Shown here: one piece after another, positions 1 through 64,000 of the stretch
How the letters are laid out: every line of letters starts with the position of its first letter
Numbering within the stretch: position 1 is the first letter of the stretch
Assembly (NCBI GenBank): GCA_963770895.1
Contig: CAVYRF010000002.1
Location: forward strand, 4,448,001 to 4,512,000
Reading direction: 5' to 3'
DNA length: 64,000 bases
From: an uncultured Acidobacteriota bacterium
GTDB taxonomy: Bacteria; Acidobacteriota; Thermoanaerobaculia; Multivoradales; UBA5704
Program-made: the position numbers and the translations under genes
The notes under the pieces: generated by a model
The model's input: the letters and a program-made list of their open reading frames with translations, nothing else
Databases searched by the model: none
Told to the model about the DNA's origin: nothing

Positions 1-87
1 GGCGAGCCGTCGCGCGTCGGGCGCAAGCGTCTGGACGACGGCCGCGGCGTGCGGGTCTGCAAGAGCTGCAACGCCACGTTCAGCTAG
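1..87 (+). CDS. rplX: 50S ribosomal protein L24, C-terminal fragment (5' truncated by window)
   Basis: Frame 1 reads [28 protein letters not shown]-stop (TAG 85-87), a typical L24 C-terminus, directly upstream of rplE. Confidence 0.85.
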
Positions 88-103
88 CGGCGTGAGGATC
101 GAC

Positions 104-820
<717 letters not shown>

Positions 821-830
821 GAGACATCCC

Positions 831-1016
831 GTGGCCACGACCGCAAAGATCGCCAGAACCAAACAGAAGCAGAAGTTCGAAGTGCGTCTGAGGAACCGCT
901 GCCGCGTCTGCGGCCGCCCGCGCGGGTACTACCGCAAGTTCGGGCTGTGCCGTATCCACCTCCGCGACCTTGCGCTCGCCGGCTACCTGCCGGGCGTGAT
1001 CAAGGCCAGCTGGTAG
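831..1016 (+). CDS. rpsN: 30S ribosomal protein S14, short zinc-binding type
   Basis: 61 aa, [23 protein letters not shown]...[11 protein letters not shown] start after AGGAGA. Confidence 0.96.
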
Positions 1017-1049
1017 CGCGACAGGCCCGGCCTCTAGGAGACTTGACCG

Positions 1050-1457
1050 ATGAGCATGACCGATCCCATTGCGGATCTGCTGACCCGAATCAGGAACGCC
1101 CACCTGTCGAAGCACGACCGGCTCGACGTGCCGGCTTCGAAGCTGAAGCTGGAGATCGTCCGCCTGCTCAAGGAGGAGGGCTTCATCAAGAACCTGCGGC
1201 AGATCGACCCGGCCGAGGGCGAGCCGGTCGGCACCCTGCGCATCTTCCTGCGCTACAGCGCAGAAGGGACGCCGGCGATCAACCACGTGGCGCGCGTCAG
1301 CCGTCCCGGGCGCCGCGTCTACGCTCGCGCCGAAGACATCAAGCCGGTGCGCAACGGACTCGGGGTCGGCATCGTATCGACGTCGCAGGGGCTGCTCACC
1401 GACAGCCAGGCGCGCGAGCGCCGGGTGGGCGGCGAGCTGCTGTGCGAAATCTGGTAG
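1050..1457 (+). CDS. rpsH: 30S ribosomal protein S8
   Basis: MTDPIADLLTRIRNA...SRPGRRVY...STSQG...GGELLCEIW. Confidence 0.98.
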   Translation: MSMTDPIADLLTRIRNAHLSKHDRLDVPASKLKLEIVRLLKEEGFIKNLRQIDPAEGEPVGTLRIFLRYSAEGTPAINHVARVSRPGRRVYARAEDIKPVRNGLGVGIVSTSQGLLTDSQARERRVGGELLCEIW

Positions 1458-1499
1458 CGGGCTCGCCACGGCCAGCGGTTCAGCGGTAAGGAGACGAGC

Positions 1500-2042
1500 A
1501 TGTCGCGGATTGGAAAGATGCCGATCACGGTCCCCAAGGGGACCAGTGTGCAATTCAAGGATGGCCGCTTCACCGCCGAGGGGCCGAAGGGCAAGGTCGA
1601 GCAGCACGTGTTCGACGGCTACCCGGTGGCGGTGGACAACGGTGTCGTCACCATCTCGCGCTCGGGCGATACCGGCCCCGAGCGGTCCAAGCACGGATTG
1701 CTGCGGGCGCTGCTGGCCAACGCCGTGCACGGGGTTTCGACCGGTTTTACGAAGCAGCTGGATATCGTCGGCGTCGGCTACCGGGCCGAGGTCAAGGGGA
1801 GCGTCGTGCAGTTCGCCCTGGGCTACTCGCACCCGGTGCTGTACGACATCCCGGCGGGGATCAAGATCGAGATCGATGCCAAGGCCAACCGCGTGACGGT
1901 GACCGGCGCCGATCGCCAGCAGGTGGGGCAGGTGGCGGCGGAGATCCGCGGTCTGCGCCGGCCCGATCCCTACAAGGGCAAGGGCATCCGGTATACCAAT
2001 GAGATCCTGCGCCGCAAGGTCGGCAAGGCCGGTGGCAAGTAA
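1500..2042 (+). CDS. rplF: 50S ribosomal protein L6
   Basis: MSRIGKMPI...GVGYRA...LGYSHP...[11 protein letters not shown]. Confidence 0.98.
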
Positions 2043-2053
2043 GGAGCCGTGCG

Positions 2054-2440
2054 ATGAGCGACCACGTAACCAAACGGATGAAGCAGAAGCGGCAGCGGCG
2101 CCACCGCGCCCACCTGCGGGTGCGTTCGCGGGTGCAGGGCACCACCGAACGTCCGCGCCTGTCGGTCTACAAGAGCCTGCGCTACATCTACGCGCAGGTG
2201 ATCGACGACACCCGCGGCGTAACGCTGGTCGCCGCGGGTTCGGCGGACGCGGCGGTGCGCGGTCAGCTCGCCAAGTCGACCGCCAGCCAGGAGGCCGCCA
2301 AGCTGGTGGGCCAGCTGGTGGCGGAGCGGGCGCGCGAGCGGGGCATCGAAAAGGTGGTCTTCGATCGTGGCGGGTACATCTATCACGGCAACGTGAAGGC
2401 GCTCGCCGAGGCCGCCCGCGAGAAGGGTTTGCAGTTCTAG
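2054..2440 (+). CDS. rplR: 50S ribosomal protein L18
   Basis: [20 protein letters not shown]...[12 protein letters not shown]...AREKGLQF. Confidence 0.98.
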
Positions 2441-2474
2441 GGCCGGCTTCGTCCGGCTTACGAAGGAGATTAGC

Positions 2475-3287
2475 TTGGCCAGGGACTTCGAGCGCGAGAG
2501 CGAGTTTTTCGAGCAGGTCGTCCACATCAACCGGGTGACCAAGGTGGTCAAGGGGGGTAAGAACTTCTCCTTCTCCGCCCTGGTGGTGATCGGCGACGGC
2601 AACGGCCGCGTCGGTTACGGCGCCGGCAAGGCGAAGGAGGTCCCCATGGCCATCCGCAAGGGGATCGAGATCGCCAAGCGCAACATGGTGCAGGTGCCTC
2701 TCAAGGGCACCACCATCCCGCACGAGGTGTTGGGCGAATTCAGCGCCGGCCGGGTGCTGCTCAAGCCGGCCTCGGCAGGTACCGGCGTCATCGCCGGCGG
2801 GCCGGTGCGGGCGGTGCTCGAAACCGCGGGCATTCAGGACATCCTGACCAAGTCGCTGGGTTCCACCAACCCGCACAACGTGGTCAAGGCGACGTTCGCC
2901 GCGCTGCTCGGCCTGCGCCAGGAGGACGAGGTGCGCCGTCTGCGCGGCCTGCCGCCGCGCGAGCCGGCCCCCGGCGAAGTCGCGCCGGCTCCGGTGCGGC
3001 GCCGGCCCATGCGGCCGGAGCGGCCGCCGGAGCGCACCGGCGGCGGTCCGCCGGGACGCGGTGGCGCGGGTGGCGGACGCGGGCGCGGTGGCGCTGGCGG
3101 CGCTGGCGGCGCTGGCGGCGGACGACGCGATGCGGCGTCCTCCTCCTCCTCCTCCTCCGGGCCGGGCGGTGCCGCGGCCCCGGCCCCGGCGGCGGCGCCT
3201 GCGGGCGGTGGCGCAGGTGCGACCGGCGCCGGCAGCGCGAGCGGTGCCAGCGGAGCGGCGGCCAGCCCGGAGAAGGATTCGGAATAG
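2475..3287 (+). CDS. rpsE: 30S ribosomal protein S5 with long low-complexity C-terminal tail
   Basis: [24 protein letters not shown]...GTGVIAGG...[13 protein letters not shown] start after AAGGAG. Confidence 0.97.
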
Positions 3288-3371
3288 GCGGGTAGGTGTC
3301 CGCTGACCCACCCGCCGCCCCGCACGGAGCGTTCGGGGGCAGCGGGCAAGGGATGAACAGGAGACGGCGAG

Positions 3372-3578
3372 ATGGCGAGCGAACAGGAAGCCGGTAAGAC
3401 AATCAGGATCAGGCAGGTGCGCAGCGTGATCGGCACCCGCCGCCCGCACCGGGTGGTGCTGCACGGGCTCGGCCTGCGCAAGATCCGTGACGAAGTGGTC
3501 CGCCCCGACACGCCGGCGGTGCGCGGCGCGGTGGCGAAGGTCCAATACCTGCTGGAGATCGTCGAGGAGAAGTCATGA
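3372..3578 (+). CDS. rpmD: 50S ribosomal protein L30
   Basis: [11 protein letters not shown]...LGLRKI...DTPAVRG. Lies between rpsE and rplO. Confidence 0.95.
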
Positions 3579-4021
3579 AGCTGCACGAGTTGAAACCGGC
3601 CAAGGGAAGCAAGCACTCCCGCAAGCGGGTGGGGCGTGGTCCGGGCTCCGGTCTCGGCAAGACCGCCGGCAAGGGCGAAAAGGGGCAGAAGTCGCGCTCC
3701 GGCTACTCCAAGCGGTTCGGCTTCGAAGGCGGCCAGATGCCGCTCATCCGGCGGGTGCCCAAGCGCGGTTTCACCAACATCTTTAAGACCGAATATTCCG
3801 TGGTCAACCTGTCGCAGCTGGGCAAGCTGGACGCCGGCGCCTCCGACGTGACGCCTGAGCTGCTCGCGACGCGCGGCTTCGTGCGCGCGGGGCGGCCGGT
3901 CAAGGTGCTGGGGGTGGGCGACGTCGAGCGGGCGTTCAAGGTCAAGGCTCATCGTTTCAGCAAAACGGCCCGCGCCAAGATCGAAGCCGCGGGCGGCAGC
4001 TGTGAGGAGCTTCCGGCGTGA
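3575..4021 (+). CDS. rplO: 50S ribosomal protein L15
   Basis: [26 protein letters not shown]...[13 protein letters not shown] overlap with rpmD. Confidence 0.98.
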
Positions 4022-5403
4022 TTCAAAGCTTCCGCAACATCTTCGCGATCCCCGAGCTGCGCAAGCGGGTGTTGTTCACCTTCGGCCTGCTGGCGGTGTA
4101 CCGCATCGGCTGCGCGATCCCGACGCCGGGGGTGGACCCCCAGGCGCTGCTCGAGTTCATGCGCTCGCAGGCGGATTCGTTCCTGGGCTTCATCAACACC
4201 TTCACCGGTGGCAGCCTGCGGCGCATCGCGATCTTTTCGCTCGGCATCATGCCGTACATCACCGCTTCCATCATCCTGCAGCTGCTGACGGTGGTGTGGC
4301 CGTACCTCGAAAAGCTGTCCAAAGAGGGCGAGCTGGGGCGCAAGAAGATCACCCAGTACACCCGTTACGGCACGGTGCTGATCTCGCTCGTGCAGGGCAC
4401 CGGCATCGCCATCTTCCTGGAAAGCATGACCTCGCCGGGCGGCGCGGCGCTCGTGCCGCACCCCGGCTGGGGCTTCCGCGCCCTCACCGTGATCACGCTG
4501 ACGACCGGCACCGCCTTCGTCATGTGGCTGGGCGAGCAGATCAGCGAGCGCGGCATCGGCAACGGCATCTCGCTGATCATCTTCGCCGGCATCGTGGTCG
4601 GCTTCATCCCGGCCATCGGCAACACCTTGAGCAGCTTGCAGCGCGGCAACCTCAACCTGATCGAGATCGTGCCGCTGGTGGTGTTCATGGTGGCGGTCGT
4701 CGCCTTCATCGTCTACATGGAGCGGGCGCAGCGGCGCATCCCGGTGCAGTACGCCAAGCGCGTCATCGGGCGCAAGATCTACGGCGGCCAGGCCACCTAC
4801 CTGCCGCTGCGGGTCAACACCGGCGGCGTCATCCCGGTCATCTTCGCCGGGTCGGTCGTCACCATCCCGACGGTGCTTGCCAGCATGCTGCAAAGCTCGC
4901 AGTGGGTGCAGGACACCGCCGCCTACATCAAGTACGGAGCGCCGATCTACTACCTGCTGCAGGTGGTGGCGATCGTGTTCTTTTCGTACTTCTACATCTC
5001 GATCATCTTCAACCCGGACGACCTGGCCGAAAACATGCGCAAGTACGGCGGGTTCATTCCTGGCATCCGCCCCGGCAAGCGGACGAGCGAGTACATCGAC
5101 CGCATCCTGACGCGCATCACCCTGGTGGGCTCGCTCTACCTGGCGGCGGTGTCGATCCTGCCGGAGTTCCTGCTCACCGGCGTCCACGTCGGCGGGCTGC
5201 CGTGGATCGGCGCGCGGCTGGACGCGTTCTTCCCCAGCTGGTTCAAGGAAGGCATGGGGATCAACTTCTACTTTGGCGGCACCTCGCTTTTGATCGTGGT
5301 CGGCGTCGCCATGGACACCATCCAGCAGGTCGAGAGCCAGTTGGTCATGCGCAACTACGAAGGCTTCATGAAGAGGAGCCGCATTCGTGGCAGACGCGGC
5401 TGA
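4018..5403 (+). CDS. secY: Preprotein translocase subunit SecY
   Basis: [50 protein letters not shown]. Multiple TM helices. Confidence 0.98.
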
Positions 5404-6022
5404 TGAAGCCGCCGTCCCTGCTCAGGGCTCGTCACCCGGTCGAGCGGCTGTGCCGCGGCCGGGGCGGCGCCTCGTGCTGCTGGGACCGCCGAACGCCGGC
5501 AAGGGAACCCAGGGGGCGATGCTGACCTCGCACCTGGGGGTTCCGGGGGTTTCGACCGGCGACATGCTGCGCGCGGAGTCGCAGTCGGGTACGGAGCTGG
5601 GGCTGCGGGTGCGGTCGATCATGGACGCGGGCGAGCTGGTGGACGACGCCACCATGGCCGACGTGGTGCGGGCGCGCTTGCGCCAGCCGGACGCCGGCAG
5701 CGGCTTTCTGCTGGACGGGTACCCGCGCACGATGGCGCAAGCGCAGACGCTGCAGGGCATCCTGGACGCGGCCGGCCAGCGGCTGGACAGGGTGCTGCTG
5801 GTGAGCGTCCCCGAAGAGGAGCTGGTGCGGCGGGCGATGTCGCGCGGGCGGTCGGACGACCGCGAAGACGTGGTGCGCGAAAGATTGCGCGTCTATCGGG
5901 AAAAAACTGCGCCTCTCATCGGTTATTATAGGGGGCTCGGTCTGTTGCGGGAGGTTGACGGCAACCGTCCTGTTGCGGACGTCGGTCACGCGCTGCTGGC
6001 CGCCCTTGAGGTGGAACCATGA
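5387..6022 (+). CDS. adk: Adenylate kinase (short, LID-reduced type); start uncertain
   Basis: P-loop GPPNAGKGTQ, STGDMLR, GFLLDGYPRT, short GRSDDREDVV lid. Confidence 0.95.
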   Translation: MADAADEAAVPAQGSSPGRAAVPRPGRRLVLLGPPNAGKGTQGAMLTSHLGVPGVSTGDMLRAESQSGTELGLRVRSIMDAGELVDDATMADVVRARLRQPDAGSGFLLDGYPRTMAQAQTLQGILDAAGQRLDRVLLVSVPEEELVRRAMSRGRSDDREDVVRERLRVYREKTAPLIGYYRGLGLLREVDGNRPVADVGHALLAALEVEP

Positions 6023-6768
6023 CAGTGCTGAAGACTGCCGGCGAGATCGAGCTGATGGACGAAGCCAACCGCATCGTCCATCAGGTGCTGGATGAAATGG
6101 AGCGGACGATCGCTCCCGGGGTGACGCCGCGCGAGCTGGATCGGCACGCCGAACGGGTGATCCGGGCGGCCGGCGCGGTGCCGGCGTTCCTGCATTACCG
6201 CGGCTATCCCGCGACGCTGTGCATCTCGGTCAACGACGTCATCGTGCACGGCATCCCCAACGACACGCCGCTGGCGCTGGGCGACATCGCGGGGATCGAC
6301 TGCGGCGTCGTGTACAAGGGCTATTACGGCGATGCGGCGCGCACCTTCGCGGTGGGCGCGATCGACGAAGCGTCGCGCAAGCTCCTGCAGGTGACGCGGG
6401 AAGCGCTGCTGCTGGCGGTCGAGCAGGTGAAGCCGGGGGCGCGCCTGTCGGACATCGGTCACGCGGTGCAGCGGCACGCCGAAAGCAACGGCTTTTCGGT
6501 GGTGCGGGAATTTTCGGGGCACGGCATCGGTACTGCGATGCACGAGGACCCGCAGGTGCCCAACTTCGGCGAGCCGGGCAAGGGGTTGAAGCTGCGCCCC
6601 GGATTGGTTTTGGCGATCGAGCCGATGGTCAACGCCGGCACTGCCGGAGTGCGGGTCGATCCAGACGGCTGGACGGCGCGCACGGAAGACGGGTCGCGGT
6701 CGGCTCATTTCGAGTACTCGGTGGCGGTCACCGATCACGGCGCGCGAGTGCTGGGAACGCGGGTATAG
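6019..6768 (+). CDS. map: Methionine aminopeptidase type I
   Basis: [41 protein letters not shown]. Confidence 0.97.
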
Positions 6769-6774
6769 GAATAC

Positions 6775-6999
6775 ATGTCGAAAAAGGAAGAAGCGATCGA
6801 AGTCGAAGCGACGGTGGTCGAGCCGCTGCCCAACGCCATGTTCCGGGTGGAGCTCGACAACAACAAGCACCAGGTGCTGGCTCACATTTCGGGGAAGATG
6901 CGCAAGCACTTCATCCGTATTCTGCCCGGCGACCGGGTGCTGGTCGAGCTGTCGCCCTACGACTTGAGCCGCGGCCGCATCGTCTACCGCTTGAAATAG
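6775..6999 (+). CDS. infA: Translation initiation factor IF-1
   Basis: [10 protein letters not shown]...AHISGKMR...[15 protein letters not shown]. Confidence 0.98.
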
Positions 7000-7049
7000 C
7001 AGGCGGTGGGCGCTCCAGGCCGCGTTCGGGACGGAAAGGAAGTGGAGTC

Positions 7050-7163
7050 ATGAAAGTGCGTTCGTCGGTGAAACGGATCTGTCCAAAGTGCAAGGTCGTC
7101 CGCCGCCGCGGCGTGGTGCGGGTGATTTGCGAGAACCCGAAGCATAAACAGCGTCAGGGATAG
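7050..7163 (+). CDS. rpmJ: 50S ribosomal protein L36 (zinc-binding type)
   Basis: 37 aa, [37 protein letters not shown]. Hidden at the end of the spurious 6219..7163 ORF. Confidence 0.97.
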
Positions 7164-7172
7164 GGGTCGGCT

Positions 7173-7556
7173 ATGGCACGTATCGCAGGCGTGGACCTGC
7201 CACAGAACAAGCAAGTCTGGATCGGTCTGACCTACATCTACGGGATCGGCCGCTCGCGCTCGCAGGACATCCTGGTCAAGGCGGAAGTGCCGTCGACGAC
7301 CCGCGTCAAGGAGCTGACCGAGGACGAAGCGCGCCGCATCCGCAAGGTCATCACCGATGAGGGCCGGGTCGAAGGCGACCTGCGCAAGGAAGTGAGCCAG
7401 AACATCAAGCGGCTGATGGAGATCGGCTGCTACCGCGGGGTGCGTCACCGCAAGGGGCTGCCGGTGCGCGGCCAGCGCACGCAGACCAACGCCCGCACCC
7501 GCAAGGGACCGCGGCGCGGCGCCGTGGCCGGCAAGAAGAAGGCGGCCAAGAAGTAG
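7173..7556 (+). CDS. rpsM: 30S ribosomal protein S13
   Basis: [10 protein letters not shown]...LTYIYGIG...[18 protein letters not shown]. Confidence 0.98.
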
Positions 7557-7601
7557 TCGCGGCCGCCTGCCGACGAACCCACCGGATCAGCGAGGAACGA
7601 G

Positions 7602-8006
7602 ATGGCCAAGACGGAAGCCAAGAAGGAGCGCAAGGGTACCAAGAAGAAGGACCGGCGCGTGGTGCCGCACGGGGTGGCGCACATCCAGGCGACATTCAAC
7701 AACACCATCATTTCGATCGCCGACCCCGAGGGCAGCATCGTCTCGTGGTCGTCCGCCGGCCGGATCGGCTTCAAGGGCTCGCGCAAGGGCACTCCGTTTG
7801 CGGCGCAGGTGGCGGCGCAGGCCGCCGGCAACAACGCCAAGGACGTCGGCCTGCGGTCGGTGGACGTGATGGTCAAGGGGCCGGGCGCCGGCCGCGAGTC
7901 GGCGATCCGCGCCCTGCAAGCGGCAGGGATCGACGTCAAGTCGATCAAGGACGTGACCCCCATCCCGCACAACGGCTGCCGGCCGCGGAAGCGGCGGCGG
8001 GTCTGA
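7602..8006 (+). CDS. rpsK: 30S ribosomal protein S11
   Basis: [10 protein letters not shown]...[14 protein letters not shown]...[12 protein letters not shown]. Confidence 0.98.
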
Positions 8007-8066
8007 TCCTGTCCCGCGCCGCAGGCGCGGAGGGATCTCGATAGATACCGGCCGAGCTGCAAGTTT

Positions 8067-8146
8067 GCCCCGGGTGTGCCGGGGCGCTCGCCGGGCGTCT
8101 TCCCGGGTTGAAGTCCCCGTAGCGTCGGGGAGAGGACGTCAAGGAG
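8067..8146 (+). promoter_or_regulatory. Structured rpsD leader (nested hairpins abutting the SD); possible S4 autoregulatory element
   Basis: Hairpin gccccgg/ccggggc at 8067-8085. Stem ggcgtcttc (8094-8102) with gaggacgtc (8132-8140) encloses tccccg/cgggga. SD AAGGAG at 8141-8146. Confidence 0.4.
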
Positions 8147-8155
8147 ACATCGCAA

Positions 8156-8785
8156 GTGGCACGATACACAGGACCTGTTTGCCGGCTCTGCCGCCGCGAA
8201 CGGATGAAGCTGTTCCTCAAGGGTGACCGCTGTTTCAAGGAGAAGTGCGCCGTCGAGCGCCGCAACTTCCCTCCCGGCCAGCACGGCACGCGCCGCGGCC
8301 GGCGCACGCTCGGCTACGGCCTGCAGCTGCGCGAAAAGCAGAAGGTCAAGCGTATCTACGGCGTGCTCGAAGCGCAGTTCCGCACGTATTTCGCCGAGGC
8401 GGACCGGCGCAAAGGGATCACCGGCGACAACCTCCTGGTGATGCTGGAGCGGCGGCTGGACAACATCTCCTACAGCCTGGGCTTCGCCGCTTCGCGCGCC
8501 CAGGCGCGGCAGTTCGTGCGCCACGGCCACGTCACGGTGGACGGCCGCAAGATCACCATCCCCTCCTTCCAGGTGAAGGCCGGGCAGGTGGTGGCGGTCA
8601 AGGAGGCAAGCCGCAAGAACGCCTTCATCCGGTCGAGCGTCGAAACGGCGCGCGGTCGCGGCGTACCCGACTGGCTCGACCTGGACGCCGAAAACGTCAC
8701 CGGCAAGGTCACCCGCCTGCCGACGCGGGAGGACATCAAGCTGCCGATCCAGGAGCAGCTGATCGTCGAGCTGTACAGCCGCTAA
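8156..8785 (+). CDS. rpsD: 30S ribosomal protein S4 (Cys4 zinc-type N-terminus)
   Basis: [15 protein letters not shown]...LREKQK...LERRLDN...LIVELYSR. Confidence 0.98.
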
Positions 8786-8816
8786 AACGAGCTGCAATCG
8801 CAGTAAGGAGTCCCGA

Positions 8817-9803
8817 ATGCTTTGGAAAAGTTTCCAGCGCCCCAAGCGCGTTGAAATCGATAGCGAAACACTGACCCCGACCTACGGCCGCTTCACCGCC
8901 CAGCCGTTCGAGCGCGGCTTCGCCACCACCATCGGCAACGCCCTGCGGCGCTGCCTGCTGTCCTCGATCGAAGGGGCGGCGATCACCTCGGTGCACATCG
9001 AGGGGGTGCTGCACGAGTTTTCGTCCATCCCCGGCGTGCAGGAAGACGTCACCGACATCATTCTCAACTTGAAGCAGATCCCGATCCGGCTGCACAGCGA
9101 AGACGCCAAGGTGCTGACCGTCGACGTCGCCGGGCCGGCCAATGCGACCGCCGGCCAGATGACCGAAGATTCGCAGATCGAGATCATCGATCCCAGCATC
9201 CACATCGCCACCGTCAACGAGGAAGGCCACCTGAAGCTGCAGGCGCAGGTCAAGCGCGGCCGCGGCTACGTGGCGGCCGACCGCAACTTCGACGAATCGA
9301 TGGGCATCGGCTGGGTGCCGGTCGACTCGGCGCACAGCCCGGTGCGGCGCGTCAACTACCGCGTCGAGGCGGCACGCCTGGGTCAGACCACCGACTACGA
9401 GCGGTTGATCCTGGAGGTGTGGACCAACGGCACCGTGGCGCCGGAGCAGGCGGTGTCGCTCGCCGCGACGCTGCTCAAGGACCACCTGGGCATCTTCATC
9501 CAGAGCGAAGAGGGTCTGCGGCACGACGGCGGCGAAGCGAGCGAAGAGCTGGCGGGCCTCGACGCGCTGCTGGCCAAGCAGATCGACGAGCTGGACCTGT
9601 CGGTGCGCTCGGCCAATTCGCTCAAGAACGCCAACATCCACACCTTGCGGGACCTGGTGCGGCGCAGCGAAAAAGACATGATGGAAACGAAGAACTTCGG
9701 CAAGAAGTCGCTCGAAGAGGTGCAGGAGGTACTCGACAAGCTGGGCCTCTCGCTCGGCATGGAGGTGCCGGAGCGGCCGGCCGGAGCCGGGGCTTCCGCC
9801 TGA
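8817..9803 (+). CDS. rpoA: RNA polymerase alpha subunit
   Basis: PFERGFATTIGNALRR, VLHEFSSIPGV, alpha-CTD LDLSVRSANSLKNA...NFGKKSL. Confidence 0.98.
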   Translation: MLWKSFQRPKRVEIDSETLTPTYGRFTAQPFERGFATTIGNALRRCLLSSIEGAAITSVHIEGVLHEFSSIPGVQEDVTDIILNLKQIPIRLHSEDAKVLTVDVAGPANATAGQMTEDSQIEIIDPSIHIATVNEEGHLKLQAQVKRGRGYVAADRNFDESMGIGWVPVDSAHSPVRRVNYRVEAARLGQTTDYERLILEVWTNGTVAPEQAVSLAATLLKDHLGIFIQSEEGLRHDGGEASEELAGLDALLAKQIDELDLSVRSANSLKNANIHTLRDLVRRSEKDMMETKNFGKKSLEEVQEVLDKLGLSLGMEVPERPAGAGASA

Positions 9804-9842
9804 GATGCGTGGGGCGGCACTGCCCCCAAGGAGATCTGAGAG

Positions 9843-10520
9843 ATGCGTCACGCAGTCAGAGGCAGGAAGCTCGGCCGCACGTCCTCGCACCGCGAGGCGT
9901 TGTTCCGCAACCAGCTGCAGTCGCTGATGGACCATGAGCGGATCATCACCACGCTGCCCAAGGCCAAGGAGCTGCGCCCGCTCGCCGAGCGGGTGATCAC
10001 CCGTGGCAAGCAGGACAGCGTGCATTCGCGCCGCTGGGCGCTGCGCTGGCTGCTGCGCCGCGACCTGGTCAAGAAGCTGTTCGACGAGATCTCGCCGCGC
10101 TTTGCCGAGCGGCCGGGCGGCTATCTGCGGATCGTCAAGCTGGGACCACGCCAGGGCGACGGCGCCGAGATGGCGGTGATCGAGATGGTGGACCGCGTTG
10201 CGCCGGCCGCCGACAAGAAGGACAGCAAGGGCACCGGCGGCGGCGGCAACAAGGGCGCGAGCGCCGCCAAGTCGGCCAAACCGGCCAAGCCGTCGCGCGG
10301 CAAGGCGGCGAAGGGCGCCGACGCGGAGGGCGCTGAGGGCGCCAAGGCGGAAAAGCCCGCCAAGCCCGCCAAGAAGGCCAAGGCCAAGCCCGCGGCGCCG
10401 GCGCAGGCCGACGCCGGCAAGGGCGGCAAGAAGGAGCGGGCGCCCAAGAGCGACGTCAAGCGCGCCAACCGGCCGCAGGGCGGCGGCCGCAAGCCGACCA
10501 CCCCGCGCAAGACGGTCTAA
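9843..10520 (+). CDS. rplQ: 50S ribosomal protein L17 with Lys/Ala/Pro-rich C-terminal extension
   Basis: MRH...KLGRTSSHR...TTLPKAKE...RPGGYLRI...GDGAEMAVIE, then ~105 aa basic tail. Confidence 0.97.
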   Translation: MRHAVRGRKLGRTSSHREALFRNQLQSLMDHERIITTLPKAKELRPLAERVITRGKQDSVHSRRWALRWLLRRDLVKKLFDEISPRFAERPGGYLRIVKLGPRQGDGAEMAVIEMVDRVAPAADKKDSKGTGGGGNKGASAAKSAKPAKPSRGKAAKGADAEGAEGAKAEKPAKPAKKAKAKPAAPAQADAGKGGKKERAPKSDVKRANRPQGGGRKPTTPRKTV

Positions 10521-10643
10521 GCGGTTCTTTTTCTCCAACGCGCTCGCCGTGCGGCCCCTGACTTGATGGGCGGTGCGGCGGGCGCGTCTAAACTTTGGTG
10601 CGGCAGATCCCGTAGGAGATGTGCTCGAACGGGAGACTCCGAC

Positions 10644-11918
10644 ATGCATCGATCCGTCCGTTTTTCGCTGGGCCTGGCAGTCCTTGCCTTGCTCGCGGGG
10701 CCGCTGGCGCTGTCGGCCGCCCCGATCACCGAATACCAGCCGCCGCCCGACCAGGTTGCCAAAGCTGCCGCCTACTCGCGGGAGCTGTACCAGCACTACT
10801 TCACCAACGCGTTCTATGGGCTGCTCGTGTTGCTCGTGCTGGTCGTATGGCGGGTGGGCCCGCGCCTGCGCGACTGGGCCGAGCGCCGGTCGCGGCGGCG
10901 CTTCGTGCAGGCGCTGATCTATGCGCCGGTGGTGCTCGGCGCGATCGCCGTGCTGGGACTGGTGTCCGACGTCTGGGACCAGCGGCTGGCGCGGCGCTTC
11001 GGCCTGTCGGTGCAGGGTTGGGGTTCGTGGTGGTCGGACTGGATCACCAACCTGGTGCTGATGCTGATCGTGGGCAGCCTGATGGTCTGGGTGCTGTACG
11101 GTGTGCTGCGGCGCGCTCCGCGCTGGTGGTGGTTCTATTTTTGGCTGGCTTCGATCCCGATCGTGGCGCTGCTGCTGTTTGCGGCGCCGCTGGTGGTCGA
11201 GCCGCTGTTCTACACCTTCAAGCCGCTGGCGCCGACCCAGCCGGCGCTGGTGGCGCAGATCGAGCGCGTCACCCAGCGCGGCGGCATGGAGATCCCGACC
11301 GACCGCATGTTCCTGATGAACGCCAGCGCCAAGCAGACCGGGCTGAACGCCTATGTCAGCGGCTTTGGCGCATCCAAGCGAGTGGTGGTGTGGGACACCA
11401 CCGTGGCCAAGGCGACCATCCCCGAGACGCTGTTCGTCTTCGGCCACGAGATGGGGCATTACGTGCTGCATCACATTCCACTGGAGCTTGGGTGGTTCGC
11501 CGCCATCCTGCTGGTGCTGCTGTGGCTTGGCGCGGTCCTGGCGCGCTGGGCGGCGGCGCGCTGGGGAGCGGGTTGGGGCCTGCGCGGCCTGGACGACCTG
11601 GGATCGCTGCCGCTGCTGCTGTTCATCATGACAGTGCTGGTGTTCGTCGCTTCGCCGATGTTCAACACGGTGAGCCGCCACTTCGAGCACGAGGCGGACC
11701 GCTACGGATTGGAAGTCATCCACGGCATCGTTCCCAACGCCAACCAGGTCGCGGCGGGGTACTTTGAAAAGAGCGGCGAGATCAACCTTGCCGACCCCGA
11801 CCCCAGCCCCTTTATCAAGGTGTGGTTCTTCGACCACCCACCTCGCCGCGAGCGCGTCCACTTTGTCGCCACCTACAATCCATGGGCGGCCGGCGGATCG
11901 CCGCGCTACGTGCGGTGA
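10644..11918 (+). CDS. M48 family (Ste24/HtpX-like) membrane zinc metallopeptidase
   Basis: Signal-like N-terminus, multiple TMs, NAYVSG, HEMGH, EHEAD, FFDHP. ATG 10644 follows GGGAGA. Confidence 0.92.
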   Translation: MHRSVRFSLGLAVLALLAGPLALSAAPITEYQPPPDQVAKAAAYSRELYQHYFTNAFYGLLVLLVLVVWRVGPRLRDWAERRSRRRFVQALIYAPVVLGAIAVLGLVSDVWDQRLARRFGLSVQGWGSWWSDWITNLVLMLIVGSLMVWVLYGVLRRAPRWWWFYFWLASIPIVALLLFAAPLVVEPLFYTFKPLAPTQPALVAQIERVTQRGGMEIPTDRMFLMNASAKQTGLNAYVSGFGASKRVVVWDTTVAKATIPETLFVFGHEMGHYVLHHIPLELGWFAAILLVLLWLGAVLARWAAARWGAGWGLRGLDDLGSLPLLLFIMTVLVFVASPMFNTVSRHFEHEADRYGLEVIHGIVPNANQVAAGYFEKSGEINLADPDPSPFIKVWFFDHPPRRERVHFVATYNPWAAGGSPRYVR

Positions 11919-11986
11919 AAGAAACAAGTGCACCCAGGCCTCGTATCTGCTGCATGGGCCGCAACGCCCCACTTGGAGGAGGACGT

Positions 11987-13438
11987 ATGAAATTGAACCA
12001 TGCAGTGCTGTTGACGGCGTTGGTTGCCCTGCTCGTCGCGGGCGGCGGCGCCGCCGCCGTTGCCGCCCCGGCCGCCGCGCCGGCGCCCGCATCCGCCGGC
12101 GCCGCGGCAAGCGCCCCGGCCGCCGCCGTTGCCACGGCCCCGGCGGCCCCGGCGGACACCGCGGCGGGCGCCGCCGGCGGCGCGTCGTTCGATCCCGAGC
12201 GCGCCACCGAAGCCTACCTGGCGACGCTGTCGACGGAGGCGCGAGCCAAGTCCGACGCGTATTTCGAAGGCGGCTACTGGTTGATCCTGTGGGATTTCAT
12301 CATCGGCCTGCTGGTCGCCTGGCTGTTCCTGGGCACCGGGCTGTCGGCCGGCATCCGCGATTGGAGCGAGCGCCGGGCCGGCGCAAAATGGTTGCAAACG
12401 GCGATCTATTCGGCGCTGTACATCCTGATCTCCACCGTCGTGCTGTTGCCGTGGAACGCCTATGAAGGCTACTTCCGCGAGCACAAGTACGGCATGTCCA
12501 ACCAGACCATGGCGGACTGGTTCGGCGACGAGATGAAGGGGTTGGGCATCGCTCTCATCCTGGGCACGCTCGCCATCACGGTGATCTACGCCGTGCTGCG
12601 CAAGGCGCCGCGCACCTGGTGGCTGTGGGGCGCGTTGGTGGCGATCGCCATCGCCATGTTCACGCAGGCCATCGGGCCGACCTTTCTGGAGCCCGTGTTC
12701 AACAAGTTCAAGCCGCTGCCCGACAGTCCGATCAAGCAGCGCATCCTGTCGCTGGCGCGGGCCAACGGCATCCCGGCAACCGACGTCTACGAGTTCGACG
12801 CCTCCCGGCAGACCAAGCGCATGAGCGCCCACGTCAGCGGCCTGATGGGCACGACGCGGATCAGCATGAACGACAACCTGATGAACCGCGCCTCGCACGA
12901 AGAGATCGAAGCCGTGCTGGGTCACGAGATGGGCCACTACGTGCTCGATCACGTCTACACCGGCACCGTCTTCATCGGCATCCTGATCGTCATCGGCTTC
13001 GCCTTCCTGAGCTGGGCTTTCGAACGGATGCACACCGGCTATGGCGCGGGCTGGGGCATCCGCGACATCGGCGACGTGGCGGGCCTGCCGCTGCTGGTCG
13101 TGCTGCTGTCGGTGTTCTCGTTTGTCCTGACGCCGATCAACAACACCCTGGTCCGCACCATGGAAGCGCAGGCCGACGCCTTCGGCATGAACGCGTCGCG
13201 CCAACCGGACGGCTTCGCCCAGGCCGCCCTGCACCTGTCCGAATATCGCAAGATGAAGCCCGGCCCGGTCGAGGAGTTCATGTTCTTCGATCATCCCAGC
13301 GGCTGGAACCGCATCCACCGCGCCATGATCTGGAAGAAAGAGAACCTGAACACCGCGGACATCGTCGCCTACGACGCCACCCATCCGGCCGCCCTGGCCA
13401 TGGGCACCGGCGGCGGCGCCCCCGCCGCGGCGCAGTAA
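11987..13438 (+). CDS. M48 family (Ste24-like) metallopeptidase, tandem paralog
   Basis: Signal peptide plus Ala/Pro linker, HEMGH, EAQAD, FFDHP. ATG 11987 follows GGAGG. Confidence 0.92.
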   Translation: MKLNHAVLLTALVALLVAGGGAAAVAAPAAAPAPASAGAAASAPAAAVATAPAAPADTAAGAAGGASFDPERATEAYLATLSTEARAKSDAYFEGGYWLILWDFIIGLLVAWLFLGTGLSAGIRDWSERRAGAKWLQTAIYSALYILISTVVLLPWNAYEGYFREHKYGMSNQTMADWFGDEMKGLGIALILGTLAITVIYAVLRKAPRTWWLWGALVAIAIAMFTQAIGPTFLEPVFNKFKPLPDSPIKQRILSLARANGIPATDVYEFDASRQTKRMSAHVSGLMGTTRISMNDNLMNRASHEEIEAVLGHEMGHYVLDHVYTGTVFIGILIVIGFAFLSWAFERMHTGYGAGWGIRDIGDVAGLPLLVVLLSVFSFVLTPINNTLVRTMEAQADAFGMNASRQPDGFAQAALHLSEYRKMKPGPVEEFMFFDHPSGWNRIHRAMIWKKENLNTADIVAYDATHPAALAMGTGGGAPAAAQ

Positions 13439-13523
13439 GGTCAGGGTCACCCGCCGCGTCGCCACCGGCCGGCGGCGCGGCGTTGCGGTTGGTTGCGGGC
13501 GATCTCGGTTGATAATGGTGGGC

Positions 13524-14891
13524 ATGGTGGAGGAGCAGCCGGGCGCGGGTGAGAAGTTGGGGCGCAACGTCGTGGCGCTCACCGGGGTGAGCCTGCTCAC
13601 CGACGTGGCGTCCGAGATGTCGTACCCCCTGCTGCCGATGTTCCTGACGGTCGTCCTGGGGGCCAGCGCGACGGCGTTGGGGACGATCGAGGGCCTGGCC
13701 GAATCTCTCGCGTCGCTGTGCAAGCTGCTGAGCGGACGGTGGTCGGACCGCGCCGCCCGGCGCAAGCCGCTGGTGGTCGCCGGCTATTCGCTGGCGTCGG
13801 CGGCCAAGCCGCTGGTCGGCCTGGCGGTGAGCCCGGCCCAGGTGCTGGCCGTTCGCCTGATCGACCGGGCGGGCAAGGGGCTGCGCCAGCCGCCGCGGGA
13901 CGCGCTGATCACCGACTCGGTGTCGCCGTCCATCCGCGGGCGCGCCTTCGGCTTCCATCGCGCCGGCGACAACCTGGGCGCCGTGCTCGGACCCCTGGTC
14001 GCCTTCGCCCTGCTGCGCTACGCCCCAGGGGTCGGCCCGCGCCAGGTCTTCCTGCTCGCCGCCGTGCCCGCGGCGCTGTCGGTCGCCCTGCTGATCCTGG
14101 GTGTGCGCGAGCCGCGCCGCGTGCGCGGTGTGGCCGCGGCGCCGGTGCCGCCGGGACCGCTGCCGGCGCCAGCGGCAGCCGCCGCGTCCGCCCAGGAAGC
14201 CGGCCCCCAGAGCGCAGCCGGCATCCAAGGTGTGCGGGATCGGACGGAAGCGATCGCCAACGACGCCGGCCCGTCGTTGCAGCGCCCGGCGCAATCCGCC
14301 GCCGGGCCGGACCCTGCGGCACCCGCCGGTCTGGGGAGGCGCTTCTGGTGGTTCCTGGTGGTGGTCGTACTGTTCACCCTGGGCAATTCGAGCGATGCCT
14401 TCCTGCTGTTGCGCGCCACCCGCCTGGGCGTCGGCGCCGCCCTGGTGCCGGTGCTCTGGGCGCTGCTCAACCTGGTCAAGGCCTTCAGCAACGTTCCCGG
14501 CGGCGCGCTCTCCGACCGGTTCGGCCGCCGCCCGCTGCTGGTCGTCGGCTGGACCCTCTACGCCGCCGTCTACTTCGCCTTTGGCGCCGCCCGCTCCGCA
14601 TGGCAGGTGTGGGCTCTCTTTGCCGTCTACGGGCTCTACTTCGGCGCCACCGAAGGCGTCCAGTCCGCCCTGGTCGCCGACTTCGCCCCGCCCGAGCGCC
14701 GCGGCACCGCCTTCGGCCTGTACAACCTGGCCCTGGGTCTTGGCGCCCTGCCCGCCTCCCTCCTGTTCGGCCTGCTGGCCGATCGCGCCGGCGCCCCCGT
14801 CGCCTTCACCTTTGGCGGCACCATGGCCCTGGTGGCCGCCCTCGCCATCTGCTTCGTCGCCCCCTCCCGCGGCCGGGCCGCCGGCGCCTGA
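13524..14891 (+). CDS. MFS transporter (start uncertain, 13509-13524)
   Basis: SLLTDVASEM, GRWSDR and GALSDRFGRR motif A, two hydrophobic halves separated by a long Pro/Ala loop. Confidence 0.92.
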   Translation: MVEEQPGAGEKLGRNVVALTGVSLLTDVASEMSYPLLPMFLTVVLGASATALGTIEGLAESLASLCKLLSGRWSDRAARRKPLVVAGYSLASAAKPLVGLAVSPAQVLAVRLIDRAGKGLRQPPRDALITDSVSPSIRGRAFGFHRAGDNLGAVLGPLVAFALLRYAPGVGPRQVFLLAAVPAALSVALLILGVREPRRVRGVAAAPVPPGPLPAPAAAAASAQEAGPQSAAGIQGVRDRTEAIANDAGPSLQRPAQSAAGPDPAAPAGLGRRFWWFLVVVVLFTLGNSSDAFLLLRATRLGVGAALVPVLWALLNLVKAFSNVPGGALSDRFGRRPLLVVGWTLYAAVYFAFGAARSAWQVWALFAVYGLYFGATEGVQSALVADFAPPERRGTAFGLYNLALGLGALPASLLFGLLADRAGAPVAFTFGGTMALVAALAICFVAPSRGRAAGA

Positions 14892-14955
14892 CGCGGAGCG
14901 CGGCGCGCACGATCACGGCCCTGGCTGGTGCCGTGGGGCGTCAACGTGCCCGCGG

Positions 14956-15351
14956 TCAGCGGGGTGGGCTGGCGAGGGTGAGGGGGGCGATGCGGGCGAG
15001 GAGATCGAAGTCGCGGTCGCGGTGAGCGATGGCGAGGCCGTTGCGGAGGGCGCAGGTGGCGATCAGACAGTCGACGCCGGAGCGGATGGTGAGGCCGGCG
15101 CGGCGGGCTTGGCGGTAGAGCTGGGCGGCTTCCAGGTAGACGTCGGTGCGCAACGGGGCCTCGACGATGGGGAAGGCGAGCAGAGCGCGGCGCGCCACAC
15201 GGTAGGGCCATTCGTCCCTGAAGCCCTGGAGGACTTCCTGCACGACGGGCAGGCAGGTCACCAGGTGATCGACATCGCCGACTGCGGCGAGGTCGAGAGG
15301 GTCCTGTTTGCGAAACACCTCGATCCAGATCGAGGTATCGACCAGGATCAA
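14956..15351 (-). CDS. vapC: PIN-domain toxin (VapC family)
   Basis: ILVDTSIWIE...QEVLQG...VDCLIA...HRDRDF acidic PIN residues. TTG start overlaps the antitoxin TGA (TTGA). Confidence 0.9.
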   Translation of the reverse strand: MILVDTSIWIEVFRKQDPLDLAAVGDVDHLVTCLPVVQEVLQGFRDEWPYRVARRALLAFPIVEAPLRTDVYLEAAQLYRQARRAGLTIRSGVDCLIATCALRNGLAIAHRDRDFDLLARIAPLTLASPPR

Positions 15352-15605
15352 CGGGCGGTCGCCTTGGCACCGCGGCGGCCGGCGCCGCTCGGGCGGTGGG
15401 TGGCGCCGGCAGCATCGCCGCGCATGGCTGCCAGGTCGCCTTCCCACAGACCGGAGCCGGCGAGCTCAAGGATCTGCCCCGCGTGGACGCGCCGCACCAG
15501 ATCCGCGAGCGCGCGATTCACGGTTGCCGAGTAGGTGCGTTCGCCGCTGAGGCGCTTGGCTTCGTCGAGCAGCTGTTCGTCTAACACAAGATTTGTGCGT
15601 TTCAT
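15348..15605 (-). CDS. vapB: VapB-family antitoxin (ribbon-helix-helix)
   Basis: MKRTNLVLDEQLLDEA...TVNRAL...WEGDLAAMR, translationally coupled to the PIN gene. Confidence 0.88.
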   Translation of the reverse strand: MKRTNLVLDEQLLDEAKRLSGERTYSATVNRALADLVRRVHAGQILELAGSGLWEGDLAAMRGDAAGATHRPSGAGRRGAKATAR

Positions 15606-15612
15606 ACACACA

Positions 15613-15640
15613 AGTCTCAACATTCTGGGCTCCTTGTCAA
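15613..15640 (-). promoter_or_regulatory. Putative sigma70 promoter of vapBC (possibly leaderless)
   Basis: Minus strand TTGACA (15640-15635), 16 nt spacer, weak -10 GAGACT, 7 nt, then ATG. No SD close to the start. Confidence 0.45.
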
Positions 15641-15698
15641 GTTTGAGGGCAACAGTGGTGCCTCCGGTTCATGGGCGCCGCGGCGTAGCGTGCGTTTT

Positions 15699-15834
15699 GC
15701 CGCCGGCGTGGTCGCTCTAACAGGAAGACGGAAAAAGGGGCGGGTTTGGCGCATTGCCGCCCGAGCCGAATCGCGGCCCAGCTGGCAGGACGTCCCACGG
15801 AAACGTTGACGGCTTCCGGCGGACCAGGACACAC
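15699..15834 (+). repeat. Degenerate direct repeat, copy 1
   Basis: Shares blocks gccgccggcgt, ggtcgctctaaca, ttggcgcat, ggacgtc, cggaaacgttgacggct, ccggcgg, ccagg in the same order and similar spacing as 20936-21074. Confidence 0.85.
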
Positions 15835-16783
15835 GGCCCGCGCCAGCCGTTTGCCGGGATGGCAAGACCCAAGGTCGCGGCCGCGAAGCGATGACGCGGC
15901 GCCACCGTGCAAGTCCACGGTTACGTCGTGCTGCGCGAGGTGTGCGGCAGGGCCGCGACGGGCTCTCCTGTTGGCCTTTGGCAAGGGCCTGCCGGCTGCC
16001 ATCGAGATCGACCCCGCCTTTCGTCGCTTCGCCGGTCATCGCGCCACCTCGACCTGGGCTGCATACAGGTCCAGCGGTCGATGCTCCACCGGCAGCTCAA
16101 GAATCAGGCCGCTGTTATGCTCGAAGGCGCCTGGGAGGCCAGGGCACCAGCCTGGCAGGGAGTGGGCAGTGGTGCATTGTGTTATCGCTGCCGCCTCATT
16201 CCTGCCTTCGCTGACGTGGGAGTCTCCAGTTTCCACCGGTCCGCCGTTGCCGGCGGTCGCGGAAAGCCACCCTGAGGCCAACGGCCGCCTGCCGCAGCCG
16301 CTGTTGCGCCGCCGACGCGGCGCTTTAGGCATGCGAGACAACTAACGGTACAGCCTGACCTCGCGCCCGCCCCACCCTCGCTGAAACACAGTAAGGTGCT
16401 TGTTTAAAAGAGTTTAGCGTTTGTGCGGACGATGAGATCAGGCGACTTCATGAGGGAGACCACCCGGCTGGGCGCTTTTGCCATTGCATCCGCACAACTA
16501 AATGTATGATGATTAGAGACGATGTTGAGCCCTTATGGAGAGCTTTCTCGCGTGTAGGGCAAGGCGACAAACCGGCCGGCGGGTCGTGGTTCGAATGCCG
16601 TGCTCGGTTGACGCTTATGCGCCATCGTTTTATTATTTGTTGTGAGCCGCTGCGGCCCGTTCCAACCCCGCCGAGGGATGAGCCGCTGGTCGCATGTCGA
16701 CGACGGCAGAGCCGTATGCGCCAAAGGAGGTCGAATATGAGGTCCATTTGTGGGTCGGTGCTTACCTCGGAGGAGGCTCTGCC

Positions 16784-17824
16784 GTGGGCAAGCTGACGCT
16801 TGCACTCAGCCTCCTGCTGGCCGGTTTCTTGCCTGCGGCCTCCTTTAATTCAGTCCCGTCGTACATGGGTGCTTCCCTGGCCTGGAACTCGACCGAGCTC
16901 AAGCAGCTCGACCAGGTGATCGCCGACAACCAGGTGATGCTCGTCGGCGAGGTCCATGGGACCCAGGAGAGCCCGCAATTCGTGTCGACAATCGTGCATC
17001 GCGCCTTGGACCAGGGGCGGAGTGTGACGGTGGCGCTCGAGATTCCGCAAGAGGAGCAATCTGTCCTGCAGCAGTGTCCAACGCACGATGGGATCGGTGG
17101 AGACCTGCGTTCCAGGCTGGCCAAACTCCCGTTTTGGAGCTCTTCGGATAGGGATGGGCGAAGCAGTGAAGCCATGCTGGGGCTCATCGACGAGTTGCAT
17201 AGATTGCACTGCGATCAACAGAAGCCTGTCGATCTGGTTGCGATCGACCCCAAGGCTGACGGCGATACCGGCTCGGCACCCTCTCCGATGGGGGCTCCGC
17301 CCCGCGACCAGGGGATGGCGGAAGCCGTGGCCAAAGCCATCCAAATCTCGCAGGGCGACCATCCCCTGCTCGTCGCGCTTACCGGCAATCTGCACCAAAA
17401 ACTCCAGCCTGGCTTCCCCTGGGACAAGCCCGATGTGCCCGCGGCCAAGTTGTACAAGCCCATGGGTTGTCGACTGATCGGAACGCTCGACGCCAACACC
17501 CATCTGGTGGCCCTTGACGTGCGCCTCTATGGCGGCGGCGACGCATGGATCTGTTCCGGTACGTCGAATTGTGGCAAGACGCCGATGCCGAAACGGCAGG
17601 GCGTGCAGCTGGCGGACGCTAAGAGCCCGAAGGTGGGCCTGACTGTCGATCAAACTGATCTGGCGGTCGATCGAGTTTGTCTGTCTGGAAACAATGCGCA
17701 GGCGACGAATCCAAAGCTATCGCAGGGCTACTACTATTTCACTATGCCGGTCAATGACTCTCCGCCAGCCAACTTGACGACCGCGCCGACGCAGGTGGCC
17801 GCTTTGTTACGTGGGGCCGGCTAG
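16784..17824 (+). CDS. Secreted protein, EreA/ChaN/TIKI-like hydrolase fold (putative)
   Basis: GTG after AGGAGG, signal peptide, VMLVGEVHGT, VALE, RDQGMA, LTGNLH motifs. Confidence 0.65.
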   Translation: MGKLTLALSLLLAGFLPAASFNSVPSYMGASLAWNSTELKQLDQVIADNQVMLVGEVHGTQESPQFVSTIVHRALDQGRSVTVALEIPQEEQSVLQQCPTHDGIGGDLRSRLAKLPFWSSSDRDGRSSEAMLGLIDELHRLHCDQQKPVDLVAIDPKADGDTGSAPSPMGAPPRDQGMAEAVAKAIQISQGDHPLLVALTGNLHQKLQPGFPWDKPDVPAAKLYKPMGCRLIGTLDANTHLVALDVRLYGGGDAWICSGTSNCGKTPMPKRQGVQLADAKSPKVGLTVDQTDLAVDRVCLSGNNAQATNPKLSQGYYYFTMPVNDSPPANLTTAPTQVAALLRGAG

Positions 17825-17938
17825 CTGCCCTCTTAGCCACATGTCAATCCGGCCTCTTCGCGGGGGTCATGTCGGATGGAGCCTTGCCGCCGCTTTGGCT
17901 CAAGGTGATGTGTATTGTCGATATGGGAGCGCAGCGCC

Positions 17939-19051
17939 ATGACGCGGATCCTGATCGCAACGTATCCAGCAGATATTCACGCGACGATAGTGGCGGATGC
18001 GGTTGCCGCTCGTGGGCACGAGGCAGTGCTGTGGCAGGGCACGGACTTCCCGACGCTCCAGCAAGCTTCGATTTCCATTGCGGATGGACAAGGCACGTTG
18101 TGGGAGATTTCTGGCCCGCGGGTGGCGGTCAGTTCGCGCGCTCCATTCGATGTGGTCTGGTGCCGCCGGCCGGTCATCGAGCCTGTGCTGCCTGAAGAGA
18201 TGCATCCGGGCGACCGAGTCGTGGCGCACCGCGAGTGCGCGAGCTTCAGCCGCAGTCTCTGGCAGCTTTTGGCGCCGGTTGCGTTCTGGGTCAATCCCCT
18301 GGGCAGCCAGCACCGCGCCAACGCCAAGCCGGTGCAGCTGCAGGAGGCGTTGGCGGTGGGTCTGCGAGTACCGCCGACCCTGTGCAGCAACGACCCGGAC
18401 AAAATCAGGCGCTTCCTGAACCGCTATGAGGGCGAAGCGATCTACAAGCCGTTCTCGCCGGCGCAATGGCTGAAGGGCGACAGCTCGGCGCTCACCTTCA
18501 CCAGCGCCGTGGCTTGCGACGACCTACCAGAAGACGAGGTGCTGCGTCTGACGCCGGGGATCTTCCAGCAGCGGATTCCCAAGGACCATGAGCTGCGGCT
18601 CACCTACATCGGCGACCGCGTCGTGGTCGCCAAGCTCATGTCGCAGGAAGTGCCCGGCGCGTGTATCGATTGGAAGCTCGCCTTTGGCAACCTCCGGGTC
18701 GAGCCGGCAGAGATTCCTGCGGCCATCGATCGGGCCTGCCGCCAGCTGCTCAAGCGCTTCAACCTTGTTTTTGCCTGCCTGGACATGATCGTCACTCCAG
18801 AAGGCGAGCATGTGTTCGTCGAGCTCAACGAGATGGGGCAGTTCCTGTGGGTGGAGGAGCTGAACCCGAACCTCCTGGTGCTGGATCCGTTCTGCGAGAT
18901 GCTGATCCAGGCTCGCTCCGACTACAGTTGGAACAGGTCTGGCGACAATCTGCTTTTCTCCGACCTGTATGAACCTGCCATTGTCAAGCAGCGGAATGTT
19001 TTGTCGCAGGTTCACGTCGCCAAGCCGAAGTACTACTCGGTACGCGATTGA
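17939..19051 (+). CDS. ATP-grasp ligase, graspetide/microviridin MvdC/D-like RiPP maturase
   Basis: DIHA, VWCRRP, FWVNP, ANAKPVQL, VPPTLCSND, IYKP, IFQQRIPKDHELR, IDW, DMIVTPEGEHVFVELNEMGQFLWVE. Confidence 0.9.
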   Translation: MTRILIATYPADIHATIVADAVAARGHEAVLWQGTDFPTLQQASISIADGQGTLWEISGPRVAVSSRAPFDVVWCRRPVIEPVLPEEMHPGDRVVAHRECASFSRSLWQLLAPVAFWVNPLGSQHRANAKPVQLQEALAVGLRVPPTLCSNDPDKIRRFLNRYEGEAIYKPFSPAQWLKGDSSALTFTSAVACDDLPEDEVLRLTPGIFQQRIPKDHELRLTYIGDRVVVAKLMSQEVPGACIDWKLAFGNLRVEPAEIPAAIDRACRQLLKRFNLVFACLDMIVTPEGEHVFVELNEMGQFLWVEELNPNLLVLDPFCEMLIQARSDYSWNRSGDNLLFSDLYEPAIVKQRNVLSQVHVAKPKYYSVRD

Positions 19052-19054
19052 GCG

Positions 19055-19100
19055 TTGTTGTACAGTCACGCATCTATTATAATTTTATCGCAAAAGGAGA
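19055..19100 (+). promoter_or_regulatory. Promoter and SD dedicated to the precursor peptide gene
   Basis: TTGTTG (19055-60), 17 nt spacer, TATAAT (19078-83), AAGGAGA SD 7 nt before ATG 19108. Confidence 0.65.
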
Positions 19101-19107
19101 CAACGTT

Positions 19108-19245
19108 ATGAAGAAGCCTCAGCCGGGCCGCATCTTGGGACGGAAGCTGGCAAAGGACCTGACCAGGGACCAGCTGGAAAGCGTGGCTGGCGGAACCATC
19201 TGCTCATGCGCCGGCGAATACGACGATAGCGATTTTTCCTACTAG
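19108..19245 (+). CDS. RiPP (graspetide-type) precursor peptide, double-glycine leader
   Basis: 45 aa, MKKPQPGRILGRKLAKDLTRDQLESVAGG|TICSCAGEYDDSDFSY. Directly after the ATP-grasp gene, strong SD. Confidence 0.85.
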   Translation: MKKPQPGRILGRKLAKDLTRDQLESVAGGTICSCAGEYDDSDFSY

Positions 19246-19342
19246 CCCACGGTATAGGTAGCGCCCCCCTGCGGCAGCGGTGTCACGGCCGGCCGCAGGG
19301 GCGACGGAAACGATATGGCTGCCAACAAAGGTGTCATCGTGC

Positions 19343-20842
19343 ATGGCTGATCCCCTGCTGACGAATGAAGCGAAGCTGGCGATACGGACCGAGGTCGAAA
19401 AGATCTTGGACCGTGAGCTGAGCAATCTGAAGCAGTCTGGCAAGATCCTTTCATGGCTTTTTGGCGTCGTGGTGGCGTTGCTGGGATGGTTAGGGTTCGC
19501 TACCTTCAGGGATCTCGCGAAGGGTGCGAAGGACATCGTTACGGTCAAGGTGACGGAGCTCATCAACAGCCAGGACTCGGAAACCGGGGTTAAGAGCAGG
19601 CTTGCCGAGTTGGTCAACCGCTCGGTCATCACAGCCCATCTGCTCGATGAGAAGAGGACCACCCAGCGAAATCTGAATCCGCATGCGGGCAGGGTGATCA
19701 CGGTGTCGTCCGCGCGGCCGCAGGCGGATCAGGATCTGGATTTGGACGATTGGAAACGATTGGGTAGATGGATCCAAGACCCAACACTCTCTGAATCCGA
19801 CTTCACCGATGCCCTCCTGCTGCTAGGGAGGCAGGGCGGCGATCGAGTCAAGCAAGATTGTCACGATTTTCTTGCCGCGATGGTCAATCCGCCAGAAAAG
19901 GGACAGTTTAGTTGGATGCGAGGGAAAGACTCCAAGCGCCGGGCCATCCTGGAGGTCTTTCGCGGTGCCGGCCTAGAGAGTGCCGCCTTGCAGATCGTGC
20001 TGAATCGACGCGAAAAGCTGGAGCTGCGCATTGCCTCACTGGGTTACCTTTCGGCAGTGAACTTCCGGCCGGCTGCGCGCGATCTGCTGCCGCTGGTGCA
20101 AGGCCAGGAAGAGCAGGCGTTGAAGGACCAGGCGCTTTACACCTGTGCGTCGCTGGATCCTCTCAGCAGCGAGATGGTGAAATTGGCACAGTCCGTCGCC
20201 AACGACGAAAAGACCGGCAAAAGCGATGCCGCAACCGACAGGGCGTTGAAGCTCGCGGCCGCTATCTGGTATGCACCGGTTACGATCGCAGCGAAGGGTG
20301 ACGACTTGCGGGCAGCGAAGCTGCAGGCGCTGATTGAAGGCGAGAAGCTGACGTTTTCGTCGCAGCTGATTGCCCCAGCACTACAGAATCAGCGCGCTTT
20401 TGTGATCAAGCTGAACGATCAGGCTGTCGGCTTCTATGTCAACGCGCTCGAGCCCTACAAATCCTTTGGCGTATCGATTGCTGACTTTCTGCAGTTCAAA
20501 CCTTACTGGGGCGTTCTTGCGCAAGTTGCCAACAAAGGCCAGCTGGCGCTGGTCGGTTGGATGGCGCCGCGCTCAGCATTGCAGGAGGGACTGTGGGCGC
20601 TGGCAGTGGCGGCGACTAGCAAAGGGAGCCTGAAGTCGGGTAAAGATTCGGTGGACGCATCCCACGCCAGCCGGATCGTGCTGGCGCGGACGGTGAACGC
20701 CGAGGCCAAGCGCAAGTGGGAGTCGTTGGAACTGCTGTGGACCGACACTGCATTGCGGGATCATGAGGGTCCACTTACGGATCTGCAAGGCACGGGGTTC
20801 GAATTCACCTTTCCTGATAGCCGAGCGAGCACGCACAACTGA
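19343..20842 (+). CDS. Hypothetical membrane-anchored protein, possible HEAT-like helical region
   Basis: Long open frame in the low-GC island, one N-terminal TM (ILSWLFGVVVALLGWLGF), LRIASLGYL...LKDQALY helical pattern. Start uncertain. Confidence 0.65.
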   Translation: MADPLLTNEAKLAIRTEVEKILDRELSNLKQSGKILSWLFGVVVALLGWLGFATFRDLAKGAKDIVTVKVTELINSQDSETGVKSRLAELVNRSVITAHLLDEKRTTQRNLNPHAGRVITVSSARPQADQDLDLDDWKRLGRWIQDPTLSESDFTDALLLLGRQGGDRVKQDCHDFLAAMVNPPEKGQFSWMRGKDSKRRAILEVFRGAGLESAALQIVLNRREKLELRIASLGYLSAVNFRPAARDLLPLVQGQEEQALKDQALYTCASLDPLSSEMVKLAQSVANDEKTGKSDAATDRALKLAAAIWYAPVTIAAKGDDLRAAKLQALIEGEKLTFSSQLIAPALQNQRAFVIKLNDQAVGFYVNALEPYKSFGVSIADFLQFKPYWGVLAQVANKGQLALVGWMAPRSALQEGLWALAVAATSKGSLKSGKDSVDASHASRIVLARTVNAEAKRKWESLELLWTDTALRDHEGPLTDLQGTGFEFTFPDSRASTHN

Positions 20843-20854
20843 GTAGACCGCGAC

Positions 20855-20925
20855 CGGCGCTCCAGGCGCCGCGGCAGCGTCTACGTGTTCACCCCGGCCG
20901 ACCGGCGGCTGGACCAACGCCGCGG
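20855..20925 (+). pseudogene. Possible decayed FG-GAP repeat fragment
   Basis: GAPG, GSVYVFT and GGWTNA are read in shifting frames. No start or intact ORF. Confidence 0.3.
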
Positions 20926-20935
20926 CGCCGCGTTA

Positions 20936-21074
20936 GCCGCCGGCGTCGGTCGCTCTAACAAGAAGGGCGGAAAAGCGGGGTGGGATTGGCGCATCGCCGT
21001 CCGAACTCATCGGGGGCAAGCCGCCGGGACGTCTCCGCGGAAACGTTGACGGCTGCCGGCGGGCCAGGGCGCAC
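20936..21074 (+). repeat. Degenerate direct repeat, copy 2
   Basis: Co-linear match to 15699-15834, as described for copy 1. Confidence 0.85.
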
Positions 21075-21103
21075 CTCGGGGCGGCAGTTTTGGTGGGTAG
21101 GGA

Positions 21104-21133
21104 GGCTGCGTGAGCCACGAGGATCACGCAGCC
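21104..21133. terminator. Perfect 10-bp hairpin between convergent genes (possible terminator or stabiliser)
   Basis: ggctgcgtga (21104-13) pairs with tcacgcagcc (21124-33). No clear U-tract. Confidence 0.35.
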
Positions 21134-21232
21134 CCTCCGTCGATCGGTGCGAGTTAACCGGCGCGGAGGGCCAGCCGGCTGCTGGGCGCCAGGCCCGACC
21201 GCGGTCGCGGGCAAACCTGCGCCCCAGCTGGG

Positions 21233-24200
21233 CTAGCGGTGGCTGGCGGCGAGGGTGGCGGCGCGGGTGGCGAGGGCGGTGTAGCCGTGGGTGGTGGCGT
21301 CTTGCTGGACCGCGGCGGCGGCTTGGTGGACGTAGGGTTGGGGATGGTCGTTGCGGCTGCGCTCGGCGAGAGCCAGGGCGGATTCCAGGTGGAGCTCCAG
21401 GAGACCCCCGCGGTCGGCTTCGGTCTGGACCTGGTGGAGGGCGGTCAGAGCTTGGGCTTGGCTGGCGGGCGGCAGCAGGGTGGCGGCGCGCAGCTGGACG
21501 GTGAGGCGGATGCGCTGGTCCTGCACGGCGATGGGCTGCGGTGCCGGCGCGGCGGGGGCGGCGGCGATGGTTGCGGCGGTTGCTGATGCGGGGGCCGCGG
21601 TGGTGGCCGTCGCGGGGGTGGCGGGGGCCGGTGGTGGGGCGGCTGGGGGTGGTTGCAGCAGGGCGGTGGCGCGGCCGATGTCGGCGGCGGCGCGGTGGGG
21701 GTCGCCGGCGGCGGTGGCGGCGAGGGCGGCCAGGGAGAGGGCTTGGGACTGCTCGGCGTTGGCTCCCTGGTGCGCCAGGTCGTCGGCCAGGGCCTCGGCT
21801 TGATTGGCGATGGTGGCGAAGGTGGCGGTGGCCGGCGCCTGGGCGGCTGGCGCGCCGGCGCCGGCGGGTGCGGCGGCGGGGGGGCCTGGCGGCTGCGCGG
21901 CGCGGGCGGCGGCAAAGGCCAGCTCGGCCAGGGCCAGGCGGCTTTCGGCGACGGTGCCTTTTTCGCCCAGGGCGGTGCGCAGGTCGAGGGCGGACTGGTG
22001 GTCGCGGCGGGCGTCGTCCCAGCGGGCCTGGCGGGCGGAGATTTCGGCCAGGCCGTAGAGGGCGGCGGCGGTGGCGGTCTGGCTGGCGATGGCGCGGCTG
22101 GCGGTCAGGGCCTGCTGGAAGTCGCGGCCGGCGGCGTCCAGGTCGCCCTGGTCGAAATGGATGCTGCCGAGGTGGTTGAGGGAGGCGGCTTCGCCGGTCT
22201 TCTGGCCGGTGCGGCGGCGGATGGCGAGCGCCTCCTGGCAGCGGGCCAGGGCGGCCGGCAGATCGCCGCGGCGCCGCAGGGCGACGCCCAGGTTGTCCAG
22301 GGCGTAGGCTTCGCCGGCGCCGTCTCCCAGGGAGCGCCAGAGGGCCAGGGACTGCTGGTAGAGGGCGGCGGCGGCTTCGAGGTCGCCGCGGCGCAGCAGG
22401 ACGCCGGCCAGGTTGTTCTGGCTGTTGGCTTCGGCGCGGCGGCTGCCGAGCTCGCGGGCGATGACCAGGACCTGCTCGAAGAGCTGGCGCGCGCGGTCGA
22501 GGTCGCCCTGGCTGCGCAGGACGACGGCGATGTTGTTGAGCGCGCCGGCTTCGGCGCCGCGGCGGCCGATCTCGCGGTCGGTGGCGAGGGCCTGCTGGTA
22601 GAGCGCCAGGGCAGCCGGCAGGTCGCCGCGGTCGAAATGGACGTTGGCGGCGCCGGTCAAGGCTTCGGCGACGCCGGCGCGGTCGCCTGCCGCGGCGTCC
22701 AGGCGGCGGCCTTCGGCGCAGGCTGCCAGGGCTTCGTCGGCGCGGCCCAGGCTGCGCAGTGCCAGGCAGTCGAGCAGGCGGGCCTGTGCCACCAGGAGGG
22801 TCGCTCCCAGCGCCGCGGCGCGGCGGGCGGCATTGGCGGCGGCGGCGTGCTGGCGCGCGAAGTCCGAGTGGGCGCCGGCGGCGGTGGCCTCCGCCAGGTC
22901 GATGCGCGGGTCGTCGCGCATCGGCGCCGGCAGGGTGCGCAGGGTGCCGGTGGTCAAGAGCGCCGCCTGCGGCTGGCCGGCGGCGGTCTGGGCACCGGCC
23001 AGGCGCAGGCCGTAGTCGAGGTTGTCGGGGGTGAGCGACAGCAGGCGTCGGTAGATGTCCACCGCGGTGCCCAGCTCGCCGGTCGCCTCGCGGTAGCGGC
23101 CTTCGATCACCAGCCGGTCTTCCGCGGGCAGGCCGCTCGACAGCTCGAAGGCGGTCTTGGCTTCGGCGACGGCCTTGTCGTCGAAACCGAGCGTCGCCCA
23201 GGCGGCGGCCAGGCCGGAGTGGGCCAGGGCGCTGGCCGGGTCGGCCGCCACCGCCTGCACCAGCAGGTCGCGCGCCCCGACGGGATCGAAGAGACGCAGC
23301 TTCTGCATGCCTTCGGCGTACAGGCGCGCCGCTTCGGGGTTGGCGACCGCCGCGGCGTGGACGGGCGCGGCGGCGCCTGCCGCGTGCAGCTGGTCGCGCA
23401 GGCGGTCGCCGGCGTGGCTGACCAACTTGAGCAGGTCCGCCTGCGGGCCGGTTTCGGCGAAGGTGGCGGTTTCGCCGGTCAGGGCATCCTGCATCCGCAC
23501 GTCGAGGCGCACCTGCGCGGCGCTGCCGGCGCCCACCACCAGGTAGGAGCCGAGCACCACCGCGTCGCTGCCCAGGAGCGTCCGGATGCGCCCCAGGGTG
23601 TCGCGCGCCAGGCTGTCGGGCTGGCCCAGCTGCAGCTCCAGCTTGGCCCTCGCGACCTCCTCGCCGCCGATGACGCGCAGGCCGCCGCCCGCGCCCAGCT
23701 CGGTGGTCAGCATCTCGGCGAAGGCGGGCGACAGCCAGGCGGTTCCCGCGGCCCCCGACAGGTCGCGGAAGCCCAGCACCGCGACCGACCGGCGCGGCGT
23801 CACCTCGCCGCCGGGGGCGATCCCGGCTTCGGCGGCCGCCTTCGCCCGCCGCCAGGTGGTATAGCGGTACCAACCCACCGCCAGCGCCACCAGCACCAGC
23901 GCCGCCAGGGCGGCAAGCCGCCGCCCGCTGCGCCGCCGCTCCGCCGCCGCCGCGCCGCCGGCGGCGCTCGCCACCGCGGCGCCATCGGCCACGCTCGGCG
24001 GCACCGCGGCGTCGCCCACGTTTGCCGCCGCCGTCGCCGCGGCCGCCATCGCCGGCACCGCCGGATCGGCCCACGTGACCGCGCTTGTCCCTGTCGCCGC
24101 AGTGACCGCCGTAGCTCCCGCAGCCCCCGTATTCCCCATCCCCATGGATGCCGCCGTTGCCGCGGCTCCACCCGGTAGCGACGGGCTGCTCCCCGCCGGG

Positions 24201-25405
24201 CCGGGCGCCGGCGCCACGCCCGCCGCAGGGAGAGCCGCGGCCGCGCCGGCTTCGGGCGCGGTGAGCGCCGCGAGCACGTCGAGGGCGCTGGCGAAGCGGT
24301 CGGCCGGGTCGCGTGCCAGGCACCGCAGGATGGCGGCCTCCCAGCGCGGATCGAGATGCGGCGCATGCACCCGCGGCGACACCGGCAGCTCCTTGAGGCG
24401 CTTGACCGCGGTGGCCAGGACCGAGTCGCCGACGAAGGGCACGGTGCCGGTCGCCATCTCGTAGAGCACGATGCCGAGCGCGTAGACGTCGACGGCGGTG
24501 GTGATCTCCCCGCCTTCGACCTGCTCCGGCGCCAGGTAGGCGGGGGTGCCGACTAGGCCGCCGGCCACCGTGAGGGTAGGTGCCGCCGGGTCGTTGCCGC
24601 CGTCCAGACGCGCCAGGCCGAAGTCGGTGACGACCGCGCGCCAGCCGCCGCGGCCGGGGACCAGCACGATGTTGCCCGGCTTGAGGTCGCGGTGGATGAC
24701 GCCGACCTGGTGGGCGGCGTCCAGGCCGAGGCAGATCTGGCGGGCGATGGCCAGCACTTCGCCGGCCGGCAGCGGCCCGTCGCCGCGCAGGCGCGTCGCC
24801 AGCGTCTCGCCGACCAGCAGCTCCATGGTCAGGAAGATGACCGCCGGCCCGCCGCCGCCGGCGGGGCGGTGGTAGTAGACGTCGAAGATGCGGCAGACGT
24901 TGGGGTGGGTGACCTTGCGCGCCAGCTGGATCTCGCGCCGGAAGCGCTCGACCGCCATCGAGTCGGCCGCCGCTTCTGGGCGCACCGTCTTGAGCGCCAC
25001 GGCTTCGCGCAGCTCCAGGTCTTCGACCTCGTAGACCTCGCCCATGCCGCCCTGCGCCAGGAAGCGCACCACCCGGTAGCGCGCGGCGACCAGCTCGCCG
25101 GCCGCGAAGACCGGCGGCCGCGCCGCGGTGACGCCCACCGGCGACGCGGTGGGGGTGCCGATCAGCGGCGCCGTCTCACCTGCCGCGGACGAGCCGCCGG
25201 CCGCCGGCGCCCCGGCCGCCCCCGCCGCGCCGGCCGCCGGGGAAGAGCTGATCGGCGCCACACCCGGCCGCCGCACCCCGAACTGGGTCCTGCAGGCGGC
25301 GCACTGCACGCGCACCCGCGCCGGCCCGTCCAGCGGCAGCTCGAAGCGCAGGCGCTCGCCGCAACCGGGGCAGGTGACGGTGAACCGCGAAGACGATGCG
25401 CTCAT
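21233..25405 (-). CDS. Ser/Thr protein kinase with N-terminal Zn-ribbon, TM helix and C-terminal TPR array
   Basis: CPGC...CAAC, LAQGGMGEVY, VALK, HRDLKPGN, DFG, GTPAYLAPE, TM, repeated ALNNIA/SQNNLA/ALDNLG TPRs. ATG 25405. Confidence 0.93.
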   Translation of the reverse strand: MSASSSRFTVTCPGCGERLRFELPLDGPARVRVQCAACRTQFGVRRPGVAPISSSPAAGAAGAAGAPAAGGSSAAGETAPLIGTPTASPVGVTAARPPVFAAGELVAARYRVVRFLAQGGMGEVYEVEDLELREAVALKTVRPEAAADSMAVERFRREIQLARKVTHPNVCRIFDVYYHRPAGGGGPAVIFLTMELLVGETLATRLRGDGPLPAGEVLAIARQICLGLDAAHQVGVIHRDLKPGNIVLVPGRGGWRAVVTDFGLARLDGGNDPAAPTLTVAGGLVGTPAYLAPEQVEGGEITTAVDVYALGIVLYEMATGTVPFVGDSVLATAVKRLKELPVSPRVHAPHLDPRWEAAILRCLARDPADRFASALDVLAALTAPEAGAAAALPAAGVAPAPGPAGSSPSLPGGAAATAASMGMGNTGAAGATAVTAATGTSAVTWADPAVPAMAAAATAAANVGDAAVPPSVADGAAVASAAGGAAAAERRRSGRRLAALAALVLVALAVGWYRYTTWRRAKAAAEAGIAPGGEVTPRRSVAVLGFRDLSGAAGTAWLSPAFAEMLTTELGAGGGLRVIGGEEVARAKLELQLGQPDSLARDTLGRIRTLLGSDAVVLGSYLVVGAGSAAQVRLDVRMQDALTGETATFAETGPQADLLKLVSHAGDRLRDQLHAAGAAAPVHAAAVANPEAARLYAEGMQKLRLFDPVGARDLLVQAVAADPASALAHSGLAAAWATLGFDDKAVAEAKTAFELSSGLPAEDRLVIEGRYREATGELGTAVDIYRRLLSLTPDNLDYGLRLAGAQTAAGQPQAALLTTGTLRTLPAPMRDDPRIDLAEATAAGAHSDFARQHAAAANAARRAAALGATLLVAQARLLDCLALRSLGRADEALAACAEGRRLDAAAGDRAGVAEALTGAANVHFDRGDLPAALALYQQALATDREIGRRGAEAGALNNIAVVLRSQGDLDRARQLFEQVLVIARELGSRRAEANSQNNLAGVLLRRGDLEAAAALYQQSLALWRSLGDGAGEAYALDNLGVALRRRGDLPAALARCQEALAIRRRTGQKTGEAASLNHLGSIHFDQGDLDAAGRDFQQALTASRAIASQTATAAALYGLAEISARQARWDDARRDHQSALDLRTALGEKGTVAESRLALAELAFAAARAAQPPGPPAAAPAGAGAPAAQAPATATFATIANQAEALADDLAHQGANAEQSQALSLAALAATAAGDPHRAAADIGRATALLQPPPAAPPPAPATPATATTAAPASATAATIAAAPAAPAPQPIAVQDQRIRLTVQLRAATLLPPASQAQALTALHQVQTEADRGGLLELHLESALALAERSRNDHPQPYVHQAAAAVQQDATTHGYTALATRAATLAASHR

Positions 25406-25416
25406 CGGCGCCTCGC

Positions 25417-26139
25417 TCAGCCGTAGTGCGAGCCGGGATAGAGAAGGTTGATGGCGAGCAGCTGGACGGGGCGGTAGATGGGGCCGAACAGCTGCCAGGC
25501 CACCACCAGGCCGAGCAGCGACATGTAGGGCTGCGCCTGGAGCGCCGCGTAGCGTTCGGCGCCCCGCGGGCTGAGCAGCGCCGGCACGACGGCGCTGCCG
25601 TCCAGCGGCGGCAGCGGCAGGAGGTTGAAGATGCACAGCAGCAGGTTGAGGGAGAAGACCAGCGACAGCGGCACCACGGCGCCGCCTGCCAGCCCGGCGC
25701 CGCCCGTGGCGCTCTCCGTGACCTGGGTGAAGGAGACGCGTTCCGGCGACGTGAAGAGGCCGCCGGCGACGCCGAGGCGGATCGCCGCCCCCGCCAGCAG
25801 CACCAGCGACAGGTTGGCCGCCGGTCCCGCCAGCGCCATCACCGCCGCCCGGCGCGGATAGCGGCGCGCCCACAGCGGGTCGAACGGCGCGCTGGCCCAG
25901 CCCATCATCCAGCCCTGGGCGAAGAAGGTGACGAGCGGCACGACGATCATGCCCACCGGTTCGCGCCGGATGTGCGGCAGCGGGTTGAGGGTGACCTGGC
26001 CGCCGTGATACGCCGTGGCGTCGCCCAGCCGGTAGGCGGCGAAGGCGTGCGCGGCTTCGTGCAGGGTGGTGGAGAACAGGAAGACCAGAAACCAGGTGAA
26101 CCCCAACGCCAGCGTGTGAATCGTCAGCGGGGACTCCAC
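25417..26139 (-). CDS. Site-2 protease family (M50) membrane metalloprotease
   Basis: HEAAH, TLNPLPH, AGPAAN, FNLLPLPPLDG. Confidence 0.93.
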   Translation of the reverse strand: MESPLTIHTLALGFTWFLVFLFSTTLHEAAHAFAAYRLGDATAYHGGQVTLNPLPHIRREPVGMIVVPLVTFFAQGWMMGWASAPFDPLWARRYPRRAAVMALAGPAANLSLVLLAGAAIRLGVAGGLFTSPERVSFTQVTESATGGAGLAGGAVVPLSLVFSLNLLLCIFNLLPLPPLDGSAVVPALLSPRGAERYAALQAQPYMSLLGLVVAWQLFGPIYRPVQLLAINLLYPGSHYG

Positions 26140-26152
26140 GAGGTCTGGCCGA

Positions 26153-26710
26153 TCAGGCGCGGCTCATGTACTTGTCTTCGCGGGTGTCGATGAGAATCTT
26201 GTTGCCCACCTCGACGAACGGCGGCACCTGGATCACCAGGCCGGTTTCCATCTTGGCCGGCTTGTAGGAGGCGCTGGCGGTCGCGCCCCGCATGCTGGGT
26301 TCTGTGTCGACCACTTCCAGCGTCACGGTGTTGGGCAGGTCGATGCCGACCGGACGGTCCTCGTAGAAGTCGACGGTGATCACGGTGTTGGGCAGCAGGT
26401 AGAGCATGGACGTGCCCAGCGTCTCATCGTCCATGGTGATCTGCTCGTAGTTGGCCTGGTTCATGAAGTGGTGGCCCGAGTTGTCGGAGTACAGGTACTC
26501 CATCGGGTGCGTGTCGAGGATCGCCCGCTCGACTTTTTCGGTCGAGCCGAAGCGGTGCTCGAAGCTGTTGCCGCTCTTCAGGCTGCGCATCTTGGCCTGG
26601 ACGAAGCCGCGCCAGTTGCCGGGCGTGACGTGGTGCACGTGCATGAGGCGGCAGATGTCCCCTTCGAAGAGGATGCACATGCCGTTTCGCATTTGGGTTG
26701 CCTGGATCAA
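26153..26710 (-). CDS. efp: Elongation factor P (PGNWRG loop variant)
   Basis: 185 aa from TTG 26710, HVTPGNWRGFV, YLY, FMN...YEQ, KPAKMETG...VPPFV...IDTR...YMSRA. Confidence 0.95.
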   Translation of the reverse strand: MIQATQMRNGMCILFEGDICRLMHVHHVTPGNWRGFVQAKMRSLKSGNSFEHRFGSTEKVERAILDTHPMEYLYSDNSGHHFMNQANYEQITMDDETLGTSMLYLLPNTVITVDFYEDRPVGIDLPNTVTLEVVDTEPSMRGATASASYKPAKMETGLVIQVPPFVEVGNKILIDTREDKYMSRA

Positions 26711-26792
26711 AACTCGCTCTCCCAGTTCAGTGAATGAGAACACTCGGCGCGGGGGCCAAGGATATCACGCGGGGCCAAGCGGGCCGTCCGCG

Positions 26793-28883
<2,091 letters not shown>

Positions 28884-29017
28884 CGTCAGACCTCCATGGA
28901 AGGGCGCGAATCAACGGCAGAATATAACACAGCGGTTGCTGGACGGCCGTCGGATTGTCACACCCTAAACGCTGGATACTGCGCGGGTTACCGGCTGAGG
29001 CCAAAGCCGCTGTCGGG

Positions 29018-29047
29018 TTGACTGGACCCCGGTGGACGCCCTAGAAT
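29018..29047 (+). promoter_or_regulatory. Putative sigma70 promoter for the kinase gene
   Basis: TTGACT, 18 nt spacer, TAGAAT, 24 nt upstream of ATG 29072. Confidence 0.5.
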
Positions 29048-29071
29048 GGGCTGCCGAAACGCGCGTGAGCC

Positions 29072-31904
<2,833 letters not shown>

Positions 31905-31924
<20 letters not shown>

Positions 31925-33389
31925 CGGCGCCCACATCGCCAACAGCGCCAGTATCGCCACCATCGCCGACGTCGTCTACGGTGCGCACGTGCACCTGGCC
32001 CATCGACTCGAACTGCGGGCGCAGCAGGTCGGCCGGGCCGACGGCGACGACGGCGATGTGATCCGGGTTCAGGTAGAGCTGGGCGGCGCGCTGGATGTCG
32101 GCGCGGGTCAGGGCCGCCATGATTTGCAGGTTGCGCTCGAAATGATCGTCCGGCAGGCCGAAGATCGCCAGGTCGGCCAGGCGCCTGCCGACGTCGGAAA
32201 CCGTCTGCAGCGTGTACGGGAAGACGCCGATGATGTAGCTGCGCGTCTCCTCCATCTCCTCATGGGTGACCGGCTCGTCCTGGATACGGCGCAGCTCGCC
32301 CAGAACTTCGCGGGTGGCGGCGCCCGCCACCTCGGTGCCGACCGCGGTGCTGACTTCGAAGGGGCCGGGTCCCAGCCGCGACGCAAAGCGCGTGCTGGCG
32401 CTGTAGGTGTAGCCGTGGCCTTCGCGCAGGTTGAGATTGATGCGGCTGGTGAACTTGCCGCCGAGCAGGGCGTTGAGGAACACGATCGCGCCGCGATCGG
32501 GGTGGGGCCGCGGCACCCCGACGTGCCCCAGCCGCAGCTCGGTCTGGGCGGCGCCCGGACGATCGACGATGTAGATCTGCACGCCCGCGAGCGGCGCCGG
32601 CCGGATGTCCGGAACGTCGATTCCCGCACCGCTGGCGCCAGGGGCGGTTCCGGCGCTGCCGGCGCTGCCGCCGGCACTGGCGGCGCCCCCGGCTGCCTGT
32701 GCCAGTGCCTGTGCGGCTTGCTCGAGCAGCACTTCCGGATCGAGATCGCTGACCGCGATCAGGGTCGCGGCGGGCAGCAGGTAGCGCTCGCGATAGAAGC
32801 CCGCGACCTGTTCGCGGTCGAGCGCCGAGACCGTGGCCGCGGTGCCGAGGGGGGTGTTGGCGTAGACGGTGCCGCGATAGACGGCCGCCGCCAGCTGTTC
32901 GTCGGCAAGGGCAGACGGTTGATGGCGCCGGCGCACCAGCTCGGTCAGCCGCAGCCGCCGCACGCGCTCGAACTCTGCTGGCGGGAACGCCGGCGCGGCC
33001 ACCACGTCGCCCAACAGCCGCAGGCCGGCCTGGGCGTGCTGCGACAGCACCAGCAGACCGGCGTAGCCGACGTTCCAGTCGGCGCCGGTGGCGAGCTGCC
33101 CGCCCAGGACCTCGATGCGGTCGGCGACCTGGATGGCGTTCATGCCGCCCGCGCCCTCGTCGAGCAGGCCGCCGGTGAGGGTTGCCAGGCCGGCGCCGCC
33201 GGGCGGGTCGTGCTGGGCGCCCGCGGGAGTCAGCAGCTCCAGGCTGAGCAGGGGGCGGCCCGGCATCTGCGCGACATAGGCGGAGATTCCCATCGGCAGG
33301 CGGCGGTGCACGAAGGCGGGAAAGGGCGCCGGTTCGATCGTGCCGGCGGGCGGCGGCGCGGCGCGGTTGATGGCAGCCGCCTTCGTCAT
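31905..33389 (-). CDS. M16B peptidase, non-catalytic subunit
   Basis: Lacks HxxEH, has SRINLNLREGHGYTY (R/Y substrate-binding motif). ATG overlaps the upstream stop. Confidence 0.9.
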
Positions 33390-34684
33390 GCGGCGCCGGC
33401 CGGTTTGGCCACGACCGTCACCACGGCCCGTTGCTCGGCGGCCAGGTAGCCGGCGGCGATCTCCTGCACGTCGTCGCCGGATAGCTGCTGGTAGATGTCG
33501 GCCTGCCTGGCGAGGAGGCCCGGATCGTCGAAGTAGGTGGTGAACTGCGACAGGGCGTCGGCGCGGTTGCTGAGCAGCTCGAGGCCGGTCCAGAAGTCCG
33601 TCAGGATGCGGTTTTTTGCTCCCGTCAGCTCTTCGGCGCCGGGCGGCGTCGCGGCGGCGCGCTGCAGGTGCTCGGCGAGCGCCTGCTCGATCGCCGCAGG
33701 TTCGACGCCGGGGCGCGCCGTGGCGACCACCATGAAATCGCCCACCGCTTCGAACGGATTGGCATAGGCGGTGACGTCCTGGGCGATCTGGCGCTCGTAC
33801 ACCAGGTCGCGGTAGAGACGGCTGGACTTGCCGCTGGCAAGGAGCGCTGCCAGGAGGTCGGCGGCGTACCACAGATGGTGGCCGAAGGCCGGGATGCGGT
33901 GCGACATGTAGACCCTGGGCAGCGGCACGTCGTCGACCAGCACCGAGCGGCGCTCGCCCGCGAGCGGCGGCGGATGGCTCACGCTTGCCGGCAGCGGCGG
34001 CAGCGGCGGGCCGGCCGGGATGTCGGCGAAGTACGCCTGCACGCGGTCGAGCGCCGCCTCCGGCTCGAAGTCGCCGGCCAGGGTGAGCACCGCGTTGTTG
34101 GGCGTGTAGTAGGTGCGGAAAAAGGTGCGCACTTCGTCCAGGGTGGCGGCGGCGATGTCGTCCATGTAGCCGATCACCGGCCAGTGATAGGGGTGGGGCG
34201 ACGGGTAGAGCTGCTCGCGCAGCAGCTCGCCGGCGCGGCCGTAGGGCTGGTTCTCGATGCGCTGGCGGCGCTCGTTCATCACCACCTGGCGCTGCGTCTC
34301 CAGGTTTTCGGCGGTGATCGCGGGCAGCAGGAACCCCATGCGGTCGGATTCCAGCCACAGCCCCAGGTCCAGCTGGTTTGCCGGCAGCGTCTCGAAGTAG
34401 TTGGTGCGGTCGTACCAGGTCGAGCCGTTGGCGACGCCGCCGACCTGCTGCACGTAGCGGAAGTGCTCGTTGGTGCCGACGTGCTCGCTGCCCTGGAACA
34501 GCATGTGCTCGAACAGGTGGGCGAACCCGGTGCGGCCGGGGCGCTCGTTCTTGGAGCCGACGTGGTACCACAGGTTGATCGTCACCAGCGGCAGGGCGCG
34601 ATCCTGGTGGAGGATCACCCGCAACCCGTTGGCCAGGGTATGGCGGGTGAACGAGGCCTCCGCGATCACGGCAGTCGAATGCAT
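33386..34684 (-). CDS. M16B zinc peptidase, catalytic subunit
   Basis: GFAHLFEHMLFQGS (HxxEH), NGSTWYDRTNY, VVMNERR. Confidence 0.93.
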   Translation of the reverse strand: MHSTAVIAEASFTRHTLANGLRVILHQDRALPLVTINLWYHVGSKNERPGRTGFAHLFEHMLFQGSEHVGTNEHFRYVQQVGGVANGSTWYDRTNYFETLPANQLDLGLWLESDRMGFLLPAITAENLETQRQVVMNERRQRIENQPYGRAGELLREQLYPSPHPYHWPVIGYMDDIAAATLDEVRTFFRTYYTPNNAVLTLAGDFEPEAALDRVQAYFADIPAGPPLPPLPASVSHPPPLAGERRSVLVDDVPLPRVYMSHRIPAFGHHLWYAADLLAALLASGKSSRLYRDLVYERQIAQDVTAYANPFEAVGDFMVVATARPGVEPAAIEQALAEHLQRAAATPPGAEELTGAKNRILTDFWTGLELLSNRADALSQFTTYFDDPGLLARQADIYQQLSGDDVQEIAAGYLAAEQRAVVTVVAKPAGAA

Positions 34685-34840
34685 AGGTCGGGTGTTCGGG
34701 CGGCCGATGCGGCCTGCGGCAACCCGTCACCGACCTGGGTCGCGGCTGTGACGGGGCAGTGTATGGACCCCCCGCCGAGGTGTCAAGGCGGCGCCGTGTC
34801 CCAGCGGGCGCCCGGTATGCGCATCCAGATAGGGGGGCAA

Positions 34841-36700
34841 ATGACGGAAATCCATCGACGGCGCATCCTTGTCTTCTGCTGCGGTATGGCGTGCTCGGCC
34901 TCCATGGCGCTGGCGCAGGGGCGCTGGACCTGGGTCAGCCCGTTGCCGCAAGGCAACGAGCTGAAGAAGGCCATCTTCGCCGCCGGTCAGTACGTCGCCG
35001 TCGGTGATCTGGGTGCGATCGTTACCTCGGTCGACGGCTCCAACTGGACGACGCAAGACTCCGGCACCACGGACGAGCTGTGGGATGTCACCTGGGGCGA
35101 CGGTCAATACGTCGCCGTGGGCGAGGCGATCGTGACGTCGCCGGATGCCCGTCACTGGACGGTGCGCAAGTCGGGGTTCCGCTATCCCCTGCACGGCGTC
35201 GCGTATGGCAACGGCCGCTTCGTCGCCGTCGGCGCGTTGCAGCTGTGGTCGCGCGACGGCCGCAGTTGGACGGTGGAGAAGCGGCGGCCTCGGTCCTTTC
35301 TCGACGGCGTGGCGTTCGGCAAGGGGCGGTTCGTCGCCGTGGGCAGTTTCGGCGGCATCGAGACCTCGGTCGACGGTCGCCGGTGGACGGCTCGGCGGGG
35401 GACGAAGAAGTCTCTCTGGGGGATCGCCTACGGCGACGGCCGCTTCGTCGCCGTGTCGCCGGAATACAGCGCCGGCAGCCGCGGCGCGATCCTGACGTCG
35501 CGGGATGGGATTCGCTGGACCCTCCAAAAGGCGGGCACCAGGAGGAGCGCCATCGACGCCGTGGGTGTCGCCTATGGCGGCGGTCGTTTCGTCGCCGTGG
35601 GACTCGAGGGCGAGATCCTGGCCTCGGCGCACGGCCAGGTCTGGCATGCCGTCGCGGCGCCGGAGGCGGCAAAATCACTGGCGTCGCTGCGCAGGGGGGG
35701 CCCCTTGGATGGCATCTCCTATTGCGATCGGCAGTTCGTGGCGGTGGGCTGGGCCGGCGCCATCTTCACCTCGCCGGATGGCAGCGTCTGGACGCCCCGT
35801 ACCGTCACCAAGGTCGAGGCACCGCTGGACGTGGCGTTCGTCGGCGACCGTTTTGTCGGCGTCGGCAAGAACGGCACGATCGAGGATTCCGCCGACGGCG
35901 AATCCTGGACGGTGCAGGATTCAAAGACCAGGGCAGATCTCGTCGGTATTGCCAGCGGCGCGGGTCACACCGTGGCCGTCGGGATTGGTGACGATAGCGC
36001 CGTCGTCGTCACCGCGACCGATGGCGGCGCCTGGCAGCCGCAGACCATGAAGGCGATCTGCCCTTCCTGCAGCATCCTGCGCGCCGTCGCTTTCGGCAAC
36101 GGTCGCTTTGTCGCCTGCGGCGATCCCGCGACGATCCTGTCCTCGCCGGACGGCTCGGTCTGGACGCGCGAGGCTTCCGACGTCACCGACGATCTGTCGG
36201 GGCCGCATGGGCACACTGCGGAGCACCTGCGCAGTATCGCCTACGGCGACGGACAGTTCGTGATCGTGGGCGATGAGGGCTCCATGCTGACCTCGCCCGA
36301 CGGCAAGATCTGGACTCCAAGGATCACGCCGGGAGCGATTCGGCGCTTCGCCGCGGTGACCTGGCACGACGGCACCTTCGTCGCCACGGGTTCGTTCGGC
36401 ACGTTGTGGATCTCGCGCGACGGCGTTGCCTGGCACGAGGCGGGATCTTTCGTCGACGACATCCTCAGCGGCTTGCAGGGCCTGACCTATGGCGATGGCC
36501 AGTTTGTCGGCGTCGGCTTCGGCACCATTCGCACCTCGACCGATGGCGTCACCTGGCTCGAGCGCAGGGCGATTCCCGCCGCGGATCTCAATCGCATCGC
36601 CTATGGCAACGGCCGCTTCGTCGCGGTGGGCAACGGCAACGTCCTGGTGTCGCGCGCCGAGACGGCGAGCGATTCCGCCGCGCCGCCGCCGCCGCCCTGA
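34841..36700 (+). CDS. Secreted BNR/Asp-box beta-propeller repeat protein
   Basis: Signal peptide, more than ten repeats of (Y/F)G(N/D)GRFVAVG...SxDGxxW. Confidence 0.85.
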   Translation: MTEIHRRRILVFCCGMACSASMALAQGRWTWVSPLPQGNELKKAIFAAGQYVAVGDLGAIVTSVDGSNWTTQDSGTTDELWDVTWGDGQYVAVGEAIVTSPDARHWTVRKSGFRYPLHGVAYGNGRFVAVGALQLWSRDGRSWTVEKRRPRSFLDGVAFGKGRFVAVGSFGGIETSVDGRRWTARRGTKKSLWGIAYGDGRFVAVSPEYSAGSRGAILTSRDGIRWTLQKAGTRRSAIDAVGVAYGGGRFVAVGLEGEILASAHGQVWHAVAAPEAAKSLASLRRGGPLDGISYCDRQFVAVGWAGAIFTSPDGSVWTPRTVTKVEAPLDVAFVGDRFVGVGKNGTIEDSADGESWTVQDSKTRADLVGIASGAGHTVAVGIGDDSAVVVTATDGGAWQPQTMKAICPSCSILRAVAFGNGRFVACGDPATILSSPDGSVWTREASDVTDDLSGPHGHTAEHLRSIAYGDGQFVIVGDEGSMLTSPDGKIWTPRITPGAIRRFAAVTWHDGTFVATGSFGTLWISRDGVAWHEAGSFVDDILSGLQGLTYGDGQFVGVGFGTIRTSTDGVTWLERRAIPAADLNRIAYGNGRFVAVGNGNVLVSRAETASDSAAPPPPP

Positions 36701-36816
36701 GCCGCGCCGAGCCCGCAGGGCCAACGCTCGCCAGCCGTGGTCCGTACACCTGGCAGAATCACCACGGTTTGGGATTGAGCGACTGGGCGCGCTCCGGCCC
36801 TGGCAAAGGAGATGGG

Positions 36817-37593
36817 ATGAAATCGATGCGCCGCAGGATCGTGGGTTGCCTCACACTCGCCTGGGGGCTGCCGCTCGCCGCCGCCGGGTCCGCTGCCGTC
36901 CCGCCGGTGCCGTTGGGCGACGCCTTCCCGCTGAATCCGGGCGAGGTCTGCAGCGGTGCCAAGCCGTGCTCGTTCGATGCGCCGGTGGTCGTGGGCTCGC
37001 CCGGCGGCGGGATCCTGGGGGCCTGGGTGAAGCACAACGACAGCAGCGACGGAACGCTGTTTGCGCGCGCCTACCGGTCCAGCGGGGCGGCGGTGCAGGC
37101 CGCGGCGCAGGTGAGCGACGCGCTGGCGGTGTATGCGGCCGTGGCGGGCCAGCCCGCGGCTGCCTGCGACCCCGCCGGCGACTACCTGGTGACGTGGGGC
37201 AACCGGACGCAGGCCAACGGCGACGTGGTTCTGCGCCGGCTGAGCCCGCAGGGCGCCCCGGTTGCGCCGGCCGTCGACCTGGCTCCCGCCCCCGCCGGAT
37301 TCGACGGCGGCGATACGCCCAGCAGCTTCGCCTATGGCATCCTTTCGCGAGCCCCGGACGGCTCCTTCATCGTCGTCTGGGAGGACGAGGGCCCCACCAG
37401 CGGGCGCCTGGTCGGACGCCACGTCGACGCCTTCGGGGCGCCCCTGAGCGACGAATTCGAGATCGCCGCCGGCCTGGCCCTGGGCGAGCAGCCGTCCGTC
37501 ACCCACTACGGCACGACCGGCACCTTCCTGGTCGCCTGGGTGCTGAACCACCACCTCTACGCCCGCCGCTACGCTCCCGCCGCGACGCCTTAG
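36817..37593 (+). CDS. Secreted hypothetical protein with beta-repeat character
   Basis: SD AAGGAG, signal peptide, recurring GxF/Y-x-V-x-W...ARRY units. Confidence 0.7.
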   Translation: MKSMRRRIVGCLTLAWGLPLAAAGSAAVPPVPLGDAFPLNPGEVCSGAKPCSFDAPVVVGSPGGGILGAWVKHNDSSDGTLFARAYRSSGAAVQAAAQVSDALAVYAAVAGQPAAACDPAGDYLVTWGNRTQANGDVVLRRLSPQGAPVAPAVDLAPAPAGFDGGDTPSSFAYGILSRAPDGSFIVVWEDEGPTSGRLVGRHVDAFGAPLSDEFEIAAGLALGEQPSVTHYGTTGTFLVAWVLNHHLYARRYAPAATP

Positions 37594-37663
37594 CAGACCG
37601 TTCGCCTCATCCCTGGCGGCGCCGCCGGCCCGTGGCGGTGGTGGGACGCGCTACGATCGGCGG

Positions 37664-39289
37664 ATGAGCATGCCTCCCGGCCCGTCGGCGGAGCGCGGCG
37701 GCGGGGCGGCCGGCCGCGGTGGGCTCGCCGCGGCCGGGCCGCCGGCGGACGACCCGGCGTCCTTGGACGGCCGGGCGCCGGCGCGGCCGCGATGGTGGGC
37801 GGTGGCGGTGCCGCTGGCGCTGGCGGCGGCGGTGCAGCTGGTGCTCAGCCTGCGGGTCGGGTTCTTTACCGGCGACGACGTGGAGGTGCTGGAGACGGCG
37901 CTGGTGCCGGTCGGCTTTGCCTATCGGCCGTGGGCCATCCGCAACCTGCTGTTTCCGCGGCTGCTGGTGTCGCCGGTGCTGCTGCTGGCGCGGGCGGCGG
38001 GGGTGGCGGACAACCTCGACCTGGTGCGGCTGGCCGTGCTGCCCTTCGTCGTCCTGACGCTGTGCAACGCGCTCCTGGTGTACCGGCTGGCGCTGCGGCT
38101 GTGCGACCGGCGGGTGGCGACGGTCGCCGCGGGGGCGTTCGCACTGCACTGGCTGCCGCTCGTCTACGGCGGCACGGTCTACCCGCGGACCGCCGGGACG
38201 ACCTGCATCCTGGCGGCGGCGTTGCTGCTGGCGGGCGGCGGCCGCGACCTGGGGCGCGGCTGCGGCGCCGGCGCCCTGATCGCGCTCGCTTTCGCGGACC
38301 GCTACAGCGAAGCGATCTACCTGGCGCCGCTGGGCGCCTACGTGCTGGTCGCCGGGGGGGCGGCGGCGGCGCGCCTGCGGCGTCTGGCCGGGCTGGGCCT
38401 GGGCTTCGCCGGCGGCGTGGCGGTGACGTCCGGCCTGTGCGACCTGTGGTTCTGGGGCAAGCCGTTCGCGAGCCTCCTGGCGTTCGGCCGCTTCACGCTG
38501 GTCGAGACCAGCGAAACCGCCGGCGTCGCCTTCCAGCCGGCGCTGTGGTACCTCCAAAATGCCTGGCAGTGGCTGCCGCCGACGCTGCTGCCCTTGCTGG
38601 TCGCCGCCCGCCGCCGCGCCGGCCTGCGCCTGCCCTGGCTGATGGCCTCGCTGCCGGTGCTGCTGCTGTCGGCGATCCACCACAAGGAGCTGCGCTATTT
38701 ACAAGGCGTGGTGCCGTTCCTGGCCATCCTGGTCGCCGCCGGCGTGGTGCAGCTTTGGAGAGCCGGCCAGGCCGTGCGGAGTGGCGGTCAGGCGTGGAAG
38801 ATCGCGGCGCGGATCGGGTGGACGGGGCGCGGCCGCCGGGTGTGGGTGGCGGCTCTGCTGGGCGCGTCGCTGCTGCTGTCGCTGGCGACGGCGGCCGCCG
38901 TGGTGCGCGAAAAGACCGTCACCGCCGTGGACGCGGCGCTGGCTCTGCGGCGGCGGCCGTCGGTGAGCCTGGTGGCGCTGTCGCAGCCCTGGTGCTTCGG
39001 CGATCGGCTCTTCCTGGCCGATGGCGTCACGGTGTTGCCGATGACCGTGCCGCCGCTGCCGCGGCAGGTCCGCGCCGCGCTCGGCACCGCCGATACGCTG
39101 GGGATCTTCGCCGCCAACCTGGCGCGGGTGCCCAGCCTGGCCGCTGCCGTCGCGGGCGCGGCGCCCGGCCAGGTCCAGTGGTTCCGCTCCTGGTGGAGCG
39201 AGCCGGTGATCCTGCTCGACCGTCCGGGGGTCAGTGCGGGGCGGCGACCAGGTCCTGGTCTTCGGGGTGGCGGTTCAGGTAGGCCTTGA
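37664..39289 (+). CDS. GT-C membrane glycosyltransferase (Alg9/GT22-like)
   Basis: Many TMs, N-terminal acidic GDDVE loop, IRNLLFP, HHKELRYL resembling the HKExRF motif. Confidence 0.75.
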   Translation: MSMPPGPSAERGGGAAGRGGLAAAGPPADDPASLDGRAPARPRWWAVAVPLALAAAVQLVLSLRVGFFTGDDVEVLETALVPVGFAYRPWAIRNLLFPRLLVSPVLLLARAAGVADNLDLVRLAVLPFVVLTLCNALLVYRLALRLCDRRVATVAAGAFALHWLPLVYGGTVYPRTAGTTCILAAALLLAGGGRDLGRGCGAGALIALAFADRYSEAIYLAPLGAYVLVAGGAAAARLRRLAGLGLGFAGGVAVTSGLCDLWFWGKPFASLLAFGRFTLVETSETAGVAFQPALWYLQNAWQWLPPTLLPLLVAARRRAGLRLPWLMASLPVLLLSAIHHKELRYLQGVVPFLAILVAAGVVQLWRAGQAVRSGGQAWKIAARIGWTGRGRRVWVAALLGASLLLSLATAAAVVREKTVTAVDAALALRRRPSVSLVALSQPWCFGDRLFLADGVTVLPMTVPPLPRQVRAALGTADTLGIFAANLARVPSLAAAVAGAAPGQVQWFRSWWSEPVILLDRPGVSAGRRPGPGLRGGGSGRP

Positions 39290-39518
39290 CGAAGGGGCAG
39301 GTGGGCACGATGTGCTCGCCGCGCGAGCGGGCGTCCGCCAGGACGCCGCGCACCAGGGCTTCGCCGGCGCCGCGGCCGCGCAGCGCCACGGGCACCTCGG
39401 TGTGCTGCAGGTCGATGGTGTGGGGGTCGACCACCGCGAAGCGGATGTGAGCTTCGTGCCCGTCCACCAGGGCGACATACTTGGCGTGATGGTCGTCTCG
39501 TTGGACTTGCAGGTCCAT
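39231..39518 (-). CDS. Small GNAT N-acetyltransferase (YjdJ-like)
   Basis: HTEVPVALRGRGAG...PTCPFV...HPE. SD AGGAGG before ATG 39518. Confidence 0.88.
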   Translation of the reverse strand: MDLQVQRDDHHAKYVALVDGHEAHIRFAVVDPHTIDLQHTEVPVALRGRGAGEALVRGVLADARSRGEHIVPTCPFVKAYLNRHPEDQDLVAAPH

Positions 39519-39639
39519 GCGTCCTCCTGGCCGCCGGCTGGTGCGGCCGCGGCATGCGGCGTCACGATGCGGCGGCGGCGCGCCGGCGTGCCCCCGGCGA
39601 GCGAGCGGGGCACCGGCCCAGCATAGCCCGGCTGGCCGC

Positions 39640-41799
39640 TCAGGGGGCCGGCGACAGGATGCGGGCCAGGCGGAAGCCGGTGCGCTGGCTGGCATAGCCG
39701 GGCTGGGCGTTGTCGCGGCTGGCGGAGCGGCAGTGCTGGGCGTCGTTGTCCCAGCTGCCGCCGCGCAGGACGCGCGGCGCCGCCGGGCTGGGCGTTGCCA
39801 GGGGATCGGTCTGCGGCTCCTCGCCGTACCGCGCGTAGGCGTCCTCCACCCACTCCTGGACGTTGCCGTACATGTCGTACAGGCCCCAGGGGTTGGGTTC
39901 CAGGGAGGCGGCCGGCAGGGTGTGCCAGCCGGCGGGGCGGCTGGCGGACCGGCAGTTGCCGAAGCGCGGGAGCTGCGGCGGGTCGTCGCCAAAGCTGTAG
40001 CGCCCGGTGCTGCCGGCGCGCGCGGCATACTCCCATTCGGCCTCGGTGGGGAGCCGGAAGAGGGCGGTGCCCGCCAGCTGGTTGAGCTGCTGGACGTAGG
40101 TTTGCGCGGCGTTCCAGGAGACGGTGTCGACCGGCAGGTTGGGGCCGCGGTCGTGGCTGGGGTTGGCGTGCATCACCGCCTGCCACTGCGCCTGGGTGAC
40201 CTCCGTCATCTGCATGCACCAGGCGGACAGCGTGACCTCGTGCACCGGCCCTTCGTCGGCGCCCTGCCGGCTGGCGCGGGGGCCGCCAGGGGCGCCAGGA
40301 TCGCCGCGAGCGGCTCCCATCTGGAAGGTGCCCGGACCGATCCTGCGAAACCGCAGGTCCTGCACGCCGAGCCGCTCGAGCGCCGGTGGCACCTCGCATC
40401 CCGGGCTCGAAGCCGGCAGCGCGGCGGCGCGGCCCCCCGGCACGGGGCGTGGGCCTGGCGCGGACAGGGGCCGCCAGCCAGCCAGCCAACCCCACCAGGC
40501 CGAGGCCGCGACGAGCAGCAGGCCGATCGACGCGATGAGCTGGCGAGCCCAGCCCCGGCGCCGGCGCGCGCGGTCCACGCCCTGGTCGTCGTGCGGCAGC
40601 GGAGCGCCCTGTGCTGCTGCCGGCGGCGCCTCCGCCGGAGATCCGGCGGTCTCCCCCGGCGGCGGCAGCGGCGCGAACAGGTCGAACAGGTCTCCGTCGG
40701 GCGCTCGCAGGAAGAGGACCGGCGCGGCCCAGGCGTTTGGCTCGGACGCGCCTCCCAGGCTGGCGCGGGCTCTGGCGACCGCCAGGTCCACCGGCGTGCC
40801 GCCTGCCAGAGCGGTGTACATGCGTTCGGAAAAGCGGATGGCGGTCGCGTCGCGGATGCGAAACTGGATCGCCACCAGCGCGGGGATCGCCTGGTAGGAA
40901 AGACCCTGCGCCAACCCGGCGAAGGCGTCGTCGGCGGCGCCCTGGGCGGTCTCGCAGGCGTTGAGGACCAGCAACCGCAGGCTCGGATGGCGCGAGAACG
41001 CTGCCTGGATCTCGAGCTCGCCGACCCGGGCAGCGGTTCCGGTCGGGCCTTCGAACATCAGGAAGGCCCTGCGCGCAGCGGCATCGAACGCGCCATGACC
41101 CATGAAGTGGAGCACGTGGCAGGGCGGCGAGCCGGTGTCGGGCTCGGCGAGGCGGTGCCAGATCTCCTGCCAGGTCGCGTGCCGGCAGCATTCGATCGCC
41201 ACCAGCCCGGCGTTTTCCAGGTCGCCCAGGTGGCTCTCGATCTTCGCCCTTTCGCCGTCCAGGTCGAGCCGCGGCAGGTCGCGCGGGCAGGCGAGCGCCA
41301 GCAGGATGCGCAGCGGCGGCGTCGGGCGGAGGCGCTCCAGGGGAATGCAGCCGCGCGGCGCCCGCACCACGATGACTTCGTCGATCAGCGTCAGGAATCG
41401 GTTGCGCTCGGGATCGTAGAGATACTCCCAGGGGAGCGCCGCCAGCTCGGGGACGTCGCTCAGGGTGAGCCGCAGCCGCAGCCGCTCCTCCCTGGCGCAG
41501 GAGCGATCGAGACAGCGCGCCCACAGGGTCCTCAGGTTGCGCGGGAAGGCGAGGTCGAAGAGAAAGGTACCGATCTGCTTCGGATCGCCGGCCGGGTGCT
41601 CCCGCACGTCGCGCCGCGGACCGGCATGCCGCCCCGCCGGCGTGCGCGGAATCTGGAACGGCGGCGGCAGGGTGAAATCCGCCGTGTCGCCGACGCCCCA
41701 CCGCTGGCATTCGACGCGCGCGCGGCAGCGTCGCTGGCCGATTTTCTCGACGGTCAGATTGAAATCGGCGATTTCGCGGGCCTTGGCGGGCGGCGACAC
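39640..41799 (-). CDS. CHAT (caspase-like) domain, TM, FGE-sulfatase/SUMF1 domain fusion
   Basis: LPWEYL, VLHFMGHG, LVLNAC, TM, FQMG, EVTQAQW, RLPTEAEWEYAARAG, NPWGLYDMYGNVQEW, RGGSW, GFR. GTG start approximate. Confidence 0.88.
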   Translation of the reverse strand: MSPPAKAREIADFNLTVEKIGQRRCRARVECQRWGVGDTADFTLPPPFQIPRTPAGRHAGPRRDVREHPAGDPKQIGTFLFDLAFPRNLRTLWARCLDRSCAREERLRLRLTLSDVPELAALPWEYLYDPERNRFLTLIDEVIVVRAPRGCIPLERLRPTPPLRILLALACPRDLPRLDLDGERAKIESHLGDLENAGLVAIECCRHATWQEIWHRLAEPDTGSPPCHVLHFMGHGAFDAAARRAFLMFEGPTGTAARVGELEIQAAFSRHPSLRLLVLNACETAQGAADDAFAGLAQGLSYQAIPALVAIQFRIRDATAIRFSERMYTALAGGTPVDLAVARARASLGGASEPNAWAAPVLFLRAPDGDLFDLFAPLPPPGETAGSPAEAPPAAAQGAPLPHDDQGVDRARRRRGWARQLIASIGLLLVAASAWWGWLAGWRPLSAPGPRPVPGGRAAALPASSPGCEVPPALERLGVQDLRFRRIGPGTFQMGAARGDPGAPGGPRASRQGADEGPVHEVTLSAWCMQMTEVTQAQWQAVMHANPSHDRGPNLPVDTVSWNAAQTYVQQLNQLAGTALFRLPTEAEWEYAARAGSTGRYSFGDDPPQLPRFGNCRSASRPAGWHTLPAASLEPNPWGLYDMYGNVQEWVEDAYARYGEEPQTDPLATPSPAAPRVLRGGSWDNDAQHCRSASRDNAQPGYASQRTGFRLARILSPAP

Positions 41800-41894
41800 G
41801 GCAGGAAGACACCCCCGGCGGGGTCGTCGGGTTAGCGCCGGGCCGGCGCGGCCGGCGTGGCCGCGGGGCGCGCGACCCGGCGGGGGCGGAGCGA

Positions 41895-44800
41895 TCAGCT
41901 GCCGAGCAGGCGGCGGAGGCTGGCTGCCAGGGCTGCCACGGCGGGTGGGCGGACGATCGAGTAGTGGTCGCCCGGCAGGGTCTGGATCTCGGTGCCGGCG
42001 CCGGCGAGCGCGGCCCAGGCGTCCGCGGGGTGGGTGCGGGCGCGGCCGGCGGCCGCGGTGGAGCGCCGGGATGCCAGCAGCAGGGTGAGCGGGCCGGGGG
42101 CGGCGACGGGGCGGTAGCGGTCGAGCGCCCGGCGCGTGGTCTGGAAGAGGGCGAACAGGCGCTCCACCTCGCCGGCCGCGAGCTCGGCCGGCAGCAGGCC
42201 GGCGCTGTGCGCGGCATCGACCAGGCGGGACAGGGGGACGTCCGCGGCGAAGGTGGCGTCGAGCCGGGCGAGCTGTGCCGCGCCGCCGGACACCAGGCAG
42301 AGGTCGCGCAGGAATTCCTTTTTGAGCTGCGCCGCGGCGGTCGCCCGCGGCGCCGCGGCGCGCCGGAGCGCGGCGGGATCGATCAGCACCAGAGGCTGGA
42401 CGGGGCGCCCGGCGGCGCGCAGCTGGCGCGCCATCTCGTAGGCGATGGCGCCGCCCAGCGACCAGCCGCCCAGGGCGTAGGGGCGGGGCGGCGCCCCGGG
42501 CGCGGCTGGCGGCGGCAGCGCCGCCACGTAGTGGGCGGCCAGCGTTTCGATCGTCGGCTCGGGCCCCAGGTCCACAAGCTCGGGCAGCTGCAAGCCGTAG
42601 AACGGCTGCGCGGGGCCCAGGGCGCGGGCCAGCTCGGCGTAGCACAGGACGTTGCCGCCGGCGGGATGGACGCAGAACAGGGGCCGCACCGGAGCCGCCG
42701 GCGCGTCGGCCGGCGCCGGGCCGGCGGCGGGGGTCAGCTCGACCAGGGCGGTGCGGCGCGCCGGTGTGGCCTGGGCGTCGGTTTGCAGCAGGGCGGCCAG
42801 GCCGGCGACCGTGGGGGCGCGCAGCAGCGCGGCCAGGGGCAGGTCGCGTCCGAAGGTGTCGCGAATCCGCGCCGCCAGGCGCAGGGCGAGCAGCGAGTGG
42901 CCGCCGAGGGCGAAGAAGTTGTCGTCGACGCCCACCGCCGGGCAGGCCAGGACGGCGCGGAAGAGGTCCGCCAGGGCGTGCTCGGCCGGCGTGCGCGGCA
43001 GCGCTCGGACACCGCCGTCGCCGCCGTCGCCGGCTGCCGGCGAGGGATCGGGCAGCGCCTTGCGGTCCAGCTTGCCGTTGGCGTTGAGCGGCAGGGCGTC
43101 GATGAGCATGGTTTCGGCCGGCACCATGTAGGCGGGAAGCCTGGCCGCCAGGGCCTGGCGCAGCTCGGCGAGGAGCGCCGTGCCGGCGGCGCCGGCGGCG
43201 CGCTCCGGCCGCGCCACCACGTAGCCCACCAGGCGATCGTCGCCGCCGCGGTCGCGCACCGCCGCCGCCGCCGCCCGCACGTCCGGGTGGGCGGCGAGCG
43301 CCGCCTCGATCTCGCCCAGCTCGATGCGAAAGCCGCGCACCTTGACCTGGCCGTCGAGGCGCCCCAGGAACTCGACCACGCCGTCGGCGCGCTGGCGGGC
43401 CAGGTCGCCGGTGCGGTAGAGGCGGCTGCCTGCCTCGTCGGGCGAGGCGAAGGGGTTGGGCACGAACGCCGCGGCGGTCAGCTCCGGCCGCCCCAGGTAG
43501 CCGCGCGCCAGGCAGGAGCCGGCGATGCACAGCTCGCCGGACGCGCCGGGCGGCACCGCGCTCAGCGCGCGGTCGAGCAGGTGGAGGCTGGCGCCGGCGA
43601 TCGGCCGGCCGAGCGGCACGGTCTGGCCCGGCGACTCGGCGCCGCAGAGCCATTCGGAGACCGACACGGCCGCCTCGGTGGGGCCGTAGCGCGCGACGAG
43701 CGCCGGCGCCGGCTGGGCCATGGCGGCGTGGTAGCGCGGCGGCAGGTCGCCGGGCACGCGGTCGCCGCCGGTCACCAGGCGGCGCAGCCAGCGGTTGGCG
43801 CGGAACGCGGGCTCGGCGAGCAGCACCGGCCAGAGCGCCGGCGGCAGGGTGAGGTTGGTCACCCGCTCGCCGGCGAGCAGGCTGGCGAGCGCGCCGGCCT
43901 CCTGGTGCCGCTCGGGCGGCACCACCAGCACGGCGCCCCCCATCCACAGCGGCGCGAAGATCTCCACCACCGAGATGTCGAAGGCGAGCCGCGTGCGCTG
44001 GAGCACGCGCGCTCCCGGCGCCAGGTCGGCGGCGACCTGGTAGCGCAGGCGGTTGACCACGGCGCGGTGTGACACCACGACGCCCTTGGGCCTGCCCGTC
44101 GAGCCGGAGGTGTACAGCACGTAGGCCGGGTGGTCGGGGTGCGGCTCCCCCGCCGCGGCGGCAGCGGCCGCCGCGGTTGGCCGGGGAGGCCGCGGGCGCC
44201 GGCCCGGCGCCGGCAGGGCGGCCGGCGCGCCGGGCCGGTCGAGCGGCACGGCGCGGGCGGCGGCGCCAAAGCGCCCGGCCAGCGGCTGGTCGGCCAGGAC
44301 CAGCCGCACTCCGGCGTCGGCCGCCATGCCCGCCAGGCGCTCGGCGGGCAGGGTCGGGTCGAGCGGCAGGTAGGCGCCGCCCGCCTTCAGCACCGCCAGC
44401 AGCGCCACGATGAGCGCGAACGACGGCTCGCCGCAGATGCCGACGACCTGCTCCGGGCCGACCCCCAGCCGGCGCAGCTGCGACGCCAGGCGCTCGACGC
44501 GGCCGGCCAGCTGGCCGTAGCGCAGCGTGCGCCCGCGCCGTCCGTTGCCGGCGGCCGCGGCGCCGCATTCGACCAGCGCCACCGCCTGCGGATGGCGCGC
44601 CGCGTGCCGCTCGAACGGCTGGTGCACCAGGTCGTCGCCGCCGGCGGCCCAGGCGGAGGAGTTCCATTCGATCGTCACCTGGTGCCGCTCGGCGGGGAAG
44701 AGCAGCGGCAGGTCGTGGGTGCGCGCGCCGCCGCCGCCGGCGGCGGCCAGGCCCGCGAGCAGGTTGCACAGGTGTCCGGCCAGGCGTTCGACGGTCGCCG

Positions 44801-47800
44801 GCTCGAACAGGTCGGCACGGTACTCCAGGCCGCCGGCCAGGTCGCCGCCCGTCTCGCGCAGCGCCAGGGTGAGGTCGAAGCGCGCCGCGAGCGTCGGGGC
44901 CGGCATCTCGGCGAGGCGCAGGCCGGCGACGGCGGGCAGCGCGGGCGGCGCCTGCTGCAGGGCGAGCATCGCCTGGAACAGCGGCGTCCGCGACAGGTCG
45001 CGAACCGGCTGCAGGTCGCCGACCAGCTGTTCGAACGGCAGCTCCTGGTGGGCGTAGGCGTCGAGCGCGGTGGCGCGCACCCGCTGCAGCAGCTCGCCGA
45101 TCGCCGGGTTGCCGCCCAGGTCGAGGCGCAGCACCAGGGTGTTGACGAAAAAGCCGACCAGCCCTGCGGTCGCCGGGTGGCCGCGGCCGGCGACCGGCGT
45201 GCCCAGGGTGAGGTCGTGCTGGCCGCTGTAGCGGCCCAGCAGCAGGCCGAATCCGGCGGTGAGCGCCATGAACAGGGTGACGTTCTGGTCGCGGCAGAGC
45301 CGCCCCAGTGCGGCGGCGAGGGGGCGGGAGACGGCCAGGGGACGCACCGCCCCGCGTCCGCTCGGCACGGCGGGGCGCGGCCGGTCGGTCGCCAGCTGCA
45401 GCGGCGGGGCGCCGGCCAGGCGGCGGCGCCAGAAGTCCAGCTCGCCGGCGATCACGGCGGCGGAGAGGCGGCGGCGCTGCCAGGCGGCAAAGTCGGCGTA
45501 CTGGATCGCCAGCTCCGGCAGGCGCGCGGCGGCGGGGCTGACCGCCGCCAGGGCCTGGTACTGCACCGCCAGCTCGTGCACCAGCAGGCGGATCGACCAG
45601 CCGTCGCTGACGATGTGGTGCATCGCCAGCAGCAGCACGTGCTCGCCGTCCGCCAGGCGCAGCAGCGCCGCCCGCAGCAGCGGCGCGCGGCGCAGGTCGA
45701 AGGGACGCCGGCCGAAGGTGACCGCCAGCCGCTCGGCTTCGCGGCGCGCGAGGCGCCGTGCCGCGGCCAGGTCCACCAGCGGCAGGGCGAGCCGGGCGTC
45801 GTCGTCGATCACCTGCACGGCGTCGCCGTCCGCGGTGGCGCGGAACGCGGTGCGCAGCGATTCGTGGCGGCGCAGGCAGGCGGCCAGGCTGCCGGCCAGC
45901 GCCGCGGGCGACAGCGGGCCGTGCAGCGACACCGCCATCGCCAGGTTGTAGATGGCGTTGCCGGGCGCGAGCCGCTCCAGGAACCACAGCCGCTGCTGCG
46001 CGAACGACGGCGCCATCTCGGCTCTGGGCGCGCTGCGCGCCAGGCGCGGGATGGCGTCGCCGGCGCGGCCGTCCGCCAGGCGCGCCGCCAGCTCCGCCGG
46101 CGTCGGCGCCTCGAACAGGGTGCGGATCGGCAGCTCGCGGCCGAGCTCGGCGGCGACGGCGGCGATCAACCGCATGCCGAGCAGCGAGTGGCCTCCCAGC
46201 TCGAAGAAGTTGTCGTGGATGCCGACGGCGGCGACGCCGAGGAGGCGGCCGAAGATCTCGACCAGGCGCGCCTCGGCAGCGGTGCGCGCGGCCGCCCGCG
46301 GCGCCGCCGGGGCGGCGGGGGTGCCGGCGGCAGGGTCGGCGGCCAGGCGGGCCAGCGCGCGGCGGTCGAGCTTGCCGGTCGGCGTGCGCGGCAGCGCGGC
46401 GAGCTCGACGACGGTCGCCGGCACCATGTACTCCGGCAGGCTGCGCCGCAAGGCTCGCCGCAGGTCGGCGGCGGCGATGGTGGCACCGGCGCGCGGGGTG
46501 ACGCAGGCGGCCAGCTGCCAGCCGCCGTCGCGCGCCTCGATCGGCACCACCGCGGCTTCGCGCACCTCCGGCAGGGCGGCCAGGCGGGCTTCCACTTCCG
46601 CCGGCTCGACGCGGAAGCCGCGGATCTTGCACTGGCGGTCGGCGCGCCCGGCGAAGGCGACCTCGCCGTCAGGCAGGAAACGGCCCAGGTCGCCGGTGAG
46701 GTACAGCCGCTCGCCGGGCACGCCGCCCAGCGGGCAGGGGGCAAACTTCTCCGCCGTGAGCGCGGCGTCGTCCAGGTAGCCGAGCGCCAGGTGGGGGCTG
46801 CGCATGACGATCTGGCCCAGCTCGCCGATGCCGGCCAGGTCGCCGTGGCGGCCGCAGACCAGCAGCTGCGCGTCCTGCATGCCGCGGCCGAGCGGCAGCA
46901 CCTGGTGCGCGCCGCGGCGGTCGCCGCCCGCCTCCAGCGCGTCGGGGTCCGCCACGTGGTAGGCGAGCGCCCGCTGGGTTTCGGTGGCGCCGTACAGGTT
47001 GAGGCAGACCGCCCGCGGCGCCAGGCGGCGGATGCGCGCGGCGTCGCGGCGCGCCAGCGCTTCGCCGATCCACATCACGCAGCGCAGGTCGGGCAGCGGC
47101 GCCACGGCGCCGCCCGGCGGCGGCTCCGCGATCACCTGCGACAGCGCCGGCGTGAGGTTGGCGACGGTGATCCGCGCCGTCGCCATCCAGGCGGCCAGGC
47201 GGCCCGGTTGGGTGATGGCGTCGGCATCGGGGATGACGATCGCGGCCCCCAGGCAGAGCGGCGTGAAGATCTCGCGTTGCAGCGGGTCGTGCGGCAGCGC
47301 CGACAGCATGGCGAAGCGGTCGGCCGCCGACAGGCCGAAGCGCTGCCGCATCCACGGCAGGAAGTGGGTCAGCGAGCCGTGGCGGCCGAGGATGCCCTTG
47401 GGGGTGCCGGTCGAGCCGGAGGTGAAGCCGATGCACGCCAGGTCGTCGGCGCCGGGCTGCCGTTGCCGCGGCGCGCCGGCGGCGCGCGGCGCGATGGGCG
47501 GCTGTGCCGCGAGCCAGGCCCGCAGCGCCGCGGCGCCGCCCCGCGGCAGCACCCAGCGCGGACAGCCGGCGGCGGCGAGCCACGCCGCCACGTCCGGCGG
47601 CGGCTCGCCGGCGGCGGCCAGTCCCAGCCAGGCGCGCGGTTGCGCCAGGCGCAGGATCGTCAGCTGGCGCGCCGGCGGATAGGCGGGATCGAGGATGAAG
47701 AACGCGGCGCCCGCCGCGAACGTCGCCAGCAGCGCCGGCACCAGCGGTGCGCTGCGGTGGGCGTAGATCGCCACCCGGTCGCCGCCGCCGACGCCTGCCG

Positions 47801-50800
47801 CGGCGAGCCGCAGCGCCAGCAGGCGGGCGGCGTCGTGGACCTCGCCGCGGCTCCAGGTGGCGGCGCCGTCCTCGATCGCCGGCCGGTCGGGGTCGCGCCG
47901 CGACTGCTGGGCGAACAGCTGGTCGACCGCGCCGTGCCAGGTGGCGTCCAGCGCCTGCGCCGGGTCGGCGGGGTCGGGCAGCACGGCCGCGGCGCCGGCG
48001 GTGACCAGCGACAGCCGCGCGATCGCTGCGTCGGGGTGCGCCGCGGCCTGGGCGACGACCGCCGCGATCTGCGCCAGCAGGTCCGTCATGCGCGGCGCGT
48101 CGAACAGGTCGGCGTTGTACACCAGCTCGATCGCGATCGCGCCGTCGTCGCCGGGCGGGCGATCGTCGACGTAGAACGTCAGGTCGAACTTGGCGCGCAC
48201 CTCGGGCAGCGGCAGGGTGGCGAGGCGCAGGCCGGTCAGGCGGATCTCGCCCGGCGGCAGGTTGAGCAGGTTGAGCATCACCTGGAAGAGCGGCGTCCGC
48301 GCCAGGTCGCGCTCCGGGCGGAGCTCTGCGAGCAGCGCTTCGAACGGCACGTCCTGGTGGGCGTAGGCGCCCAGCGCGGCGGTGCGGGCCCGTCCCAGCA
48401 GGGTGCGGAAGCTCGGTTCGCCGGAGAGGTCGGCGCGCAGCACCAGGGTGTTGAGGAAGCAGCCGATGAGGGCTTCGGTTTCGACCTGGCGGCGGCCGGC
48501 GACCGGCGCGCCGACGGCGAAGTCGAGCTGGCCGCTGTGGCGGTGCAGCACGACTTCCAGCGCGGCGAGCAGGCCCATGAACAGCGTGGCGCCTTCGCCG
48601 CGGCAGAGGCCGCGCAGGCGCCGGGCGAGATCGGGGTCCAGGCGCAGCTCGCCGCGGCCGCCGCGGTAGGTCTGTGCGGCCGGGCGTGGGCGGTCGGTGG
48701 GCAGGTCCAGGTCCAGGGCCGCCAGGCGGTCGCCGGCCGGGTCCGCCAGCTGGCGGCGCCAGTAGGCCAGCTCGCCGCGCCGCGCGCCGGCCAGGGCGGC
48801 GCGCTGCCAGATGGCGAAGTCGGCGTATTGGATCGGCAGCGGCGGCAGGGTCGGCGCGCGGCGCCGGCGCAGCGCGTCGTACGACTCCGCCAGCTCGCGC
48901 ACGAAGACGCTCGCCGACCAGCCGTCGGCGGCGACGTGGTGCACCACGGCGACGAAGCGGTGCCGCTCCGCCGCCTGGCGCAGCAGCAGGGTTGCGAGCA
49001 GCGGGCCGCGTTGCAGGTCGAGGCGGCGCCCGGCCAGCGCCGCGGTCAGGCGCACGGCCTCCGCCGCGCGCGCCGCGGACGGCAGCGCCGCCAGGTCGGC
49101 GAGCGGCAGCGGCGCGGCGTCCGGAGGCGGCGCGACGCGCTGCACCGGCACGCCGGCGGCGACGGCGAAGGTGGTGCGCAGCGATTCGTGGCGGCGGACC
49201 ACGTGGTGCAGGGCGCCGGCGAGCGCCGGCACGTCGAGCGCGCCGGCCAGCTCGACGGCGAGCGGCATGTTGTAGGTGGGGTCGCCGGGGTCGAGGCGAT
49301 CGAGGAACCACAGGCGCTCCTGGGCGAACGACAGCGGCAGCTCGACGCCTGGGCGGCGCGGGGCGGCGACCAGCGGTGCCGGGGCGGCGCCGCCGCCGGC
49401 CGGGCCGGCGCGCAGCGCCGCGTCGAGCTGCGCCGCGACGGCCGCCACCGTCGGGCGTTCGAACAGGTCGCGCAGCGGCAGCTCCACGGCGCAGCTGCGC
49501 CGCAGGCGGGACACGGCGCGGGTGGCGAGCAGCGAGTGGCCGCCCAGGGCGAAGAAGTCGTCGTGGCGGCCCACGTGGTCGCGCCCCAGGAGCTCGCACC
49601 ACACCGCCGCCACCAGGGCCTCCCACGGGCCGGCGGGCTCGTCGTGGCGGCGCGCGCGGCCGGCGCCGTCGAGGGCGTCGAGGGCGTCGGCGGCGGGGGC
49701 CGCGTCGCCCTCCAGGGCGATCAGGCCGCGCAGGCCGGCCTCGACCCCGGCGGCGGGCGCGGCGGCGCCCGCGGTCCCCTCTGCGTGGTGTGCGACCGGC
49801 GGGGAGCCGGGCGCGCGGGCCGTGCCGGCGGCGGCGCGCGTCAGGGCGGCGCGGTCGAGCTTGCCGTGGGCGTTGCGCGGCAGCGCGTCCAGAGCGAAGA
49901 AGCGCGCCGGGACCATGTGCTCGGGGAGGCGCCGGCGCAGCCAGCGGCGCAGGTTCATGCCGCGCGCGGCGGCGGCCGTGGCGGGCACCACGAAGGCCGC
50001 CAGCGCCGCGGCGCCGGCGGCCGGCGCCGTCACCACCGCCACCTCGCGCACGCCGCCGTGGGCCGCGAGCGCGGCTTCGATCTCCGCCGGCTCGACGCGG
50101 AAGCCGCGGATCTTCACCTGGCGGTCGAGGCGGCCGAGAAATTCCAGCTGACCGTCCGGCCGCCAGCGCCCGCGGTCGCCGGTGCGGTAGAGGCGCGCGC
50201 CGGCGCCGCCCAGCGGGTCGGGCACGAACCGCGCCGCGGTGCGGGCGGGCTCGGACAGGTAGCCGCGCGCCACGCCGGCGCCGCCCAGGGCGATCTCGCC
50301 GGCGACGCCGGCGGCTGCCGCGGCGCCCCACCCGTCGAGCACCCGCAGCACCACGCCGGCGAGCGGGCGGCCCAGCGGCACGGAGCCGGGCGCCGCGCCG
50401 GTTGCGGTCGCCGCGGGCGTCGCCGGCGCCGCGGCGACGCGATGCACGGTCGCCACGACGGTTGCCTCGGTGGGACCGTAGGTGTTGAACAGCGCCACGC
50501 GGCCGCCGAAGCGCCGCTGCCACTGCGCCACGCGGGCCGGCAGCACGCGCTCGCCGCCCAGCACCACGGCGCGGACGCTGGCCGGCAGGCCGTCGCCGTC
50601 CGCGGCCGTGGCGGCCTGACAGATCTCGTGCCACCAGGCGGTGGGCAGCGTCAGCAGGGTGACGGCCTGCTCGCGGCAGCGATCCAGAAAGCTGGCGGCG
50701 GCGCGGCGCATCGGATCGCTTGCCACCACCAGCGTGGCGCCGCTGGCCAGCGCCGGAAAGATCTCCTCGACGCTCAGGTCGAAGCCGGGGGAGGCGAAGT

Positions 50801-51420
50801 GCAGCACGCGGTCGCCGGCGCGCAGGCCGTAGGCGCCGGCGGCGGCCCGCACGTAGGAGACCGCGGCGGCGTGCTCGACCAGGACACCCTTGGGCGCCCC
50901 GGTCGAGCCCGAGGTGTACATGACGTAGGCGAGCCCGCGGGGGGAGGCGCCCGCGGTGGCATCGGTTGCATCGGGGCGCGGCGCGCCGTCGTCCGCCGCG
51001 GCGCCGGCGCCCGCCGCGGCCGCCGGCTGCCGGTCCATGACCAGGATCGGCATCCCGGCGGCGTGCGCGCGCCGGCGCCAGGCGGCCAGGGTGAGGAGCG
51101 CCGCCGGGCGGGCGGCCGCCAGGATCGCGCGCAGACGGCCGTCCGGGTGGGCGGGATCGAGCGGCAGGAAGGCGGCACCCGCCTTGAGCGTCGCCAGCTC
51201 GGCGAGGACCAGCTGCGGCGAGCAGGGCAGCAGGATGGCGACCGGCAGCTCCGCACCGGCGCCGGCGCGGCGCAGGACGGCCGCCAGGGCCTGGGCGCGG
51301 CGCTCCAGCTCGCCGTAGGTCAGGTGGCCCGCGGCGGAAGCGCCGTCGCCGGCGACCGCGACGGCGTCGGGCGCGGCTCGCGCCTGCGCCTCGACCAGCT
51401 GGTGCAGGCCCGGCGGGGCG
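41895..51420 (-). CDS. NRPS, 3' segment: A3-T3-C4-A4-T4-C5-A5-T5-TE
   Basis: Three TSGSTG A domains, GGHS T domains, HHxxxDG C domains, TE GWSLG...GDHY. The frame continues upstream of the ORF-track start to the frameshift at ~51420. Confidence 0.93.
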
Positions 51421-54400
51421 GGGGGCGCTGCCGCCGGGGGCCTCGCCCCACTCCCGCGCCAACTGGTGGCGCTCCGCTTCGCTCAGCAGCGGCAGCGCGC
51501 CCAGGTCGCGGTCCGGCTGCTCGACCGCGGCGGCCAGCAGCCGCAGCCAGGCGCCAAGCAGGCGGCGCGCGCTCGCCGGCGCGAACAGGTCGGCGCTGTA
51601 TTCGAGCTCCGCCCGCAGCTCCTCTCCCGCCGCCGCAACGGTCAGGGTGAGGTCTAACTTGGCGGTCGCGGTGCGCAGCGGCAGCCTTTCGACGGTGAGG
51701 CCGGCGGCGAACGGGCTGGGCGCGCCGATCGCGGGCAGGGGGTCGGTCGCGGCGAAGTCGAACAGCACCTGGAACAGCGGCGAATGGCCGAGGGAACGTT
51801 GCGGCACCAGCGCCGCGACCAGCTTTTCGAACGGCAGATCCTGGCGCAGCTGGGCGTCGAGCCAGACCTCCCGCACCCGCGCCACGATCTGCCGCATCGT
51901 GTCCCACGGCGTCAGGGTGGTGCGCAGCGCCAGGGTGTTGACGAACAGGCCGATCAGCGGCTCGATCTCGACGTGGGTGCGGCCGGCGACCGGCGCGCCG
52001 ACGCACAGGTCCAGCTGCCCGGTCGCGCGTGCCAGCAGCGCCTTCCATGCCGCCAGGAGCAGCATGGACAGGGTGGCGCCGCCGTGCCGCGCCAGCCGCC
52101 GCGCCGCCGCGGCGACCGCCGGCGGCACCTGCAGATGCTCGCTGGCGCCGCGCGCGCTGCGCACCGCCGGCCGCGGCCGGTCGCCCGGCAGGTCGAGCGC
52201 CGGCGGCAGCCCTGCCAGCTGCCCGCGCCACCAGGCCAGCTGGCGTTCCAGCGCGTCCCCCGCCAGGTGCCGGCGCTGCCACACCGCATAGTCGGCGTAC
52301 TGGACCGGCAGGTCGGGCGGAGCTGCCAGGCGCTCGCCGGGCTGCTCGCCGCGGCTGGCGTCATAGAACGCCCGCAGCTCGCCGACCAGGATGCCGCTCG
52401 ACCAGGCGTCGCTGACGATGTGGTGGACGCTCACCAGCAGGGCGTGGTCGCCGGCGGCGAGCCGCAGCAGCACGGCGCGCAGCAGCGGTCCGCGCGCCAG
52501 GTCGAAGGCGCGGCCGGCTTCGGCCTGTGCCAGCGCCGCCTGCTCGGCGGCGCGGCGCGGCGGCGGCAGCGCGGTCAGATCGATCGCCGGCAGCGGGCGG
52601 TGCGGCGGCGCCGCCGGCGGCAGGACCCGCTGCACCGGCGTTTCCGCGACCTCGACGAAGACGGTGCGCAGCACCTGGTGACGCCGCGCCACGGCGGCCA
52701 GGGCAGCCGCCAGCGCCGCGGCGTCCAGCGCGCCGCGCAGGCGCAGGGCGGCCGCCATGTTGTACAGGGTGCCGCCGGGCTCCAGGCGGTCGAGGAACCA
52801 CAGCCGCTCCTGCGCAAAGGACAGCGGCAGCGGCCGGTCGCGCGGCGCCGGCAGGATCGGCGGCGGCGGCTCGATCGGCGGGCCGGCGTGCGGCGCCTGT
52901 TCGATGCGGCGGGCCAGGGCGGCCACCGTCGGGCTCGCGAAGATCTGCCGCAGCGGCAGCTCGACGCCGAAGCGCTGGCGCACGCGCGCGGCGAGGCGGG
53001 CGGCCAGCAGCGAGTGGCCGCCCAGGCCGAAGAAATCGTCGTCCAGGCCCACCGGGTCGACGCCCACCAGCTCGGTGAACAGGGCGGCGACCACCTGCTC
53101 GGCGGGCGACACCGGCGGCCGCCGGGCCGGCGCCCGCGGCGTCGCTGCCGCGGCCGGCGGCGGCGGCAGCGCGCGGCGGTCGACCTTGCCGCTGGGCGAC
53201 AGCGGCAGCCGGTCGAGCCACACGAATGCCGCCGGCACCATGAACGGCGGCAGCCGGGCGGCGAGCAGGCCGCGCAGGTCGGCGGCGTCGGGGCGGGCTG
53301 CGGCGCTGTCGTCGTCGGCGGTGTCGGCGGCGGCGTTGCCTGCCAGGTAGGCGACCAGCGCCTCGGGGGCGCCGGCGGCGGCGGCCAGCGGGCGCAGCGC
53401 GACGGCGGCGGCGTGCACCGCCGGATGGGCCAGCAGCGCCGCTTCGATCTCCCCCAGCTCGACGCGGAAGCCGCGGATCTTCACCTGGCCGTCGATCCGC
53501 CCCAGGTAGTCGACGGCGCCGTCGGGCAGGTGGCGCGCCAGGTCGCCGGTGCGGTACAGGCGCGCGCCGCGCGGCGCCCCGCCGGCCACGCCGGCGAGCG
53601 GGTCGGGCACGAAGCGTTGGGCGGTGAGCGCCGGCCGTCCAAGATAGCCGCGGCAGACCTGGACGCCGCCGATCAGCAGCTCGCCGGCGATGCCCTGCGG
53701 CACCGGGTCCCCGGCCGCGTCGAGCAGCCGCAGCCAGGTGTTCGCCACCGGGCGGCCGATCGGCACCAGGCGCCGCGCACCGTCCGGTTCCGTCGCCCAG
53801 CTGGTGACGTCCACCGCCGCCTCGGTCGGGCCGTACAGGTTGTGCAGCGGCGCCCCGACCGCCGCCGCGTGCTGCTGCATCAGCTGGTAGGACAGCGCCT
53901 CGCCGCTCGCCATCACCCGCCGCAGGCTCGCCAGGCCCCCAGGGCTCGCAGCGGTCCCGTCGGGCAGCGCGTCGACGAAGGCGGCGAGCATCGCCGGCAC
54001 GAAGTGCAGGGTGGTGATCGCCTCGGCGGCGATGGCGTGCCGCAGGTAGGCCGGATCGCCGTGGGCGCCGGGCTGCGCCATCACCAGGCGGGCGCCGGTG
54101 AGCAGCGGCCAGAACAGCTCCCAGACCGAAACGTCGAAGCTCCACGGCGTCTTTTGCAGCACCCGGTCGTCGCCCGCCAGGCCGTAGCGCTGCTGCATCC
54201 ACAGCAGGCGGTTGACGATGCCGCGGTGGGTGTTCATCGTCCCCTTGGGCCGCCCGGTCGAACCCGAGGTGTAGATCACGTACGCCAGGTTGTCCGGCGT
54301 CGCCAGGGGCGGCAGGTCGCGCTGGGAGCCGCGCCGCCAGCTGTCGTCGTCCAGCCAGAGCGTGCGCAGCTCCGGCGGCAGCGGCTCGCCCAGGCGCGCG

Positions 54401-57400
54401 GCGAGCCGGCGCTGGGCCAGCAGCACGTGGGCGCCGCCGTCGGCCAGCATGAAGCGCAGGCGCTCGGGCGGGTAGCCCGGATCGAGCGGCAGGTAGGCGC
54501 CGCCCGCCTTGAGGATGGCGACCAGGCCGACCGTGGCGGCGACCGACCGTTCGGCGCAGATCGCCGCCACCGTCTCAGGCCCCACGCCCCAGCGCCGCAG
54601 CTGCCGCGCCATCTGGTTGGCGGCGCCGTTGAGCGCGCCGAAGCTGAGGCAGTCGCCGGCCGCGTCGGCCACGGCGATCGCCTGCGGGCTGCGCCGCGCC
54701 TGCTCTTCGATCAGCGCGTGCAGGCAGCGCGGGCCGCCGCCGGCCGCGACCCCCCGGCGCTGCCAGTCTTCCCAGGCGACCTGGGTATCGTTCCACTCCA
54801 GCAGCTGCTGGCGATCGCTCGCACCGAGCAGCGGCACGTCGTCCAGGCAGCGGCGCGGGTCGCCGGCGAGCGCCTCGAGCAGCAGCCGGTAGTGCGCCGC
54901 CAGGCGCTTGATGGTGGCGGCGTCGAACAGGTCGCGGCTGTGCTCGAAGGTCAGCTCCAGGCCGGCGGCGGTGTCCACGGCTTGCAGCGAGAGGTCGAGC
55001 TTGGCCGTCGCGGTGTCGATCTCGCGCAGCTCCAGCTGGAGCGTGCCGCCGTCCGGCACGGCGATCGGCGCCACCCGGCGGTCGGCGGCGTTTTGCAGCA
55101 CCAGCAGGGCCTGCAACAGCGGCGCCGCGGCCAGGTCCCGCACCGGCGCCAGCTCCTCGACCAGCCTGTCGAAGGGCAGCTCCTGGTGCGCGAAGGCGTC
55201 CAGGCTCGCCTGGCGCACCCGCGCCAGCATCGCGCCCGCCGGCGGCCGGCCGGCGGTGCTGGCGCGCAGCGCGAGCGTGTTGACGAAGCAGCCGATCAGG
55301 CCTTCGATCTCCAGGCGGTCGCGGTTGGCGACGGGCGTGCCCACGACGACGTCCTGCTGGGCCGACCAGCGCGCCAGCAGGGCGGCGAAGGCCGCCAGCA
55401 GCGCCATGAACAGCGTCGCGCCGGCGCGCTGCGCCGCCTGGCGCACCTCGCCGGCGAGCGCCGGCGGCACGACGACCACCGTGCGCCCGCCGCGCAGGCT
55501 TTGCGCCGGCGGCCGCGGCCGATCGGCGGGCAGCGCCAGACGCGCCGGCGCCCCCGCCAGCGCCAGCCGCCAGTGGCGCAGCGCAGCCTCCAGCCGCTCG
55601 CCGGCCAGCTGGGCGCGCTGCCAGGCGGCATAGTCGACGTACTGCACCGGCAGCTCGGCCAGGGCGGGAGCCGCGGCGCCCGCCAGGGCGGGGTAGATGG
55701 CCGCCAGCTCGCGCAGGAAGACGCCGATGGACCAGCCGTCGCCCACGATGTGGTGCAGCACCAGGATCAATTGGTGATCGCACGCCCCCAGCCGCGCCAC
55801 CACGGTGCGCAGCAGCGGCCCGCGCGCCAGGTCGAAGGGTTGGCAGCCCAGCCGCGAGGCCAGCGCCTGCGCCGCGGCGGGCGCCGCCGTCTCCGCCGCC
55901 GCGAGGGCGGAGAGATCCACCAACGGCGTGGGCAGTGTGAAGTTCGCCAGCAGCTCTGACATCGGCTGTCCGGCGGCCGCCGGGTACGCGGTGCGCAGCA
56001 CCTGGTGGCGGCCGGCGATGGCGCGCAGGCTGGCGGCCAGCGCCGCCAGGTTCAGCGGGCCGCGCAGGTGGAGCGCCCCCGCCAGGTTGTAGGCGGCGCT
56101 GCCGGGCGCCAGCCGGTCGAGGAACCACAGGCGCTCCTGGGCGAACGACAGCGGCGGCGGCGCGGCCGGCAGCCGTCGCGGGATGGGCGCCGGCGCGTCC
56201 GGCAGGCGTTGGGCGAGGCGCGCCGCCAGCCGCCGCACGGTGGGATGCTCGAACTGCTCGCGCAGCGCCAGCTCGCCGCCGGTGGCCGCGCGCAGGCGCG
56301 CCGTCACCTGGGCGGCAAACAGCGACTGCCCGCCCAGGGCGAAGAAGTCGTCGTCGGCGCCGACGGGCGCGACCCCCAGGACCTGCTGCCAGATGCCGGC
56401 GATCAGCTGCTCCAGGCCGGGCCGCGGCGCGGCGAAGGCGGGGCGGTCGCCGTCCGCGCCGGGCGCCGGGCCGGGCAGCGCCTGGCGGTCCAGCTTGCCG
56501 CTGGCGGTGAGCGGCAGGGCGGCCAGCGCCACCACCTGCGCCGGGACCATGGCGGCGGGCAGGCGCGCCAGCAGCCACGAGCGCAGCGCGCCGGGGTCGA
56601 CCGTCGCGGCGCCGGGGGCGGGCACCACGAACGCCACCAGGCGGCGCGGCTCGCCGCGCGCCGCGACCGCTGCCGCGCCCACCGCCGGATGGCGCGCCAG
56701 CGCGGTTTCGATCTCGGCGGGCTCGATGCGTACGCCGCGGATCTTGAGCTGGAAATCGCCGCGTCCCAGGTAGTCGATCGCGCCGTCCGCCAGGTGCCGC
56801 GCCAGGTCGCCGGTGCGGTAGAGCCGGGCGCCGCCGCCGGCGAAGGGGTCGGGCACGAACTTTTCGGCGGTCAGGTCGGGCCGGCGCAGATAGCCGCGGG
56901 CGAGCTGCACGCCGCCGATGTGGAGCTCGCCCGCCACGCCCGCCGGCACCTGGCGCCCGGCCTTGTCGAGCAGGTGGATGCGGGTGTTGGCGACCGGCCG
57001 GCCGATCGGCACCAGCCGACGCGAGCCCGCCGGGTCGCAGGCCCAGGCGGTGACTTCGACCGCGGCCTCGGTCGGGCCGTAGAGGTTGTGCAGCGGCGCG
57101 CCCACCGCGGCGTGGAAGCGCTGCTGCAGGTCGTAGGGCAGCGCTTCGCCGCTCGCCAGCACGCGGCGCAGGTGGCGCCAGCGCGGCCCTGCCGCCGCCG
57201 GCGCCGCCGGCAGGGCCTCCACCGCGGCAAGGAACGAACGCAGCATCGCCGGCACGAAGTGGACGATGGTGACGTCGAGCCTGGCCAGGGCGTCGACCAG
57301 GTAGGCGTCGTCCAGGTGGCCGCCGGGGCGGGCCATGACCAGCTGGGCGCCGGCCGCGAGCGGCCAGAACAGCTCCCACACCGAAACGTCGAACCCCACC

Positions 57401-59907
57401 GGCGTCTTTTGCAGCACCCGGTCGGCCGGCGCTGCCGGCACGCCCGGCGGGGCTGCGGGTGACAGGGGGTGGCATCGCTCGGCCCAGCGCAGGCGGTTGA
57501 CGATGCCGCGATGGGTGTTCATGGCGCCCTTGGGCCGCCCGGTCGAGCCCGAGGTGAAGATCACGTAGGCGAGGTTTGCCGGCCCGGCGCCGTCGATCGG
57601 CGCCGCCACCGATGCCGCCGACGCCGCCGATGCCGCCGACGAGGCCGATGCCGGTGACGGCCAGGGCCGGGCGCCGCGGCGTGACCAGGGCGCGGCGGGG
57701 TCGTCGAGGGGCACCGTCGCGATGGCCGGCGTCCCCAGGCGCGCGGCAAGGCCGTCCTGGGCGACCGCCAGGGTCGCGCCCGCGTCCTCCAACATGAGGC
57801 GCAGCCGCTCCGCCGGCGCGTCGGGTTCGAGCGGCAGGTAGGCGCCGCCCGCCTTCAAGATGCCGAGGAGCCCCACCACCAGGGCGACCGACCGCTCGGC
57901 GCAGATCGGCACCACCGCGTCGGGCTGCACCCCCAGCTGCCGCAGGCGCTGCGCCAGCGCATCGGCGCGCGCGTCGAGCTCGCCATAGGTCAGGTGCGCC
58001 GGCGGCAGGCCGCCGGCCGGGTCGTCGACCACCGCCACCGCGTGCGGGGCGCGCCGCGCCTGCCGCTCGATCAGCTGGTGCAGGCAGCGGTCGGCGGCGG
58101 CCCAGGCGACCGCCGTGTCGTTGCCTTCGACCAGCTGCTGGCGCTCGGCGGCGGTCAGCAGCGGCAGCTGCGACAGCGGCGCCGCGCTGCCCGCGGGGGC
58201 GCCGCCGGGGCCGGCGGCCGCGGGGCTGGCGACCGCGGCGGCGAGCACCTGGAGGTGTCCGCCCAGGCGGCGGATGGTCGCGGCGTCGAACAGGTCGCGG
58301 TTGAACACCAGCGATGCGGCCACCGCGCCGTCGATCAGGGCCGTCGCCAGAGTGAGATCGAATTGGGCGGCGCGTTGCGGCAGGGCGACGCTCGCCAGCT
58401 CGATGCCGCCCAGGTCGAGACGCCCGCCGGTCGCTCCCAGCGCCACGGCCGCCAGCCCGCGCTCGCCGGCCGCGCCTTCGCGGTAGTGCACGAACATCAC
58501 CTGGAAGAGCGGCGAGCGGCTGGGATCGCGCTCGCCGCCCAGCCGCTCGGCGAGCCGCGCGAAGGGGTAGCGCTGGTGTGCCAGCGCCGCGATCACCGTG
58601 TCGCGCACCCGGCGCAGCAGCTCCGCGAAGGGCGGGTCGCCGGCGCAGTCGCCGACCGCCACCACCGGGTTCACAAGGTAGCCGACCAGGCCGTCCAGGC
58701 CGCGGTCGCCGCGGCCCGCCGTGGGCGTGCCCACGCGCACGGTCTCCTGGCCGCTGTGGCGGTGGAGCAGCGCCACCAACAGGGCGAGCAGGGTCATGAA
58801 GGGCGTCGCCCCCGTGCGTTCGCCCAGGGCGCGCAGGCGCGCGGTCGTGGCGGTGTCGATCGCCAGCGGCAGCGAGCCGCCGCGGGCCGTCTGCACCGGC
58901 GGCCGCGGCCGGTCGGCGGGCAGCGCCAGGGGCGGCGCCGTGGCTGGCAGGACGGCGCTCCAATACGCTTCGTCGGCGCGCCGGCGCGGTGCGTCGTCCT
59001 CCCAGCCCCGCTCCTGGGCGGCGAGCGCCCGGTGATAGGCGCCGGCGTCGAGCGGCGGCAGCGCGTCGCCGCGGTAGAGCGCTCCCAGGTCGCCGAGCAG
59101 GATGCCGAGCGAGCCGAAATCGGCGGCGACGTGGTGCACCGCGAGCGCCAGCCAGGGCGGCGCACCGGCGCGGCGGTAGACGGCGAGGCGCAGGAGCGGC
59201 CCGCGGCCGAGGTCGAAAGGCGTCTCCGCCCACTCGGCGAGGTGGGCGCGCAGGCGATCGTCGCTCCAGCCGCCGGCGTCCACCTCCGCGAGCTCGACAC
59301 CGGGCTCCGCATGGACCTCCTGGACGAAGGATTCGCCTTCCTGGACGAAAGCGCTGCGCAGCGGCGGATGGCGCGCCGCGACCGCCGCCAGCGCCCGCCG
59401 CAGCCGCGCCGCGTCCAGGCTGCCGCGCACCACCCGCGCCGCGCCGGCCAGGATGTAGGCCGGGTTGCCGGGGATCAGGCGGTCGAGCAGCAGCAGCGCC
59501 CGCTGGCCGGGCGAGGCCGGATACCGTGTCGCCGTCGGCGTCGGTGTCGCCGTCGGTATGGTGTCGGTGGCTGGGGCCGGCGCGGCTGGAGCCGCCGTGG
59601 GTCGGGCCGGCGTGGGTCGGGCCGCGAGTTTGGCCCGCTGCAGGCGCCGGTGCCGTGCGACCGCGGCTCGCAGCTCGGCCAGGGTCGGCCCTTCCAGCAG
59701 CTCGGCGATCGGCACCGCCACTCCCAGGTCCGTCTCGATGGCGCCGGCCAGCTCGGCGGCGGCGAGCGAGTCCAAACCCAGGGTGACGAGGGACCGGTCT
59801 TCCGGCAGCCGCGCGCCATCGATGCCAAGGGCGCGTCCCGCCAGCTCCGAAAGATGCGACGCCAGCACGGCGCGGCGCGGCCGCGCAACAGCACCGGGCG
59901 CTTTCAT
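51421..59907 (-). CDS. NRPS, 5' segment: T0-C1-A1-T1-C2-A2-T2-C3 (joins the 3' segment by removing 1 nt)
   Basis: LGLDSL carrier, HHVAADFGS, two Ser-type A domains, GGQS/GGHS, HHIVGDG, HHIVSDA. Translation becomes nonsense after AREWGEAPGGS. Confidence 0.93.
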
Positions 59908-60014
59908 AGTTGGATGCCTATATTATCATGCGGCAGCATGCGGACATTCCGGGCATCGGCCGGATCGTAGGTTGCCGACGACATCGCGCCGGCGCCGGCG
60001 TGGGGGGGAGACCT

Positions 60015-62687
60015 GTGGCGGAGCGGCAGCACCAGGAGGCGAGCGATGGGAGGGACGGCGAGGATCACCTGGTGCGCCTGCCGGGCGAGCAGTTTGCCGT
60101 GTGGACCTGGGCCTCGGTGCGGGGCGCCGGCTTTCCGATCGCCGATCTGCTGCAGCTGGGTAGCGAGGACGCCGCGGCGGCGGCCGATCGCGCGCTGACG
60201 GCGCAGGAGGCGCTGGCGGCGGCGCGGGAGGCGGGGCTGGCTGCCCTGGTCGAGGGTTTCGATCGCTGCCCGCCCCAGTTGCAGCCGCAGTGGCAGGCCG
60301 CCGGCCGCCAGCTGGCGAGGGGCCGGCTGCCGGCGCTGCCGCAGGCCGAGACCGCGGACTTCGCGGCGGCGTTCCAGGCCGCGGCGGCGGCAGGCGACGC
60401 CCACCTGCTGGCCTATGCCGCCGCGCGGCGCCGGCAGTCCGAGGTGCTGCGCCGCGCGGCGGGTGAGCCCAGGCTGCGCGAGGCGGTGACGTGGCAGAAT
60501 CGCCACGCCCTGGCCACGGCCTTCGATCCGCTGTTGCGCCAAGCGGCGGCCGGCGACGGCAGCGGCGATGGCGATGGCGCCGGGGCCAACAAGCAGACCC
60601 GCCGGCACGAGCAGCTGGTGGCGTCCTACCTGCACCGCTACTGCACCAAGAACGACACCATCGGCTTTTTCGGTCCGGTCGGCTGGGCGCGGGTCACGGA
60701 CGCGCCGGTTGCGATCGTCGCCCGTCCGGGGGCGCGGCTGGTCTCCCACCGCAGGGTGTTCTTCGAGACCTGGTGCATCGACGCGGTGGCCGAAGCCCTC
60801 GCCCGCGACCGGCCGCTGCGCCCCTGGCTCACGCCGCGGCAGCTGCCGTTCTTTGTCCTCCAGGGCAACCTGTACATCCCGTTCGCCGGGACGCCCAGCC
60901 AGCTGTCGCCGGCGGAACGCGCCGTCTTCGCCGCTTGCAGGGGACGCCAGACGGCGCTGGAGCTGGCGGCGCGGCTGACGGGCGATCCGGCGGCGGCCGC
61001 AGCCGGCAGCGACGGCGACGGCAAGCTGGACCCGGTGCTCGGGCTGGCGTCGGCGGCGGACGTGTTCGAGGTGCTGGAGAGTCTGGCGGCCAGAGGCATG
61101 ATCGTGTGGCAGATGGAAGTGCCGATGCACCTTGCCGGCGAAGAGGAGCTGGCGCGCATCGTGCGGCGGGTCGCAGACCCGGCGTTGCGCGAGCCGATGC
61201 TGGCCGAGATCGGCGAGCTGGTCGCCGCCCGCGATGCGGTGGCCGCGGCGGCGGGCGACGCCGACCGCCTGCTGGCGGCGTTGGAAGCGCTCGACGGCCG
61301 CTTCCAGCAGTGCACGGGCGGCGCGGCGCGGCGCCTGCCGGGGCAGACCTATGCCGGGCGCACGCTGGTCCACGAAGACTGCCGCCGCGATCTCGACGTC
61401 GAGATCGGCGCCGATTTTCTGGCGGCGCTGGGGCCGCCGCTGTCGCTCGTCCTGATGGGTGCGCGCTGGCTTTGCGAAGAGACGGCGCGGCGCTTTCGCG
61501 GCGAATTTCAGCGCGCCTACGGCGAGCTCTGCGCCGCCTCGGGCGCGACGGCGATCGGCCTGCTGCAGTTCCTGCAAAAGGTGGCGCCGGTGCTGCTCGC
61601 GCCCGGCTCCAGCCTGGTCGCCGCGGTCGCCGCCGAACACGAGCGGCGCTGGTCCGAGATCCTCGCCCTGCCGGCCGGCGAGCGGCGGGTGCAGCTCGCC
61701 GGCGAGCGCATCCAACCGCTGGTGGCCGAGGCGTTCCGGGCGAGCGGGCCGGGCTGGAGGCTGGCCAGGCATCACAGCCCCGACCTGCTGGTGCGCGCAG
61801 CCAGCGTCGAGGCGATCGGCCGCGGCGATTTCCAGGTCGTGCTGGGCGAAGTGCACCTGGCGACCAACACCCTGCGCAATGCGGTGCTGATCGCCCACCA
61901 CCCGCAGCCGCAGGACCTGTGGCGGGCGATGCTGCGCGACATCCCCGACCCCACGGTCATCCCCTGGCTGCCGCGGCGGCGCGACGGCCAGCCGCGCAAA
62001 AACCCGCTGGGCTTCCACGTCATCCCGCGCAGCGCCCGGCTGGAGCTGGGCCTGATCGGCGCCAAGGACCTGCGCCTGGCGCTCGACACCGACCCGCCCG
62101 GCGACCCGCACGCCACCACCCTGTTTCTGGGCGACTGCCTGGTGACCGAGCGCGGCGGCGCCCTGTCGGTGGTGACCCGCGACGGCTCGCAGTGCATGGA
62201 CGTCGTGGACTTCTGCGAGCTGGCCATCTCCGTGCACACGATCAACAGCTTCCGCCTGCTGTCGGGCCGGCCGCACACGCCGCGCATCGCCATCGACAAG
62301 CTGATCGTGCAGCGCGAGCTGTGGCGCGTGCCGCTGGCGGACATTCCTGTCGCCGCCGCGCGCCCCGGCGCCGATCGCTTCCTGGCGGCGCGCGCCTTCG
62401 TGCGGCGGCATCGCCTGCCGCGCTTCGTCTTCGTCGGCTCGCCCTACGAAAAAAAACCCTTCTGCGTGGACTTTGCCAGCCCGGCGGCGATCGAGATCTT
62501 CGCCCGCGCCTGCCGCGGCGCGCAGGAAAAAGGCGGCCCCGACGTGCAGATCGCCATCTCCGAGATGCTGCCCGAGCCGGAGCAGACCTGGCTGCCGGGC
62601 CCCCACGGCGAGCGCTACACCAGCGAGCTGCGCCTGGTCGCGGTCGATCGCGCCGGCCGCTCCGGAGCGACGGCTGGAAGCACCTGA
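60015..62687 (+). CDS. Stand-alone lantibiotic dehydratase N-terminal (small LanB / PEARL-like) aminoacyl-tRNA-dependent enzyme
   Basis: ~890 aa, VRGAGFP, REAVTWQN, YLHRYCTKNDTIGFFGP, HSPD, VLGEVH, PRIAID, EKKP..VDF, SEMLP, terminal SELR. No elimination domain. Confidence 0.88.
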   Translation: MAERQHQEASDGRDGEDHLVRLPGEQFAVWTWASVRGAGFPIADLLQLGSEDAAAAADRALTAQEALAAAREAGLAALVEGFDRCPPQLQPQWQAAGRQLARGRLPALPQAETADFAAAFQAAAAAGDAHLLAYAAARRRQSEVLRRAAGEPRLREAVTWQNRHALATAFDPLLRQAAAGDGSGDGDGAGANKQTRRHEQLVASYLHRYCTKNDTIGFFGPVGWARVTDAPVAIVARPGARLVSHRRVFFETWCIDAVAEALARDRPLRPWLTPRQLPFFVLQGNLYIPFAGTPSQLSPAERAVFAACRGRQTALELAARLTGDPAAAAAGSDGDGKLDPVLGLASAADVFEVLESLAARGMIVWQMEVPMHLAGEEELARIVRRVADPALREPMLAEIGELVAARDAVAAAAGDADRLLAALEALDGRFQQCTGGAARRLPGQTYAGRTLVHEDCRRDLDVEIGADFLAALGPPLSLVLMGARWLCEETARRFRGEFQRAYGELCAASGATAIGLLQFLQKVAPVLLAPGSSLVAAVAAEHERRWSEILALPAGERRVQLAGERIQPLVAEAFRASGPGWRLARHHSPDLLVRAASVEAIGRGDFQVVLGEVHLATNTLRNAVLIAHHPQPQDLWRAMLRDIPDPTVIPWLPRRRDGQPRKNPLGFHVIPRSARLELGLIGAKDLRLALDTDPPGDPHATTLFLGDCLVTERGGALSVVTRDGSQCMDVVDFCELAISVHTINSFRLLSGRPHTPRIAIDKLIVQRELWRVPLADIPVAAARPGADRFLAARAFVRRHRLPRFVFVGSPYEKKPFCVDFASPAAIEIFARACRGAQEKGGPDVQIAISEMLPEPEQTWLPGPHGERYTSELRLVAVDRAGRSGATAGST

Positions 62688-62734
62688 AGGAAGGCTCGTT
62701 GCCTTCGAAGCATTGAGCAATTTAAGATCATCGT

Positions 62735-64000
62735 ATGACGCGAAGCCGACTGCCTGCACGATGCCTGGCCGCGCTGCTGGCTACCGCCTGGCTGCTGGCC
62801 GGTGCGGCACCTCCTCCTGCTGCATCCGCGGGTCCGACGGGCGCCGGGCACCTGGCGCCCCAGGCGGTAGAAGGCTTCAGCGGCGGGCCGCTCGATCCGT
62901 CGAGGTTTGCGCCTGGTATCGAGCGGCAGATCGTCGAAAGGCTCGACTCTCGTTACGAGAAGATACTGCGGGGGGCCAACGAAGAAGATGGGCGCCTCCG
63001 CGAGCAGATGACGCTGATCCTGGACGGGACAACCTTCGCCCTGACAGTTATTCTGTTTATCCTGGCGGTCCTGGCCTTCGCCGGGATTCGCGAGTTTCGC
63101 CAGGTCATCAAGACTCAAAGGGACGCCGCGGCGAGAATGGTGGCGAGCAGCGAGCAAGCTGCGCAGGAGACAAAAAAGATCCTGGACGAGGCTGCCCTGG
63201 AGACGCAGAAGGTCCGCGATCTCTCTGCCGGCCTCGACCAACGTATCCTGGAGCACGTCAAGGGTTCGATCGAGAAGACCTGGAGCGGGCTGATGCTTCA
63301 CTTCGACCAGCTCCCGACGATCGGTGACAAGCAGCGGCTGGCCGGTAGTGCTCCCGATCTGGTCAGCCCAGAGGCCAGACAGGCGTATGAAGAGGCGGAT
63401 CTGCTGGTGGTATTGGGAGATAAGCTGGGCTCTCTCGGCGGCGCTGAGAAGGCTACAACCTATTTCAACCACTTGGCGCGGTTCTGGTGGGGCGTCGAGG
63501 ACTGGGCTCGGGCCACGGCTCGATCCAGGCGGGCGATCGAGCTTGCCCCGACTTGCTTCGACGCGTACCTGACTTTTGCCATTGGCCTGATGGACCGCAG
63601 TGACAGACCTCCGGCACCGGACACTGCCACCAAGTTGCGGCTTCTAGCGGAGGCGGAGTGGCTGCTGGCGACTGCCCGGGAGTTGAAGCCCGAAGAGGCT
63701 GCCCAGATCGTCCATCGGCTGGGATGGATCGCCGATGAGAAGGGCAACTTCGCGCGCGCCGCCGACCTGTATGCCAATGCCCTCACCGGACAGCTGACGC
63801 CCGAGCTGCAAGGACGAATCGGCTACGATCTGGCTTGTGCTCAGTGTAAGTTGGGTCAACTACAGGAAGCCATCGATACTCTCAAACCGATCATCGACCT
63901 GGACGACAATCGGCGCCTGGCGGCGACAGATCCCGATTTCGAAAACCTGCGGCAGTCCTCAACACTGAAGGTGCACTTTGCAAATCTGATCGCGGTTCCT
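62735..64000 (+). CDS. Signal peptide, TM, TPR protein (3' truncated; absent from the ORF track)
   Basis: Open frame MTRSRLPARCLAALLA..., TM FALTVILFILAVLAFAGI, then YDLACAQCKLG...DPDFENLR TPR end motif. TTGCCT-18-TAAGAT promoter 6 nt before ATG. Confidence 0.8.
   Translation, partial: MTRSRLPARCLAALLATAWLLAGAAPPPAASAGPTGAGHLAPQAVEGFSGGPLDPSRFAPGIERQIVERLDSRYEKILRGANEEDGRLREQMTLILDGTTFALTVILFILAVLAFAGIREFRQVIKTQRDAAARMVASSEQAAQETKKILDEAALETQKVRDLSAGLDQRILEHVKGSIEKTWSGLMLHFDQLPTIGDKQRLAGSAPDLVSPEARQAYEEADLLVVLGDKLGSLGGAEKATTYFNHLARFWWGVEDWARATARSRRAIELAPTCFDAYLTFAIGLMDRSDRPPAPDTATKLRLLAEAEWLLATARELKPEEAAQIVHRLGWIADEKGNFARAADLYANALTGQLTPELQGRIGYDLACAQCKLGQLQEAIDTLKPIIDLDDNRRLAATDPDFENLRQSSTLKVHFANLIAVP

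Follow-up and report, generated by a model that had tools for sequence, protein, structure and literature searches.

A Group 8 graspetide cassette of an uncultured Acidobacteriota bacterium encodes a precursor with cysteine at two putative donor positions

What might a graspetide ligase make of a natural precursor that offers cysteine where its relatives offer serine or threonine? The question is raised by a locus in a 64,000-nucleotide stretch of contig CAVYRF010000002.1 (assembly GCA_963770895.1; hereafter the window) from an uncultured Acidobacteriota bacterium. A first-pass annotation had read an ATP-grasp gene followed by a 45-aa ORF with a Shine-Dalgarno sequence and its own promoter, had assigned the locus to the graspetides, and had proposed nested crosslinks that may include Cys thioesters. 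Both genes and the AAGGAG box were found as described (Table 1). The host is a soil bacterium. The numbering of graspetide groups used here is said to go back to Lee 2020 and Ramesh 2021.

The two genes are part of a cassette of four, all intact, in which an erythromycin-esterase/Tiki-fold gene precedes the ligase gene and a gene for a membrane-anchored armadillo/HEAT-like protein follows the precursor. GC content across the cassette's island is 0.56-0.64 against 0.70-0.79 on both flanks, and a toxin-antitoxin pair adjoins the island. The four-gene order is kept in the related loci L060, L001, L067 and L062, with partial conservation in L061 and L064, the ligase-precursor arrangement is the same in 6/6 closest loci, and the neighbouring genes outside the cassette are different in each relative. 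The cassette may be a horizontally mobile four-gene graspetide unit of the catalogued Group 8 kind. A consensus scan called a single promoter-like site on its + strand, upstream of the first gene, which is putative and a consensus match alone. As for a promoter of the precursor's own, a perfect TATAAT was seen by eye in the 56-nt gap between ligase and precursor, which lie on the same strand, but its -35 hexamer matches at only 3/6 positions and the scan called no + strand promoter in that gap.

Table 1. Features of the cassette, in window coordinates
Feature	Position	Strand	Remarks
Low-GC island	16000..20800	.	houses the four-gene cassette
Promoter-like site TTGACG-17-TATTAT	16608..16636	+	10/12 consensus positions
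Erythromycin-esterase/ChaN/Tiki-fold protein, 376 aa	16694..17824	+	hydrophobic N-terminal segment
ATP-grasp graspetide ligase, 370 aa	17939..19051	+	ATG 17939; stop 19049-19051
TATAAT hexamer	19078..19083	+	weak -35 (TTGTTG) 17 nt upstream
Shine-Dalgarno AAGGAG	19094..19099	+	8 nt ahead of precursor ATG
Precursor peptide gene, 45 aa	19108..19245	+	ATG 19108; stop 19243-19245; leader profile match 1.2e-06
Core-coding stretch, 16 codons	19195..19242	+	TGC Cys codons at 19201-19203 and 19207-19209
Armadillo/HEAT-like repeat protein, membrane-anchored, 499 aa	19343..20842	+	ATG 19343; frame open from GTG 19280; C-terminal beta domain

Assignment of the locus to graspetide biosynthesis was supported by the ligase families, by a match to MdnC and by the conserved leader. 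The ligase, which is intact and of the MvdD/MdnC type, matched three families of ATP-grasp RiPP maturases (TIGR04187, E 4e-55; TIGR04184, E 7.3e-50; TIGR04185, E 1.5e-47) with bit scores under the curated cut-offs (187.2 versus 350, 169.9 versus 475 and 162.2 versus 425, respectively), and it thus stays below those of the MvdC and MvdD equivalogs. It passed PF21068 and matched MdnC (5ig9, E 4.6e-43), the ELN metal-site stretch included; the homologous ATP-grasp fold with its pre-ATP-grasp domain was also met in the MdnB-like 7m4s, CdnC (7mgv) and PsnB (7drm), the four matches ranging from E 4.6e-43 to 2.4e-15. Relatives of the ligase numbered 327, in an alignment that spans 100% of the ATG form. 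In a sample of the phylum the ligase lineage (E <= 1e-60) was present in 4/401 genomes, the window's own counted, and no close relative was added.

The precursor (MKKPQPGRILGRKLAKDLTRDQLESVAGGTICSCAGEYDDSDFSY) is divided into a leader (residues 1-29) that ends in Gly-Gly and a core (residues 30-45). A profile of the leader matched 113 small ORFs beside related ligases (E <= 1e-3; its 18 seed sequences match by construction), and an ORF with this leader was present in 92/139 ligase-bearing loci. Since the profile recurs in small ORFs beside related ligases, the ORF is not a chance one, and a search of a large protein collection with the 45-aa precursor found only itself. Contigs from three sequencing runs cover parts of the window. 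A separately assembled short contig from a soil metagenome (run X2) agrees with 19166-19339 at 0 differences, which is weak independent support, as it possibly comes from the same sampling campaign. Given two separate TGC codons and this matching contig, a sequencing artefact at the Cys codons is unlikely.

The first-pass reading of the last 16 residues, in which Thr1, Cys3, Ser4 and Cys5 are followed by Glu8, Asp10, Asp11 and Asp13 with no Lys, was accurate, as was the remark that neither TxKYPSD (microviridin, Group 1) nor TTxxxxEE (plesiocin, Group 2) occurs in the 45-aa peptide. The core had also been taken as unclassified, and this did not hold. By its leader (Arg-Ile-Leu-Gly-Arg ... Gly-Gly), its ligase lineage and a common 13-residue scaffold with putative donors at positions 1, 3 and 5 and Asp at 10, 11 and 13, it is a variant of the catalogued Group 8 and not an orphan. 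The Group 8 data set was published by Carter et al. in 2026 (supplement file 2 of PMC13097080); in its available part the precursors of locus L002 reappear in identical form and that of L011 has close relatives, all entered as Group 8. With ligases whose precursors stand on the Group 8 list, or come very close to listed ones, the window's ligase shares 48-72% identity, and in the tree it is nested among them. No entry in the available part of the supplement contains TICSC, YDDSD or YDDVD (PMC13097080).

To place the cysteines within this scaffold, we compared 13-mers ending in DDxx; from 48 such sequences, 21 rows (18 distinct) starting 0-4 residues past a Gly-Gly-type site were kept. The canonical core has Thr1, Ser3, Cys4, Ser5, a four-residue loop and Asp-Asp-Cys-Asp. 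The window keeps the scaffold length, Thr1 and Asp10/11/13, whereas it has Cys, Ser, Cys and Ser at positions 3, 4, 5 and 12, where the canonical core has Ser, Cys, Ser and Cys. Among the 18 distinct cores, position 1 is Thr or Ser in 16, position 3 is Ser in 15, Thr in 2 and Cys in 1, and position 5 is Ser in 15, Thr in 1 and Cys in 2; nothing besides Ser, Thr and Cys occurs at positions 3 and 5, while position 4 varies (Cys, His, Ala, Ile, Ser, Asn). Cys5 is shared with one relative among the 18 cores; Cys3, like Ser4, is found in the window alone. We infer from this conservation that positions 1, 3 and 5 are the donors. Ser4 of the window could be an alternative donor. A register shift that would place Ser4 at a donor position was rejected, as it finds support in no relative.

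Among the relatives of the window, L060, a close one, is devoid of Cys and has, ahead of the Asp cluster, no Ser/Thr hydroxyl donors other than Ser1, Ser3 and Ser5, and L062 has Ser at positions 3 and 5. The peptides of L001 and L067 carry a single Cys, at one of positions 3/5, with Asn at position 4 and Val at position 12, and L061 combines Cys5 with a Cys that replaces the first Asp. Although their ligases have diverged by about 30%, the window and L001/L067 all keep Asp10, Asp11 and Asp13. Cys at position 5 recurs in three lineages. L051 and L120 are the only cores without a hydroxyl at position 1 and also the only ones without Asp13. Swaps between Ser and Cys recur in the family, as between L005 and L069, which have sister ligases, and between the twin precursors of L034.

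The ligase tree suggests that the Cys-bearing core is derived, because it sets the window among lineages with canonical Ser-bearing cores. The window falls in a well-supported clade of 7 rows (100/99), within which lies a clade of 6 (100/99); the canonical core is present in the clade members L064 and L062 and in the outgroups L050, L065, L068, L002, L010 and L011. No feature among the alignment columns of the ligase clearly tracks the Cys-bearing cores. Column 61 alone follows them, with Arg in 4/4 such rows, two of which are near-identical, and adaptation of the ligase to Cys was rejected on the strength of this one weak column.

On these grounds we propose, as the leading reading though at slightly less than even odds, that positions 1, 3 and 5 are linked by the ligase to Asp13, Asp11 and Asp10, one of the bonds being an ester and up to two being thioesters. 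The ligase would bind the conserved leader and use ATP to form acyl phosphates on the side-chain carboxylates of Asp10, Asp11 and Asp13, and the side chains at positions 5, 3 and 1 of the core would then close three rings, probably paired as 1-13, 3-11 and 5-10, ring inside ring; three sequence covariations fit the nested crosslinks of the first-pass annotation, which are still to be read as a prediction. The expected product would contain a single ester, between Thr1 and Asp13, together with one or two thioester (thiolactone) bonds from Cys to Asp, and would have no Cys4-Cys12 pair. The leader might be cut at Gly-Gly by a C39-type transporter elsewhere in the genome or by the esterase/Tiki-fold hydrolase of the cassette itself. 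No C39 peptidase was matched in the window, all 9 matches lying elsewhere in the genome, and the flanks of the 6 closest loci likewise gave no match.

Thioesters would be expected because the window has Cys in the two places, 3 and 5, that Ser or Thr occupies in the relatives. A precedent is ThfA/ThfB pre-fuscimiditide, in which the ligase closes a Cys-carboxylate thioester at a donor position and from which thioester-linked ThfA was obtained (PMC12291112, PMC13097080). In the available text, ester-forming graspetide ligases are described as turning substituted donors into thioesters 'efficiently' (PMC12291112), and thioesters are listed as non-native graspetide products (PMC13097080). The Cys of ThfA is a product of design, whereas those of the window are natural and stand at positions conserved as Ser/Thr. 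In the literature searched we found no native thioester graspetide; the thioesters described there for this class are all non-native products of engineering. The lability of thioesters towards thiols, amines and water counts against the proposal. The engineered thioester-linked pre-fuscimiditide is reportedly the work of Choi, Acuna and Link in 2024. The thioesters first suggested for this locus have become more plausible, with Cys at Ser/Thr columns and ligases reported to accept Cys in their favour (PMC12291112, PMC13097080), but the chemistry itself is predicted from sequence.

Other characterised systems resemble the window in part. From Group 8 itself, Gra-7A/B of Legionella pneumophila, whose leader likewise ends in Gly-Gly, underwent three water losses on co-expression with one ligase, and the GG-specific protease LahT150 placed the losses of precursor A in the core (Ayikpoe et al. 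2022, PMC9576775), which accords with the three rings proposed here. However, the sole Gra-7 precursor in the supplement has a longer, unrelated core, and the available part of that paper gives no MS/MS connectivity and does not raise Cys (PMC9576775). No further Group 8 product with data was found in the literature searched, nor was a solved ring connectivity or structure for the Group 8 scaffold, and the formal Group 8 motif is known to us second-hand. Microviridins would share the acyl-phosphate mechanism proposed here (PMC13097080), but their core motif and Lys amide link are missing from the window, which has one ligase and not two. The hairpin of plesiocin resembles the predicted nested 1-13, 3-11, 5-10 topology (PMC13097080), whereas the window has no TTxxxxEE, would place three rings round a four-residue loop, would use only Asp as acceptors and is a single copy without repeats. 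Group 8 clusters frequently have an NHLM-type transporter (PMC13097080), in place of which the cassette has the esterase/Tiki-fold protein and the armadillo-like membrane protein.

The main rival to thioester formation is a functional Group 8 cassette in which Cys is never acylated: Thr1, perhaps with Ser4, would form esters, and Cys3 and Cys5 would stay free thiols, form a strained Cys-x-Cys or intermolecular disulfide following export, or bind metal. We regard this as a real possibility, if a somewhat doubtful one. It agrees with the definition of the class, in which Ser, Thr and Lys are the only donors in the available text (PMC13097080), and with the abundance of Cys in the leader family, where the last 22 residues contain it in 80/102 distinct precursor tails, most of these being more simply read as disulfides. 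Cys4 and Cys12 co-occur as a disulfide-like pair in 13/18 scaffold cores, the window not among them, and Cys12 occurs without Cys4 in two more (L075, L119), so that conserved cysteines here can have further roles. L061 couples Cys5 with a second Cys and not with Asp, which looks like a disulfide standing in for the 5-10 link, and the Ser4 that could supply the second ester is exclusive to the window. Against this, two of the three conserved Asp would be left without a partner, yet the window and L001/L067 keep them; an intramolecular disulfide is impossible in L001/L067, whose peptides have one Cys each; and all residues at positions 3 and 5 are nucleophilic in 18/18 cores.

We think it improbable that the thioesters form but serve only as intermediates, resolved by an acyl shift to a Ser4/Ser12 hydroxyl or an amine, by hydrolysis or by the esterase-fold protein, to leave a mature product free of thioesters. 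For an engineered graspetide, an S-N acyl shift from thioester to amide has been put to use (PMC12291112); the window has Ser4 and Ser12 in just the two places that Cys takes in canonical cores; and strict synteny of the esterase-fold protein is seen across the closest loci. Yet L001/L067 lack Ser at both positions, and a plain leader peptidase would fit the hydrolase fold too. That the locus is a decaying or silent remnant, with Ser-to-Cys as neutral drift in a peptide no longer made, is very improbable: the GC content of the island is foreign and the toxin-antitoxin pair lies beside it, but the genes are intact and their order conserved, the precursor retains its ribosome-binding site, leader, Gly-Gly site and three Asp, and Cys5 is recurrent.

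The two accessory proteins were examined for what they might contribute. The 376-aa protein scored 28.1 bits against PF04187 (cut-off 27.7), and its AlphaFold model (pLDDT 82) matched BcR135 (2rad_B, E 8.9e-6), EreC (6xcq, E 1.4e-5, TM 0.58), ChaN (2g5g, E 1.6e-3) and RRSP in Foldseek. Its invariant residues include G85, E86, H88, G89, T90, E92, E116, R204, D205, N232 and H234, matching Gly-Glu-x-His-Gly and the later Glu/Arg/His that we take to be motifs of the superfamily, and the gene is syntenic in L060, L001, L067 and L062. It is a candidate leader peptidase or ring-opening hydrolase. The 499-aa protein has no Pfam or NCBIfam family; its own family comprises 86 representatives, with HEAT_2 matches in 3/47 members. 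Foldseek returned nothing for its model (pLDDT 85.8) at E <= 1e-3, with weak armadillo-repeat matches at best E 5.1e-3, and an Atlas look-up of the 520-aa protein yielded sub-threshold HEAT leads (0.80) and nothing more. The gene is syntenic in L060, L062, L061, L001 and L067. PDB sequence searches with both proteins gave no match.

Carried to its furthest extent, the thioester reading would make this peptide the first graspetide with native thioester staples: three rings in a hairpin, closed by an ester between Thr1 and Asp13 and by thiolactones at Cys3-Asp11 and Cys5-Asp10. In the same evolutionary series, the peptides of L001/L067 would then be intermediates with one thioester, L061 a case of disulfide-for-ring, and the syntenic esterase-fold protein an enzyme acting on (thio)lactone rings, in immunity or activation, and not a plain leader peptidase. 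We consider this full picture unlikely.

Group 8 itself is known and catalogued; what appears to be new is natural Cys at the putative donor positions 3 and 5. Graspetide ligases are under development as peptide-cyclisation catalysts, with thioester formation so far reported for engineered substrates only, and native use of this chemistry can be tested directly on a precursor whose conserved donor positions are naturally occupied by Cys. The relatives provide a ready comparison series, in which L060 and L062 keep Ser at both positions, L001/L067 have one Cys there and L061 has a Cys-Cys replacement, and the covariations offer, for the main scaffold of Group 8, a first map of the rings that can be put to the test. 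The four-gene cassette also brings two uncharacterised accessory proteins, a timely addition now that partner-dependent biosynthesis of graspetides has begun to be described.

Re-reading of the two open reading frames reproduced the coordinates and residue lists of the first-pass annotation. The window ligase aligns over its full length with the microviridin ligase MdnC (5ig9, E 4.6e-43), the Glu-x-Asn metal-site stretch included, passes the MvdD pre-ATP-grasp Pfam model and matches TIGR04187 (E 4e-55), TIGR04184 (E 7.3e-50) and TIGR04185 (E 1.5e-47), all three below the curated cut-offs; by homology it is an ATP-grasp RiPP maturase. The peptide gene had been credited with its own promoter and Shine-Dalgarno sequence. 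The latter stands as an AAGGAG, but for the former the promoter scan returned no plus-strand site in the ligase-precursor gap, where a TATAAT is read by eye.

Coordinates of the features discussed (window positions unless a locus or genome is named)
Feature	Location	Strand	Remark
ATP-grasp ligase ORF, 370 aa	ATG 17939 to stop at 19051	+	
Ligase residue 61	about 18119-18121		
TATAAT	19078-19083	+	perfect hexamer, poor -35
AAGGAG	8 nt 5' of precursor ATG		
Precursor ORF, 45 codons	19108-19245	+	product MKKPQPGRILGRKLAKDLTRDQLESVAGGTICSCAGEYDDSDFSY; 56-nt gap after ligase
Aromatic core end	19234-19242		
Downstream protein, 499 aa	from ATG 19343		
Low-GC stretch	16000-20800		
VapC (PIN) and VapB pair	14956-15623	-	
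Ser/Thr protein kinase	21233-25873	-	
Ligase locus L055	G000 C1:379534-380773		window's own genome
Ligase locus L056	G000 C2:201248-204478		window's own genome
Cys5 precursor	L061:4106-4318		
Swap, sister loci	L005:5115-5318; L069:1384-1596		
Swap, twin precursors	L034:5383-5556; L034:5658-5828		
S9 peptidase gene	L001:6986-9109; L067:5893-7110		

Among the 8000 candidates scored, the ligase has at least 327 relatives at E <= 1e-3, the best non-self matches being 71% identical, and the window's own genome holds five further matches. Two of these, same-lineage ligases of 53% and 47% identity (L055 and L056), each adjoin a precursor that carries the leader and whose core is unrelated: NIDDVIS closes one of the two cores, and the other holds WTYTLLYPSDPGG, which resembles Group 8 rows of the Carter supplement. 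DNA around relatives was taken from 53 loci of species genomes, from the best 80 of 97 metagenome loci and from the window's own genome. A profile built from 18 leaders adjoining these ligases picked up 113 small ORFs (E <= 1e-3); a small ORF with a leader match is present at 92 of 139 ligase-bearing loci, giving 102 distinct C-terminal tails.

The core, previously taken as unclassified, is not an orphan, since precursors with the window-type leader are filed, among the matches listed, as graspetide Group 8 (Carter et al. 2026, PMC13097080, file 2), two of them identical to those of the related locus L002; the window strings TICSC, YDDSD and YDDVD were not found among the rows listed there. 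As described by Carter et al. (PMC13097080), graspetides use Ser, Thr or Lys as donors and Asp or Glu as acceptors, the ligase phosphorylates the carboxylate, thioesters are 'non-native' products, and an NHLM-type transporter often lies beside Group 8. In the literature examined, the only Group 8 products found are Gra-7A/B of Legionella pneumophila (Ayikpoe et al. 2022, PMC9576775), with three water losses, those of precursor A being placed in the core by LahT150; no MS/MS data were obtained from these products. The core of the one supplement-listed Gra-7 precursor is unlike that of the window. Rows 19744 and 20269 of the Carter supplement file 2, one in Group 41 and one an ungrouped Flavobacteriales entry, carry the Thr-x-Ser-Cys ... 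Asp-Asp-Cys core type behind unrelated leaders, so this scaffold may have spread or have several origins.

A search for 13-mers ending in Asp-Asp-x-x gave 48 among 116 distinct tails, from which we kept by eye 21 rows (18 distinct) starting 0-4 residues past a Gly-Gly-type site and dropped 27 that lay within leaders or came from cores whose loop has another length. Among the 18 distinct cores, position 1 is Thr in 14 (Ser 2, Ile 1, His 1), position 3 is Ser in 15 (Thr 2, Cys 1, the window), position 4 is Cys in 13 (His, Ala, Ile, Ser and Asn once each) and position 5 is Ser in 15 (Thr 1, Cys 2, the window and L001/L067); positions 10 and 11 are Asp by construction of the search, position 12 is Cys in 15 (Gly, Ser and Val once each) and position 13 is Asp in 16 (Ala 1, Gly 1). 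The window has Cys-Ser-Cys where the canonical core has Ser-Cys-Ser at positions 3-5, and Ser instead of Cys at 12. The hydroxyl at position 1 is missing in two cores (L051 and L120), and these two alone lack Asp13; every core with Cys4 also has Cys12 (both in 13, Cys12 alone in 2, neither in 3); and L061, with one extra loop residue, has Cys at position 5 together with Cys replacing the first Asp. These three covariations fit links 1-13 and 5-10 and a 4-12 disulfide, leaving 3-11 by elimination, which would make the core a ring-within-ring hairpin. The L061 arrangement itself looks like a disulfide replacing one enzymatic ring. In the scaffold cores of the window, L001, L060, L062, L064, L050, L065, L068 and L011 the last residue is aromatic (Tyr or Phe) and lies 3 to 7 positions past Asp13.

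The maximum-likelihood ligase tree, restricted to rows with at least 340 bits and at least 300 aligned residues (30 rows, 28 different), contains a 100/99 clade of seven rows, composed of L064, whose core is canonical, and a nested six-row clade (also 100/99): the window, L060 (Ser at 1, 3 and 5; no Cys), L061, L062 (canonical) and L001/L067. Canonical cores also occur outside the seven-row clade (L050, L065, L068, L002, L010 and L011). The simplest view is therefore that the 4/12 pair was lost, and Cys at 5 (in the window at 3 too) gained, within that clade, the midpoint root serving for drawing only and leaving the order of events unset; the Cys-bearing cores appear to be derived. Elsewhere in the leader family, Ser/Cys swaps at one core position of another core type separate the precursors of the sister ligases L005 and L069 and the twin precursors of L034. 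Ligase residue 61 is Arg in all four rows with Cys5 peptides, two of them near-identical, and Arg is absent from the nine rows with Ser or Thr at peptide position 5, a small and kindred sample of little weight.

Comparison of relatives lends support, at the sequence level, to the possible thioester crosslinks proposed in the first-pass annotation. Positions 3 and 5 take nucleophilic residues only, the three Asp are kept, and ester-forming graspetide ligases are reported to turn Cys-substituted donors into thioesters efficiently (PMC12291112); the most economical reading, which we adopt tentatively, is therefore that the ligase would acylate Cys5, and probably Cys3 too. The main rival, a plausible one, treats the cysteines as bystanders that stay free, pair in a disulfide or bind a metal: most precursors of the leader family have Cys (80 of 102 tails), lone conserved cysteines occur, the window core has a spare Ser4, and thioesters are labile. 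Conserved cysteines in many predicted precursors were recorded by Makarova et al. 2022 (PMC8939145), whose guess was thioethers made by radical SAM enzymes. It is doubtful that a thioester serves as a transient intermediate only, and decay of the cassette is very unlikely; the graspetide locus is real and intact, its class known and its group catalogued.

GC content is 0.56-0.64 across the cassette and 0.70-0.79 on both sides, and the genes flanking the ligase-precursor pair on either side are kept in the closest relatives, the upstream 376-aa protein in L060, L001, L067 and L062 (partly in L064) and the downstream protein in L060, L062, L061, L001 and L067. Genes farther out vary by locus: the window has VapBC immediately to the left of the low-GC cassette, L062 a CcdA antitoxin flanking the same cassette, L060 an HTH protein, and L001/L067 a lipocalin plus an S9 peptidase. 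The toxin-antitoxin genes in the window and L062 hint that mobile DNA carries the cassette along. The S9 gene, of prolyl-oligopeptidase type, lies 3' of the cassette in L001 and L067, the two most similar loci, and is not in the window; no C39 peptidase gene was found within the 64-kb window, all nine genome matches lying elsewhere. A Ser/Thr protein kinase of about 1545 aa with many TPR repeats, in the high-GC DNA to the right, is probably unrelated to the cassette.

The upstream protein barely passes PF04187 and has eight relatives at E <= 1e-3, itself counted, with invariant motif residues. Foldseek matched its model (pLDDT 82) to Bacillus BcR135 and the erythromycin esterase EreC (E about 1e-5, TM 0.57-0.58) and, more weakly, to RRSP endopeptidase and ChaN. 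Enzymes of the erythromycin-esterase-type fold hydrolyse macrolactones or peptide bonds, and the modelled protein may either cleave off the leader or open rings. The downstream protein falls in a family of 86 representatives that carries no name; its model (pLDDT 85.8) comprises an armadillo/HEAT-like solenoid and a beta domain besides long helices at the N-terminus, with weak fold matches and HEAT_2 in 3 of 47 members. Within a class and group already known, what is new here is Cys at conserved, putative donor positions together with the accessory genes, which make the window locus a variant.

What the first reader, a model, noticed from the sequence alone, without database searches (positions are those of the whole stretch)
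41895..62687. Giant NRPS head-to-head with a scaffold-less PEARL/small-LanB enzyme: candidate NRPS and aminoacyl-tRNA hybrid pathway
Seen: a 5-module NRPS and an ~890-aa LanB-N-only gene are divergent, 107 bp apart. No elimination domain, LanC or small scaffold ORF is adjacent. Established: LanB N-domains glutamylate Ser/Thr using Glu-tRNA, and PEARLs (TglB-type) use ATP and aa-tRNA to append a residue to a carboxylate of a ribosomal scaffold peptide. Small LanBs near NRPS genes have been noted by genome mining but, to my knowledge, are mostly uncharacterised. Inference: the substrate is the NRPS product. It could be extended at the TE-released C-terminus or at the acidic side chain from module 4, or O-aminoacylated on the Ser residues from modules 1-2.
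Basis: partly seen in the sequence, partly recalled or inferred. Interest (0 to 1): 0.88.

Follow-up and report, generated by a model that had tools for sequence, protein, structure and literature searches.

The report
PEARL-like tRNA ligase beside NRPS
A soil bacterium's five-module peptide synthetase sits back-to-back with a stand-alone enzyme of the lantibiotic-dehydratase N-domain type that most likely adds an amino acid from a charged tRNA to the synthetase's product, a kind of pairing first characterised in 2024, so this is a new example and not a new principle.

Summary
A T-C-A-T-(C-A-T)4-TE NRPS (59907 to 41895, minus strand) is divergent from a PF04738-only gene (60015/59928 to 62687). 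No PF14028 or LanC lies in the window.

The LanB-like protein belongs to a large, tight, cross-phylum clade that is tied to NRPSs:
- 56 of 80 homolog loci have C and A domains within 10 kb.
- At least 113 longer homologs are fused to NRPS or PKS modules (C-A-T-LanB, T-TE-LanB).
- 3 loci sit beside ureido-type C domains, as SnaE does.
- No recurrent elimination-domain partner was found.

The clade keeps an invariant C-terminal E-x-R (96/96). Three dehydratase-type comparators have E-x-V or E-x-L there. Published PEARLs use an E-x-R for ATP and carboxylate binding.

Best reading (0.55): a SnaE-like ATP- and aminoacyl-tRNA-dependent amide ligase acting on a carboxylate of the NRPS product, probably the TE-released C-terminus.

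The concept is already published (Yu and van der Donk 2024, about 2,000 such BGCs). This is a new member of a known kind, of moderate interest. Acceptor, amino acid and pathway integrity remain untested.

The parts
60015..62687 (+). Stand-alone LanB N-domain-only (PEARL-like) gene, 890 aa from GTG 60015. Alternative starts are ATG 59928 (919 aa) and TTG 59910 (925 aa).
   Evidence: PF04738 only, 2.8e-37, full profile. No NCBIfam hit. AF2 model has pLDDT 89.2. Best folds are TbtB 6EC7, MibB, GodF, MadB and NisB. Invariant R36, Y205, R208, D590, E612 and E871-x-R873.
59908..60014 (.). Divergent intergenic region (107 bp, or 20 bp if ATG 59928 is the start). It is locally AT-rich and has no FAAL gene, unlike the relative G021.
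   Evidence: Sequence read. No sigma-70-like match. G021 has a 667-aa FAAL gene between LanB and the NRPS.
59653..59877 (-). N-terminal carrier domain T0 (ACP-like, motif GLDSL) of the NRPS.
   Evidence: The same GLDSL-type carrier follows a FAAL in relatives.
51446..59907 (-). NRPS part A (reading frame 1): T0, C1 (VHHVAADFGS), A1, T1, C2 (LHHIVGDGWS), A2, T2, C3 (VHHIVSDAWS). About 2824 aa up to the frame change.
   Evidence: The end coordinate is approximate, because the shift lies somewhere in 51410-51445.
51410..51445 (-). +1 frame change in the C3-A3 linker, within C5, C6 and C4 runs. It is either an assembly error or a true mutation.
   Evidence: Reads do not cover the site. It is one of 5 frame switches among 230 C-to-A junctions in the genome.
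41895..51409 (-). NRPS part B (reading frame 2): A3, T3, C4 (VHHVAADGWS), A4 (HDP-type A4 motif), T4, C5 (MHHIVSDGWS), A5, T5, TE. About 3172 aa. The stop is at 41897-41895.
41937..42686 (-). Terminal thioesterase domain.
   Evidence: PF00975, 4.1e-29. tblastn self-map.

Best explanation
The 890-aa protein is a stand-alone PEARL-like member of the LanB N-domain superfamily. It works with the adjacent NRPS and not with a ribosomal peptide.

Inferred mechanism, by analogy with TglB, BhaB and SnaE:
1. It phosphorylates a free carboxylate of the NRPS product with ATP.
2. The alpha-amine of an aminoacyl-tRNA attacks the acyl phosphate.
3. The tRNA ester is hydrolysed, leaving the product longer by one amide-linked residue.

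The NRPS is of lipopeptide type. An ACP and a starter-like C domain are followed by five amino-acid modules and a TE.

The most likely acceptor is the C-terminal carboxylate freed by the TE. A side-chain carboxylate from module 4 is the alternative.

Shown here: domain content, fold, family-wide linkage and fusion to NRPS modules, absence of elimination and LanC partners, and the conserved E-x-R.

Inferred: ATP and tRNA dependence, the acceptor, the amino acid added, and that the pathway is active in this strain.
For: 1. PF04738 only, with the full-length profile. LanB glutamylation-domain fold, with TbtB, MibB, GodF, MadB and NisB as best matches.
2. No PF14028 or LanC in the window. PF14028 is not among the 25 most frequent Pfam families in 167 neighbour ORFs of the 80 homolog loci.
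3. Linkage to NRPSs. Of 80 homolog loci, 68 have an NRPS-domain hit and 56 have both C and A. Of the 44 loci of at least 20 kb, 36 have both.
4. Fusions. 124 longer homologs were found. Of the 120 listed, 113 carry PF04738 together with NRPS or PKS domains. The three fusions scanned read C-A-T-LanB, KS-AT-T-TE-LanB and C-A-T-C-A-T-TE-LanB.
5. Ureido-type C domains (EHHxxHDG), the SnaA signature, stand next to the homolog in L024, L045 and L050 (signature from PMC11212132).
6. Conserved residues.
   - E871-x-R873 is invariant (96 of 96), as are E612 and D590 (99 of 99 each).
   - At the R873 position the genome's own full LanB has V, MibB has V and a divergent split candidate has L.
   - Published PEARL ATP and carboxylate residues are E813/R815, D558 and E575 in BhaB-Trp, and E801/R803 and E542 in TglB (PMC11962472, passages).
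7. Tandem paralogs (2-4 copies) occur in L016, L029, L044, L052, L061, L074, G002, G021 and G025. Multi-PEARL pathways show the same pattern.
8. GC content drops from about 0.78 to 0.66 just past the gene, so the NRPS and the LanB-like gene form one compositional unit.
Against: 1. None of the window's five C domains has the ureido signature, so SnaE's source of a free carboxylate is absent and the acceptor is only guessed.
2. The E-x-R and acidic residues were matched to PEARL residues by position and published numbering, not by an alignment with TglB, BhaB or SnaE. I could not retrieve those sequences. Fig. S12 of PMC11212132 (supplement closed) may bear on this.
3. Most fusions are C-A-T-LanB with no TE. 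No free C-terminal carboxylate is obvious there, so the chemistry on the assembly line may differ.
4. In the window's own 12-member clade (support 0.89), three loci have no NRPS within about 10-18 kb: G011:C3, G011:C1 and L016. Outside that clade, G025 has four tandem copies and no NRPS nearby.
5. The NRPS is frameshifted and lacks the cis FAAL of its relatives, so the pathway may be inactive here.
6. No close ortholog context could be examined. The best relatives are 64-65% identical and are metagenome proteins whose contigs could not be fetched.
Confidence: 0.55

Rival explanations
1. On-line tRNA-dependent step. The enzyme acts on carrier-bound intermediates. It might aminoacylate a side chain or N-terminus of a T-bound residue. 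It might instead pass its aminoacyl- or peptidyl-tRNA adduct to a phosphopantetheine arm, such as the FAAL-less N-terminal ACP here, so that tRNA-borne residues enter the assembly line.
For: Most fused homologs are C-A-T-LanB, with the LanB-like domain directly after a T domain and the next gene starting with C. A-less C-T modules stand beside the gene in L025, L029, L034 and L041. The window's T0 has no cis loading enzyme. For SnaE, action on T-bound intermediates was left open (PMC11212132).
Against: T0 is the same GLDSL-type ACP that follows a FAAL in relatives (G021, Sorangium, L001). Its normal loader is therefore a FAAL, and an orphan FAAL-like gene exists at G000:C2:910065. Apparent T-initiated NRPSs in several loci were edge artefacts. 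I know of no precedent for transfer from aa-tRNA to a carrier thiol by this fold (recalled, not searched).
Confidence: 0.13
2. LanB-type chemistry without ATP. The enzyme transfers glutamate (or another residue) from its tRNA to Ser hydroxyls introduced by modules 1-2. This gives an O-acyl branch or, after elimination by another catalyst, dehydroalanine.
For: The A1 and A2 codes DVWHLSLVEK and DVWHMSLVDK resemble the Ser code as I recall it. The fold and the shared tRNA-binding residues (R36, Y205, R208) are common to glutamylating LanBs. SbnA/SbnB-like diaminopropionate genes recur in 8-11 homolog loci, hinting at nucleophilic side chains.
Against: There is no elimination domain in the window and no recurrent one beside homologs. 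The clade-invariant R873 and E612 are absent from the genome's own full LanB, the one dehydratase-type comparator aligned at both positions; MibB and the 939-aa split candidate were read at the R873 position only and also lack the Arg. The clade lies very far from the genome's bona fide LanB.
Confidence: 0.1
3. Decaying or uncoupled locus. The NRPS is a pseudogene (true frameshift, FAAL lost), so no hybrid product is made in this strain. The LanB-like gene is a remnant or serves another substrate.
For: There is a single +1 frame change with no restart codon. Within-module frame switches are rare in this genome (5 of 230 C-to-A and 2 of 212 A-to-T junctions), so assembly indels are uncommon. 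The FAAL gene found in G021 and fused in Sorangium is absent. Some clade members lack an NRPS neighbour.
Against: The shift lies in homopolymer C runs, a typical assembly-error site. Everything else in 18 kb is open, with GC3 of 0.96, although long open frames are weak evidence at 78% GC. The LanB-like ORF is intact. This reading concerns activity in this strain, not the function of the pair.
Confidence: 0.15
4. Classical scaffold-dependent PEARL whose ribosomal carrier peptide is encoded elsewhere. On this reading the adjacency to the NRPS is coincidental in a genome that is 13% NRPS.
For: NRPS clusters cover about 1.08 Mb of 8.16 Mb. G011 (two loci), L016 and G025 homologs are not next to NRPSs.
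Against: Family-wide co-occurrence and covalent fusions to NRPS or PKS modules. Only 1 of about 29 large clusters carries the gene, and it abuts the NRPS start. The NRPS and the gene share a GC-rich block. No conserved small partner was found beside the NRPS-less homologs.
Confidence: 0.07

Closest known systems
SnaE of the sna (threopeptin) NRPS-PKS cluster, Stackebrandtia nassauensis (Yu and van der Donk 2024, PMC11212132; read: abstract, Introduction, Results part 1, Discussion)
   Same: Annotated as a lantibiotic dehydratase, with PF04738 and no elimination domain. Encoded in an NRPS cluster with no precursor peptide. Proposed ATP- and aa-tRNA-dependent amide formation on a carboxylate that the assembly line cannot extend. 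Three homolog loci of the window's clade sit beside EHHxxHDG (ureido) C domains, as SnaE does.
   Different: The window's NRPS has no ureido C domain and no PKS. It is a five-module, ACP-initiated, TE-terminated line in an acidobacterial (Holophagales-like) genome and not an actinobacterial one. The acceptor must be another carboxylate. Sequence relatedness to SnaE itself was not tested because the sequence could not be retrieved.
RiPP-type PEARLs (LanB_C): TglB, BhaB-Ala/Trp, AmmB (PMC11962472 passages; PMC12945691 passages; PMC12054794 first part)
   Same: LanB N-domain only. Conserved N-terminal Arg, a Y..R tRNA-CCA motif and a C-terminal E-x-R plus acidic residues, consistent with the published ATP-grasp-like site. 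Tandem paralogs occur in some loci.
   Different: No ribosomal scaffold peptide was found. The clade is linked or fused to NRPS or PKS modules. Residue equivalence was inferred from numbering and position only.
Split glutamylation domains TbtB (6EC7/6EC8) and GodF (9JHQ) of thiopeptide and goadsporin pathways
   Same: Best structural matches (Foldseek E 4.4e-24, TM 0.60/0.66). TbtB is the only PDB sequence hit (4.9e-12). These are stand-alone N-domain proteins of similar length.
   Different: They glutamylate Ser/Thr without ATP and work with a separate PF14028 elimination protein on ribosomal peptides. No such partner is near the window gene or recurrent near its homologs. About 16% identity.
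Full-length class I dehydratases NisB, MibB and MadB, and the genome's own 1177-aa LanB (G000:C2:5.18 Mb, with LanC beside it)
   Same: Same N-domain fold. hhalign probability 97.8% to the genome's own LanB. Shared R36, Y205, R208, D590, R757, R767 and E871.
   Different: They carry the elimination domain. At the R873 position they have V (own LanB and MibB). The own LanB also lacks E612, H614, E768, E812 and K814. There is a very long branch to the window's clade.
FAAL-ACP-C(starter) lipoinitiation of NRPS lipopeptides
   Same: T0 with GLDSL and C1 with HHxxxDF match the units that follow a FAAL in L023, L029, L034, L036, L037, L060, L070, G021 and Sorangium.
   Different: No FAAL is encoded beside the window's NRPS. 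The only stand-alone FAAL-like gene is 3.6 Mb away and contains a TAG.

Membership tests
LanB N-terminal (glutamylation/PEARL) domain superfamily, PF04738 | Sequence match to PF04738 above the curated cut-off, over the whole domain | tested here: met
   128.7 bits against a cut-off of 28, profile positions 3-648 of 649.
LanB N-terminal (glutamylation/PEARL) domain superfamily, PF04738 | Fold of solved glutamylation domains | tested here: met
   AF2 pLDDT 89.2, pTM 0.89. Foldseek: TbtB E 4.4e-24, followed by MibB, GodF, MadB and NisB.
Class I lanthipeptide dehydratase (LanB_A, or split LanB_B with partner) | Elimination domain PF14028 in the same protein or in a neighbouring gene | tested here: not met
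   No PF14028 in the protein. The only genomic matches are 670 kb and 1.17 Mb away. PF14028 is not among the top-25 families of 167 neighbour ORFs of homologs.
Class I lanthipeptide dehydratase (LanB_A, or split LanB_B with partner) | LanC cyclase and a precursor peptide in the cluster | tested here: not met
   14 LanC-like matches in the genome, none in the window. The flanking gaps of 107 and 47 nt cannot hold a precursor gene. A distant precursor cannot be excluded.
PEARL (peptide aminoacyl-tRNA ligase, LanB_C) | N-domain only, with no co-occurring elimination domain | tested here: met
PEARL (peptide aminoacyl-tRNA ligase, LanB_C) | ATP-grasp-like residues for carboxylate phosphorylation (BhaB-Trp E813/R815, D558, E575; TglB E801/R803, E542) | tested here: inconclusive
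   Clade-invariant E871-x-R873, E612 and D590. R873 is replaced by V, V and L in three dehydratase-type comparators. Equivalence to PEARL residues rests on published numbering, not on an alignment with a PEARL.
PEARL (peptide aminoacyl-tRNA ligase, LanB_C) | ATP- and aminoacyl-tRNA-dependent amide bond formation | not testable with these tools
   Needs a biochemical assay.
PEARL (peptide aminoacyl-tRNA ligase, LanB_C) | Ribosomal scaffold (carrier) peptide substrate | tested here: not met
   None adjacent. No conserved small partner beside NRPS-less homologs. The clade is linked or fused to NRPS or PKS modules instead.
NRPS-associated PEARL-like amidation enzymes (SnaE type) | Encoded in an NRPS/PKS cluster, annotated as lantibiotic dehydratase, with no precursor peptide | tested here: met
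   (source names).
NRPS-associated PEARL-like amidation enzymes (SnaE type) | Ureido-forming C domain (EHHxxHDG) that leaves a free carboxylate | tested here: not met
   The window's C motifs are VHHVAADFG, LHHIVGDGW, VHHIVSDAW, VHHVAADGW and MHHIVSDGW. The signature is present beside homologs in 3 of 80 loci.
NRPS-associated PEARL-like amidation enzymes (SnaE type) | Sequence or phylogenetic grouping with SnaE (ADD43711.1) | not tested
   The sequence was not retrievable with the tools. The supplements of PMC11212132 are closed.
FAAL-ACP-C lipoinitiation NRPS | ACP and starter-like C domain at the N-terminus | tested here: met
   T0 GLDSL and C1 HHxxxDF, as in FAAL-led relatives.
FAAL-ACP-C lipoinitiation NRPS | FAAL fused or adjacent | tested here: not met
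   The NRPS ORF starts at T0 and the LanB-like gene follows directly. FAAL is present in G021 and fused in Sorangium and L001.

The most novel reading that the evidence does not exclude
The clade could be an in-line, tRNA-fed unit of assembly lines and not a post-release tailoring enzyme. After ATP activation and attack by aminoacyl-tRNA, the tRNA ester would be resolved by a neighbouring phosphopantetheine thiol instead of by water. Ribosome-charged amino acids, or N-acyl-aminoacyl units, would then be loaded onto carrier domains that lack an A domain or a FAAL. This would explain three things: the dominant C-A-T-LanB fusions, the A-less C-T modules beside several homologs, and this window's FAAL-less N-terminal ACP. 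Nothing here excludes it. Nothing beyond architecture supports it.
Probability: 0.1. Interest if true: 0.8.

Novelty: new member of a known kind. Interest (0 to 1): 0.4.

Why it matters
PEARL-like enzymes give peptide pathways a second way to make amide bonds, independent of thioesters and using amino acids charged by the cell's own tRNA synthetases. Only one NRPS-linked example (SnaE) has been characterised, and it depends on a ureido chain reversal.

This locus and its clade show three things:
- The pairing is widespread outside Actinobacteria, in Acidobacteriota, Chloroflexota and Sorangium.
- It occurs without ureido domains.
- It is often hard-wired as C-A-T-LanB or T-TE-LanB fusions.

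The range of acceptors is therefore wider than shown so far. A TE-LanB fusion or the intact Sorangium cluster would be a direct test of C-terminal extension of released nonribosomal peptides. The clade-invariant E-x-R, against E-x-V/L in dehydratases, is a simple candidate marker for re-annotating 'lantibiotic dehydratases' in NRPS clusters.

Tried and rejected
1. Reads over the frameshift. One study's soil-metagenome runs hold parts of the stretch (share 0.18-0.23). When laid, their contigs match 51570-51900 exactly but none covers 51410-51477. So there is no verdict on error versus mutation.

2. Closest relatives' contexts. Two metagenome scans were run (with the protein, with alignment A4). 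The first found nothing and the second found only relatives of 36-37% identity.

3. The idea that the LanB-like enzyme loads the orphan N-terminal T domain. It is weakened because T0 is the FAAL-partnered ACP type. Several apparently T-initiated NRPSs were artefacts of locus edges. It is kept only as a low-probability rival and as the novel case.

4. The idea that the stand-alone PF14028 protein (G000:C2:3.34 Mb) is the missing elimination partner. It is unlikely, for three reasons. It lies 1.17 Mb away. It sits two genes from a 939-aa protein whose C-terminal 200 residues align weakly with the LanB N-domain end (hhalign probability 59%, E 9.2e-5). That protein has E-x-L at the E-x-R spot.

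5. Searches that gave nothing useful:
   - NCBIfam gave no family for the protein.
   - Rfam found nothing in the window.
   - The promoter scan found no sigma-70-like site, and the terminator-like hits lie inside the gene.
   - A PDB sequence search with the clade profile found only TbtB.

6. A conserved partner beside the NRPS-less homologs (G011) was sought by tblastn against all held loci and the window. None was found.

7. Direct comparison with SnaE, TglB, BhaB and AmmB was not possible, because no tool returned those sequences. Supplementary files (for example Fig. S12 and Table S2 of PMC11212132) are closed and may already show where such NRPS-linked enzymes fall.

8. The sister pairing of the window protein with the Sorangium proteins has no support (0.07). 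Only the 12-member clade is supported (0.89).

9. Literature. Searches found no characterised NRPS-linked LanB-like enzyme other than SnaE. This holds only for the held library.


Full report
**What is there**

The window is GC-rich (0.66-0.79). From 59907 down to 41895 on the minus strand lies an NRPS. Pfam finds 6 PP-binding, 5 condensation, 5 adenylation and 1 thioesterase domains. My tblastn self-map places them as T0-C1-A1-T1-C2-A2-T2-C3-A3-T3-C4-A4-T4-C5-A5-T5-TE.

The gene is not one open frame in this assembly:
- The frame that starts at ATG 59907 is meaningful up to '...LAREWGEAP' and then turns into Arg/Pro/Gly noise.
- The second frame is meaningful from '...GLHQLVEAQ' onward.
- The change is a +1 shift within C5, C6 and C4 runs at about 51410-51445.
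- The second frame has no ATG, GTG or TTG between its upstream stop and 51053. This is therefore a frameshift inside the C3-A3 linker and not a gene boundary.

Divergent from the NRPS start lies an ORF at 59910..62687 on the plus strand:
- GTG 60015 (890 aa, preceded by GGGGGAGA) fits the homologs' N-termini. ATG 59928 gives the 919-aa form held in the protein database.
- It matches only PF04738, over the whole profile, and has no NCBIfam family.

The flanks look unrelated to the pair:
- Downstream of the NRPS is a CHAT plus FGE-sulfatase protein.
- Downstream of the LanB-like gene is a TPR protein, in DNA whose GC falls to 0.66.
- Further genes are kinases, EF-G, an M16 peptidase and a glycosyltransferase.

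The NRPS and the LanB-like gene thus look like a two-gene, GC-rich unit.

**Partners expected for a lanthipeptide dehydratase are absent**
- In the whole genome (8.16 Mb, 3 contigs) PF14028 matches twice. One match is in a full 1177-aa LanB at C2:5.18 Mb, which has a LanC-like gene beside it. The other is in a 460-aa stand-alone protein at C2:3.34 Mb.
- These lie 670 kb and 1.17 Mb from the window gene.
- The stand-alone one lies two genes from a 939-aa protein whose C-terminal part aligns weakly with the end of the LanB N-domain. It probably has its own partner.
- None of the 14 LanC-like matches is in the window.

**The protein's family**
- A database search gave 1044 hits among the 8000 candidates scored. 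After the self hit and six metagenome proteins at 57-65% identity comes a large set of about 860-aa, PF04738-only proteins at about 40% identity over 97% of the length. Where sources name them, they are called 'lantibiotic dehydratase' of Acidobacteriota and Chloroflexota.
- A scan of species-representative genomes found 538 relatives. The best 80 loci were kept, with up to 10 kb of flank.
- Using the window's own C, A, T and TE domains as tblastn probes, 68 of 80 loci have at least one NRPS-domain hit and 56 have both C and A.
- Of the 12 loci without any hit, 8 are shorter than 8 kb.
- Among the 44 loci of at least 20 kb, 36 have both C and A.
- In 58 loci NRPS domains are co-directional with the gene. 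In 33 loci the nearest NRPS domain is within 1.5 kb.
- I ran no background control.
- Other recurrent neighbours are typical NRPS accessories: MacB/FtsX and ABC exporters, MFS, TauD, type II thioesterase, PPTase, halogenase, and SbnA/SbnB-like (PALP plus ornithine-cyclodeaminase family) pairs. PF14028 is not among the 25 most frequent families in either batch. The batches held 83 and 84 ORFs of 200-620 aa, taken from 251 candidate ORFs of at least 150 aa.

**Fusions**
- Among longer proteins, 124 match. Of the 120 listed, 113 carry PF04738 together with NRPS or PKS domains. The other 7 list only NRPS domains in the precomputed column.
- Three were scanned: C-A-T-LanB (Micromonospora, 2001 aa), KS-AT-T-TE-LanB (2160 aa) and C-A-T-C-A-T-TE-LanB (3170 aa).
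- This is Rosetta-stone evidence that the clade works with carrier-protein assembly lines.
- The TE-LanB order is what one would expect if the domain acts on the acid released by the TE.
- The much commoner C-A-T-LanB order suggests that at least some members act on tethered intermediates.

**Relation to the published case**

Yu and van der Donk (PMC11212132; I read the abstract, Introduction, Results part 1 and Discussion) reported the following:
- SnaE, an annotated lantibiotic dehydratase of an NRPS-PKS cluster, adds Thr to the carboxylate left by a ureido-forming C domain.
- That C domain carries the signature EHHxxHDG.
- About 2,000 NRPS/PKS clusters encode such enzymes, mostly in Actinobacteria, and some are fused to T or TE domains.
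[quoted passage not shown] The window's five C domains do not have the signature. I could not obtain SnaE's sequence, so its place relative to this clade is untested.

**PEARL or dehydratase chemistry**
- The AF2 model (pLDDT 89.2) matches split glutamylation domains best (TbtB, GodF), then MibB, MadB and NisB. No PEARL structure is in the PDB.
- A tree of 99 clade members, with the genome's own LanB as outgroup, shows a compact clade on a very long branch.
- Within the clade, R36, Y205, R208, D590, E612, H614, R757, R767, K814, E850 and E871-x-R873 are invariant (95-99 sequences with a residue at each position).
- The genome's own full LanB shares R36, Y205, R208, D590, R757, R767 and E871. 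It has G, A, N and V at E612, H614, K814 and R873.
- MibB also reads E-I-V where the clade reads E-L-R. The 939-aa split candidate reads E-L-L.
- Passages of Ramos-Figueroa et al. (PMC11962472) name the ATP-grasp-like site of PEARLs: E813 and R815 (TglB E801, R803), D558 (TglB E542) and E575. R815 contacts the gamma-phosphate and the substrate carboxylate.
- The same passages name R34, Y205 and R208 for the amino-acid/tRNA end.
- The clade's E871-x-R873 lies 17 residues from the C-terminus and beyond the end of the PF04738 match. Together with E612 and D590 it fits that description.
- This is a match by position and numbering, not by alignment, so I rate it as suggestive.

**The NRPS**
- T0 carries GLDSL and C1 carries HHxxxDF. 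The same pair follows a FAAL-type adenylating domain in many homolog loci.
- In the same-family genome G021 a separate 667-aa FAAL gene (PF00501 plus PF23024) lies between the divergent LanB-like gene and an NRPS that starts with the same ACP-C pair.
- In Sorangium and L001 the FAAL is fused, just beyond the edge of my loci.
- The window therefore has a lipoinitiation-type NRPS without its FAAL. A stand-alone FAAL-like gene exists 3.6 Mb away, with a TAG inside and no NRPS around it.
- Specificity codes, placed by motif anchors that I recall from memory, are:
  - A1 DVWHLSLVEK
  - A2 DVWHMSLVDK
  - A3 DLETVGTVTK
  - A4 DPRNMILRAK
  - A5 DIVTVGLVSK
- The first two resemble the Ser code as I recall it. 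A4 resembles the fungal aminoadipate code, with an Arg at position 239, so an acidic residue is possible. These are weak calls.

**Is the pathway alive**
- The genome holds about 256 A, 277 C, 288 T and 28 TE domain hits, in 37 groups spanning 1.08 Mb.
- Frame switches occur at 5 of 230 C-to-A junctions and 2 of 212 A-to-T junctions. Indels are therefore rare in this assembly, yet the window's shift sits in homopolymer runs.
- Public reads did not cover the site. I leave it open.

**Counter-examples**
- The window protein falls in a 12-member clade (support 0.89) with two Sorangium proteins and Holophagales-type proteins. Its pairing with the Sorangium proteins is unsupported (0.07).
- In that clade the window, Sorangium (two strains), L060/G024 and G021 have NRPSs beside the gene.
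- G011:C3, G011:C1 and L016 do not, within about 10-18 kb. L008 is too short to tell.
- Outside that clade, G025 has four tandem copies with no NRPS nearby. They lie next to housekeeping genes and two GluRS-like genes, identified from N-terminal motifs only.

**Verdict**

The functional link between the enzyme and NRPS machinery is well supported at family level. PEARL-type ligation onto a carboxylate of the NRPS product is the best-supported mechanism (0.55). The acceptor, the amino acid added and the activity in this strain are unknown. Because SnaE and the roughly 2,000-cluster census are in print, this is a new member of a known kind and not a new system.

Noticed in passing
window 51410-51445 (minus strand): +1 frame change inside the NRPS C3-A3 linker, in runs of C. 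It splits the 18-kb gene into two overlapping ORFs (46669..59907 and 41895..51053 as listed).
   Followed up: partly
whole genome G000 (window = C2:4448001-4512000): Very large NRPS complement: about 256 A, 277 C, 288 T and 28 TE domain hits in 37 groups spanning 1.08 Mb, about 13% of an 8.16-Mb genome. Only this cluster carries a LanB-like gene.
   Followed up: partly
G000:C2:3334840-3340623 (locus L116 4841-10624): Candidate highly divergent split LanB. A 939-aa protein has no Pfam hit, but its C-terminus aligns weakly with the end of the LanB N-domain. It is followed by a JmjC-domain protein and a convergent 460-aa stand-alone PF14028 protein.
   Followed up: partly
G025:C9:118555-131062 (loci L103/L104): Four tandem LanB N-domain-only genes (811-905 aa) in one operon with no NRPS within about 10-18 kb. 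They follow a 725-aa protein that starts like a CoA-binding acyl-CoA synthetase. Two GluRS-like genes lie within 15 kb. These identifications rest on N-terminal motifs only.
   Followed up: no
loci L001, L020, L023, L025, L029, L034, L036, L037, L042, L066, L070 and others: SbnA-like (PALP) and SbnB-like (ornithine cyclodeaminase family) genes, the pair known for making 2,3-diaminopropionate, recur next to the LanB-like gene. By clustering, OCD occurs in 11 loci and PALP in 8. OTCase-like genes occur in 7 loci.
   Followed up: partly
loci L055, L065, L068, L069, L072, L073, L077, L079, L012, L076, L080; proteins P0126-P0244: Actinobacterial C-A-T-LanB fusion proteins of about 1,900-2,000 aa. 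Their C domain has an unusual HHxxxDGR motif and their T domain reads GGNSL. They are followed by a gene starting with a C domain.
   Followed up: partly
loci L025, L029, L034, L041: A-less C-T modules next to the LanB-like gene (about 1.4 kb from C to T). In L029 and L034 the C-like domain reads ECHAIQDGWS instead of HHxxxDG.
   Followed up: no
window 39640-41700 (minus strand): Fusion protein with a CHAT (caspase-like) domain and an FGE-sulfatase domain, directly downstream of the NRPS stop. Its start codon is unclear.
   Followed up: no
window 21233-26163 (minus strand) and 29072-31924 (plus strand): Large Ser/Thr protein kinases. One has a long TPR array. The first shows two overlapping frames near 25400-25900, which may be another frame change or two genes.
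   Followed up: no
window 16000-21000: Stretch of lower GC (0.60-0.61 against about 0.70) with weak codon-position signal. Its content was not examined.
   Followed up: no
G000:C2:910065-911909: Stand-alone FAAL-like gene. It is the best match in the genome (62% identity) to the FAAL of the G021 LanB/NRPS cluster. It has one in-frame TAG and no NRPS domain within 30 kb.
   Followed up: partly
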